Assembly: GCA_043228905.1 (NCBI GenBank)
Contig: JBHGNT010000002.1
Coordinates: forward strand, 17,794,001 to 17,858,000
Reading direction: 5' to 3'
DNA length: 64,000 bases
Source of the DNA: Azolla caroliniana
Taxonomy: Eukaryota; Plantae; Polypodiophyta
Shown: in pieces, positions 1 through 64,000 of the stretch
How the letters are laid out: each line of letters opens with the position of its first letter
Numbering within the stretch: the stretch's first letter is position 1
The notes under the pieces: generated by a model
Databases searched by the model: none
What the model saw: only the letters and a program-made list of their open reading frames with translations
What the model was told of the DNA's origin: nothing
Translations under genes and position numbers: made by a program

Positions 1-759
1 AAAATAAAAGATAGCAAACAATTTTTTTTTGATTCTTCATAATTTATCTATTTGAAATGCAAAATGTGAGGCCCGCAAAAGAAATATCTCTGTTCAGTAA
101 ACTATCCAGAAGGTGTGAACCTTCTCACTACTTGCAAAACTAGAGCTTCATGATCTCAACGATATCTGATTACACATATTACAAATGAATCAAGGTTCTA
201 TAGTTGATCCTTGATGTTGGTGGTGCCAATATATACATGGATAAACTTTTTCCTGAAACATTCGAGTGTTTTCTTAGTTTAAAATGATCGAGAGACATAG
301 AGGATGATGTTCCAACAGTGATGTAGAGTTCTGGCAGTAGCATATACCTAATTTGCACTGTTTGAGTGCTTTACATTTTTTTTATAATTCATAAGTAGCC
401 ATGTTGATTGTGAGCATGGTACAGAATACAAGTGACAAGCAAGAACCTAGTTCTATCTGGTGTACATATTGTTTGGAATGTTAGCTCTTTAACATTAATG
501 GCACACTCATGATAGTGAATGTCAACAGAAAATTCTAGTGAGCGGCAAGGAGTGAGTTATATCATATGTGCTTCTTATGCTTTCGTTATATGGTTACTAA
601 AAACTAGGAAGTTTCTGGAATTATGAGGTCCACTCTGTTTTCATTCTATGTCGGTGAGTAAGATGAATTTGTAACATATCGGTTATTTATCTCGCCTTTT
701 TATTCTTAGAGAATTCACTGGCTGTTTATAGACATGCTGATAAGGTGATAAAATGCCAG

Positions 760-859
760 ACCATGATAGGCCATTGAATGAGCATGGACGCTCAGCGTCA
801 GCAAGCCTTGCGAGCAAGTTAAACTTGGTGGGATGGCTTCCTGATCTCATTCTTTGCAG
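760..859 (+). CDS. Host gene internal exon (DHDRPL...GWLPDLILCS)
   Basis: AG at 758-759, GT at 860-861, open frame, phase compatible with the next exon. Confidence 0.88.
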
Positions 860-3800
860 GTAGATCAAGAATCAGTTGGAATTTCAAGGTTTGATGTGAA
901 TTAAATTTAGGAAAAAAACGCAAAAATATCCCGTAGATCTGGAGATTCACCAGAATACCCTTTAGAGAGAGATACTCCTCAGTTTTCCTTATTTACCCAA
1001 ATACCCCTAATTCTTTATTGTTTACTCATGGCCTTGGTCAACCCTCGAAAAGATATTATATGTGTTATTTGAGAAATTATGCTGTCAATTCATTCTGTTC
1101 CTCTCAATTATATGTTCTGTTAGAGAAATTATATGATTGATCCATTCCCTATTTTATCCTGACCAAGGATGTTTTTGGGAAACATAAAAAACTCGGCCAT
1201 TTGGAGAAATAAAGGAACTCAGGGGAATTTGAAATTTCTGTGTAGAATAATTTGTTTACCCATGTGTAGTATCATACTTAATTTCTGAAAACTTGGGGAT
1301 ATTTTGGGAATCTGGGGATTTGGTAAATAACCAACAAGGTAGGAATAATTATTCTACAGAATTTTCTTTGAACTCATCTGTGTGAAACAGTGACTCTGCA
1401 AGAACACGAGAGACGCTCAAGATAATGCAGGAACAGATTCCCAAATTAGAAAGTGTTGAAGTACATTTTTTGGGAAGCTTTTATTCTGTATCTGCAATGG
1501 ATGGTCAGACTGCGCAACATCTTAAAGAGACCATTTGCAAATATGCAGGAGACAATATTTCTACAGTAATGTAAGCATTTCGACTAACTCATTTTTCTCT
1601 TTTCTTTATGTATTGAGGCTGATGAATTTTTCTAAAGTCCAAGATGGTGGCACATATGTCTTTCCTCTAAAGCTTACAAACTATTGCAAGTTCTTCTCTT
1701 TACAATTATAAACTTGCAGCTGTGGCTTCTACAAGGTGTATGGGTCATAATCGTGGTTGGGAAGAGGCTGCAAGTATTTTCTCAGGATTAGCTGTAGAAC
1801 TCAAGACTGCGAATGCTGCTTTACTCCAAACATCTGCCACCTCTTGGCAAGAGGTATTCTCCTTTGTGATTATTTCAGCTAATGTCTTGTCCAGAGATGG
1901 TTTGTTTTGGTGGGGTAATCTAGATTTAGATCTTTAATGGCATCATTTTGCTCAAATGCTCATGATTCATGATTGAAATGATGCAAATCAGCTGGGGCAC
2001 CTGGTCTTTTCTATAGAGAGTGGATTATTTGTCTTTAACTCTCTGGTTGGTGGAAGATTAACTGTCATCTAGGAAATGGTACATGATGTATCAAAGGTAG
2101 TGGGCCAAATGTTCCATGATACCCAAAAAACAAACAAGAAAGTTTAGCTTTTATGTGCCCTTCAATTGAATAAACAGACCTCTAAACCAAATCTGGAAAT
2201 CAGTTGTTATGACCTCATAACCTATGCAAAGGTAGTGGGCCAAATGTTCCAGCTCCCTCTTAATACCCAAAATTTCACAAAATTTCTTGAATTCGGCATT
2301 GATATACTCACCACCATTGTCTATACGCAAACATTTCAGTTTTCTGCCTGTTTGGGTGGTTACAAATGCATGAAAACGCTTAAATGTAGCAAAGGCTTCA
2401 TCCTTAGATGTAAGCAATTGAACCCATATTTTTCTAGAGAAATCATCAACAAATGAAATAAAATACATAGCACCCCCCATAGATTTGGTGGGCATGCTAC
2501 ACACATAAGAATGAACAAGATCAATTACACAAGACTTACAAGACACACCAGAGTAAAAGGAACGCTTCACTTGCTTTCCATATTGGCATTCATTACAAAA
2601 GTCAAGCTTTGTACCTTTAGCATCAAGCTTCTTTAGATTACAAAGCCTAGTGAGACCCTTTTGGCTCATTTGGCCAAGTCTCTTATGCCACAACTCCATA
2701 TGGGAGTGAACTTCAGCCAAAGCAATAAACTTGCTTGATATAGCATTTCCTTGTAAACAATAAAGAGTTCCCATCTTTGTTCCTTTCACAATCAGCCTTG
2801 AACCTTTTGTCATTTTCCATGATCCTCTCTCAAAGAGAATGCTATAACCATGCATATCCATGCATATCCATTTGACCCACAGAAAGCAAGCTCTTCTTGA
2901 TCCCTAGTACATAACGTACATCATAGTATGAACTATATGTACCATACGTGCATTCACATTCGCGAATGTTTCAATCATTCGAGTATGGTAAACACCCTCA
3001 AAGAATGGTAAATACCATACTTTTGGATTAACTATTTATTATGAGGTAAATAAACCTAAAAAAATGAAAAAAACAAAAAAAACCTTAAAAAAACAAAAAA
3101 ACAACACAAGAATGTTTGAATAACATTCACATTCGTTTTCCAACATAGGAAAAAGAATGTTATGCTAGACGAACATGAATTTTATGTACTATGATGTACA
3201 TTATGCAAAACCAGCTCATTAGTGCCATTTGTAGAAAAAAGCACAGTGCCAATACCCTCAATAGAACATGCATGATTGTTTCCAAGGTATACATGGCCAT
3301 GGCTGCCTGCTTTAAAAGTAGAAAAACACTCCTTGATAGGAGTCACATGAAATGAAGCACCAGAGTCAACTATCCATGTTTGGGCCAATGCATCATTGAT
3401 GGTCAACAAAGCATCAATAAGATCATTCTTAGTGATGCACATGTCATGTGAATGAACATTTACAGAGGCATCATATGCATAAGTATCAACAGCTGAAAAA
3501 CCAACACATAAAATGTCCTCATCATTCGACAGCTCCTCTATGACTACATTAGAGGCCAAATTGGCATTCTCTTTGTCCTTTTGGCTGTCCTGTGCATCAG
3601 TCTTGTCTTTTTTCCTATCTCCTAAATTCTTCTTTCTTTCAAGTTCTGCTTTGTAATAGCGGCAATTGGGTTTCTTGTGGCCTTTCCTGCCACACTGATA
3701 GCATGTTACATCATTGCTTTTACCTCTGCTGCTATTTCCCCCTTCCTTGCTTTTACTTTTGTTCTCGTGTACATAGTTACTTCTCTTATCTGCCCTACCT

Positions 3801-6800
3801 CTAACATGTTGGCTGAGCTAGCACCTTCTCCACTTGCTTTTCTCTTGATCTCTTCATTGAGTATGGAATCCCTAACACCATCAAAGGTCAAGTTGGGGTT
3901 ATTAGACAACGAGACTACCAATGTCTCCCATGAGTCAGGTATACCAATGTCTCCCATGAGTCAGGTAGTGTCATAAGCAAGAAAATGGCTTTGAGCTTGT
4001 CATCAAAAGAAGCCATTCTTGAGTCTTGGAGCTGTGATAAGGTGCCTGTAAACAAAGACAAGTGTTCAACTGCACTCTTAGACTCATCCAGTTGCAAGCC
4101 AACAAGCTTTTGCATAAGATGTACTTGATTAACATGTGTAGTGTTTTCATATGTAGCCTTCAGTTTAGCCCATATTTTGGAAGCAGATACCAAGCCTTTG
4201 AGATCTACCAAAATCTCATCAGAAACAGCCATCTTAATATATGTAACAACCTTTTTATTTAAAATCTGCCATGCATCTTCTGACATGTTCTCTGTTTTTT
4301 CAGCCTCCAATGCATTGGCACATGTTAGGTGTAAAGGTTTGTAGTTCAAAGAATAGGTAATTATTCGTATATGTGGGCACATTGTTCACACACCTCCTTT
4401 TTATAGAGTTGACTAATATAATAACCATTTTCTTGAGTACCAATCAAGGTGGTTGGGTACACCAAAAAATCTGTGTCTCTACTCTCATCTCTACTACAGT
4501 CCTGTTTGTTGAACATTATCCCTCAATAGCTGCTCCCTCAAACATCCCTCTTTACCTTTAATTGGTATTAGAGCCAAATCTGTTTCCTCTGCTTTGCTGT
4601 TTTTTTAGATTCAGAATCAGCAGAAAACACTTCCATTTTTCTTTCAATTCTTACAGACCTTTTCCTATTGGTATTTTGCTCAGTTTTTGAAGAAATTTGT
4701 CATAAATTTTGGGGGCAATGGCCTCCACTTCAATTGAAGTGAAAAACCTCTTTGAAATCAAGAGATTTGATGGAAAAGGTTTCGAATTGAGGAAAGAGCA
4801 TATGCTAGGCATCCTCTTTTTGAGAGATTGTGAAGATGTTCTTGTGGAAAAGAAACCAGAGAGCATGGAAAATGATGCATGGAACACTCTGAATAAGAAA
4901 GCCATTACATATATTAAAATGGCTGTTTCTGATGAGATTCTTGTAGATATAGAGGGCTTGATTATTGCCTGTAAGTCTGGGAGAAACTTAAGACAACTTA
5001 CGAGAATACTACTCTCGTGAATCAGGTGCATTTGATGAGAAAACTTGTCAGTATGAGGCTTGATGAGTTGAAAGGTGCAACAAAGCATCTATCGTTATTC
5101 ATAGGTACTCTCTCCCAACTACAAGATTCAGGATTACCAGTTTTTGACAACAAGCTCAAAGCTATCTTCTTACTTATGACTTTACCATTGGGAAACATTA
5201 GTTGTTTCATTGTCTAATAGCCCCAACTTGGCCTTCGATGGTGTGCGGGGCTCTATTCTCAATGAAGAGATCAGAAGAAAATCTAGCGGAGAAGGTAGTG
5301 GTTCAGCATACAATATTAGGGGGAGATATGATAACAGGAACCCAAATGTATGACAAAGAAATAGAATTAAGAGTAGAGGGAAAGGAAAGCAACAAGATAT
5401 CACATGCTATCAGTGTGGCCGTAAAGGTCATAAGAAACTTGATTGTAGATATTTGAAGATGGAACTAGAAAGGAAGATGAATATAGGAAAGAAGAAAAAC
5501 AAAGATGATAAGTTTAATACAACAGAGAAAGCTAATATGGCTTCAAAAGTTATCATTGAAGACCCATCTGGTGAAGATGGTGATGTACTTTGTATTATAG
5601 GTGATGCCTTCATAGCTCATGTTCAAGACATGCAAATCATCAAAACAAATGTTATTGATGCTTTATTGTCAATCAATGATAGATTGATACAAACATGGAT
5701 AGTAGACTCTAGGGCTTCTTTTCATGTTACTCCCTGTTTGGAGTGCTCTACCACATTGGTAACAATAGTGCTTGCAATATTGATGGTATTGGCACCATAC
5801 ACTTGTCTTTGGATAATGGTCAAGAGCTCGTGCTCAAAGATGTTAGGTATGTACTTGGCATTATCTATAGGACAGATGGATTTGCACGGTTACACCACAT
5901 TATTCAGTGGTGGATTGTGGACACTTAAGAAAGGATCTATGGTTATTGTGAAAGGTTGCAAAAAAGGGCACTCTACTGTTTGCACTGTAAAGCTTTACTT
6001 GGAAGGTTTCTTGCTATTGCTGAATTTGACTCTCATTTAGAGCTTTGGCATAAGAGATTAGGACATATGAGCCAAAAAGGCCTTGAAGTCCTTTCTGCTA
6101 TAAAAAGACTTGACGTTAAAGGATCAAAACTGGTTGTAATGATTGTCTATTCGGCAAACAAGTGAGAAATTCTTATTATTCTAGTGTCTCTCGTAAACCA
6201 AATGTGCTAGATTTGGTGCATTCTGATGTATGTAGCATGCCTGTAAAATCTTTGGGCGGTGCTGCATATTTTATTTCCTTTATCGATGATTATTCTAGGT
6301 AGATTTGGGTGTACTTGATGAAAAAAAAAGGTGATGCATTTAAATCTTTTTGTGCATTTGTGACTACCCAAAAAGGGACAAAACTGAAATGTCTTAGAAC
6401 AGATAATGGGGGTGAGTTTACATCTGCAGAATTTAAGTCCTTTTGTGACTTACATGGTATTAAAAGAGAGCTTACAGCTCCATATAACTTGATGTCAAAT
6501 GGGGTGGTAGAAAGGTATAATAGGACATTATGTGAGCGACTACGATACATGTTGTCCACAACTAATCTCCCTCATGAATTTTGGGGAGAAGCATTAAAAA
6601 CCGCGGTTCATATATGTAATCGTTCTCCCAACAAGTCCTTAAAGAATGGAATCCCTGAGGAGGTTTGGTTTGGCAAACCAGCCTCATATGACCATTCATG
6701 AATTTTCAGTTGTGATGCATTTGTACACATTAGAAGTGAGCTGAGAAACAAGCTTGATGCTAAGTCCACCATGGGCATTTTTATGGGCTATGGTGATGAA

Positions 6801-9800
6801 GGTGAAATGGGCTATAGGATTTGGTTACCTCAGTCCAGAAAAATGTATGCAGCCGGGATGTTTTTAATGAAGAAAAATTGCTGAAAAATGCTTGCTCCTC
6901 TATTGGGAACTCTAAGAGCGTTACATTTCAGCAATTGCAGCCATCCACAAAATCTGAAAATAAACCTCATGATGCTATACCAAAGGTTGAGCCAGAAGAA
7001 GTTGGACAGCAAAGAGATGCCCATGAAGGTGATATTGATGAAGAGATTAACGGTTCAGTTTGAGAGGGTCAAAACCAAACCGTTTAAGATTTTTGAAACC
7101 TGAACCGAACCGAACCACAAAACCGTTAAACGAACCATTAAAAACATTCAAACCATTAAGCCATTAAACCGGTAAAACCACGGTTTCGTGGTTTGGTTTC
7201 GGTTTTCAGTTTAGGTCAAAATTCAAATTTTAAATTTTAAAAAGTTTCCAAATAGTGACAATAAGGCATGAAACTGAAAAGATTATTTAAAAATAGTTTT
7301 TAAAATTTTTTTAGAATTTAAAAAAAATAAAATATAAAAAATCGTTCAACCGTTTAAACCATAGTTTCTAACTGTTGAATCTGAACCGAAACTGAAACGA
7401 ACCATTAAAAAAAACCCGAACCTAGACCAAACCAAACCATACCGTTTTAACCGTTAAGCCGCGGTTTTGCGGTTCGGTTCAGTTCAACCGTTGCCGATTG
7501 TTAGAAGAGATCTACATGAAACATCTTGAGGGTTTTGTAGTCCCTAACAAGGAGCATTTGGTATGCAAACTAAAACGTAACTTGTATGGCCTAAAACAAG
7601 CACCACGACAGTGGTATAAGAAGTTTGATACTTTTATGCTTTCTCAAGGCTTTGATCGTAGCCATGCAGATCATTGTTTATACACGACAAAGGATATCGA
7701 TGATAGTCCCATCATACTTGCTCTATATGTGGATGATATGTTGCTAGCTTGGAAAAGAAAGACTAGTCTTGATGCTCTAAAAGATCAACTGAAATCGGTC
7801 TTCTCTATGAAAGATTTGGGAAATGCAGAGCATATTTTGGGCATGAGAATCAGTAGAAATAGAAAGGAAAAATTGTTGTTTTTGTCACAAGAAAAGCACA
7901 TTGAAAAAGTGCTTAACAGATTTAATATGGCAGAAGCAAAGTCCGTTGGAGTTCCTTTGCCTTCATATCTTAAACTTAACAAGGCTGATTGTTCAAAGGA
8001 TGAGATGGAAGTCAATGCTATGAAGGGAATTCCTTATGCATCAACATGTGGTTCTCTAATGTATGTTATGGTAGCTACACGTCTAGATATTGCTTATGCA
8101 GTGGGAGTTGTTGATCGCTATATGCCTAATCCCGACAAAGCACATTGGGAGGCTGTCAAGTGTGTTTTCAGGTATCTTAAAGGTACACAGAGAAAATGTT
8201 TATGCTATGGGAAGGGTGCATTAAGTTTGCAGGGATATTGTGATGCAAACATGGCAGGTGACTTGGATACACACAAGTCTACTAGCTGGTATATATTTAC
8301 AGTTGCTGATGGAGCAGTGTCTTCTGAAGCTGAATATATTTCAGCTACAGAAGCTTCAAAGGAAGCTATATGGATCAGCAGACATGCTAAAGTTCTTGGC
8401 ATGTCTGTTAATACTCCTGTGTTAGGATGTGATAGCTAGAGTGCTATGTATCTGGCTAAGAATGCCATGTTTCATTTGTGCACCAAACACATTGATGTGC
8501 GACATCACTTTATCAGACAAGTTTTGGAGGATGGTCTAGTCACATTGATCAAGATCAAAACATAGGATAATCCGGCAGATATTCTCACAAAAAGTCTTGG
8601 CAAAGCTCTACATGAGCGTTGCATACAGTTAGTGGGAGTTACTTTTTTTAGGGTTAACTAATATAATAACCTTTTTTCTTGTGTACCAACAAGGCGGTTG
8701 GGTACACCAAAAAATCTGTGTGTCTCTACTCTCATCTCTAGTACAGTCCTGTTTGCTGATCATCATCCCTCAATAGCTGCTCCCTCAAACATCTCTCTTT
8801 ACCTTTATCACAATCCTTCAGAAAAAGAATTCCTTGCATTGTCTCCTTCCACAAGTCAAAACCTGTTCCCTCAAATCGTTGAATCTCAAATAGATTCTTC
8901 ACATCGACGAGGATGATGCCATGTTGCATAGTGAAGAGGTTAACCTGCTGGAATTTTAGGTCAAATGCACCAAAATTAGAGACTAACCTCGAGAAATAGT
9001 GCACCACAGCTCCATAAGGTCACAAAAGCAAATTTAGGCAAAAAAACTTATCTCTGAATTTTCTGTGCAGAGAATTTTGGAACCTTAATCTATGGTAAAA
9101 AAAAACTAATGTTGTTGTTTTTGACCTCAGAGAGCATACATAAAGCTAATACTCAGCTTTTTGATGTATATAGGAGCAAAAGCCCCAATTTTTAGGCTCT
9201 GTTTTGCAGAAATGTACGGATAAATTTGCTGAAAACAACTTGCTTTAATTTGTATATCAACTAAAAACAACCTGTTATAGACTATTGCGATGCCCAAGAA
9301 GTTCCTCGAAGCTTTGGGGCAAGGTTCTTTGCAATGAAACTGAAGATTATCGCAGTAGAATGCCTTACCTTTGCTGTACAGCAACCTGCGCAACAGTTGG
9401 AAACCCTAAATCTGCTCTGATACCAGTTGAAAGGGTCAGAAATTGTCAATAGGGCTGAGTAACACTCAGGGCTTTAGGTGTAGCAATAGATCAATGGCTG
9501 AAAAGATAGAAAGAGAGAGGCAGTTGGAGGAGCTCACCTTTCGAAGTGAGATCCAAAAGTTTTTAATTAATGTTTTATATGACCCATTTAGGGTTGGCCA
9601 AGTTCACACTGAACTTGGCTCAAAAATAACAAAAAAGTGATAAGTGACTTTTGGCCTTTATAAATAGGCCTAGATACATTTACACACTATAAGGGGTCAT
9701 TTAGGGCCTTTACCCCAACACTTAAATGCAATATATGAAAAGACCTACGGAAATTACACAAAAGCTGCCAGAAAAAGTTGTCTTATGAATAACCGAATAT

Positions 9801-10521
9801 GTTGTCCCCATTAGGGTAGCCAAATGGTCAGTTCTTGACTTCCTTGGTCTGAATCCCTGTTGTCCAACTACTACCACAGTTTTAGGCTCAGCCCATTTAA
9901 TGATTATGGTCATTATGGTGATATATTATCATCCTCTATAGGACAGAAACATGAAAGTTCAGAAGATTCTACACAATACACAAACTGGCCCAAACCTTGG
10001 CACTGATCTCCCTTGAAAAATTCATAATTGAGGCACATTGAAGTGACCACAAAGTTCATGGACTGACCAACAAACCATATCTACCGTGGAGTAGGGTCAT
10101 TGTCGATGCTTACATTCAACTATCATTCTGTCAAGCAATACAATGTGCTAGAACTCCTAGAAAAGCAAAACCAAGAGCAACTCTACTTTTCTAGCTGGAG
10201 GTCTCAAAAGTTATATTTCACATGCCTCTTAATTGTTAATGTGAATGCCCATGGTATAAGTGTCCACATTAAAAAGTTAATCACTCGGGCTGGTGGCCAT
10301 CACGTAAAATGTTAACCATCAAATGGTGACACTTGTCATTACTTCCGACATTTGTCCAAAGTAGACATTGCATGTTTGAACTGGGAGGGAGTGAGAGAGG
10401 GAAAGTTATAGAGCGAGAGGGAGAGATCTACATTTGTTTTCTTATATAGGCATTTGAATCTGGAATTGGAGGTTGGAAGCTCTCAGGAATTGTAAAGCCA
10501 GATGGATTTGATGAACTATAA
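760..10521 (+). CDS. Host gene, 3' part: histidine phosphatase / phosphoglycerate mutase family protein (At3g52155/SixA-like); join(760-859,1391-1570,1736-1853,10450-10521); the RHA-motif exon is presumably upstream of the window
   Basis: Four GT-AG bounded exons join in phase to give DHDRPLNEHGRSAS...GWLPDLILCSDSARTRETLKIMQ...SFYSVSAMDGQTAQHL...STVMCMGHNRGWEEAASIFSG...ELKTANAALL...SWQEAFESGIGGWKLSGIVKPDGFDEL*. This matches my recollection of the plant At3g52155 family. Confidence 0.9.
1391..1570 (+). CDS. Host gene internal exon (DSARTRETL...ISTVM)
   Basis: AG at 1389-1390, GTAAG at 1571; RTRET motif of histidine phosphatases. Confidence 0.9.
1736..1853 (+). CDS. Host gene internal exon (CMGHNRGWEEAAS...SWQE)
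   Basis: AG at 1734-1735, GT at 1854; GHN motif; overlaps track ORF 1722..1937. Confidence 0.9.
2922..3193. mobile_element. hAT-like MITE (272 bp)
   Basis: Ends CATAGTA...TACTATG; 8-bp TSD ACGTACAT/ATGTACAT; removing it restores the Copia VLHNVRYV. Confidence 0.8.
4323..8810 (+). mobile_element. Degenerate Ty1/Copia element nested in the gag of the minus-strand Copia
   Basis: 5' LTR ~4323-4560; 5'-truncated 3' LTR ~8643-8810; PBS TGGTATTAGAGC 4563-4574. Fragmented gag, PR (WIVDSRASFH), IN (LRTDNGGEF, NGVVER), RT (LYGLKQAPRQW, LYVDDML) and RNase H. RT N-terminus deleted. Confidence 0.92.
7048..7503. mobile_element. hAT-like MITE with AACCG subterminal repeats (copy 1)
   Basis: Perfect 8-bp TSD GAAGAGAT (7040-7047, 7504-7511); ends TAAC...GTTA; removing it restores RT GDIDEEIYM. 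Confidence 0.88.
9428..9720 (-). repeat. 5' LTR of the minus-strand Copia
   Basis: TG...CA ends, directly followed on the minus strand by a tRNA-Met PBS. Confidence 0.75.
9805..9890 (-). pseudogene. Short LINE reverse-transcriptase fragment
   Basis: GQQGFRPRKSRTDHLATL resembles the LINE RT motif QAGFRxxxSTxDHIFTL. Confidence 0.45.
10450..10521 (+). CDS. Host gene terminal coding exon (AFESGIGGWKLSGIVKPDGFDEL*)
   Basis: Pyrimidine tract plus AG at 10448-10449, phase 0, TAA at 10519-10521; resembles the family C-terminus GGWKLxGxVxPD. Confidence 0.85.
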   Translation, partial: AFESGIGGWKLSGIVKPDGFDEL

Positions 10522-11310
10522 AAAGGTGAATAATGCATTAGCACCCATCAGCGTTTAGAGGTTCTCCCAACAATTCCATTATTACCATGAGATGTTTTCT
10601 ATCACATGGAAAAAGGTGCTATGCGACATGCATATACTAACAACTGTGGAGCATCTTGTTCAGAAATATAGTGGTATATTGCAAATTGTTTTTATTGGTC
10701 TTGAAGCATCTGTTACATTTTAATTCAGAATGATTATATCTCATTTTTATAAGCATCAAGATAGACATAAATGAGGGAAATACCTAGGATTCTTTTCTAC
10801 TCCCATTAGTGGATTTCCAATTCCATAATATCTATGCATATAGATTATGATGTGAACGCCGGTGTTTTTCTTCAATGAACTTATATTGTACAAATGCAAT
10901 TTGTGATGTCATGGGGTGTCATAGGTGAACTCTTTAAGTGCATATAGCATATCAAAGCTAATTATAGTCACATGGGTGGCATCACAATGAGGTACATTGA
11001 TTATGTCCGATTAATTTTGACTAATAATGTCATGTTTGCTCTATATGTACAAAAATAAAATGTAATTTAAGCAATAAATCCTCGTATGTTGCGAGGCTAT
11101 GTTTCCTAATATGGCTAAATGAACATGTTAATTTGCTTGCAAAGATAAAAAACAATTTCTGCATAAACTATTGTATTCTCTTTAGTAATTCAATTAATAT
11201 TGCAAGCATCAGTTAGTTGTTGCAATTATACGGTGGAGAGCACATGATTTTTCCTTAGTTATTTTAATTGCATGCGTTCCAATAAGGCAAAATTTGCTTA
11301 GGGATTTCGA

Positions 11311-11833
11311 TAACAATTGGCAATGGGGTCTGGTTTGGTTCAGTTTGAGTGTCAAAATGAAACCGTTTAAAAAGTTTGAAACTTGAATCGAGCAAAACTG
11401 AATGATGAAACCATTGAAGCTGAATTTGCGTAAATCGAATCTTTATAAAAGAATACACACTATATGCCATTAAATTGTTAAAACCATTGTTTTGTGGTTC
11501 GGATTTGAATTTCAAGTTAGGCCAAAACTCAAGTTTCCAATTTTCAAATTCTTTTATTATTTCAAATTGTAATTTTTCAAAAATTTAAAGATTTTCCTTA
11601 AAATGTGAGAATTAGGTATAAAAAAGGTTGTTTAAATATTTAAGAAACAATCAACTGGCAACCCTAAACCATCAAACCATTTAAACCACGGTTTCAAATT
11701 GTTTAAAACAAATTGAACCAAATTAAACCGTTCACTCCAAATTGAATCAAACCAAATTGAACCGCATCATTTAAATCGTTAAGCTGTGGTTTCACGGTTC
11801 GGTTGGTTCAAATTGAACCGTTGTTGATTGTTA
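11311..11833. mobile_element. hAT-like MITE, same family as 7048-7503 (copy 2, more diverged)
   Basis: TIR TAACAATTGGCAA / TTGTTGATTGTTA; decayed TSD GATTTCGA/GGTTTTGA; same AACCG repeats and AT-rich core. Confidence 0.78.
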
Positions 11834-11999
11834 GGTTTTGACGTAGGCATTGATCAACTTCCACCTTTCTTTGACTAAATTAAACCTAAGTTGTGAGATG
11901 AGCTTTTATTTCCTTCTATGTATGTTACCTCATTTGAGAGTTGGATATGTGTTATCATCATTGTTCAAATTTTTGATAAGGTTTGGTCATACAATGTTA

Positions 12000-12600
12000 A
12001 ATAGTTGCAAAGGGGCCACAAAGTCTAGGACTATAATTGATAATGAATTGAGATCACAAAAATTCTTGATATTTATATAACAAATTTAACCACGATAGAG
12101 AATGCTTATGAGTAATTTGGTTTCTCTTCAAGAAACCATAGACAAGCAAGATAAAGAGATGAGGTAGAATGTATGACTACAATTTATCATTACTGAGAAT
12201 GACAATATGAAGAAAATTGTTGCAAAACTTGAAGATGAGATTAGAGAATGTAAGAACATTATTTGGAAACAAATGACCATTTATACAAGATTGAGTTAAA
12301 GGAAGTATTGAAGGAGGGAAAAACATGGACACAGAGATCGAAGAACATTGCCATCCGTGGGAGTAAAGAGAAAGTATAGGTATTAGAAACACCGACATCC
12401 CTCGCAAAAGTCAATAGCCAATTCTTTAGCATGTAGGATGTGATTGTCTGGAGCACACTCAATTGGCAAATTTGGTGTTGCTCGTTCACAAGAAAGGCCT
12501 ACTATATGCACGATGTTGGATGATACAAAGCAAAAAACCCTATCGAAAAATAGTTGGGTGTATCTCAATGCCCGAAGGTTAAGGACATGCACAAAGATAG
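12000..12600 (+). pseudogene. Possible highly degenerate hAT transposase C-terminal remnant
   Basis: Scattered peptides HPWE, ETP, VHKK and WVYLNAR occur in the order expected for a hAT dimerisation domain; many frameshifts. Confidence 0.3.
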
Positions 12601-12874
12601 AAAGATAGGCAAATAGGGCCACATGATTTATGAAATGAATTCACGTTGTGTTGTGCTAGAGTTTGCCTCTCACAACCTCAACACAAGGTGTCTCAAGACA
12701 CACAACTCATTATATGATAGACACCATAATGACATGAATGAGACTAAGAAAGAACACATACGCAAGAGGGAAGGGAGTGGGTCTGATGAAGAAAATTAAT
12801 GATGAGAGATGAGAAGTGGTGATCATCAATGGTAGAACAACGGGTTGATAATATTATGTACATATAAAGGTTCA

Positions 12875-13002
12875 TTACATGAAATGAGGGTTCATAAGAT
12901 TCTAGAATAAGCTTCTAAGTACAAGAAAGAAAAGATTCCTTACATGAAAAGAGGGTTCCAAAGATTCTACAATAAGCTTCTAAGTACAAGAAAGAAAAGA
13001 TT
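12875..13002. repeat. Tandem duplication, 65-bp unit x2
   Basis: TTACATGAAA.GAGGGTTC..AAGATTCTA.AATAAGCTTCTAAGTACAAGAAAGAAAAGATT at 12875 and 12940. Confidence 0.85.
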
Positions 13003-16000
13003 GAAAGTGACAAAGAGATGTATCCATGAAAGCGGAGAGGATCATAAAGTGGGTTAAGAATAGGAAGAGATTACATAAAAACTTCCACTACATGAAGAGT
13101 TGTCCTTCAAGCCTTTATCACAGACACTCTTATATCAAAAAGTGGGCTTCATTATGCATGCAAACATGCATGCCACCATGTGCCACACATGCAACACTTT
13201 TGCTTGCATGCCACAAGGAATTCTTAGAATTCAGGCTTGTAGATGGTTGAATCTATCATATAAGTCTCAAGAAAGTTGTAGAACGTCAAGTTAGCTTTAC
13301 AACTGTCACACTCTAGACTCAAACCTCTAGCCTGTAACACACCCAATACATAGTGTTGTGTTAAATAAACCATATGGAAACTCTTGAGTTATATATAAAT
13401 TCATATATAGTTTAGTATTGGATAGTCTAACATATAGTACATTCTAGAATATTCTAGTTGTTAGTATATTCTAGAGATATTTCTCGGGTATATATTCTAG
13501 AGATATTCAATCTCAGAACTTGTATGAATATGTATGTTCACCTAGATTATAATCAAGGGATTCAACACCAATCATTGACACATCAATCTACTATTCTCAT
13601 TTCATTCCATCTTGTCTCCTTCTTCATCTCTGTCTTCATGCTCTCCATAGCATCCTAAGTTCATAGTCTCATCACTCACAACTTCTAGAGTTCCTAGCCT
13701 CGTCACTTCCAGTTCCATGTTTGAGCCTTATCGATCATGTGCTCGTGACAGTTTGAATCCCTTCCCCTAGAGACATCACATCATCTTTGTCACCATTGTT
13801 TTTTGTAGAGACACCATTGTTACTGTCATTGCTTCTAGAGACACTGTCGTCACTTTCCTAGTGGGGATCAAATCATTTCTTGCTTAGTCCACATTTCGCT
13901 CCACTTTCCTATGACGAGGATTGATTTCGATCGCTCACCTTCTAGTTCCGCCTTGAGTATATATAAGCCCAACTGGGAGGTTGTAAAGAGGGAGAGAGTT
14001 TTGAAGAGAATAACATAGCCTGCCATTAGAGCTTTTAACTGTGTGCAACTATCTTGCTTGAATCTTGTCTATCTTTCACAAAATGTTTCTATAGTTTACT
14101 GTGTTGTTTGCTTGACACTAATCTATAGGTCTTCTTCACCTTCCGTTGCATAACATCAACATACTTTCATCATTTGGTATTAGAGCGACCTTGCTATCCG
14201 GCAACAACGAACAACAGAAAACTAAGAAGAAAAGCTATTTGGGTGAGAGAAAAGACTAGACTAGCAACATCTACTTTCCAGAAAATGGTGACACAGTCCG
14301 ACACAAGTGTGGAAATCCGAAAGTTCGATGGGAAGTACTTCACTTTGTGGAAAGAGATGATGCAAGATGTGCTAATAATCTAAAGATAGAGAATATGGCA
14401 CAACTCTAAGCCGGCTTCGATGTTCACTGAAGAGTGGAAATCTATGGACGAAATCGCATGCTCCACCATCTGGATGCACCTGGCTGAAAATGTCTATTTT
14501 AGCATGGGAAAGGAGACAACAACATTCTCATTGTGGGATAAGCTACAAGCTGTATACAAGGAGAAATTCGCCTTGTCAAAGCTCATATTGATCAGACAAC
14601 TATTCAATATGAAGATGAGAGAGATGGATCTGGCGACCTCCCACATCAACACCTTAAGCTGGGTGTTGTCCGAACTCTCCTCCCAAGGGATTAACTTTGA
14701 AGAAGAAGTTAAAGCCCTTGCCCTCCTTTCTAGCTTGTGAGTGAGTTGGGAGGTATTTTGCACGACATTCGCCAACAACTGTCCGAATCTCCCTTTGGAC
14801 GAAACAATCGGACAAGTCCTGACCGAGGACATCTAGTGACGATCAATGGGTCTAACCATTGATAACTCAACAAAAGCCCACCACTTGAACGAGACAATAG
14901 AGAGAACTGGACAAAGCACTAGTAGACCGAGAAAGAGGGAAGATCACCAATGATCAAAGTCGAGGAATAATTGGTTGAACGCTTTCTACACACATTGTAG
15001 AAAGGCCGGCCACAACATTTCTGACTGCTAGTCGATCATGTGAAAGGAGAATGGTTGGCGATTCGATTAGACTTAAGGAAAATCCGATTCAAACCGTTCT
15101 CTAATTGCAACCAAGTCAATGTTGCCGAATCCCAATTCAGAGAAGTCTTCTCCGTGGAAGACTCTTCGACCGATGAATTCCTATACAACCTGCAAGATGC
15201 GCGAATGTGGCTGTTGGACTCCGACGCCACATTTTATGTGACCCTTGACATTGAATGGTTTTTGGACTATTCAATTGGAGTCAGAGACACTATCCGACTC
15301 GACAACAAACAAGAGTGCATAATTGCAGGGATTGGAGAAGTCCCAATTCAATTGCCAAATGGCAATTTGATAATCCTGCATCGAGTCCAACATCTACCCA
15401 AGCGGAGTCTGGTCTCCATCGGCATGCTAGCCGAAGAAAGGTACAAGATGACTCTTAGGGAGTTATGAACGATTAGCCGAGGGAACATGAAAATTGGATG
15501 CGGATACAAGTATAATAACTTATATCTGTTGATGGAGATCAACCTAGAGGGCATAGTGAACGTAGCTGAATCACACAATTCGAATTTATGGCATGGCCAA
15601 CTCACCCATATGTCGCAAGCCCGACTGGACCAACTGACAGTGATCGGCTACATCCCGAAACTACAAATGAAGATGAACTTTTGCGAGCATTGTTGTTATG
15701 GGAAACATACCCGAAGTCTGCAATCTCTCCACTATGAGACGGTACGACAACCCCTAGAACTAGTCCACATAGATATATGGGGGCGATGCTCAAAAGGTCA
15801 TTAGGAGGCTCCTGATGCTTCATCATGTTCGTAGATGATTGTACATGCAGGGTTTGGGCTTACTCGATTAAGTTCAAAGATGAAGCGCTCGAGGTCTTCT
15901 CTTAGTGGTTTGCCAAAGAGGAGAACCGATCTGGACATAGGTGAAGACACTCCAGTTCGACAATGGAGGTGAGTACACATCCTGAGCCTTCAAACAGTAC

Positions 16001-16369
16001 CTATCCAACAAAGGAATCCGGCACCAAAAGACCGTTCCATATACCCCCATGCAAAACGGCGTGGCAGAATGGATGAACCAGTGAACCAGACGATCCCAGA
16101 GAGGGTGACGGCAATGCTCCAAAAATCTGGACTAAAGTTGGAATTCTGGGCCGAAGCATTGCAGACAACCTTTCATTTGATCAATCATTCGTTGTCAAGA
16201 TAAATCCGGCTCCAAGTGTCAGAGGCACTATGGTCAGGCAAACAACCGACCTACGATAGGCTCCGTTGTTGTGGTGTGGCGTGTGCAGTGTGAGAAAAAG
16301 CGAGGTTCCACGCACATCTCATTAAATAATGTATAAATAATAATAATAATAATAATAAGTAACTTGTAG

Positions 16370-16425
16370 TAGCTTACTGGTTAAGACTTATGAGTATATG
16401 TAGAGAGGTGTAGAGTTCGAGCCTC
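16370..16425 (+). promoter_or_regulatory. tRNA-like Pol III A/B boxes in LTR A (second copy at ~23874-23930)
   Basis: TAGCTTA(C/G)TGGTTAA ... GAGTTCGAGCC with 45 nt between T8 and G53, as in tRNA genes. Confidence 0.6.
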
Positions 16426-18234
16426 TCTTCTTATAAATCAAAGAGTATTTTGCTCCCATTCCATTTCTGTGATAAACGAAAAAAAAAAAACCCATGTAAT
16501 GTTAAAATAAACTCCTCTTTCCTCTATAAGAGAGGAAGGATAGGGCTTATTTGGGGGTTGCCCATTTTGGCTTAGGGGTGTACCACTAGGGTTTCATCTT
16601 CTTCTCCTCTTCTTCTTGGGTTAGGGTTTGAGAGCTTCTCTCTTTCTCCTCAACATACAAGAGGACTTAGTATTTTAGGGTTTGAGAGATTTTCTTCTAG
16701 TATTCTACTTCTTACTCAAGATAATTTAGGGTTTGGATTTCCTAAACAACGGCTTTTTTGGCATCTCGGTGGTAGTCAACTCGGTGGCCGTTGCGGAAGG
16801 GAGGTTGTAGTGGCACGAGGGCTACTCCGAATCGAGGCAACATAGCCATCGGAAGTAGTTGAGCTCGGAGCCCACTAGACTCGCCTTCGCTAGATTATTC
16901 TAGGCTTTGGTTAATTTATAACCGATTATTGTAATAACCATTGAAATCGTGGTGTCAAGCCTAACAATTGTAAAAAAATTAAAATAGAAACCCTAATCTA
17001 TATAAAAAATTATGTATATTTCCCCATGTCTTTGTCTTAATCTCCCACTTCCTCACTACTTTTGTCTCCCCGATCCATGGTTGTTTACGTACCCATATTT
17101 AACGTTTTAATACGTATAGTACCTCATAATTTGTATAGTACGTACTATACCTCAATGTTGTTTAGTCAAATATCATGTACATTTGTCCAATATGGTATTT
17201 AACGTATTTATAAAACAACAGGTATAATACGTAATTATAAAGAAAATGTACTAAGTAAAACCCCAACAAAAAGCGAAAGAAAAAAAAGAATTTAGTGAAA
17301 AAGAAGCCAAAGGAAGGAAGAAAGAAGAATAGAAGAGACGACGATAAAGAAGAAGAAGAGAGAAAAGAAGACATAAACCTGTCTTGACTCTGAGTGTGAT
17401 AATCACAGAAGATAGAAGAAGAAGACGAAGAAAAGAGAAACCTATCATGAGTGTGATAATCGTAGACGATTCCTCAATCTATGAAGGCATAATTGTAAAT
17501 AATTACAATTTGAAGTAGAAAATCGTGATACACACTTACACTAATTTATAAAATAAGTGAATGTCGACATTCATATTACTACAAGTATTTTGGGATGTGA
17601 AATGTTTAAATGTCTTATATGCATTTTAGGATGTAGAACTATATTGTACATCACAAAATTGTGTAAACATAGATGTTTTTTACAATATTATAGATATTTT
17701 TTAGAAAGGTAAATAATTTTCAAATTCTAGAAGTATTTAACGTTGTCGTGCCTTTCGGCTCCGGATCGTTGCGTGAGTCGGGTAGGAACCGATGGGGTTT
17801 TGGACTAGGAGGAAAGAAAATTCTAGGGCAATTAAGAATATGAAATATATTGTAAGAAAGAAAGATATGAAAAACTCGTGAATCCCATGAGTATAGTGTA
17901 TTAGTGAGTACTCAGATTAAGAGAGAGAAAAATAGTTAGCAAATTCGTGAATCCCACGATTATATTATTAATGCACCCTTGTAAAATAAGCAACAACCTC
18001 TATACATCTTTCTCTCTTCCTTATATAGTGTTGGAAGAGTCTAAGTTTATCACATGCAAGCATCATGCTTTTCCTATCTTTAGTTTTCATGCACACTGCA
18101 TGTGCATGATTAGCTTTCTATCTCATCTTTTCTTTTAACTCGAGTGTCTATGCATGAATAACTTTTTGTACCATGCATGTCTAGAATATTTACATGGGAT
18201 AAAGTTTAGTATAACTTTAAAATTCATAATACGC

Positions 18235-18291
18235 TAGTATAATGATAAAGCTTAACATTATTAACATGGAGGTGCAAGGTTCGAATCTTGC
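18235..18291 (+). promoter_or_regulatory. tRNA-like Pol III A/B boxes in LTR C (antisense to the element)
   Basis: TAGTATAATGA...GAGGTGCAAGGTTCGAATCTTGC, 44-nt spacing. Confidence 0.55.
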
Positions 18292-18642
18292 CCTATGCAT
18301 GTAATATATAATTTTATACTTTCTTCTATTTACAAATATGTCTCTTCATCTGGTGAGAAACTCTCACCGGCCTTCTTCATCCGGCTCTTGCCGGTTCTGC
18401 TTCATCCGGTTCTCGTCGGTTTTCTTTATCCGGTTCTTACCGGATCCTCCTTACCGGTCCTCTTTGTCCGTTTCTCACCGACTCTCACCGGCCTTCTTCC
18501 TTCCGGTTCTCACTGGGTACTCCATATCCTATCCGGAGAAACCAAAAATGTAATTTTTCACGTAGTGTGCGAATTACACTACGACACTCGCCCCCTCCGA
18601 ACCCACACATCCTCCGGTATGTGCCGAAGTCCCCGATGCTTG

Positions 18643-21600
18643 CTATTCACCTTCATCCGATGCTTCCTCCAATTCTCCCCTTAAGTCGACTATGAGTTGT
18701 AATCCACATTCCTCGCTTTCCTCATCACCGCAATCTTCGTCCGATTGCTCATTCTTGTTGGTGGTCTTGTCTAGGATCACATAAGGTTCTTCTTCAGTCC
18801 GCTTCTTGAAAATCTTCACCCGTTTCCCGGCTATAGGACTCGTATCATCGTTCCATCCAACTCGCATAGTCGGTAAGTTCCGTTGTCGAAAGCTTTCCAA
18901 ACCTCGTATGGCCCGAACCACCTTTTCACGAACTTCCGCATCGTTGTATGTTGATGATCCAAACTATTGTCGTAGACAATCACCCAATCTCCTTCTTCAA
19001 TCTTCCGCGGTTGTAGTTGGTGCTTTGTGTCGAACCGGCTTTTATTCCGGAATCGCGCTTCTTGTTGTCGGCGTATTGCTTCCGCTATGTCTTCCGGTCT
19101 TCCCTCTGGTTGTCATATCCGAACCGCTAGTAATTCTTCCCGGCTCATCTCTTCCTTCCACGGTAGCACTGTCCATGTCGCGATTGCAGTTTCCGTTGGC
19201 ATTACCAGTGCTTGTCCAGTCATGAGTTCTGCCGGCATGTAACCGGTTACGGAGCTATGCGTCGTCCGATCCGCCCATAGTGCATACGGAAGCATCTGCG
19301 GCCAATCCTTCACCCTTCCATCGCATGCCTTCGCAAGTGCTTTGACAATCGGACTATGTCCTCGTTCGATCTTCCCGTTGGCTTCCGGATTGTATGCCGT
19401 TGTCAGTGTTAACTGAACTCCATGTTTAGTGAAAAATTCAATAGCTTTATCAGAGTCGAGTTCTCCCCGATCCGCAATCACTTGTCCTACGCACCCGTAC
19501 CTACAAAACACTTCTTCCAAAAGGAATTGGCATATCGTAGAACACGTTTTCCTCCGTAGCGCCCGACCTTCTACTTGGTTTGTGAGATCTTCCCGAGCTA
19601 ACACCAAGTACTTCTTTTGTCCGATCCCGGTTGGCATGGCTACAATATCAACCATCCATTTGAAGTTGATTGTTGGTGAGAATGTCGGATGTAACTCATC
19701 TCGGTGTCGAACTCCGGAGTAGATTTGACACTTCTCGCAGCTTTCCGTGAACTCCGCTATATCTTTGTACATGTTCTTCCACCAATATTTTTGTTTGATT
19801 TTCACAAAAGTTGCCCATGTTCCTCAATGTCCAGCCCAATCGGATTCGTGAAATTCGGACATTATCCGGTTTTGTTGCTCTTTTGTCTCGACTACTCGAA
19901 GTGGTATGCCATCCGGTCTTTTCAGCTCCCTCCATAGTAATCCATTTTTCGTGAAGAACTTTTGGACTTGCCGCTTCTTACTTCGGATCTCGGCTCTCTT
20001 CTCTTTATTGTCCGATGATTCCTCGATTTCTTGTAGCACTTTCCCGATCAACAAGCTTTCTCCCTCGTATTCTTCTTCCCGGAAATCTTGGATTACGTTC
20101 ACCCGACATATGTGCTCCGAAACAAAGTAGTCTTCAGAAACTTCTTCATTATCGGATTCGGTTATGTTATCTCCGAACCGCGCCCTTGATAACATATCCG
20201 CTACCGTGTTGTTTTTTCCGGAGATGTGTTGTACCTCCGGATTAAGTGAGTTAACATATGCAATCCATCTTAGCATAGCCACATGCGGTATCATGCAACA
20301 CCGCATCATCCCGAGTATCGGAAGACAATCCGTTTCGATCACTACTTCGGCTTCGATCAAATAATCTCGATCCGATTTGATTGCCGACACGACTCCCCAT
20401 AATTCTCTTTTAACTTGTGCATATCCGCATTGCCTTTCGTTGAGAACCTTTGCTCCGAATCGGATCGGATATCGCGAACCTTCCGGATTGGCTTGATTGA
20501 TGACCCATTCGATTCCGGTTGGACTTGTGTCAACCGTTACTATGATCGGTTGGTCATACTTCGGCTTCTTTAGTGCTTTTGCCCTCTGTAGTGATTTCTT
20601 GAGCTTCTTCACGGCTTTGGTATGCTCCGGTTTCCATTCAAACTTCTTACCCTTCCGCAACAAGTGATAGAGTGGGTCCGCTATATGTGCATAGTGTGGA
20701 ATCCATATGTGGTAGAATGCACATGCTCCAAGAAACCTTCGAACTTCGGATTGTGACTCGCATACTTCTTTCATAGCTTGAATCGCGTCGATCTTGGTTG
20801 GTGACGGTCTTCGGCCGTAGGGCCCACATAGATGTCTGACTACCAATATTTCTTCTTGCCCGAATGCCGATTTCTCACCGGAAAGTGCTAGGTGCACATC
20901 TTCTAACTTTCGAAGCACTTTCTCGCAATCGTGAATATGGTCGACTACGAACTTTCGGCATCCCCGATCATCCATAGTTTCATCTTTTTCTTCTACCGTG
21001 CATCCTTTCATTGGAATGTCATCTAGGAACGACATCGTTATCTCCGGAATGCAGTCTCGAAGCACCTTGTTCATCGCATTCATCATATGTGCGACCGAGT
21101 TCATCGCACCTTGTGGTAGCGTACACATCCAAACTAATCCTATCGGTGTTCGCATGGTAGTGATGTCTCGGCTTGTTTGGGACAAGAGCTCTCTCTTGTT
21201 CCTTTCATGATTTGCCGGCACCGTTAGGAATTGGACGGATTTCCCTCCGTTTTGGCTCCGAATTCGTGCAAAAGCTGCACTGCTATCGAGCACCTTCGTC
21301 TCCATCCGTGATGCCGTGATAAAGGGTTGCCCGAGGATCACGGAGTGTGAGAACTTGTCTTGTACGAAGAAATTTTGGTCGATCTCGACATCCCCGATCT
21401 TCATCGTCACATCCGGACAAGCCGCAAATAGATCTTCCGTTGCTTTAGTGGCCGCCTGGATCTTCCATCCATGATTGGTGTTAATAGGACACTTCCCCTT
21501 ATGGTAGAACTCTTTGGACATCAAATTGATCTCCGATCCGTGATCAATCAATGCTAGCACGGGCTCTTTGATGTTTTCGATTCGGACCGGAGTCTCTGTA

Positions 21601-23221
21601 GTTGCACGCGCCCAGTGTGGCTTTGTATAGTGGGAATTCAGAATCTCGTCCTCCACTTCGGTGTTGTTCATCAGAATGGTATTTGCATTCACCATCGACG
21701 CATTTTCCTCTGTAGTTTTTCTTTTTCTTTTTACGAGATCCACAAGAAGATCATGGAACTCTTTTTTTGCTATTCCGAGTAGTTCCGAAGCGAAAAATCT
21801 ACCCGGCTGTCAAGGATTCTCTCCTCGAACACCTTTTTCAAGTCCATTTGTTGTTCGATGTCTGAGGCGAGCTTGAATGCCAGAATCGTTTTTCCTTTCC
21901 CTCTTCCATCGGAGTTCTAGCTCTCCGGTGTCTTCGATGGTCCAGCCGCATCCTCCGTGCGTCGCTGCTTCTCGTCCACATATACGTCAAGTAATTGACA
22001 TAGGGCGTATATGCTATTCTTATCGACGGGGCACTCCCATCCTGTAGCTTCCTAGATGCCTTCCATGGTGCTTCGGATCTCGTTAGAGTCGGTTTTCTCG
22101 GTGTTTTCTAGCACTTCCGGCCAAAAAGACACCTTTGCTCCTGATGACTCCCCGACACGTATTCCCACGGTTGTCTCGTAATTGCTCTTCGCCGCTATTT
22201 CCTCCTCTAGGACCTTCTTCATGCCACCTTTTCGGAAGTTCGGTCAGAGCGGCTTCTGAGAGTCCATCGAATGAATCCGATTTCACTCATAGTAGATAAG
22301 ATCCTGTTGTAGCGCTTCCTTGTGCTCGTTGCAATCCCTTCGATCATGTTCGGTGCTATCGCACCATATGCATCGACGGTCCATATACTTGGAACTTGTG
22401 GGACGGTCATCCGACTTCTTCACCATTGCGATTTTTAGATTCTCCATCTCCTTCAGCAACTGCTCCACCGTAGTTGCGTCGATTCCCTTCTCAGTCGTAG
22501 CTTCCCGAGCCCGCGGTTGATGGTCTTCCGATCTGGATCTCGGTTTCGGAATTGGTTCCGAAACCCTCTTTTCTTCATTGGCAAGCCATTGCCCCCTCTT
22601 TGTGTATGGCGCTACGATATCCCACATGTTTTCCCATGTTTCGGTGAGGCCACTTTCGGTAGTCGTGTCCTCTAGAAGCACTCCAAGATCCTTCCGGTCC
22701 TGGACGTCTATGGCTCGTAAGAACATGATAACTTTGTCCGGTGCGAGGATAGATTGATCTCTCGCAGACAACCTCCCGAACCGACTTTCAAATGCCGAAA
22801 ACACATCGAGGACCTTCATCCCCTTGTCCGGCGTTTCTACCCAATCCTCGAATCCTCTCCGCGTTGCCTTGGAGGAGTCCTCGATAGCGAACGTGGTCTT
22901 TAGCGCCTTGTCAAATGCTTCCCACGTTGGATTTTGTTGTCATAGCACGTGGATACTTTCTTGAAGCCCATCGGTAGCTACCCGGTTGAAGGATGTCATT
23001 TGCAGTCCTTCCGAAATCCCGCAGCGTATCATTTCCGCCTTGTAGTCCCGAAGATAGCGCGATACGTCCTTCCCGTTGAATTGCCCGATCCGTTGCACGA
23101 GCCGCTCTACCGCCACCGCTATCTCCGACATCGCACGTTGTTCTTGAAGCATCTGCTCGAACATCATCATCATGTTGTTAGCCTCTGGTTGAGTTTCCAT
23201 CTCCTTGCCACCCGTTTTCAC
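18643..23221 (-). pseudogene. gag-pro-pol of element C, with stops, frameshifts and an RT N-terminal deletion
   Basis: ORFs 22940-23221, 22283-22819 (CIWCDSTEHDRRDC knuckle), 19824-21743 (IDHGSE, FLDD, RNase H) and 19113-19805 (integrase). Confidence 0.9.
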
Positions 23222-24986
23222 GTCGGGTTCACCACTTGTGTCGTACCTTTCGGCTCCAGATCGTTGCGTGAGTCGGGTGGGAACCGTTGAGGTTTTGGAC
23301 TAGGAGGAAAGAAAATTCTAGAGGAATTAAGAATATGAAATATATTGCAACGTACTATACGTAAAATACGTATCTGACGTATTTTAGAAGTATTTAACAT
23401 ATTAAGAAAACGTATTTAACGTATTTTTAAATTGGGAGGTACTATACGCGTATTAATATGTTATATACGTATGGTATTCGTACCGTACCTAACGTCCTTG
23501 CCCTGGTCCAAGGCTCCGGCGGTCCTGTTCGAGTGACACACGCACGCGAAACTTCGCGACATTGGTGAACCCGGCGTGAAAGAGCGATAGGGGAGAACGG
23601 CCACAAACGAAGAAGATTTCGTGGAGATGATGTCGAAGAAGATGGTGGATTTCACGAGGGCAAGGCACAACGAAGAAGAAAAAAACAAAAAAACAAAGCT
23701 TGACAATATTTGGCCTCACCACATCACTTTTCTTTGGCACATGCCGGACGATGTGCGGTTTGGTGGGGGTGGATGTTGTGGTGTGGCGCATGCAGTGTGA
23801 GAAAAAGTGAGGTTCCACGTACATCTCATTAAATAATATATAAATAATAATAATAATAATAAGTAAATTGTAGTAGCTTAGTGGTTAAAACTTATGAGTA
23901 TATGTAGAGAGGTGTAGAGTTTGAGTCTCTCTTCTTACAAATCAAGGAGTATTTTGCTCCCCTTCCATTTCTGTAATAAACGAAAAAAAAAAACATGTAA
24001 TGTTAAAATAAGCTCCTCTTTCCTCTATAACAGAGGAGGGATATGGCTTATTTGGGGGTCGCGCATTTTGGCTTAGGGGTGTACCACTAGGGTTTCATCT
24101 TCTTCTCCTCTTCTTCTTCTTGGGTTAGGGTTTATTAGCCTCCCTTTCTCTTTCATCTCTTCCTTCTTGGGTTAGGGTTTCGTAGCCTCCCTTTCTCTTT
24201 CATCTTTTCCTTCTAGGGTTAGGGTTTGAGAGCTTCTCCCTTTCTCCTCAACATACAAGAGGACTTAGTATTTTAGGGTTTGAGAGATTTTCTTCTAGTA
24301 TTCTACTTCTTACTCAAGATAATTTAAGGTTTGGATTTCCTAAACAACGGCTTTTTCGGCATCTCGGTGGTAGTCAACTCAGTGGCCGTTGCGGAAGGGA
24401 GGTTGTAGTGGCATGAGGGCTACTCCGAATCGAGGCAACATAGCCGTCGGAAGTAGTCGAGCTCGGAGCCCACTAGACTCGCCTTCGCTATATTATTTTA
24501 GCCTTTGGTTGATTTATAACCGATTATTGTAATAACCATTGAAATCGTGGTGTCAAGCCTAACAATTGTAAAAAAATTAAAAATAGAAACCCTAATCTAT
24601 ATAAAAAATTATGTATATTTCCCCATGTCTTAATCTCCCACTTCCTCACTACTTTTGTCTCCCTTGCGGTTCCGTTCGAGCGACACGCACGCGAAACTTC
24701 GCGACACCGTACTTTCGGATGCAAAGCCTATGCCTTCATAGCAAGAGAGAAAAGGACCAAGCTAGTGCCCCATCCGACAAAGTGCATATTTCTCGGTTAT
24801 GGATTCGATGGAGAATTTGACTATTGGCTATGGGATCCGGAAAGTCGGAAGCTAATTCGAAGTAGTGACGTAGTCTTCAATGAAGACTACATGTTGGGAA
24901 CTGGAGCCGCCAGTGTGGAAACATAAACAACACCTGGAGATGAAGATCACCGAGTTATCATGTGTAAGCAAGATACACCAGAGGAT

Positions 24987-24988
<2 letters not shown>

Positions 24989-25044
<56 letters not shown>
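24989..25044. repeat. (GA)28 microsatellite
   Basis: Directly visible. Confidence 0.97.
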
Positions 25045-25047
<3 letters not shown>

Positions 25048-25379
25048 ACAATGTAACAATATTATTTAGAGAATGGTTACAATATAATGGAGGCGGCTGC
25101 CCTCTGTTAAAATAACAACAATCTTATGAGCTAGGTTACAAAGCCCTTTATATACTAACTGGGCTAGGGCAATAATTGCCCTTTTCTTGAATATGCTATA
25201 CAAATTTGGAATGATGGATTGCCGATCCATCACCATTCCTCTCGATTGAAACCCGAAACTTTGTTATGACAGGGGAACGACTTGCGATGAGAAATGGTTT
25301 TGGCAAATTGTTGGAACCCTGATATACTTAATGATCACTCGACCAGATCTCAACTATCCAGTCAATGTGATAATCCAAT

Positions 25380-28205
25380 TCATGTAGAGACATACCACTG
25401 AGCACTTTCAGTGCACGCATCGGATATTGCAATACGTGAGGGGAACGAAGGATCGTGGTTTGTTGTATCGGCACGGCATAACTGAACAGTTTGTCGGCTA
25501 CACAGATGCGGATTGGGCTGGAGATACCACAGATCGTAAGGATTCATGTTCTCTCTCAAGAGCACGATGATAGCATGGAGTAACAAGAAGCAACCGACAG
25601 TGGCCCTATCGAGCACTGGGGCTGAGTACAGAGGAGTCACTGTCGCTATGTGCGAGGCCATATGGCTCAAGCGGTTGTTGTAGGATCTACAAGTGAACAT
25701 GTTCGCATTCACAAGTGGAAGGATGGCGCATAAATGGAAGGATAAGGAATATTCCAGCTGATTTTGGAGCATTTTTTACCATTTCACAAAACACTTTGAT
25801 ACCAGTATCACATGTTCTCAAAAACTTGATGAAAAAGTTGAAATTTTCACCATTTGGTAAAATTAGAAAATGTCAAAATTTCACTAAATACGAAAAGTAA
25901 CTTTGTGTATTTTTAAGGAAAAATGACAACTAATAATTTTTTAGATCTTGAAGAAATCAAAAGCGAAAGATTTCAAAACAATTAGCTTTTGTATATTATT
26001 GAATAAAATGTTGTCTATATCGGGTACATATCGTTGCACAAAATATACATTCAGGAGTTATTTGCATGAGTGTAATCATTCCTTTCATGAGAGTCACTAT
26101 TATAGCTAATATACAATTGTGACTCTTCCTCCTCATTTTCAAATGTACCAATCAAAGCATTGTCTTCATCTAAAACCAAATGGTGTCACCAAATTATGTG
26201 CCACCTTCTAGACTTGGTAATTTCTCTTTGATTATTTCTATCGTTGACATCGTTAAATGTCCAATTTTTGTCAGTGTAAAGTCATACACAATGATTACCA
26301 TAGACATAATTATTTTAAAAACAAAGATTTCAGTACAATTCAATACAATGTAACGAATTCAGATTGTAGTACAATTCAATACTTAGGTTCAAAGTGTTTT
26401 CATCACAATTTGATTCTTAGTATCGAATTCACGATCGTTTTTACTTGCTTTAATTATAGTTTTTTATTGAAAAACAAATAAACTCTAAACCTGAATTCGA
26501 TACTAAGTATTGAATTGTTTTCATCACAATTTGAAACTTGAATTCAATACTAAGTGTCAAATTGTGACATTGTTGTTTTTTGTTTGAAAAAAAAAATTAA
26601 TGAAAAAAAAACCTCAACTCGAAACCAAGTATGGAGTTGCAATGAAAACAGGGTGTTTTCATCACAATTGAGGTTTCAAATTATGATGTTTTCATTGCAA
26701 TTCGATAGTTACGAAAATAAATAATCAAATAAATACTTTACGATAATGAAAACACCTTATTTTCATCACAATTCGATACTTAGTATCGAATTCAGGTTTA
26801 AAGTTTGTTTCTTCTCGAATAAAATAAAATAAAATAAAACAAAATAAAATAAAAACTTTAAACCTAAATTCGATACTAAGAATCAAATTATGATGAAAAC
26901 ACTTTGAACAATTGAATTTTAGAAATTATCATTATGACACTTGTTAAATCTCCAAAAACCAGCAAAATTTATATGTTATTTACGACATGTGATACTAGTG
27001 TATCACCTTTTTGAAATTGCCTAAAATCGCAAGATTATAAAAGGAATCTAATAATGGAATGCGCGATCCTTCCACTTCTGAATGCGAACGTGTTACTAGT
27101 GGTGGCCGATCCAATTCCAATCTACTGTGACAATATCAGTAGCATGTAGTTGGCAAAGAACCCCATTTTCCATGCTCCCATGGAGCACATAGAAGTGCAT
27201 TATCACTTTGTGCGTGAGTGTCCTGAGTGTTGAAGTCAAAGTACAACACGTTCGAATTGATTGGCAAGTTGCTGATATTTTCCCCAAGGCACTCGGAATA
27301 GAAAAGTTGCAACACTTCTCCGAGATGCTTGGGCTACAACATCTCGATGTGCCACACTTGAGGGGAAGAACAACTTGGAGATAAGAAGAGAACAACAAAC
27401 GTGATGAGTCGAAGCAAGTGCCAACTGAAGGTAAGTGGAGATTCAAAGAAGAAGATGAATCAGAGAGAGTCGGTTCGGACAATGGAAATGACTCGGACAA
27501 GCCGAATCATACAAAGGCCAAACGAACAACCTGTAGAGGTGAGAAGAAGGCTAATGACGGCCCAAGGAGCTGACAAGCCGATCGAAGAAGTTGAGGAGCG
27601 CAGGACCGGACGGGTCAAGGTGCGCATGCCAAGAGTCAAGTTGGCAGGAGGAGCCGAGGCGAAGAATGGACAGAGCAGGAGGAACCTCAAGTTGAGCTTG
27701 AGGGAGAGTGTTGAGAACCAAGCTCAACATGCGGCGGATCGACCGAAAGAGTTGAATCAGATGAAGACCGATCAGCTAGGCCCGGATCGGTTGAAGAAAC
27801 CGAGAGTCGGATCGGATGGAGACCGATAGGCTAGGCTGAGTCGGATGGAATCTGATAGGCCGTTAGGGCCATGTATTCCTATTTTAGTGAATAGGAATAT
27901 TATAGGTTGCCAATATCAGTGGCTTAGTTAATGAGCATTCATGTACTTGTCAGTACTTGTGTCAGCCCACTCTTCAAGGCTTCTATAAAAAGTGCTCACT
28001 AAGCACATTGTATGTACAGAGTGTTATTTTCTTGAATTGAGTTATGTATATATTTCTATTCTGTTTGTCTTTCCCTCCTCTCCATAACGTGAATCTATCT
28101 TAGTGTTTATTTTCTGATTTCTGTTCTCCGGCTAACCCGGTTGTACTAGGTTTCTATTGTTAAGCTTTCGCATCACTTTGTTTACACAAAGAAATTTTGC
28201 TAACA
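25380..28205 (+). mobile_element. 3' half of a different Ty1/Copia (RT end, RNase H, PPT, 3' LTR 27709-28205)
   Basis: GYTDADWAG, KKQPTVALSSTGAEY, IYCDN, HIEVHYHFVRE; PPT GAGCTTGAGGGAGAG then TGTTG...AACA. The LTR does not match the 13912-14172 LTR. Confidence 0.8.
25696..27094. mobile_element. Non-autonomous TIR DNA element (1.4 kb)
   Basis: ~35-bp TIR AACAYGTTCGCATTCASAAGTGGAAGGATSGCGCA with longer degenerate inverted homology; TSD ACAAGTG/ACTAGTG; removal restores DLQVVADP. Confidence 0.82.
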
Positions 28206-28929
28206 ACCATTAGAGAGCTGCTTCGTACGACTTCGGCTGTGCTCGATGATGTACCTCTCGAACAAGTAAATGACAAGGCACTTGTAAAGGATAAACACAT
28301 ACTAGAAACACAATATCAATGGCTTCATTGCAAAAGGCATTGCCAACTCATGAAGAATTATAGTTTTGCCAGGTCATTCACTATACCACTTGTCTCAATC
28401 CAGGCCATTCGAAAATCGAGTGCAGACTAAGAACACATTGCCCAATCTGTCATTCAAAAGCTCACACTATTGATCGGTGTGATTACAATTTACTCAACAA
28501 GTCAGTGGCTACTATTCGGCAGATGGAGCCACAAGAGGAATGAAGTCGGGGCCCGGGGGGATGACAGAACTCAGACAGATTGATTTAGGGAGGTCGATTG
28601 ATCTAGATACGTTGACCGTTATAGATCCGAATAGGATAGATCGCACCAGGATTATTATCGACGTGATGATTATCACGATCATTATCGAAGAATGGAGCGG
28701 CAAGATAATTATCGAAGAATCAGAACTGTTATGATCGGGACTATTCACCTTGTTCTGATCGGCACAACTGAGGATATTATGACAGAGGTCATCACAAGGA
28801 GCGACGTTAGTATGCCGACAGTCGACCAATTAATCACCGGTCCAATCATCAGGAAAGGAGGGACAACTATAGACGTCCTAAACACAATCAGCAATTTCAG
28901 CATAACAATCGCCATAGGGACAAAGAAGA

Positions 28930-29619
28930 TGTTGGGAAATCGGTCTCTCAGGATAGGATCCGGATGAGCCAGATCGGATGAGTCGAAGTAACCGGACCGG
29001 AAGGTATCTGGAAACCGGATCGGATGAATCTGGAAGGTATCCGAACGGACATATTAGTAAATATGTTCTAATGTGACTGTTAAGGTCATATTTATAAATT
29101 GCATGTAAAAGAATACGTGTGCAGAAACGTGTGCGATAGACACCGAGTACTCAGTTGGTCTCGCAAACTCGAAAGTTAGGTAAACCCAGAGAATGGATAC
29201 ACAATGTGTGAGAGAGAGAGAGCAGACAACAACACATGGATTCAAATAATGAACACTATCCGGATGAGCCAAATCGGACGAGTCGAAGTAACCGGACCGG
29301 AAGGTATCTGGAAACCGGATCGGATGAATCCAGAAGGTATCCGGACGGACATATTAATAAATATGTTCCGATGTGACTGTTGAGGTCATATTTGTAAATT
29401 GCATGTAAAAGAATACGTGTGTGATAGACACCGAGTACTCAGTCGGTCTCGCAAACTCGAAAGTTAGGTAAACCCAGAGAATGGATACACTGTGTGTGAG
29501 AGAGAGAAAGAGAGCAGACAACAACACATGGATTCAAATAATGAACACTCTGTACATACAACGTGCTCAGTGAGCATTTTTTATACAAGCCTTGACGAGT
29601 GGGCTGACACAAGTACCGT
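28930..29619 (+). repeat. Probable LTR fragment containing a ~300-bp tandem duplication (units at 28959 and 29259)
   Basis: Purine tract then TGTTG at 28930; two near-identical units; cut at 29620 by element B. Confidence 0.65.
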
Positions 29620-32600
29620 TGTTGTGACGATTTTCGACTACGGTGTGAAACCGAGTGAGACGAATAAACCAAGGATTTGCAACATTGCACATACACTTAG
29701 CAAATAAGCCTAAGGCCTAGTGGCACTTGAGTTTATACAGAGGGGTACAAACAAGGTTTGAACCTTGCACCTCTAAGATACAAGATGTTTGCCTTACCAC
29801 TAGGACAACTATCATATAGTGTGTATTTCCTTTTCATATACGAATTATAGACGAAAGAACCATAGAAAACCATGTGCACAAAACCATGGTTCTAAACCCA
29901 TGGATTGTGCATGTCATAAGCAAAACCGTGTCCCCAAAACCATGGTTCTAAACCCATGGTTTTGTGCATGAAGAGAGCTATAAAAACCCTAGTGGAGCTT
30001 GTGTAAAGGGGGGCTCAATATGTGATATCACCAACACCACTATCATCAATATAATTATATTCGTCTTTATCTTCTTCATATTTTTCTACTTCTCAAGTGT
30101 ACAATCTTTCTTCTTGTCAAGTGAACAAATTTCATCTAATCTTACATTGATTGCCATCTCTTCAATAATTCCGCGAACGTCCTCCCCAGTCCAAGACCCC
30201 GGTGGTCGCTCCAGTAGCACACACACGCGCAAATCTTCACGACATCATTTGGTGAACCCGACGTGAAGAGCAGTAGGGGAGGATGAAGATGAACGAGGAA
30301 TATCTCATGAAAGAAATGTCAAAGATGATGATGGAATTTTCGAGGGAAGGGAAAAGACGAGGTGCGGCCCAACAAGCCGTCGAAAGCGTGGTCGAGCAAG
30401 TCGGATGTTTCAACGGGGGTGAAGTGCAAAATTGTCCAAAGGCGTACAATGCCGAGATGGATTCGAGAGGTGTGAACGAAGCAATGAGGCTAGTGTACTT
30501 TTGTCGAGTGGTGGCCGAACCAATCTACAAAGAGATGAAAGAGCTTCAAAAACTTCACGATTCATGGGAGTCCTTCGAGGAAGCTTTACGGGAGGCATAT
30601 GGTTATGAAGAGCTATAGGGATGAGGTCTATATGAGTTTGACCAATGGGTGTCATCAACGAAGACCCACCAGAGTGCTATGCATGCATTTGTTGAGTTTG
30701 AGTGTCGCTTCGCTCAACTCTCGGAGAGGGATCAAGGATTGGTGGAGGCGAGTAAAGTCCTTATGTTCGTAAAGTTGGTTGATCGAAAGGAAAGGAAGGC
30801 ACTTGGAATCCAACTTGAAGCAATGATGGAGCAAATGGCCTCACCGAGAATTGGGCCGAAGTTGAAAGAGTATGCCGGCGACATGACAAGAGGAAGATGG
30901 GAATCTTGTTGACATTGTCACGACCCATGAGGGAAGATCGAAGAGGAACGACATGCAACAATGCGCCACCACTAAAGGAAGAGAGCTCGAAGTGGGGAGA
31001 TTGGTCGGTACTCGACATAGAAGACTTCGTAAAGGAGGCATATGAGAGTTTAAAGGTGCAAGTCAAGGCCAAAGAGAAGCTTAGAATGGAGCCAGAACCG
31101 AGGCAATTGGTGATCGACGAAGAGGAGACCTCCCGACAAATGCAGACTAATGATGTGGCCAATATGAAGGGCCAGGTTTGGTACGATAGTACCACGGGAG
31201 AAGGTGTGAAACAAGCCACCTTCTCGACTTACGAAGTAACGAAGGTCAAGAGAAAGGCCGAAGACTCGAGAGCGGGAAATGTTGCTTTAAGAGTGGACGA
31301 GCATTTTAGAATACATGTTGTGTCCGAAATATCGAGTGATGAAGGTGCAAGCATGAGGAAAGCTTGCGTGATCAAGGGATGTAAAGAGTGTGAGGTCGAC
31401 ATGATTGAGGCGGTAGCCACGAGGAACGACATCGAGTCGCAGATGGTTATGGAAGAGTCCACGACGGATGACCGTGTCGAGACTTTCCCAACACTTGATC
31501 TAGAGACTTGGGCAGTTACGTCTGAGAGCCAACATGAGACCCAAGAGACGGAAACTGGTGGTGAAGAAAATATTGAAGACAATGCGAATAACAACATTGA
31601 GCGAAAGATGGCTATGGATGAGAAGACGGTGACCGATGGTGCCGACGTTCTCCCCACAATTGTTCTTGAGACTTCGGCAGTTGTGCCCGATTGCCAACGT
31701 GAGACTGGAGAGATGGAAGGTGGCGACAGGAAATTGAAGGACTGAAACGGCGATGAGGATGATGAGGTGAATGACCACAGACGAAGGGATCCCTCGACAC
31801 CGGTTCCGGAGACTTTGGCAGTTGTGTCCAAGAGCCAACATAAGACCGGAGAGATGGAAGGTGGCGGCGAGGAGATGAGGGTCGAAGCCAACACATACAA
31901 AGGAACGATGACCAACAAGGAGGCAAAAAACAAAGCTACAATAGAGTTTTATGAAGAGCCAGAGAGCGGCAAGAAAGGAAGAACTAGAATACAATCTGGA
32001 TGGAAGATGACGCAGTTGGTATTCCAACCCGAATGGAAGTTGACCCGAATGAGAACTGATAAACCAGGCCCGACCCAACCGAAACCCGGACGGAAGCCGA
32101 TCCGGATGGAAGTCGTTCGTCTGATTCCAATTTGTCCAAATGCAAATCCAGACGAAGGCCGACCAAGTGAGAAGTTGATTGGTCGAGACCGATCCAGACA
32201 GAAGTTGAGCCGACCTAACCATAGGTTGAAGCAGATGAACCCCGACACCCAGTCAAGGCTAGTGAGTGAGCATGAGGAAAGGCAAGCATGCGACAAGAAA
32301 GGCCGATCAGAGGAAGTTTGATGACCAAGGAGATGGTCGGGATGAAGGCGGCACATGTACGATGCATGAAGGGTTACGCTCAGGAGGAGCAAAAGGGGCT
32401 ATGCCAAGTGGTCATGGCAATGCGAAGGGCGAACAAATGATATGGTTGATTGGGTGGCGACGATAGTTCGGGTGGAAGGAATGCATGTGCTCAAAATGGA
32501 GGACAAAGGCCAATGCAGGCGAGGTGTAAGAAAGAAAGAAATCAAAGGACAACCACCTTTGAGTCCACCACATAACTCACTTCTTCTTGGCACATGCCGG

Positions 32601-33844
32601 AGGATGTGCAGTTTGGTGGGGGGGGCATGTCGTGATGTTGCATGTCCAATGGGAGAAATTGTGAAATAGTGTAGTTCCACGCACATTACACAAACGATTA
32701 TAAATATGAAAATTATCCCCTGGCCTAGTGGCATTCGAGTGCATATAGATGTGTGCAAGCAAGATTTGAACCTTGCACCTCCGAGATAGAAGACATTTAT
32801 CTTACCATTAGGGAAACTACCAAATACTTTGTTATGTAAATTTCTTTTCATATTCAAATGGCATAGGAAAACAACCGTACAAAACCATGTGCACAAAACC
32901 ATGTTCCAAGCCCATGGTTTTGTGCATGCCACAAGAAAAACTGTGTGCCCAAAAACCATGGGTCCAAGCCCATGGTTTTGTGCATGGATAGACCTATAAA
33001 AACCCTCATAAGGCTTGTGTAAAGGGGGGGCTCAATATGTGATATCATTATCATCACCATCAATATAATCTTCTTCTTAATATTCTACTTGAAATCTATC
33101 TTCTTCTCAAGTGTAAAATCTTTGATCTTCCCAAGTGTGACATTAGTTTCCTCGATTCCTACATACACATTGTCATCTTTTCGACAATTTTGCGAACTTC
33201 CTCCCTAGTCCGAGACCCCGGTGGTCCCACTCAAGCGAAGCATGCACACATGCTATCATGAAGAATTTCGGCCAGAGGCGGAAACCGAGAAATATTGGCT
33301 ACATCGGCGGGGTGCAGCATGTGCGCTCACCCTTGTACATTTAGTGTGAATAACGAGGGCGCTTTTATGGCGCCGAAGTGTAATCAAGTCGGGACAAGAA
33401 TCCCATGTAATAAGGGATTTATCCCACGATGCTACGGATCCCTCTCCTTGTTCTATAAAAGGAAGGGAGCGCCCTTGGTGAAGGGGTTGCCTATTTTGTG
33501 TATGAAAGGTATACCACTTAGTCTAGAGTTCTTACCATTTTTGGGGTTTCGTTATTCATCCTCGGTTAGGGTTTCTCATAGTCGTTTGGTGCGACCCATG
33601 CGGCCACCATTGTTGTAATCATTCGTTTGTTTTAATATATCTTGTTGAGTATCTTACCTCCGCCGATCTCTCCTTCTATTTCATGATCTTATTCTTTCTT
33701 CTTCTCCCCTTGAGCTAAGCTTCCAAAACATATCTCATTCTTTCTCCTCTACTCCCTAGTCCGAGACCCCCGTGGTCCCGCCCCTTCTACGCGCACGTGC
33801 GTAACAACGCGACATCTTTGGTGAACCCGACGTGAAGGGCGGCA

Positions 33845-35489
33845 ATGGAGATGGAAGAAGACTTCGACTTCGAGGAGATGATGGCAAAGATCATAATGGA
33901 AGCCGGACGGAAGATGGTGAAGCGAGATGCGGCTCAACAAGCCGTCGAAAGGGTGGTCGATCGAGTCGGCCGGTTCAATGGGAATGAGGTCCCAAAATTT
34001 TTGGGAGCCTACAAGGCCGAGATGGCGAAAGGGGGCGTGGACGAGGCGATGCGGCTAGAGTATTTTCCTCGAGTGGCGGCCGTATCGGTGCACAAGGAGG
34101 TCAAGGAGCTACGAGAAGCTCACGAGTCGTGGGTGTCCTTGGACAGAGCTCTATTGGAGGCGTACGGGTACACGAAACCGGAAGGAAGAGGTCGACATGA
34201 GTTTGATCGGTGGGTGGCGTCGGCGAGGCGTCATCGGAGCGCGATGGAGGCATTCTGAGAGTTCGAGCGCCGTTTCTCTCAACTCTCAGAGCGAGATCAG
34301 AGATTTGTGGGGGCGGGCAAAATCCTCCTATTTTTTAAGAAGATCCATCAAGAGGAGAGGATGGACATCTTATTCGAGCTTCAAGATGATTATGGAGCAC
34401 ATGGTCTCACCGAGGAGTGGTCCGAGGTGGAATGGGTGTGCCGGCAACATGATGCGAGGCGGTTGGGCACAACACGGCCCGCGAGCGGTGGAGAAGAGAG
34501 AGCGGTGAGTGAGTACGCACTACCGCCGGAAGAGAGCTTGACCTAGAAGTGCTAATACGGGAGGCATGTGAGCTTGTGAAGGTGAAAATCGAAGCCGAAG
34601 AAAGGCTTATTATGGAGTTGGGCCGAAGGCGATCGGAGGATGTGGAGGAAGAAGCCTCCCTAAGCGTAGACGACTGGGCCTATACAGAGGCCGGGACAAC
34701 GTACGACGACGACATAGGAGAGGGTACGAAGCAAGCGACCCTCTTGCTTTGTGGTGAAGGGATGGCCATGGAGGCCGGTAACTACGGATTCAGGACATGG
34801 CGGCCCGAAACATCGAGTGGGGAGGAGACAAGCGGCGGTGCTGTGACCTTACACACACCGGCCCTAAAGGCTCCGGCGGTCGGCCCGAGTGCCGGCGTGA
34901 GACCTAGAGCGACAAGTGGTGGCGGCGGCAAGGCGGGCAACCGAGACGATGACATGATAGAGACGGCAGCAAGCGTAATTGAGGCTTGCGCGATCGGAGG
35001 CGTGCTAGCCGCGGACAACGACGTCTGGACGAGAGCCCACGTGAGACCGGAGAGACAGAAGGTGGTGGCGGCAAAGCGGACGATCGAAACGACAACGAGG
35101 AAGGTCATAGCGGACGGAGGAGAGACCCCTCGACACCGAGACCGGAGACTACGACGGTCGCGCCCGAGTGCGGACATAAGACCGGAGAGATGGGCGGTGG
35201 CCGTGAGAAGGTGTGGCCAGGAGCGGGCACATACGAAGAGGATGCGAGGCCCAGAACGGGCATACCGAAAGCTACCGAAGGAGAGGCCGGGAGAGGCAAC
35301 AAGGAGAGAGTTGGGAACCGACCCGAGCGGAAGACGAACCGGTCGGTAATCAGACACGAGCGGAAGACGACGTGGAAGAAGATTGGAGCAAGGGCCGGTC
35401 AACCGGGCATGAATGGAAGAAGAGCCGGCAAGGCCGGAATTGTTTTACCGAACCCTTGCCGATCGGTTACGATCACGAAAGGGAGCTGA
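33845..35489 (+). pseudogene. Disrupted gag (capsid-like N-terminus plus low-complexity tail) of D
   Basis: AVERVVDRVGRFNGNEVPKFLGAYKAEM is homologous to F gag AIEAVVGTIGRFDGKDATKYLASYGAEM; contains in-frame stops. Confidence 0.8.
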
Positions 35490-37990
35490 CCGAACTGGAA
35501 CATGATCAATCGGGATCAAATTGGGCAAGGACCAAACCGGCATGATTGGAGATCGGGGAAGATGAGTCGCAACACATGGTGGGAGCCGGTGAGCGCTAGA
35601 AGGAGGCCAAGCGGGCATGATGACTATGGTTCCGTGGAAGACCGGAAATGAGTGGGACCCTCCCCACCTATTCTAGAGACTTTGGCGGTTGTGGATCAAC
35701 ATAAGACTGGAGAGACGGCGGGTGGCGGCGAGGAGTCGGAGACCGGAACTGACGAGGCTACCGGAACGGGTACCCAGTGCGTGAAGAGGGATGGGAAACG
35801 GCCTGCGAGGAGGCCAAGGACGGAGGCGGCACGGAAAGATCGGCATTCCGATTCGGATGGAGCGTGATCTGGATGTGGATGACTTGACCGAAACCGGCCC
35901 AAGGCGCGAAAGACCAGGGACGGGCTATAGAGCCCGATCGGTAGGGCTCGGTTTGGTACAATAGTGCCGATGCGGAAGAGGGTGCGAAACAAATCACCCT
36001 CTTTTACATGAGGACACAAACCGGCCAAGCGAAGGCCACAAATCGGGAAGCTAGCGATCGAGGTTGCGGAGAGAGACTGGCAAGTTTCGGACATCGCTGC
36101 CCGAAACTCCGGACATTAGAGAATCAAGTGCAGGCGGCACTTCATCGATCCAAGTCCAGATGCTTCTCATTGAACGTGCTTGGGGAGCGGTACCCTGAAC
36201 GAGCGTCCGCAAATCACTACGGGACGGAAACACCATGTCTTATCCGGAGACTCAGGCAGCCGGCAATGAGCGCCGACGTGAGAATTGGAGAGATGGGAGA
36301 TGGAGGCGGGTACGCGAGAAGGAGGGCGAAGAGTTCAAAAGAAGCACATGTGAGTGAGGATGAAAGCAACCAATCCTACGGGATTCCCACACCGATCCAG
36401 AGACTCCGGCAGTTCGGCCAACGTGGCAACGTGAGACCTAGAGAGAAGGACGGTGGTGGCGGGAAACGGGAACGGCCAATGCGAACATACCTGGACGATA
36501 ATAGGGAGGACGTGTTTCCGGATAACCAATCCGGAAGGAAGGAAATCGGTATGTCGGTACCAGGGGAGAGGGTGCGGAGAAAACCGCCCTCTCGGCATGC
36601 GGAGAAGGACGACCCGGGATAGGGTCGGGAAGACAAATCGGAGGCCCAAGGAGGATCCTTCACACCGGATCTAGAAACTTCAGTAGTCGGCAACGTGGTC
36701 GACGTAGGACCAAGATACTCACGGTGGCGGAGAGGGGACAAGGGCGGAAAACGGCGAAAGAGGAAGTCCCATGAAGACACTCACACCGATCTAGAGACTC
36801 CGGCGGCAGGCTAGCGAAAGCCGGCGTGAGACCTAGGGAGATGGACAGTGGCGGCAGGAGAACGTGATCGGACGACAGGAAGCGATGAACGGCAAGGAGG
36901 TATGAGGCCGGCGAGGCAGCTATGGACCATTTCGGATCTTCCGGCAAGGTCAATGGGCATAAGGAAGTCTGGTCCTACGGGATCCCCACACCGAACTAGA
37001 GACTCCGGCAGTTCGGCCAACGTGGCAACATGAGACCGAGAGAGAAGGTTGGTGACGGCGGGAAACGGGACCCGACAACACGAAGGCGGGACTCGGCTAC
37101 GCGGAAGACACGAGGAGAGTCGCGAAGGACTCCGTCAAAAGACACCCCGAATTTCGGCAAGCAGAGAAACGGATTCCGGTCCTATGGGACCCTCACACAG
37201 ATTTGGAGACTCCAACGGCCGGCTAACGGGAGTCGGCGTGAGACCTAGGGAGAAGGATGGTGGTGGCAGGGAACGGGACCCGACGACACGAGATAGCGGA
37301 TCGGGAGTCGGTAAGATGGGGGGCGGACGAAGTGCGAAACCCTTACTGGCCGGTTACGGTTTCAGAAGGAGCCAGTAGGGTCAAACACGGGGAGGTGTGT
37401 CGGGCCGGAAAGGCACACCTAGGGAGGAACAAGAGTCTCGCAAGTGGCCATCGCGGGCCGGATCGAAGTGTGACTACGGGACGGTGTTCGGCACGGGTTC
37501 CTAACAAAGGAAGCGGAAGATGGCACAAGGGAGGTGCCGGGAACAAGGTGACGGGTGCATAGTGGACTGCACAGGGTCGGAGTCAGGGGATGACAAGAGA
37601 GGCTGGAGGAGGATCCTCCACACTCGCTTCGAAGATCTCAGCAGCCCAGTCAGAGTAGCAAAATGCGGCAAGGCCGAGATGACAAGTTGGTGGGGGCGAG
37701 AGGACGACGGCAAGCAGAAGGCTCCGGACTGTTGCAGCAGTGCAAGACTGAAAGGACCAAGTAGGCTACTACGGGGTGTTCCTCGGATGCGGAGGACACC
37801 GGTATGCGGATGAGCAGCGATGCACGACATGGCCGAAAAAGGGGCCGACAAGGCGTGCAAAGAACCGGAGTGCGGCACAGGCAGCGCGTAAAAGACTGAA
37901 GAAGGATCCTCCACACCGTTCCGAAGACCTTGGCGGTCCGAGCCGACGTGGCAATGTAAGACCAAGGAGAAGGAAGGTGGCGGTGAGGGG
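34850..37990 (+). repeat. Dispersed array of ~11 degenerate ~80-bp repeats
   Basis: Consensus-like CCYCACACCGxTCYRGAGACTCCGGCRGTxGGC...CGTGAGACCxRGRGAGAxGGAxGGTGGCGG at ~34855, 35125, 35657, 36230, 36385, 36658, 36780, 36985, 37190, 37615, 37908. Confidence 0.75.
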
Positions 37991-40900
37991 ACGAAGGCAG
38001 TGGAAAACAACTTGGGACGACAATCAGGACCACGCGAATGGTCGACGAAGGCCAAGTGGACCACTACGGGCGTTCCTCAAGCGAAGGACATGGGACGTAC
38101 GGCGGAGAGCGGAGCGTGCATACGACCGAACAAGGGCCAGTGGAAGTACGCGTCCTATAGAGATCGCGACGAAGGACCCATCGACGGGTCGAACGAGCCT
38201 ACGGGGAGGTAAGCGCGAAGGAAGAACCGAAGCCAACGATTCAAACCGGCAGCGAGCCGGGATGCGGATTATGGAAGACCGGTTTCTCACCGGCCGAAAT
38301 CTCTCACCCTTCACCGGATTTGGCATGTACCGGTGGACGTGCGGTTTGGTGGGGGTGGATGTCATGCGGAATTTCGGCCAGAGGCGGAAACCGGGAAATA
38401 TTGGCTACATCGGCGGGGTGCAGCATGTGCGCTCACCCTTGTACATTTAGTGTGAATAATGAGGGCGCCTTTATGGCGCCGAAGAGTAATCAAGTCGGGA
38501 CAAGAATCCCATGTAATAAGGGATTTATCCCACGATGCTACGAATCCCTCTCTTTGTTCTATAAAAGGAAGGGAGTGCCCTTGGTGAAGGGGTTGTGTTA
38601 CGGGCATGACCATTTAATATCCCGTGGTGAGAATTTACCGTAGTATTCTATACACGTGGATAAGTGTGAGGGTTAAACGAGAGTGTAAAAAAGGGGAGGA
38701 TTACTTTTAATCCTCGGGATTGAGACAACCCATTAGGTCAAGTGTGAACTTGCCTGGGGGCCTTGGGTATCGCTATAAATAAGAGGCCTAGCTATCCTCA
38801 TTCGATCATCTTTTTGGACTACATCGAGACTCTGCTCTTGTGGTGGGTCAACTCTTGTAGCGAGGGCGCTAGCACCAGGTACGACTCGATGCCACGACGG
38901 TGGTATGGGACACCAATCGAGGCTCGAGTTCGTCTCGATCCCTTCGCTCAGGGGTGGTCAAGTGGATCAACACCCTTCTTTCTCTTTCTCCTTTCTATCT
39001 ATCATTAGTTTATCCTTATCTTAAGCTTACTTTAGTACCTAGATCTCTAATATTTGGTATCAGAGCTATGTACAAATGTTTCTTTGTTTGTCTTTTGTCT
39101 TTTGATTGATGGTGATCGATCAGAGGCCTTGATCCAGCCAACGATCAACAAAGAACTTCAGTAACTCTTTCCGTAATTTTTTTTTCTATTCTCTCTTCTT
39201 CCATCTAATCATGTGTTTAGTTTATATGTCATTTTTTTTCATTAAGTCAATGATGTTGTAGTGGTATTTAATTGATTATCTAAAACATTTACATATGTGC
39301 ACGAGGTCAATACCTCGTTTGACATATAAATAATATGTGATGAGTGTCGTATGCGTATGAGGTTAATACCTCAATTACGTATTACGTTCACGAACATATG
39401 TTACGTTTGCGTATGAGTTTAATACCTTGATTTGTTGTAAAGGATATGTGTTTGGTCTTGTATGCGTAAGAGGTCAATACCTCAATTGCGTATTACGATG
39501 ATCTCTTATTTGTGGATGTTTCGTGTGCATAGAGGTATATACCTTGATTACGTATCTCGATCACACCATTTGTGGCTATTTAATATAACGATATGTTTAA
39601 TATAGGCATATGTGGTCACGTATATACATATTTGATCTTATATATGTGATAAGTAAACATATGTGTATATTTGTTATTACGTGATTATATCGAAAGTTGT
39701 CCTTGTCGGGAAAAGGATGTTGGTGGCCGTCCTCACATTTTTGTGAGAATGGCGTTGTCACCATCCCTTTTTCAACAATTTTTGATTGTTGACAACCCCG
39801 TTGATGACCTCGATTTCGTTACGTAAAGAAACGCCTATAGCCATAATGATGTTGAGTACGTAGGGCTTGACCCATTTCAAGTGAGGTCGCTCCAATGACA
39901 CACGTATCCAACATCCCTCCCTCGTTACATGGATACGATGCCACCATGAGCTCGTTCTTACGAGAGGCATTCGTAATGACGTGACCATGTGATGGGCCAC
40001 GTGGGCCTACTACGAAACGAGGGCTCATTTGGCTTGACCATTAGATTGCACTTTGGCGTACCATCAGGTTTTTGCGAAAGTCTCTTCGTAATTACTCCCA
40101 ATTGACGACGCCGTTTACTGATCTTTTAAAAGGTCAAATGCGTAAGTCTACAAAACCTATTGTGTGGAATGCTACACTAGTCCTCGCCTTTAAGGAAATC
40201 AAGGACCTGGTTTGCAAGGCTCCTTCACTTCTTTTACATGATCCTTCAAAACCTTTTGAGGTTGAAACTGATGCAAGCGATTATGCTATATGTGTTGTCT
40301 TGTATCAAGATGGTAAACCAATAGCATTCAAGAGTAAGAAACTTAATTCTGCTCAATGTCGGTATACCGTTCAAGAAAAGGCATTATTTGCAGTTATACA
40401 TGCGCTCAAAACATGGCGCCATTAGCTTTATGGAAATCACTTTGTGGTAACTACGGACCACGAGTCCTTGAAATATTTTTGTGACCAAGAAGACCTGAAA
40501 GGTCGTAAGGCGTGATGGGCTGATCTCATCCAGGACTTTGATTTTTCCATACGATATCGTAAAGGTTCCATGAACACTGTCGCTGATGCACTAAGTCGCA
40601 TCCGTGAAGTTAACATGCTTAGCTTCACTGAAATAACATCAGATCTTTATGATCACCTTCAAGGAAAGTATCCTGATGACAGTTATTTTGCAAAATATTG
40701 GGCAAGAGTTGAGTCTGGAACAGACACCACCACATCCTCGAAGGAATACTTCCACATTGCTAACGGTTTGCTCTGCCGTAATGGGAAGGTTTGTGTTCTA
40801 GATTTACCCGAGGTCAAAAAGAGGATTCTTTTTTAATGCCATGATGCACCCTCAGCAGGGCACCCTGGAATACATCGTACACTCATTCTCATCTCCACTC

Positions 40901-43900
40901 AATTTTATTGGCCTAAGATGCGTCCTAACATACATAGCTATGTGACAAAATGTCACCAGTGTCAAGTTAACAAAGCCGAGTGACTTAAAGCCACATGACT
41001 TTTACATCCCTTGGACATTCCCAATAATAAGTGGGAAAGTATATCCATGGATTTTATTGTTAGTCTTCGTCGCACCCAAAAAGGTCATGATGCCATCTAG
41101 GTTGTTGTTGATCGACTAACTAAAATGGCCAGATTTATTGCTACTAAAACCACGGTAACAACTCCTGAATTGGCTTACCAATTCGTTGACGAATTATTTC
41201 GTTTTTATGGATTACCGATGGATATCGTGAGTGATCGAGATCCAGAGTTTACTGGTGACTTCTGGACGCAAGTCTTTAAGAAGTTAGAAACTACATTGAG
41301 CATTAGCTCCACGGATCATCCTCAATCCGATGGACAGACAGAACGAGTAAATCAAATTATTGAGGACACGCTTCAAGTATACGTTAGTGCAAAACCAACA
41401 AAATGGGAACATTGTTGTATTGTTACGCGCGTGCGTGTAGAAGGGGCGGGACCACGGGGGTCTCGAACTAGGGAGTAGAGGAGAAAGAGTAAGACACAAA
41501 ATGGAAGCTTAGCTCAAGAGGAGATGAGAAAGAATAAGACAATAACATAGAATAGACGGAGGCAAGATACTCAACAAGTTAGTTTAAGGAAACATAAACG
41601 CTTTACAATGGTGGCCGCCATGGCCGCACCAAACGACTATGACAAAACCCTAACCGAGGATGAATAAGGAAAACCCTAAACAAAGCCCTAACCCTAAAAT
41701 GGTAAGAGCTCTAGACTAAGTGGTATACCCTTCATACGCAAAATAGGCAACCCTTCATAAGTGACCCCTCCCTTCCTTTTATAGCCCAAGGAGGGAGGGA
41801 CCTAACAATGTGGGACAAAATTTCCCCTCTTATTTCTATACACCATTTCCTAGTACATGTGTGCACACCACCGACTTGCCCTTTCCACCCTGGTTTCCGC
41901 CTATGGACGAAAATCTTCGCGACATCCGCCCCCACCAAACCGCACATCCACCGGTATGTGCCAAGAAGGGGAAAGAGGTGAGATTTCCGGCCATGGCGAT
42001 CAACCGAGTCCTTAGCTTCTTTGTCAGCTTTGCCCGAACTTCGTCTTCCACTTCGAGCAAGCCCATCCGTCCCACTTGGACCACCATAGCCTCCCGGTCC
42101 GCCATATCCGTCGTATGCTCTCGAACTGTCGGCTCCACCCGATCCGCCATACTCGACGGAATTCGCCGAACCACTGTCTCCACTCGGCCCGCCAAACCCG
42201 GTCTTCGCAAACCTCTCTTTGTCTTCCTTCGTTTCTCGTGCGCGACCTTGGACCGAATCCTCGTTCTTCCCGACTAGTTGCCGGATATTGCACCGTGTGC
42301 TCTTCGTTCACGCTTGTCTCACCTCGGCCGCTTCCTCGACTCGGCATTGCCACGCGCCGAACTTCGTCCTCGATCATCCTCGTGCTCGTCGCTCAACCCT
42401 TACGCAGCCACATCGCACGTCTCGCACTCCGCTCCGCTCTGCGTACCCTTTCGAAAAGGTACGTTGCTTCCCCGACATCCGTGTCGGTGCTCTCGTCTTC
42501 GGTGTCCTCCGCAACCTCCGATGTTGCCGCTTCGCCCCGAGGTACACCCTCTTGGTCCGCCTTGTATGTCCTCCGGATGCGCTCCGGATCTCTCCAATCG
42601 CACTTCGGTTTCTGCCCTTTGTGTGCCGCTCCTTTGGTTTTATCGTCTTCGCATGCCGAACACCTCGGCGTGTCGACTCTTCCCGCTCCGCGCTTGCCTT
42701 CCGTAAGCTCTTCCTGCGCGCCGATGTTGTGCCCCAAATACGCACTCATTCTTTGGCCCTTAGGCGACCCCATTCTGCGTTCTTTGCTTCTCCTTTGCTC
42801 GCCATGCTCTCTCGTCGTAGAGCGTACCGTCATCCCGACCTTCGTGTCGGTGTCCCCCGAGGCTCTCGTTACTGCCTCACCTCAACTTGCGCCCTCTTGG
42901 CCCGCTTGGCCTTGCATGCCCTCCGGGAATCTGTCGTGTTTTCTCTTCCCAGTGTGTATCTCGTTGTTCTCCATGCATCCCCTCCGTTTTCCAAGACACA
43001 ATCCTTCGATCATGCCGATCACGCCCGTCTCGTTCCGTCGATCTTGGCGTCTCGTCGCACCATCCGTCGTCCCGCGCTTGCCTCTCAAAGGCTTCCTCCG
43101 ACCGTCATCGTCGGTCACTCGTCGCAGCTCCTCCGAATGCACACTCATTCTTTGGTCCTTAGGTGACCCCATTACGCGCACCTCGATACTCCCTTGCTCT
43201 CCGTGCTCTCTTGTAGTAGAGCGTATCGTCATCCCGACCTTCGTGTCGGGGTTCTTCGCGGCTCTCGTTACCGCTTCATCCCGACTCGCATCCTCTTGAC
43301 CCGCTTGGCCCCGCACGTCCTCCGGGACGCCGCTTTTTCTCTCCCCGGTGCGTAGTTCTTTGCTCTCCACGCACCATTCTCCGCCCTCGTCGTTCATCCG
43401 CCGATCCCGACAACTCACCGCTCCGTCTCTTGCCGCGTGCTTGCTTCTCAAAGGCTCGACTGGTCCGCCGTTGCCGGTCACTCATTGCCGCTCTCCCAGG
43501 TGCATGCTTGCTTCTTGGCCCTTCGCCGGCCGTAGTGCATGCTCCGTTCTACGCCGTAATGCATGCTTCGTGTTACACGCTTCTCCCGCCATAGTCCCGA
43601 CCTCCGCGTCGGCCTCTTCTCCCTTCGTCGCCGTAGCCCCTTCCGACCCCGGCTTATAGTCTTGGGCCCGCTCGTCCGTCATCCCGTATCGGATACCCGT
43701 TCCGGTATCCTCGTCCGCTCCGGCTTCCGACTCGTCTCCGCCACCCGCCGTCTCTTTGGTCTTACGTCGATCCGCTACCGCCAAAGTCTCAAGGATAGAT
43801 GTGGAGGGCTCCTTTCGCTCTTGGCCTCCCACCGAGTCGTACTCCTCGTGCATGCTTGGCCTCCTTCTCGCGCTCACCGATTCCCACCCGGTGTTATGGC

Positions 43901-44268
43901 TCGTTCGCCTCGACCTCCAATCATGCCGACTTAGCCTTCACCCGGATCGGTCTCGGCTGATCGAGTTCCGGTTTGGTCGGCTCCCTTCCGTAATCGTAAC
44001 CAGCCGGTACATGTTTGTCCGAACAAATCCGGCCTTGCCGACTCTTCTTCGGTTCGGGCCCGGTTAACTGGACCCCGCTCCAATCTTCTTCAGCGTCGTC
44101 TTCCGGTCGTGTCGGATTATCGACCGGTTCATCTTCCGGTCGGGTCGGTTCCCAACTCTCTCCTCTTTGCCGCTCCCGACCTCTCCATCGGTCCTCTTGT
44201 ATATGCCTATTTCGGGCCTCGCATCCTCATCATCGTACGTGTTCGCTCCAAGCCACGCCTCCTCACGG

Positions 44269-44928
44269 TGTCGGGGTTGCTACGCCCTAGCGTGCAGAAA
44301 GGAGGAGGGACCACGGGGGTCTTGGACCGAAGAGCAAGAGAGAGAGAGGAGAAGGAGAGACCCGATTACACAGAACCCAAGATTGCACAGGGACACGGCC
44401 CAACAAACAGAGATCACAAATAAACGCCGACACAGATGGACGCAACCACGGAAGATATGTACTTATGAATGCAAGAAAATAACAGCTAAAGTGTTACAAC
44501 CCACGGTGGGGCACTAAATAGATAATAACGAAAACGAACAGGGCGGCGAACAGATGCCGACCCCTGTATGTCGCGACGCACGGAAAGGGGGGAAACAGGT
44601 CGGAGGTGCTGCAGGACGCACTCGGGCGTTCCACGGAACAGCGCAAGCCTCCTCGAAACCTGCACAGGTACGCGATGGAGCAGAAGACAGAGAGAGCAGG
44701 AGCTTCGAATCGGTTCCGCAGCACTTCGTCCTCTCCGCGCGAGATGTCTTTTCCTATTCTTCCTCTTCCTTTTTATATCCCGTCAAGAGGCCGTTTGGCA
44801 TTAACTGCATACCAACCGAATCTACCCACCTAGGATCCTTGTATGTACTTCTTGGCGCGCGTGTGTGTAGAGCCGTTTCCCTCGCCTTGTTCCTCCGATT
44901 CCTCTTGTGGGCGGTTTTCTTCACGACA
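44269..44928 (-). repeat. 3' LTR of F
   Basis: TG..CA ends; adjacent PPT GGTGGGGGCCGT on the minus strand. Confidence 0.95.
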
Positions 44929-45000
44929 ACGGCCCCCACCTAACCGCGCATCCACCGGCATGCGCCAAATTAAGTTGGCACGGAGAAAACCGGCCCGTCT

Positions 45001-48000
45001 TTACTCTTCGCCTGCTGGCCCTTCCTCGGCCTCGGATCGGTCGTCGCTGCTGTCCAGGAGAATCGGGTCGGGTTCGTCGTCGTGCCGCTTCTTGAAAGCT
45101 TTGATCCTCTTCCCGGCCACGGGTATCGCTATTCTCGTACCGTCGAGTTCCGCCAGATGATACGTCCCGTTGTCGTTGGCGCTCTGTACCGTGTACGGCC
45201 CGAACCATCTCTGTGCGAACTTCCGCGTTGCTCGGTGCTGGTTGTCGAGGCTGCTGTCGTAGACGAGCACCCAGTCACCTTCGTCGATTTTCTTCGGTCG
45301 TAGCCGGTGCGTTCGGTCGAACCGGGCTTTGTTCTTTGTCCTCGCCACCCGGAGCTTCTCCGTAGCCAGTGCCACGTCCTCCGGTCTCCGCTCGAGCTGT
45401 CGTATACGCGCGGCCAACAACTCCTCCCGGCTCATCTCGTCCCTCCAGTCGACCGTTGCCCACGAGGAGACCGTCCGTTCAATCGGCATGATCGGCTTCT
45501 GGCCGAACATGAGCTCTGTCGGCATGTACCCGGTTACCGAACTGTGCGTGGTCCGGTCTGCCCACAAAGCATAAGGTAGGAGCCGCGGCCAGTCACCGAT
45601 TCGGCCTCCGCATGCCCGAACTAACGCCTTGACGATCGGTCCGTGTCCGCGCTCCACCTTCCCATTCGCCTCCGGATTGTACGCAGTGGTGAGCGAGAGC
45701 TTGACCCCCAGCCGGTCGAACAGCTCCGCGGCTTCCTCGGCGTCCAACTCCCCTCGGTCAGCCACGATCTTCCCGACGCACCCGTACCGGCATATCACGT
45801 CCTCGATCAGGAACCGACACACGGCCGCGGTCGTCTTGTTCTGAAGGGCTCGGCCTTCCACCTGGTTCGTCAGGTCTTCCCGTGCTAGGACCAGATACCG
45901 CATCTGTCCTACCCCCATCGGCATCGTCACCAGATCTACCATCCATTTGAAGTGGATAGTCGGAGGGTACGTAGGGTGAAGCCCGTCCCGGTGTCGGACT
46001 ATCGAGTGCATCTGACAACTCTCGCAAGTTGACACGAACCGATGCACGTCCCGGTACAATCCCGACCACCAGTACTTCCCCTTCAGCTTCTCAAATGTCG
46101 CCCACGTTCCACGGTGTCCAGCCCAAGGGCTGTCGTGGTAGGCCGCCAGTAGCTCCTCCTGTTCTTCCTTCATCGCCACCACCCGGAGCGGGACGCTGTT
46201 CCTCTTCTTCGGGTGCTTCCACAAATGCCCATCTCGGAGAAAGAATCGATATGCTTTCTTCCGGATCCGGTTGGCCTCGTCCTTCGTCCATGACGCATCG
46301 GGCGTCATTGTCTTCAAAAACCCGCCGATCTGCAGCCACTCCCCGTCGTACTTGCTCGCGTCGAACTCGTTAAGCGCCGGAGTGCTCATCCCGTCGGTTG
46401 TTATGTATGCCGCCTCGAAGAAATCCACGCCGACCTCTTCGTCTTCCGAAACCATGCCGCCCTCGTCGTCGAACCTCGCCCTCGAAAGCATGTCGGCCAT
46501 GGCGTTGTCTTTCCCGGAAATGTGTCGTATTTCCGGGTCCAGGGACTTGATGTACGCTATCCACCTGAGCATCGCCAGGTCCGGAGTCGCGCATCCGGAG
46601 ACCATACCGAGAATCGGCAGGCAATCCGTCTCGATGATCACTTCTGTCCCTATCAGGTAGTCTTTGTCGGCCTTAACCGCCGAAACAATACCCCAGAGTT
46701 CGCGTTTAACCTGGGCGTATCCTCGCTGCCGTTCACTGAGGACTTTCGCGCCGAATCGGATCGGAAACCGATTGCCGTCCTCGTCTTCCTGGCTCACGAC
46801 CCATCCGATCCCGGTCGGACTGGTATCCACCGTTATGAATACCGGGGTACCCTTCCCGTATACCGCCTTCCGGAGTGCCGGTGCCGCTGCAAGGGCCTCT
46901 TTCAGCCTCCGGACCGATTCCGCGTGCTCGTCTAGCCATTCGAACCTTCGCCCCCTTTTCAGCAACCCGTACAGTGGCTCCGCGACGTGTGCGTAATGCG
47001 GGATCCATATGTGGTAGAACGCGCATGCCCCCAGGAATCTCCGTACTTCCGTGACCGAGCTGCAGTCGGGCTTCATCGCGGAGATGGCTTCTACCTTTGC
47101 CGGAGACGGTTTCCGGCCATATGGTCCGCACAGGTGTCCGACCACCATGATTTCTGACTGCCCGAAGGCCGACTTCTCTCCGGAGAAGGTGAGTCTCGCA
47201 TCCTCTAGCCTTTGCAGCACCTTCTCGCAGTCGTCGATGTGCGTCGCCACGAATCGCCGGCATCCGTCCGGCCCGATCGTCTCGTCCCTTTCTTCCACCG
47301 GGCATCCCTTGATCGGGATGTCGTCCAGAAACGGCATGGTGATGTCCGGGATACAGTCCCTCAGAACCTTGTTCATCGCATTCACCATGTGGGCCACCGA
47401 GTTGGTCCCTCCTTGCGGCAGTGTACACATCCGAACTAGGCCGAGGGGAGTTCGCATCGTCGTAATGTCTCTGCTCTCCACGGCTAGCTGGAACTGGTCG
47501 TACCCTGAGTATAGATCCCCGACCGAGTAAATTGACCTTCCGGCGAAGGCCTCCGCGAACTCGTCTATGGTCGGTCCGATCCCTGCGTTCCGAATCGTCA
47601 CTCGATTGACCGGCTGCAGGTCCTGGATGAAGCGCAACGAACCGTTTTTCTTCGGTACGGTAAACCATCGATTCGAATATGGGGCGCTCGACGGCTCGAG
47701 AATTCCCATATCAACTTTCTGCCTCAGCAGCTCCATCAACTTCGGGATGTGAGCTCTCGGAACCGGGATTGGCTTGAGATTCCATGGTACATGCGGTACC
47801 GTGAATATCACCATCGGCTCCACGATCGTCGGGTCAACGCACCCGATTTCCTCCGGCGAGAATGCGAAGGCTTTCCCGTGCCTTCCGAGCATTCTCCGAA
47901 ACCGGTCTTCCTCCGCCGGCAGTAGGAACCCGCCCCCACCGATTTTGAGCTCTCGGAGCGTCTCGTCGGTAAAGGTGTGTCCTATGCAGGCCGGATCTCG

Positions 48001-48492
48001 TAGACTAGGGTCCGATGCAACCCCTTTGATTCTCGACGCGCTGTCCTCCGGTAAGGGTGCCGCGACTGGCCTTACCTTCCGGTCCACAGTCTTGTACTTG
48101 GTGCTCACGTGGGCCGTCCGAACTGACTCGAGCCCTCGACCGAAGCCCGCGATGACTTCGTACATCTCCTCGGAACACACCGGTATCGTCCGGTCTTCGT
48201 CAAGGCCTTCCTCGACTACCCTTCCCAGCATTCCCAAGGTGTCGTCGAATGAGACCGCCTCCACGGCCCCGTTGATTTCCTCGTCAGGGCCGAGAACTCC
48301 GCACGCTCGAAGTCTCCCCTCCGCCTTTCTCTTCTCTCGGCCGCCGATGCCGACTGTCGTGCACGCTCCGCTGTCGGAGAACAAAAATTCCCTACCTATG
48401 GTACAAGGTTTCTTCGGTTTTATCGTACAGGTGTGGGGTTTTCCCGGGGTGTCCGGACTGTCGCGGCCCCACGCCTTGGCAGTCCTCTCTAA
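45001..48492 (-). CDS. pol: Pol (RT, RNase H, integrase) of F, probably reached by -1 frameshift
   Basis: Frame open from 48492 to the stop at 45001. RT DLYSGY/LPQG/FLDD; RNase H VDTS..KRELWG..ETDC; IN HHCC, DRGE, NGKVER, WFGPY; no chromodomain. Confidence 0.95.
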   Translation of the reverse strand, partial: LERTAKAWGRDSPDTPGKPHTCTIKPKKPCTIGREFLFSDSGACTTVGIGGREKRKAEGRLRACGVLGPDEEINGAVEAVSFDDTLGMLGRVVEEGLDEDRTIPVCSEEMYEVIAGFGRGLESVRTAHVSTKYKTVDRKVRPVAAPLPEDSASRIKGVASDPSLRDPACIGHTFTDETLRELKIGGGGFLLPAEEDRFRRMLGRHGKAFAFSPEEIGCVDPTIVEPMVIFTVPHVPWNLKPIPVPRAHIPKLMELLRQKVDMGILEPSSAPYSNRWFTVPKKNGSLRFIQDLQPVNRVTIRNAGIGPTIDEFAEAFAGRSIYSVGDLYSGYDQFQLAVESRDITTMRTPLGLVRMCTLPQGGTNSVAHMVNAMNKVLRDCIPDITMPFLDDIPIKGCPVEERDETIGPDGCRRFVATHIDDCEKVLQRLEDARLTFSGEKSAFGQSEIMVVGHLCGPYGRKPSPAKVEAISAMKPDCSSVTEVRRFLGACAFYHIWIPHYAHVAEPLYGLLKRGRRFEWLDEHAESVRRLKEALAAAPALRKAVYGKGTPVFITVDTSPTGIGWVVSQEDEDGNRFPIRFGAKVLSERQRGYAQVKRELWGIVSAVKADKDYLIGTEVIIETDCLPILGMVSGCATPDLAMLRWIAYIKSLDPEIRHISGKDNAMADMLSRARFDDEGGMVSEDEEVGVDFFEAAYITTDGMSTPALNEFDASKYDGEWLQIGGFLKTMTPDASWTKDEANRIRKKAYRFFLRDGHLWKHPKKRNSVPLRVVAMKEEQEELLAAYHDSPWAGHRGTWATFEKLKGKYWWSGLYRDVHRFVSTCESCQMHSIVRHRDGLHPTYPPTIHFKWMVDLVTMPMGVGQMRYLVLAREDLTNQVEGRALQNKTTAAVCRFLIEDVICRYGCVGKIVADRGELDAEEAAELFDRLGVKLSLTTAYNPEANGKVERGHGPIVKALVRACGGRIGDWPRLLPYALWADRTTHSSVTGYMPTELMFGQKPIMPIERTVSSWATVDWRDEMSREELLAARIRQLERRPEDVALATEKLRVARTKNKARFDRTHRLRPKKIDEGDWVLVYDSSLDNQHRATRKFAQRWFGPYTVQSANDNGTYHLAELDGTRIAIPVAGKRIKAFKKRHDDEPDPILLDSSDDRSEAEEGPAGEE

Positions 48493-48498
48493 AAATCC
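48433..48498 (-). promoter_or_regulatory. Predicted -1 ribosomal frameshift signal (G_GAU_UUU plus pseudoknot)
   Basis: Heptamer 48498-48492 immediately before the gag UAG; 6-nt spacer; stems GGACUG/CAGUCC and GUGGGG/CCCCAC. Confidence 0.8.
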
Positions 48499-50642
48499 TC
48501 TCGGTTTTCGGAACCGAGGGAATCACGGTTACGTTCGTGGTTCGGCCTTACCGTCAAAAACTGGACCGAATGGCGCCCGTCTTGGCTTTTGACCCTCGCG
48601 TAGGCCGAACCATTGTCCAGCACTTTGGTCTCCATCCGCGCCGCCGTAATGTACGGTTCTCCCAGAATGACCGGGTGCGAAGACGTCTCCTGCACGAAGA
48701 AGTGTTGGTCAATCTCGACGTCGCCAATCTTGACCCGCACATTCGGACAGGCCCCGTGCAGTTCCTCGGTGGCGCGCGTTGCTGCCCTTATTTTCCACCC
48801 GTGCTTGGTGTTGATCGGCCATTTGCCCTTCTTATAGAAGTCCATGGACATCAAATTGATCTCCGATCCGTGGTCCACCAAAGCTATCACCGGTTCCTGG
48901 ACATCGCCGATCTTCACCGGGGTTTCCGTGGTCGCTCGGGCCCAGTGTGGTCTCGAATAGTGGCTTTCCGCCCACTCGTCTCCCAGCGCCATGTCATCTA
49001 GGTGCGTCGTCCGCACTTCCACCGGTCTTTCCGGTCCTGTCTCCGTCGACAGCCTCTTCCGTTTCACCAAGTCCACGATGGAGTCGTGGAACTCCTTCTT
49101 GGCGATTCCCAGCACCTCCCGTAACGACAGCTCCACCTTGCTGTCGAGGATCCGTTCCTCCAGGACCTTTCGTAAGTCCGTGGTTCTTTCTATCTCCGTC
49201 CCCAGACGGTACCCGCCCTTCTGGGGTTTATCTCGCGTACCGGCCCCGCCGGCTTCGTCCCGTCGCGGCCCGGACCGGGTCTCGTATCGTTGTGAGGGCC
49301 CGGTCGTCCCGGGTTTCCCCACCCGCTTCTCTTCTACCAGAGCCTCGTAGTTCCGGCAAGCGGCTTCCACGAAGCCCGTCTTCTCCTCGACCGGGTCGCT
49401 CCACCCGGTCCTCTCCCGTACCCGTTTCTCCGCACGGTCCGATTCCTCCCTTTTAAGCCCTGCACCGGCAAGGCCTCCCAGCATCGTCGGCCAGAATCCG
49501 GCTTCGCTTTCCCTTCGGGCCTCGCCGCCCCCGACTCGAATGCCGGCTGACGCCGAGTAGTGGACGGTTTCCGCGTGTCGGGCCGCCGCCTCTTCCATCA
49601 CCCTTTTCATACCGCCCTTTCCGTCGTTTCGGCTCAGGGCCCTTCGGGTGTCGCTGGCATGCACCCGTCCTTCCCACAGGTACACCACCCTGTTCCTCAG
49701 CGCCTCCGCGAAGTCGCCGCAGTCCTTCCGAATGTGGCCGACTTCATCGCACCACATGCACCTGTTTCCTGCCGCCGGCCGTCGGTCACGAGCCGGTTCG
49801 CCTCCTTCCCTTCGGGCCTGCGCGATTTGGAGGTCCTTTATCGCCTTTGTCAATTCCTCCAGCGCCGCTCCTCCGGTTGAGCCTCTGACTACGCCGGTCG
49901 AAGCCGAACCGGTCTCCAACCACTCTCGGGTCTCTTCCTTTCGCACCTGTGGCGCTGGATCGAGCTTCCTTGCTGCGACCGAGCCCGACCCGGTTGCACC
50001 GTTATCCGCCCATTCTCGCCGTTTGTCGAAACGGCCACAGACCTTCCTGACAGCCGCCCAGTCCGTAGTGAGCCCGTCTTCGGTTTCCAGCAAGAAGCCC
50101 ACTTGCTCCCGATCCCGCTCGTCGACCGTCTTGACAAACAGCAAGACCCGGCTCGTGTCCAGGATGGTTCGGTCAAGCGCCGAAAGGCGCGCAAAGTTTT
50201 CCTCGAACTCCCGGAGGAGCGCCGACGCGTTTCTTCCCTTCCCCGGGGACTCCACCCATTCCATGAACCTTCGCTTCGAAAGCCGGAGCGCGTCGTCCAG
50301 TCCGTATTTCTCTAGGAGCCGACCTTCGAACTCCTCCCAGGTACGGCTCTCCATCCGCACCTCGAGCACCTCCGCGTGGATGCTCGGCATCGCCACTCGG
50401 GGAAATCCGGCAAGACGCCTTTCTTCCGGAATGTCCCGCATCAGCATCTCTGCACCGTAGGACGCCAAATACTTCGTGGCATCCTTCCCATCGAACCGGC
50501 CGATCGTGCCGACGACCGCCTCAATAGCTCTGTCGAGGGCACCGGTGCTCTCGCGCGCGTTTACAATCCGATCCACGGCCGAAGCCATGGCCTCTGCGAG
50601 ATCCGACCCTCTCATTTCCTGCTCTTCTGCCGCCTCTTTCAC
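48489..50642 (-). CDS. gag: Gag-protease polyprotein of F
   Basis: 717-aa ORF with zinc knuckle CMWCDEVGHIRKDC and aspartic protease ALVDHGSEINLM...VILGEPY. Confidence 0.93.
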   Translation of the reverse strand: MKEAAEEQEMRGSDLAEAMASAVDRIVNARESTGALDRAIEAVVGTIGRFDGKDATKYLASYGAEMLMRDIPEERRLAGFPRVAMPSIHAEVLEVRMESRTWEEFEGRLLEKYGLDDALRLSKRRFMEWVESPGKGRNASALLREFEENFARLSALDRTILDTSRVLLFVKTVDERDREQVGFLLETEDGLTTDWAAVRKVCGRFDKRREWADNGATGSGSVAARKLDPAPQVRKEETREWLETGSASTGVVRGSTGGAALEELTKAIKDLQIAQARREGGEPARDRRPAAGNRCMWCDEVGHIRKDCGDFAEALRNRVVYLWEGRVHASDTRRALSRNDGKGGMKRVMEEAAARHAETVHYSASAGIRVGGGEARRESEAGFWPTMLGGLAGAGLKREESDRAEKRVRERTGWSDPVEEKTGFVEAACRNYEALVEEKRVGKPGTTGPSQRYETRSGPRRDEAGGAGTRDKPQKGGYRLGTEIERTTDLRKVLEERILDSKVELSLREVLGIAKKEFHDSIVDLVKRKRLSTETGPERPVEVRTTHLDDMALGDEWAESHYSRPHWARATTETPVKIGDVQEPVIALVDHGSEINLMSMDFYKKGKWPINTKHGWKIRAATRATEELHGACPNVRVKIGDVEIDQHFFVQETSSHPVILGEPYITAARMETKVLDNGSAYARVKSQDGRHSVQFLTVRPNHERNRDSLGSENREDF

Positions 50643-50655
50643 GTCGGGTTCACCA
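50639..50655 (-). promoter_or_regulatory. Primer binding site complementary to the tRNA-Trp 3' end
   Basis: TGGTGAACCCGACGTGA is the reverse complement of UCACGUCGGGUUCACCA (plant tRNA-Trp 3' end, from recollection). Same PBS in A-F, with one mismatch in A. Confidence 0.85.
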
Positions 50656-50658
50656 AGA

Positions 50659-51318
50659 TGTCGGGGTTGCTACGCCCTAGCGTGCAGAAAGGAGGAGGGA
50701 CCACGGGGGTCTTGGACCGAAGAGCAAGAGAGAGAGAGGAGAAGGAGAGACCCGATTACACAGAACCCAAGATTGCACAGGGACACGGCCCAACAAACAG
50801 AGATCACAAATAAACGCCGACACAGATGGACGCAACCACGGAAGATATGTACTTATGAATGCAAGAAAATAACAGCTAAAGTGTTACAACCCACGGTGGG
50901 GCACTAAATAGATAATAACGAAAACGAACAGGGCGGCGAACAGATGCCGACCCCTGTATGTCGCGATGCACGGAAAGGGGGGAAACAGGTCGGAGGTGCT
51001 GCAGGACGCACTCGGGCGTTCCACGGAACAGCGCAAGCCTCCTCGAAACCTGCACAGGTACGCGATGGAGCAGAAGACAGAGAGAGCAGGAGCTTCGAAT
51101 CGGTTCCGCAGCACTTCGTCCTCTCCGCGCGAGATGTCTTTTCCTATTCTTCCTCTTCCTTTTTATATCCCGTCAAGAGGCCGTTTGGCATTAACTGCAT
51201 ACCAACCGAATCTACCCACCTAGGATCCTTGTATGTACTTCTTGGCGCGCGTGTGTGTAGAGCCGTTTCCCTCGCCTTGTTCCTCCGATTCCTCTTGTGG
51301 GCGGTTTTCTTCACGACA
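50659..51318 (-). repeat. 5' LTR of F
   Basis: Direct repeat of 44269-44928; PBS lies 3 nt downstream. Confidence 0.95.
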
Positions 51319-54300
51319 ACGGCCACCGCCCTTCTCTCCGGTCTTATGTTGGCATTTGAGCGCAACCGCCATAGTCTCTGGTCTCAGTGTCGAGGGGTCT
51401 CTCCTCTGTCCGCTATGACCTTCCTCGTTGTCGTTTCGATCGTCCGCTTTGCCACCGCCACCTTCCGTCTCTCTGGTCTCACGTGGGCTCTTGGGGCCGA
51501 CCGCTGAAGCCTCTAGGACTGGTGTGGGTAAGATCCCGGCATCGCCGCTCATTATGTCCGTAGCCACCTCCATTCGGACATCGTGGTCCGTGGCTATCTC
51601 GTCCCCGGTTACGCAAGCCTCGATTATGCTTGCTACCTCCTCATCCTCATCGTCGTCTCGGTTGCCCGCCTTGCCGTCGCCACCGCCCGTCGCTCTAGGA
51701 CTCATGCCGGCACTCGGGCCAACCGCCGAAGCCTCTAGGACCGGCGTGGGTAAGGACCCAGCACCACCACTCGTTGTGTCCGTAGCCACCTCTATCCGGA
51801 CGTCGTTGTCCGCAGCTACCCCGTCTCCGATCGCGGAAGCCTCGATTACGCTTGCCGCCTCCTCTTCCTTGATCTCCTTGCCGTCGTCTTGGTTGCCCGC
51901 CTTCCCGCCGCCATCGTTCATCACTCTAGGTCTCACATCAGCTCTCAGGCCGGATGCCAGAGTCTCTAGAATCGGTGTGGGTAAGGTTCTGGCACCACCA
52001 CTCGTCTCCTCCCCGCTCGATGTTTTGGGCCATCGTGTCCCGAAACCTCCGCCCACTCTTGAAGTGGTGCTCCCCGCTTTGTAGTCACCGGCCTCGTCCA
52101 TGGCCGTCCCTTTTCCGCAAGACGAGAGGGTCGCTTGCCCTGCACCCTCTCCCATGTCATCGCCGTTGCACGCTCTTCCAGCCTCTGTATAGGCCCCGTC
52201 GTCCACGCATAGGGAGGCTTCTTCCTCCGCATCCTCAGATCGACTCCGGCCCGATTCCATAATAAGCCTTTCTTTAGCTTCGAACTTCACCTTCACGCTC
52301 TCGCACGCCTCCCATACCAACGCCTCTAGGTCGTACTCCTCCGGTTGATCGCGCGTCGAGCTCTCTTCCGATGGTAGTGCGTAGCCGCTCACCGCCCTCT
52401 CTTCTCCGCCGCTCATGGGCCATGTTGTTGCCGACCGCTCCCCATAGGGTTGTCAGCATACCCACTCCGGTTCCGCGTATCCGTACGCTTCCAATAGGGC
52501 TCCCTCAAAGGACTCCCACGACTCGTGAGCTTCTCGTAGCTCCTTGACCTCCTTGTGCACCGATACGGCCGCCACTCGAGGAAAATACTCTAGCTGCATC
52601 GCCTCGTTCACGCCCCCTTTCGCCATCTCGGCCTTGTAGGCTCCCAAACATTTTGGGACCTCATTCCCATTGAACCAACCGACCCGATCGACCACCCTTT
52701 CAACGGTTTGTTGAGCCGTATCTCGCTTCGCCATCTTCCGTCCAACTTCCATCACGATCTTTGCCATCATCTCCTCGAAGTCGAAGTCTTCTTCCATCTC
52801 CATGCTCCCTTTCGGCCTTTCACGTCGGGTTCACCAAAGATGTTGCATTGTTATGCGCGTGCTTGTAGAAGGGGCGGGACCACGGGGGTCTCGGACTAGG
52901 GAGTAGAGGAGAAAGAATAAGACACAAAATGGAAGCTTAGTTCAAGAGGAGATGAGAAAGAATAAAACAATAACATAGAATAGACGGCGGCAAGATACTC
53001 AAGAAGTTAATTTAAGGAAACATAAATGCTTTACAATGGTGGCCGCCATGGCCGCACCAAACGACTATGACAAAACCCTAACCGAAGATGAATAAGGAAA
53101 ACCCTAAACGAAACCCTAACCCTAAAATGGTAAGAGCTCTAGACTAAGTGGTATACCCTTCATACGCAAAATAGGCAACCCTTCATAAGTGACCCCTCCC
53201 TTCATTTTATAGCCCAAGGAGGGAGGAACCTTACAATGTGGGACAAAATTTCCCCTCTTATTTCTATACACCATTTCCTAGTACACGTGTGCACATGTTG
53301 CACACCACCGACTTGCCCTTTCCACCCCGGTTTCCGCCTATGGACAAAAATCTTCACGACAACATTATCTCCCAATTTTGGAGTTTGCTTATAACAACTC
53401 CAAGCATACGTCGACGGGATATAGTCCTTTTATGTTGATGTATGGTTTTCAGCCACGAGCCCCGATTGATGTTAATATACATCATGATGAGTTGCGAAGT
53501 ACGCAAAACTTTCTTTGGGATATGCAAGATATGTTGCATATTGCACGAGATAATATAAAAACAGCTCAAGATAGAGCGTGTTTTTATGCTGACCATCATA
53601 GGCAACCTCGTGTATTCAACCCTGGACAGAAGTTATTTTTACGTGCACCTCACAATTCTAAGACATTGTCTACGGGTAAGTGCGCTAAGTTAGCCCCACG
53701 GTTTTGTGGATGTTTTACAGTCCTCAAACGCTTGGGTCATCAACCTATCGTCTCGCTCTTCCCAATGGTGTTGGAACTCATCCAGTCTTCCATGTGAGTC
53801 GTCTAAAAGAACTTCTAGGTTCTGGCGACAACACAATTACAACTGAAACTCTGGTTACTTCTGAAGATTTATCTTCGAAACCACATGTACATGTACCAGA
53901 AAGAATTCTCGATGTTAAAACAAAAAAATTACGTACTAAAGAAATCTGAGAATTTAAAATAAAATGGATGGATAAATCAATAAAAGATGCCACATGGGAA
54001 CGCGAAAATACTCTCAGAACTAACTTCCCTAACTTTCCATTGCAAGAGTGCAAGGTTTTAAAGAGGGGAAGTATGTTATGGGCATGACCATATAATATCC
54101 CGTGGTGAGAATTTACCGTAGTATTCTATACACGTGGATAAGTGTGAGGGTTAAATGAGAGTGTAAAGAACGAGAGGATTACTTTTAATCCTCAGGATTG
54201 AGACAACCCATTAGGCCAAGTGTGAACTTGCCTAGGGGCCTTGGGTATCGCTATAAATAAGAGGCCTAGCTACCCTCATTTGATCATCTTGTTGACTACG

Positions 54301-54838
54301 TCGAGACTCTGTCTTGTGGTGGGTCAACTCTTGTAGCAAGCGCGCCAGCACCAGGTACAACTCGACGCCACGACAATGGTATGGGATGCCGATCGAGGCT
54401 CGAGTCCGTCTCCTCCCTTCTATCATTAGTTTATCCTTATCTTAAGCTTACTTTAGTACCTAGATCTCTAATAGGTTGCCTATTTTGCGTATGAAAGGTA
54501 TACCACTTAGTCTAGAGTTCTTACCGTTTTTGGGTTATGGTTTCGTTTAGGGTTTCCTTATTCATCCTCGGTTAGGGTTTCTCATAGTCGTTTGGTGCAG
54601 CCCATGCGGCCACCATTGTTGTAATCATTTGTTTGTTTTAATATATCTTGTTGAGTATCTTACCTTTGCCGATCTCTCCTTCTATGTCATGATCTTATTC
54701 TTTCTTCTTCTCCTCTTGAGCTAAGCTTCCAAAACATATCTTATTCTTTCTCCTCTACTCCTTAGTCCGAGACCCCCGTGGTCCCGCCCCTTCTACACGC
54801 ACGTGCGTAACAACACGACAACGCGCATCTTCGCGACA

Positions 54839-57800
54839 ACGCCATGTGCCCTCTTTCTTTTTTACCAAAAGAGCAGGTGCACCCCATGGAGATTTACTAT
54901 AACATATATAACCCATTCGTAAATAGTCCTTGAGTTGCTTAGCTACCTCATCCTCTTCGAATCGACTTAAGCGATAAAAATTGCTTAGGTATACTTATTG
55001 GTGCAACGCGAGGTACAATATGTATATGATGGTCTAAAAATTGTACGGGAGATCCATTGATATAGCCATTTGCACGTAGTAAATCATTGGGTCCCAATAC
55101 ATAGTGAGGGAAAGAACATTGGCAATTACTTAAATGATGTGTATAGACCTCAAGGTCATTAGGAATCTGACCTTTATGGTCTGCAACTTTTGCTTTGTTG
55201 TCGTGTTTTTTCCGTTGGAGCTTTCGACATTGTTCTTTTGTATGACCCTTCTTTTTGTAGAATACGCAAAAAGGATGTTGTCGTTTACAATCATGATCCA
55301 TGAATTCGTTGGGTGTCTTGTGTTTCCCAGCGAATTGCGACTGCTTAGTCTCAGGCGCTTCGTTGGGTTTGTTATGGTCCTTCTTCGAAGTGCGTTGATA
55401 GCGAAGAACTATTTCAACAGCCTCTTCGAAGGATTTTGGATCCTTATCGTGCACGATCTAGTGATAGTCCAAATTGGGGATGCCATTAACAAAACAAGCT
55501 ATTAACCAGTTGTCCCCAACTAGACCTGTTTTTTGGATTTGGGTTCTAGCATGGTGAACATAGTCTTCTAGCGAGGAAAACTTCCAGCTAGAGAGGTTTA
55601 TTAAAGCTTGTGCTGCCTCGGTTTGAGAGGGAGGTTCCAGAAATTGGCCCTTGAAAACTATGACAAAATCTGTCCAAGTATCGACCAATTTCCCCAAAGT
55701 TCAGAGCACATGCCACCAAGCGGCGGCCTTACCCCCTAATTCTCGGCCGACATATGCAATCTTCGTAGTATCTAGCGTGGGATAGAGCTCAAAATGAGAC
55801 TCCCATCAACCCAGCCATGTGCAGATTACTTCTTCGGTTCTTTCCTTTTTCTCTCTCGTAAATGGCTTTACAAAACATGATGGTTCACCCTGACACTCAA
55901 CAGGTCTATTAGTGTCATGTTGTAAACTAATGACACGTGCCTCGAGAGCACTTTGAGATTGCCGAAGTTCGGACATCTGATGAGTGGTTGAACTAAGGAA
56001 ATTTTGTATTTGTAAGAAGTACGAGTCAATGGAGATTAGCCCGGGAGGATTTCCTTGAGTTCCTTCCGCTTGAGCGGATGACATCGGGTCATTATTCTGA
56101 GCCATTGAATGATTATTTCTGGCAAAGCAATAGGATAAGGTCAGACAAATAGTCATAACATCAAGTCATGATGTAAACATATCATGGGCCAACATTAATC
56201 GATATCATGATCTCACGTCAATACCTCTCTAGACGTATGAGATGAGGTTCAAGATCGGGTTACTATGGTAACACAAAGGTGTTTTAAAAACCATGGGGGT
56301 GACAAATGAATGTCTTTCCATTATCTCTATATCGATTTTTTCATGGCGGCTCCCCAAGGCTCAACCACGTATGTTCGCGTCATGAATAGTTTATACACGA
56401 AAAAAATGTTAACAGTAAACTATGTTTCTGTGCCACTTATGTGGTTTTGGCTCTTTAAGTCGTATTACGAGGACCCCGAAGTGCACTTAGACCTAAATTC
56501 TAAACATGTATTATAGTCATATGTATCAACAATGTTGTATGTTCTTGGTCATATTTGAACTCGAGACCTCGAGAACAAATGCTTTAAACACTTGACCTAA
56601 CCAAATAGGTTACATGTGTTGAATGTTTAACGTTTTATGCGCATAAGAGATATGCGAGGCATTTGCCCATATATGTTTTTTTAAAAGAAAGATATATGTC
56701 AAGAGTCCCTCTTTCCCTCTCGTTTACCATAAACTATGTTTTTACGTTACCTAACCTCAAGTCTCATAATAATGATGGCACACGCCACAGTGCAACCTAA
56801 TGGTCAAGCCAAATGAGCCCTCTTTTCGTAGTAGGCCCATGTGGTCCATCACATGGTTACATCATTACGAATGCCTTTTGTAAGAATGATCTCATGGTGC
56901 CATTGTATCCATGTAATGAGGGAGGGATGTTGGATATGTGTGTCATAGGAGCGACCTCACATGAAGTGGATCAAGCCCTACGTTCGCAACATCATTGTGG
57001 CTATGAGCATTTCGTTACATAACGAAATCGAAGTGACCAATGGGAATGTCAACAAAAAAAATTGTTGAAAAAAGGATGGTGACTATGCCATTCTCACAAA
57101 AATGTGAGGACAGTCACCAAGATCCTTTCCCCGAATTTACACATACGATATAGAAATCACGTAAAAACTAATATACACATATGTATATTTATCACATATA
57201 TACGATCAAATATGTATACACATGACCACATATGCATATATAAAAAAATCGTAGAATCAAATAGCCAACAATGATGTAATCGAGGCATATAGCCTTTACG
57301 CACACGAAAAATCCAAAAATAAGGGTTAACTGTAATACGAAATTGAGGTATGGACCTCTTACACATACGACACCAGACACATACGTAACATTTGTATGTG
57401 AACGTAATACGCAATTGAGGTATTAACCTCGTACGCATACTACACAAATCACATATCAAATATATGTCAAATGAGGTATTGATCTCATACACATATGAAT
57501 GTGTTTTATACAATCAATCCATTACCACTACAACATCATTGAATCAATAAAGAAAAAACATACTGACTATACATGGTTAGATTGGGAGAAGAAAAAATAG
57601 AAAAAAAACAAGACAGAGTTACCGAAGTTCCTTTGTTGATCGCAATCTGGATCAAGGTCGACCTCACATCGATCGATCACCATCCATCAAGAAGACAACA
57701 AAAACCAACAAAAGATACATTAGAAACATAATCTCTAATACTAGCATGATGGTCTAATGTAAGCATATGATAAGGATATAATATATATGAAATAAGAAAG

Positions 57801-58192
57801 GAGAGAGAGAAAGAAGGGTGCCGATCCACCCAACCACCCCCAAGCGAAGCGATCGAGACAAACTCGAGCCTCGATCGACGTCCCATACCACCGCCGTGGC
57901 GTCGAGTCGTACCCAATGCTGGCACGCTCGCTACAAGAGTTGATGCACCACGAAACAAAGTCTCGACGTAGTCAAGAGATGATGAAGTGAGGGTAGCTAG
58001 GCCTCCTATTTATATGCAGACCTAAGGCCCCCAGGCAAGTTCACACTTGGCCTAATGGGTTGTCTCAATCCCGAGGATTAAAAGTAATCCCCCCCTTCTT
58101 TATACTCTTGTTTAACCCTCACACTTTATCCACATGTATGAATACTACGGTAAAATCTCACCACAAGATATTATATGGTCATGCCCGTAACA
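54839..58192 (-). mobile_element. Element H: chromovirus-family Ty3/Gypsy 5' half (LTR 57747-58192, long UTR, gag, PR, start of RT), related to G
   Basis: LTR begins TGTTACGGGCATGACCA as in G; UTR homologous to 39070-40050; gag knuckle CVFYKKKGHTKEQC; RT SPWGAPALLVKKK truncated at 54839. Confidence 0.85.
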
Positions 58193-61022
58193 TGTGTACT
58201 ACCGTAAGTAGTGCCTTTACCCAGAAGTCGTCCGATAGTCCGGACTATTGGAGTATGGAAACTATCCTTTCTTGAATTGTCTGATTCATCCGCTCGGAAA
58301 TTCCGTTCTGCTCTAGACTGTGGGGAGTTGTATATTCACATCGTATGTCGCGTTGTTGGCAGAATCTGACGAATTCTTAAGATTTGAACTCTCCTCCATT
58401 ATCAGTCCGAAAGCATTTCAATTTTCGACCAGACTGATTCTCGACCATAGCGAGCCAATCGAAGAAAATCGCGAACGCCCGATCTTTGGTCTTTATCGGG
58501 TACGCCCACACCTTCCGAGTCGAGTCATCAATAAAGTTGACGAAATACAAGGCACTGCCAAGAGACTAATGTGGCATAGGGCCACAAACGTCCGAGTGGA
58601 CCAAATCGAGTGGACTCGATTCTATCAGTGGTGATGTCGGGTGTGAGGTTGTGATTTGTTTGTCGTACTGGCAATGCTCGCAGAATTGATGATCCGCGAA
58701 GGAGAGTTTAGGGATGCATCCGGCTCTAGATAAATGTGTGATGCCGGTCTTGCTGAGGTGTCCGAGTCGTCCATGCCAAAGTGATGACACGGGAATGTCG
58801 ACCAAGAACAAGTCACCCTCTCTGAGTGTGACATATAACGAGTACAACGAGTGTACTCTCAGTCCTCGAGCAAGTGGAAGGTTCCCCTTGTGGAGTGTCC
58901 ACCCTCCTGATGAGAATCTGGCACGGATGCCATCTTCATTCAGTTGTCCGACTAAGATCAAGGGTCATGAGAGCTTAGGTACATGTCAGACATTGTGTAG
59001 TACCAATGTAGAGCCACCCGGAAGGTTGAGCTCTACTGTGCCGATTCCAATAATTGCCCAGTGCTACGAATTTTCAAGTCGAACTGAGTCGGAGTGTCGG
59101 GCTGAGTATTGCCGAAATTGGGATCAATGAGGGGTCACATGAAAGGACGCACCCGAATCCAAGAGCCATGTGCTCGATTCCTTAGTCGTAAGCAAAATTT
59201 CTGATTCGACTGGGTTTTCAATGGATAGAATGTTCAGGTTGTTTGACAATACTTTGGCTGAAGAGTCGACATAGTTGACCTCCTCATGCCGGTCACTCTA
59301 CTGATCCACTTGCTAAGCCTTATCGTTTCTGGCCTTGAGTGCACGACAATCGGCTTTGATGTGTCTGGGTTTCTTGCAATAGTTGCAAACTCGATTATCG
59401 CGGGACTTGTTCCGACTTCGCTGGTTGTTCGGTTGTCGTGAAGGTCTTCCTCGGTTGTTCGATCGGTCGGTCAAACCTTGTACTACATACACGTTATTGG
59501 CTGAACCATTTGCAAACGATTTCCTCTGAGTTTCTTCAGTCAGAATTGTGCTCGTAATTGAGGAGTATTTAACGGTCGTAGTTGATGCGTCGTACACGGT
59601 TGTGACGAAAGTTTCCCACGAAGGGGGGAGACTACTCATAAGCAACATTGCTCTTAGTTCGTCCTCGATAGTCGTCCCCTGAGACGAAATTTGGGAGCTC
59701 AGACTTTCGTACTCGTTGAGGTGTGCTTGGACCAAATCGGATTCTTTCATCCGAAGGTTATAGAGGCATCATATCAAATATATCTTCGTGGCGGCAACCT
59801 TCTTTTCGTAAGTGTCTGAAAGTGTCTTCCATAGCTGGAAGGCAGTCGGACACAATTGCACCGTAAAGTACACGGACTCTGATAGGTGCATCCGAATGGT
59901 GGCTCGGACAATTCTGTCAAGCTTCTCCCATTCAAGGGGCTTGTATCCTTCTAGAGCATTTTAGTTTTCGATGGGGTCAATTTGCCCCTTGACTATTAAA
60001 TAGTCTTGCATTTGCTCCTTCCAGAAGTTGAAGTTCGATTCGTCGAACTTCCTTAGACTCATCTCTGACGAGCCGGATATTGATGCCATCTGTGTTGAAT
60101 TGGGAAGGCTTTGTTCAAGGTTGGCTATGAACAGTGGTTGGGTGCAATAGACTGGCTCACCCAAATTCTTTCTAGCCGAGTTTGAACACACGCCGAATCT
60201 GATTCGAAACTCAGAAGACTCGATCCAAAGTGACTATGACTAACTAGCCGATTCAATTTCAAATGTCAATTTTCGAGATTTTTGAGCACTGAGTATGTGC
60301 TGATTATCCAAGCCAATCCTGCTTCATGTGACTACAACAATGAGAAGAATAGATTCAGCTAATCTTTCCGAATGTTGTCTAGCTGAATGAAGCACGGAAG
60401 GGGGTTATTCTTGGAGCCTAGACTACTACGAGTGATTACGATGAGCGATTGACTAGCGTCAGGTGACCTACTTGATTGTTTTCTTATCCAATGTAGTACG
60501 ACTAAGGCAGAGCTTGTGAAGCAAAATCTCACTCCGAGTGGCTACAATCACAAGAGTGAAGTGCAACTTATTGGCTCACTTCAATGGTGATTTAGAATAG
60601 TGCAGTGCAGATTTTGTCGATGTTTCTCTTCGCGGAAAACGATCTTGTAGAGGGTTGCCAAGCGAGATCTTCACGATGTACAGAAGAAGAGTTGTTGACA
60701 GAGGTAAAGTAGATGACGATGGCCGTATAAGTGCGGAACAAACTCAACACTCTTCCGTAAGGAGATCGTTAACAAATGCAATGAAGAATATTGATGGCAA
60801 CTAGAGATAGAATCAAGCACTAAGATCAATCAATAACGCAAGAGAGAGAGACGATTTGGCACAAGGTAAATTATATTTCAACCACTTTCAAACCCCCCAA
60901 TTACTGAAACTAGGTTACAAGGTCAGTTATATACTGACTAACTTAGGGCAACTACCCTTCTCACTATTTACATAAATAGCCTAAACCTAGTGTGTACAAA
61001 GGGAGACAATGTGAATACGTCC
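58193..61022 (-). mobile_element. Degenerate Ty1/Copia 5' half (probable LTR ~60800-61022, gag, PR, IN)
   Basis: SLRKFDESNFNFWKEQM, CNYCKKPRHIKADC, WLLDSGASFH, LWHGRLGH, LVHSDVCGPM. Confidence 0.85.
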
Positions 61023-64000
61023 ATTAGAGATCCGCATTCAACACGGGGACCCTATCTACCTTGATGAAGACCTCACCAAGATGCAACTTGAGCATCGTAA
61101 AACTTGTATGCCATGAGTCATACAAGCTCGTAAAGAAGGGCATCGTGCTTTTTACCGAGACGGACGAGTGATAATAAATGATTGAGCTGCCAATTGACGG
61201 TGTGTGGACCATGTAACAGACAATAAAATTAGGATAACTTTATGGAACTATAATGGTGCACTTTGGACACACCCTAGCCGTCTAGAGCAGATTTTGAAGG
61301 TATTTGATATACTTTTCTTAGTAGAAACACATCAAAGTCCAAATCGAGGACTGCCACGAGTTGACGGTTTTCGTTGGAAATCTATCTTTAGACAAACCTC
61401 ACATCGACACACTACTAGAGGGTCTGGAGGGGTTGCAATACTATTTCGGAGAGAGATACATAATAGGATAGAAATACTAAGGACAGACCCAGAAGCCCAT
61501 TTTATGTGGGTGAAAGTTCTCACTAGCAAGGATCGGGCAATATTTATCGCCATTTGTTACTTCCCCCAGAAAGGATCCCGGTATAATATGGCTGGAGAGG
61601 CGAGTATAGTTGATGATAGAGCGCCACATGGCCTTCTCCATACGAACCTTTATCGGATGACATAATCCAATTTTCTTCTCAAGGGGAAGTCTTCCTCGTA
61701 GGGGATTTCAATGCGAGAACCCAATCCCGACAATGCACAATATTTTAGATGGATAAAAACCTAGAAATGGTGAATGTCGACCCTTTAGCCATAGGCATAA
61801 CACGTACATCAAAAGATCAAGGTGCAGACGCCACAAGCTTTGGACATCATTTGCTTGGTGTGGAAGTCGACACCAGATGATCATATATAATGGTTTAGTC
61901 GAGTGGCCGAGCTCAGAAGAGCTCACATGTTTCCCACATGGAGAAGGGGAAAGCATAGTTGATTACCTAATAGGACGCCCTGAAGCTACCCACATGGTTA
62001 ACTCCTTCTGGGTGGCCCCATGCCCTATTGGTGCAGACCATAGCTTGGACTATACTTTGAGCTAAAATGCGACACCTCCAACGCCACCAACTCTAGTCAA
62101 CCAAACCATCACACTATAATACATTTCACGCATGAGCTCTCTGACATCTACCCCTGACATGTTCAAGCCCATCTCTCCTCTTTTGATTCTTCCCTGCCTT
62201 TAGAGAACCTCACTACAGAACTCACACACATCCTTGAACACTCAGCAGCAATTAGTAGCTTCCCATACACGAAACACTCCAATCACAGTAGAATAGGGTC
62301 TATGCCACAGAACAAGTGGTATGATGAGGATTGTAGAGATTTGTATAGACAGCTTAAAGTGTCGCAACTTAGTGGTATTATTTCCTCAGTACAAGCTCGC
62401 AAAGAGATGTGCAAGATGACACGTCGTAAAAGACGAGCTGGGGAAGCATCTCAATATTGGGAACTCTACCACATGCTCATGAGTAGGGATTGCGCTCTTG
62501 CATGGAAGAGGCTATGGGAACCGAGGCCACAAACACCCATCGAGGATCCCAATATTTGGCACACATATACAGAGAGACTCTACCATGTCCTGAACCTACC
62601 ACCCATTCCAATGCCTTCCACACCTCGACCTACCATAGGGACACTTTTCACGACCTCTAGGGTCACGAACGCCATAAAAAAATTACAACATAGGAAATCC
62701 ATGGACCACACAGGATTGCGAGCCGAGCATATCATATATTTTCGAGAGTGCCTAGCCCCCTTTCTCACTCTAATTGTCAACCGCGCCCTCGCCGAGGGTT
62801 TTCCATCACAATGGACCATGAACATAGTGGCCCCTATACATAAAGGAGGGGATCCAATGGACCCAAATACATATAGGACCCTTATGATAGGTCATACGCT
62901 CGCTAAACTATATGGTGCAGTAATGGAAGCAGAGCTCAGTGATTATATGGAAACATTAAGTCTTCGAGCACCTAAGCAAGCTGGCTTTAGACGAGCCTTC
63001 TCCACTATTGACCATATTTTCACACTTATGTGCTTAATTGACCAGACGAAGGCTCATAAGAAGAAACTATATTGTTGCTTTGTGAACTTCTGCAAAGCCT
63101 TTGACACAGTTCCTAGGGAGAGGTTGTTTGATAGACTTAAAAGCTTGGAGATACCAAATGACATGATCTGGGCCATTTATGCTCTATATGAGCAAGGCTA
63201 TGAGTGCCTATCTGATTGCTTCACCAACATCATTGGTGTAAAACAGGGTTGCCCCCTATCACCGACTCTCTTTGGGATCTACATTGATGAGATCACTGAT
63301 TTTATTGCTCATAAGGGAGGCAATGGAGTAGCTATTGGGGGTACACAAGTTAGTATCTTACTCTACGTAGACGACATCGTCTTGCTCTCGGAGTCTGAAC
63401 ATGACCTAGAAAAGCATCTTAATGCCCTCGATGACTTTTGCACACAACGAGGACTGGTAGTGAATCTATCAAAAACTAAAGTCCTTATTTTTCATACATC
63501 GTCCTGGGTTAGGAGTAAATGTCACTTAATCCTCTCTCATAAACCAGTTGGGGTAGTTGGATCATATGTATAATTGGGAGTCACTTTTAGTGCTCATTCA
63601 GGTAAATTCTTGATGACCCATGCAGCCAAAGATAGGTTAACGAGAGGGTATGCATCCCTCTCACTCTTAGAGAGACAATGCCACCAGGCATACTTTCAAG
63701 AGCCATGGACTAAGGGATGGCTCTTCGACTCATTAGTGACCCCTTCCCTCATGTATGCATCAATAGTATGGGTTCCAGGTCTACCATCTTTCATGTGGAC
63801 GCAATTAGAGAGACCTTTGGTGATGATGTTATCACGCCAACTCCGAAGCAAATCGACAATACCACATGACATTATTAGAGCAGAGTTTAGTTTGCCCTGG
63901 ATGTCAGTAGAAGCACTTTTCCAAGTGGTAGTTTTTATTCATCAGATACATAACTAACCACAAGATAGGATCTCTCGTCGAGCCTTTGAGGCATCCCGAT
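61023..64000 (+). mobile_element. Degenerate LINE: ORF1 C-terminus plus ORF2 (APE endonuclease and RT), running off the window
   Basis: IYLDEDLT (ORF1); LWNYNG, FLVETH, GGVAIL, LVGDFNART (APE); QAGFR..STIDHIFTL, GVKQGCPLSPTLF, LLYVDDIVL (RT); stops and frameshifts. Confidence 0.9.

What the first reader, a model, noticed from the sequence alone, without database searches (positions are those of the whole stretch)
16267..54838. Helper/parasite retroelement system: autonomous, Gag-only and TRIM-like partners sharing cis signals
Seen: six elements with mostly divergent LTRs share the same 17-nt tRNA-Trp PBS, a gag start just after the PBS, a ~40-nt pre-PPT motif, a U5 motif GTCCRAGACCCCSGTGGTC and 4-bp target sites. 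F and C encode Gag-Pro-Pol. B, D and E encode only a modified Gag. A keeps ~210 bp of internal sequence. A, D and E have paired LTRs and TSDs, so they were mobilised as units. Inference: these are non-autonomous tiers mobilised by F-type Pol, and what they retain maps the minimal cis requirements. TRIMs and TR-GAG elements are known, but I am not aware of this set being described for a Phygy/Selgy-like lineage.
Basis: partly seen in the sequence, partly recalled or inferred. Interest (0 to 1): 0.85.

Follow-up and report, generated by a model that had tools for sequence, protein, structure and literature searches.

The report
Gag-only hitchhikers of Phygy-like retrotransposons
In what is likely a seed-free plant, several repeated jumping-gene families lack their own copying enzymes, keeping either a capsid protein with a long tail predicted to be unstructured or almost nothing, and they likely borrow the enzymes of complete relatives, a known kind of partnership seen here in a little-studied lineage.

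Summary
Six nested Ty3/gypsy elements are present, with a shared PBS, a pre-PPT hairpin and mostly NCGN 4-bp target sites.

Corrections: the U5 motif is in B, D, E and F, degenerate in A and absent in C. C is dead (first 345 Pol residues lost). B's LTRs do not pair.

The Pol-less forms are families, not one-off deletions. D and E are collinear across the gag-to-tail junction. Contigs from four studies cover all Pol-less interiors with many variants. Metagenomes hold four complete Pol-less units and one A-type unit.

Intact relatives carry one 620–1,060-codon ORF: capsid (dN/dS 0.16–0.31), no zinc knuckle, and a tail predicted to be disordered. Their capsids form an old clade that is not derived from F. 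Four relatives carry 5′ ends from different autonomous families.

The PBS and 4-bp NCGN site match published Phygy traits, so sharing them does not single out F as helper. Borrowing of Pol is inferred, not shown.

It works like wheat Cereba/Quinta, TR-GAGs and TRIMs. Verdict: new variant of a known kind.

The parts
16267..23561 (+). A 5' LTR (16267-17070 plus ~23500-23561), split by an AT-rich insert that itself holds C
   Evidence: 96% to A 3' LTR; contig joints from 24660/24662 to 23501-23505 show the family LTR runs into the U5-like end
23563..23773 (+). A interior, 211 bp: PBS (1 mismatch), about 30-codon gag remnant related to B, pre-PPT hairpin, G-rich PPT
   Evidence: 84% to L099 over 208 bp; 8-33 variant contigs per listed site in runs X1, X4, X5
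23774..24706 (+). A 3' LTR, 933 bp, U5 motif deleted; TSD CCGT at 16263-16266 and 24707-24710
17071..23497 (.). AT-rich insert with imperfect inverted ends (17071-17743 and 23350-~23497), unclassified, repeated; not part of the system
17744..23349 (-). C: decayed copy of a second autonomous family; 5' LTR 111 bp, 3' LTR 843 bp (18586-17744), PBS 23234, Pol lacks residues 1-345, 7 stops; TSD ACGT
   Evidence: relative L066 has about 1 kb more at the deletion
29620..33253 (+). B: 5' LTR 29620-30244, PBS 30250, Pol-less interior 2378 bp (capsid plus tail, broken), 3' LTR from 32628, interrupted by D
   Evidence: LTRs only 80% alike
54825..54838 (+). last 14 nt of B's 3' LTR, beyond D's right TSD
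33254..38595 (+). D: 5' LTR 33254-33814, PBS 33819, Pol-less interior 4541 bp, first part of 3' LTR from 38360
54474..54820 (+). rest of D's 3' LTR; TSD ATGC (33250-33253) / ACGC (54821-54824)
38596..54473 (+). unrelated LTR element (5-bp TSD GGTTG, different PBS at 39055, decayed Pol fragments) that hosts E; not part of the system
51319..53361 (-). E 5' part: LTR 53361-52841, PBS 52836, capsid N-terminal domain only, start of tail
   Evidence: same C-terminal-domain deletion in P0123
41413..44268 (-). E 3' part: rest of tail, hairpin, PPT, 3' LTR 41924-41413; TSD ATGT/ATGT
44269..51318 (-). F: intact-looking autonomous element, 7050 bp; LTRs 660 bp (99.8%), PBS 50655, Gag-Pro 50669-48489 (capsid, CCHC knuckle, protease), Pol 48522-45001 (RT, RNase H, integrase); TSD CCGT
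23736..23759 (+). pre-PPT hairpin GCACAT-(8-nt loop with CCGG)-ATGTGC in A; equivalents near 32589(+), 38322(+), 41962(-), 44966(-), 18625(-)

Best explanation
A, B, D and E belong to repeated Pol-less families of a Phygy-like Ty3/gypsy lineage, and they are likely copied and inserted by the reverse transcriptase and integrase of complete relatives, probably of several families rather than of F alone.

Steps. (1) Shown: intact relatives of B/D/E carry one long ORF from PBS to PPT, made of capsid (whole or one domain), no zinc knuckle, protease or Pol, and a long charged, repetitive tail. (2) Shown by tree: their capsids form one old clade that is not a deletion product of F. (3) Inferred: their RNA would be packaged in particles built by complete elements, primed at the shared PBS and G-rich PPT, and integrated by a helper integrase, which would explain the 4-bp NCGN sites. 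(4) Inferred: template switching inside shared particles would explain relatives whose 5' end comes from an autonomous family and whose 3' part is the tail cassette. (5) Inferred: the capsid-tail protein is made and likely co-assembles with helper Gag, since the capsid part is under purifying selection. (6) Inferred: A likely arose by internal deletion from a B-like element and keeps only PBS, leader, hairpin and PPT. The hairpin is a candidate packaging or dimerisation signal, untested.
For: D and E, separate insertions with LTRs 85% alike, are collinear for about 2 kb across the gag-to-tail junction, so Pol loss predates both.

In 4 of 4 laid runs from 4 studies the interiors are deeply covered with many variant contigs. 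Run X1 summed depth: A interior 2,185-3,382; B 11.5-12.9k, flat over gag and tail; D tail 14-47k; E tail 10-17k; F Pol 409-440k; single listed contigs 21-68. A contig of another study spans A's PBS and most of its interior (X5 record 18, 23528-23731, 22 differences).

Of 118 distinct PBS sites in 120 metagenome loci, 8 reach their own pre-PPT motif: 3 autonomous (5.6-5.7 kb), 4 Pol-less (1.9-3.1 kb), 1 A-type (170 nt). Three of the 4 Pol-less units have one stop-free ORF of 1064, 663 and 634 codons; 0 of 1000 Markov controls reach the lengths measured between PBS and PPT. 8 of 9 close capsid relatives run into the tail, and 0 of 13 tail-clade proteins have a zinc knuckle or match F beyond the capsid.

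Capsid dN/dS is 0.16-0.31 in four well-aligned Pol-less pairs against 0.12-0.17 in autonomous pairs. The tail clade has support 100/100 and a stem of 0.68. The model of P0126 matches dArc/Arc capsid (Z 9.7, rmsd 7.9 over 151 residues; N-lobe Z 8.7, rmsd 1.9 over 69) with a low-confidence tail. Mosaics: L038, L002, L042, L013. Hairpin: 97.9% of cells paired, 3 of 6 pairs with two-sided changes.
Against: No RNA, particle or eccDNA data: no RNA holder was listed, so expression and co-packaging are untested. No genome was held, and summed contig depth is not a copy number by the tool's own warning.

The window copies of B, D, E are broken, and B is not a TSD-bounded unit. Family members lack either capsid domain (E and P0123; P0121, L013, L038, L051), which fits poorly with a strict capsid role. 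D versus E capsid dN/dS is 0.51 with an interval of 0.2-1.99, and one gappy pair gave 0.41 (0.17-0.79). Tail dN/dS is 0.44-0.71, and the simple method used can read below 1 under neutrality.

The mosaics come from short-read metagenome contigs and could be misassemblies. Most metagenome loci come from one series of accessions, so they are not independent samples of diversity. Hairpin folding z-scores are weak in 5 of 6, and related sequences can beat the shuffles without structure.
Confidence: 0.75

Rival explanations
1. Dedicated pair: the F family (or its superclade) is the one helper, as Cereba is for Quinta, and the U5 motif is the recognition signal.
For: Among autonomous loci the U5 motif was found only in the F superclade and its neighbour L065. 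The last 75 nt of U5 in A, B, D, E are nearest to F-superclade elements at 73-79%. F-like Pol is the deepest-covered Pol measured and F is young. A tail+F capsid clade is not rejected (p-AU 0.46).
Against: Apart from U5, D/E and F LTRs share no local match. Mosaics join the tail to C-type and L031/L033-type 5' ends, which lack the motif. 73-79% over 75 nt is near the level seen between autonomous families.
Confidence: 0.3
2. The capsid-tail protein is an inhibitor of helper particles (like Ty1 p22) or is used by the host, and selection on it is not about moving the element.
For: Loss of the RNA-binding knuckle; one-domain capsid variants; a bulky tail predicted to be disordered. Ty1 p22 precedent seen only as search listings and abstract starts (PMC4599808, PMC10951436). 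Pol-less interiors are 10-40 times less covered than F Pol.
Against: The ORF sits in mobile, repeated, TSD-bounded elements with decayed copies, not at one fixed locus. An element that blocks its helper would limit its own spread. This rival is compatible with trans-mobilisation and only changes the protein's role.
Confidence: 0.12
3. An unsampled autonomous family with the same capsid and tail plus pol exists, and B/D/E are its recurrent deletion products.
For: No genome was available. The protein search was word-based and limited to 266-847 aa. The metagenome scan read 28 of 64 parts, and 40 of 120 loci had only 300-bp flanks.
Against: No tail-clade sequence examined has knuckle, protease or Pol. 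The ORF runs from PBS to PPT in several complete units. Depth is flat across B.
Confidence: 0.08
4. Each short structure is a single-copy deletion that happened after insertion.
For: Likely true for C (RT deletion, short 5' LTR) and for the U5 loss in A's 3' LTR.
Against: Shared junctions in D/E, E/P0123 and A/L099; many variant contigs in four studies; the tail has no match in 120 Pol-region proteins, so deletion alone cannot make it.
Confidence: 0.02

Closest known systems
RLG_Cereba / RLG_Quinta of wheat (PMC11302176; abstract and section 5 read)
   Same: [quoted passage not shown]
   Different: Quinta shares the 3' half of the LTR with one identified helper. Here LTRs are unrelated apart from a U5 motif, several helpers are possible, the knuckle is missing, capsid domains are lost in subfamilies, and no centromere link was tested.
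TR-GAG elements (PMC4350172; passages read)
   Same: LTRs, PBS, PPT, one gag ORF, no pol, repeated.
   Different: Described from angiosperms as under 4 kb with 5-bp TSD, and TR-GAG1 keeps a zinc finger. D and E are about 5.7 and 4.9 kb, TSDs are 4 bp, and the ORF is mostly tail.
TRIMs (PMC4717578; passages read)
   Same: Non-coding short interior with PBS and PPT, 4-6-bp TSD, origin by internal deletion.
   Different: TRIMs are given as under 1 kb, mostly with LTRs under 250 bp; A is about 2.0 kb with 0.9-kb LTRs. That survey found none in Physcomitrella. A seems to derive from a Gag-only element.
Phygy lineage (Neumann et al. 2019, PMC6317226; passages and supplementary file 3 read)
   Same: 4-bp NCGN TSD, tRNA-Trp PBS (match recalled), no chromodomain or extra RNase H found, coding region fills the interior.
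   Different: Defined from Physcomitrella at 7.7-10.0 kb; F is 7.05 kb. Only elements with polyprotein regions were kept in that survey, so it describes no Pol-less partners. Placement against REXdb sequences was not testable.
Non-autonomous LTR families of sugar beet (PMC13570524; passages and section 37 read)
   Same: Continuum of sizes, 28 GAG/PROT-only families, chimeras between families, proposed generalist mobilisation.
   Different: Angiosperm; no Phygy-type set in the passages read.

Membership tests
Phygy (non-chromovirus Ty3/gypsy) | RT-RH-INT phylogeny groups with REXdb Phygy | not testable with these tools
   No REXdb sequences held. Named relatives are Riccia proteins at up to 68% over the full RT-RH region, unnamed ones up to 86%.
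Phygy (non-chromovirus Ty3/gypsy) | 4-bp TSD with NCGN preference | tested here: met
   A, C, F exact NCGN; D NCGN on one side; E ATGT. Loose-end majority beside C-type LTR ends finishes in ACGT in 4 of 4 runs.
Phygy (non-chromovirus Ty3/gypsy) | tRNA-Trp PBS | tested here: inconclusive
   The match to eukaryotic tRNA-Trp is recalled. No tRNA gene was found to confirm it.
Phygy (non-chromovirus Ty3/gypsy) | No chromodomain, no additional RNase H, no extra ORF; coding region spans nearly the whole interior | tested here: met
   Pfam at E<0.01 gives only RT, RT-RNase H and integrase families for F Pol; ORFs cover 50669-45001. The extra RNase H would mark TatI, which also has 4-bp TSD and tRNA-Trp.
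Phygy (non-chromovirus Ty3/gypsy) | Size 7.7-10.0 kb (descriptive; the paper calls size of little weight for classification) | tested here: not met
   F is 7050 bp. Filed as Phygy-like, not as a proven member.
Selgy | tRNA-Ala PBS, 4.4-6.7 kb | tested here: not met
   F is 7.05 kb; the PBS is recalled as Trp-type; the NCGN preference is given for Phygy only.
TR-GAG | LTRs, PBS, PPT and a single gag ORF without pol | tested here: met
   Intact relatives L013, L038, L051, P0142; window copies are broken.
TR-GAG | Under 4 kb and 5-bp TSD | tested here: not met
   B about 3.6 kb fits; D about 5.7 kb and E about 4.9 kb do not; TSDs are 4 bp. TR-GAG-like, not filed as members.
TR-GAG | Transcription | not testable with these tools
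   No RNA holder listed.
TRIM | No coding capacity, PBS, PPT, 4-6-bp TSD, repeated | tested here: met
   A.
TRIM | Under 1 kb with short terminal repeats | tested here: not met
   A is about 2.0 kb with 0.9-kb LTRs. TRIM-like only.
Cereba/Quinta-type autonomous/non-autonomous pair | Same PBS and LTR termini | tested here: met
   PBS exact in 5 of 6; termini TGT...ACA with small variants.
Cereba/Quinta-type autonomous/non-autonomous pair | Second half of the LTR strongly conserved with one unique partner | tested here: not met
   Only 24-52-nt U5 matches between F and B/D/E; several autonomous families share the PBS.

The most novel reading that the evidence does not exclude
The tail is a transferable parasite cassette. 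Recombination in shared particles grafts it onto the 5' end of any autonomous Phygy-type family, replacing the zinc knuckle and all enzymes. The resulting capsid-tail protein co-assembles with helper Gag and, with the conserved CCGG-loop hairpin before the PPT acting as a 3' kissing-loop, steers packaging towards parasite RNA. A-type elements are second-level parasites on this system.
Probability: 0.15. Interest if true: 0.75.

Novelty: new variant of a known kind. Interest (0 to 1): 0.48.

Why it matters
Helper/parasite pairs among plant LTR retrotransposons are mostly inferred and rarely tested. This set gives a natural deletion series in one lineage: a young, intact-looking element (F), Gag-only families with whole or half capsids, and a 211-bp interior. 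It names a short list of candidate cis signals (PBS, leader, U5 motif, a covarying 3' hairpin) that can be tested directly. It also shows a conserved, unannotated 620-1,060-residue capsid-tail protein family in seed-free plants, and it extends a lineage defined from one moss. If the tail cassette really moves between helper families, it would be evidence for generalist rather than one-to-one mobilisation.

Tried and rejected
No genome held, so no copy census. No RNA holder listed; this is no evidence either way.

Viral-contig scans for the pre-PPT motif and the PBS gave 0. Attempts to confirm the tRNA identity failed: ARAGORN on 8 loci and Rfam on 6 loci found only an unrelated tRNA-Phe; a genome-contig scan gave 37 prokaryote matches, 0 of 37 tRNAs; the PBS string is in 0 papers.

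Pfam gave nothing for the B, D, E ORFs. Foldseek gave no match at E<=0.001 for either model; dArc capsids were at or near the top. The ESM Atlas gave retrotransposon-gag clusters at 0.90-0.91, a lead only. The all-representatives search with the L051 ORF gave 356 hits without names.

Rejected: 'Gag-only clade is sister to C'. It was 100/98 but fell to 56/64 once the mosaic L002 and partial or redundant rows were removed (24 of 52 rows dropped). Rejected: C as a working helper. Rejected: B as a single insertion. U5 and PBS regions showed no folding beyond shuffles.

Literature searches for a prior description of this set found none: Phygy+Selgy, 14 papers; TR-GAG, 15; moss/RLG1, 16; LTR swapping/co-packaging, 11; fern+Phygy+LTR, 3; non-autonomous+Gag+bryophyte+fern, 4. 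Most were seen as listings only. Passages of PMC12885004, PMC7466625 and PMC12924346 held nothing on such partners. Repbase, Dfam and genome-paper TE libraries were not available, so the families may already be catalogued under other names.


Full report
SETTING. The window is a pile of plant retrotransposons at 45% GC. No genome is held. F Pol matches Riccia proteins at up to 68% over the full RT-RH region and unnamed metagenome proteins at up to 86%, so the host is likely a seed-free land plant. Earlier AI notes on this genome say fern (unchecked).

ANATOMY. Six elements share the PBS. A (16267-24706, TSD CCGT) has 96%-identical LTRs and a 211-bp interior; its 5' LTR is split by an AT-rich insert that holds C. 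C (23349-17744, minus, TSD ACGT) lacks Pol residues 1-345 and has 7 stops. B (29620-54838) has LTRs only 80% alike and unmatched flanks; D sits 14 nt from its right end. D (33254-54820) has its 3' LTR split by an unrelated LTR element, which holds E (53361-41413, minus), which holds F (51318-44269, minus). F has open Gag-Pro and Pol frames and LTRs 99.8% alike. The U5 motif is present in B, D, E, F, degenerate in A and absent in C.

LINEAGE. Neumann et al. 2019 give Phygy as 4-bp NCGN TSD (100%), tRNA-Trp PBS (81%), no extra domain, 7.7-10.0 kb. The target sites here fit, against an NCGN background of 4.8%, and Pfam shows no chromodomain or extra RNase H in F. The tRNA-Trp match is recalled, and placement against REXdb could not be run. 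The PBS and target site are therefore lineage traits; they show that a Phygy-type Pol could act on all six, not that F does.

ARE THE SHORT FORMS FAMILIES? Yes, on four lines. (1) D and E are separate insertions yet collinear for about 2 kb across the gag-to-tail junction, and B shares tail segments with both. (2) Contigs of four runs from four studies cover every Pol-less interior with many variants. In X1 the summed depth is 2,185-3,382 on A's interior, 11.5-12.9k on B, 14-47k on D's tail, 10-17k on E's tail and 409-440k on F Pol, against 21-68 for single listed contigs. The tool warns that this is no copy number, so I read it only as tens, hundreds and thousands. X1 may be the source sample; X4, X5 and X6 show the same order. 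(3) A PBS scan of metagenomes gave 120 loci and 118 distinct sites. Eight reach their own pre-PPT motif: 3 autonomous, 4 Pol-less and 1 A-type. L099 matches A's interior at 84% with A-type LTR on both sides. (4) E's deletion of the capsid C-terminal domain recurs in P0123.

WHAT THE GAG-ONLY ELEMENTS ENCODE. The window copies are broken, but three of the four complete Pol-less relatives carry a single ORF from PBS to PPT (1064, 663, 634 codons); the fourth has one stop. None of 1000 Markov controls reaches the lengths measured. P0142 (673 aa) and P0143 (624 aa) have both capsid domains and the whole B-type tail. Of 9 close capsid relatives, 8 run into the tail; none of 13 tail-clade proteins has a zinc knuckle or matches F beyond the capsid. 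AlphaFold gives P0126 the same helix pattern as F Gag over about 210 residues, then one helix and a low-confidence tail. The fold matches dArc/Arc capsid (Z 9.7, rmsd 7.9 over 151 residues), modest for a helical protein but in line with the sequence evidence. Capsid dN/dS is 0.16-0.31 in four pairs, 0.41 and 0.51 with wide intervals in two, and 0.12-0.17 in autonomous pairs; the tail gives 0.44-0.71. The capsid is thus constrained and the tail weakly so at best. Subfamilies that lack either capsid domain argue against a strict capsid role.

ORIGIN AND PARTNERS. The B/D/E capsids form one clade (100/100, stem 0.68 changes per site) whose sister is unresolved once mosaics and partial rows are removed (the apparent link to C did not hold). 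They are 36% identical to F, so they are not F deletions. Four metagenome elements are mosaics: L038 has an L031-family leader (86%), L002 a C-type 5' end, L042 an L033/L031-type capsid before a B-type tail, and the Pol-less unit in L013 has a U5 97% like the autonomous element on the same contig. Template switching in shared particles would explain these, and would mean several helper families. Misassembly is the alternative. The U5 motif, found among autonomous loci only in the F superclade and its neighbour, keeps a preferential link to F open. A's interior is the 5' 100 nt and 3' 60 nt of a B-like interior, so A likely derives from the Gag-only clade.

THE PRE-PPT MOTIF. It is a 6-bp stem with an 8-nt loop that usually holds CCGG. 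Across 16 distinct sequences 97.9% of cells pair and 3 of 6 pairs change on both sides; 1-2 of 500 shuffles reach these values, and slid controls fall to 1-66% paired. The sequences are related and the structure came from them, so this is suggestive only. A self-complementary loop suggests a dimerisation or packaging signal; that is inference.

COMPARISON. It works like wheat Cereba/Quinta, where the partner encodes Gag plus an unknown domain, like TR-GAGs and TRIMs, and fits the continuum described in beet. It fails the size or TSD criteria of TR-GAG and TRIM and the shared-LTR criterion of Cereba/Quinta, so I file the parts as TR-GAG-like and TRIM-like partners of a Phygy-like lineage. Six searches found no description of this set, but repeat databases were not available.

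VERDICT. Non-autonomous families are well supported. Mobilisation by helper Pol is inferred (0.75), and the identity of the helper is open. New variant of a known kind; interest 0.48.

Noticed in passing
   Followed up: partly
window 17071-17743 and 23350-~23497: AT-rich insert with imperfect inverted ends and very high contig depth; likely a non-autonomous DNA element, unclassified.
   Followed up: partly
window 38596-54473 and 56782-58193(-): Unrelated LTR element with 5-bp TSD, LTRs ending in TA rather than CA, decayed gypsy Pol fragments and an SH3_Tf2-1 hit; very deeply covered.
   Followed up: no
window 41732-42307(-); L013, L051, L042, P0142, P0143: The tail ORF ends in a conserved Trp/Arg-rich motif (RRIWWIGW-like); the neighbouring frame of the same DNA in E reads as a Gly/Ser-rich stretch. 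Which frame is selected is unknown.
   Followed up: partly
L048, L106, L029: PBS followed by a very divergent gag start; L048 and L029 also match D's tail. Probably further Pol-less families.
   Followed up: no
L002:3021-6431 and 6345-8366: A 1137-codon antisense ORF and a 674-codon ORF with a zinc-knuckle-like motif follow the truncated element; probably other transposons.
   Followed up: no
window 51319-51330: F's insertion site in E resembles F's own PPT over about 12 nt; may be chance.
   Followed up: no
window 2151-8807, 59313-59768, 61198-63573: Copia-like remnants and a LINE-like element (read from the ORF translations, names recalled).
   Followed up: no
window 25696-29616: Inverted and direct repeats (26385-26918 palindromic; 28958-29549 tandem 300 bp) between A and B.
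   Followed up: no
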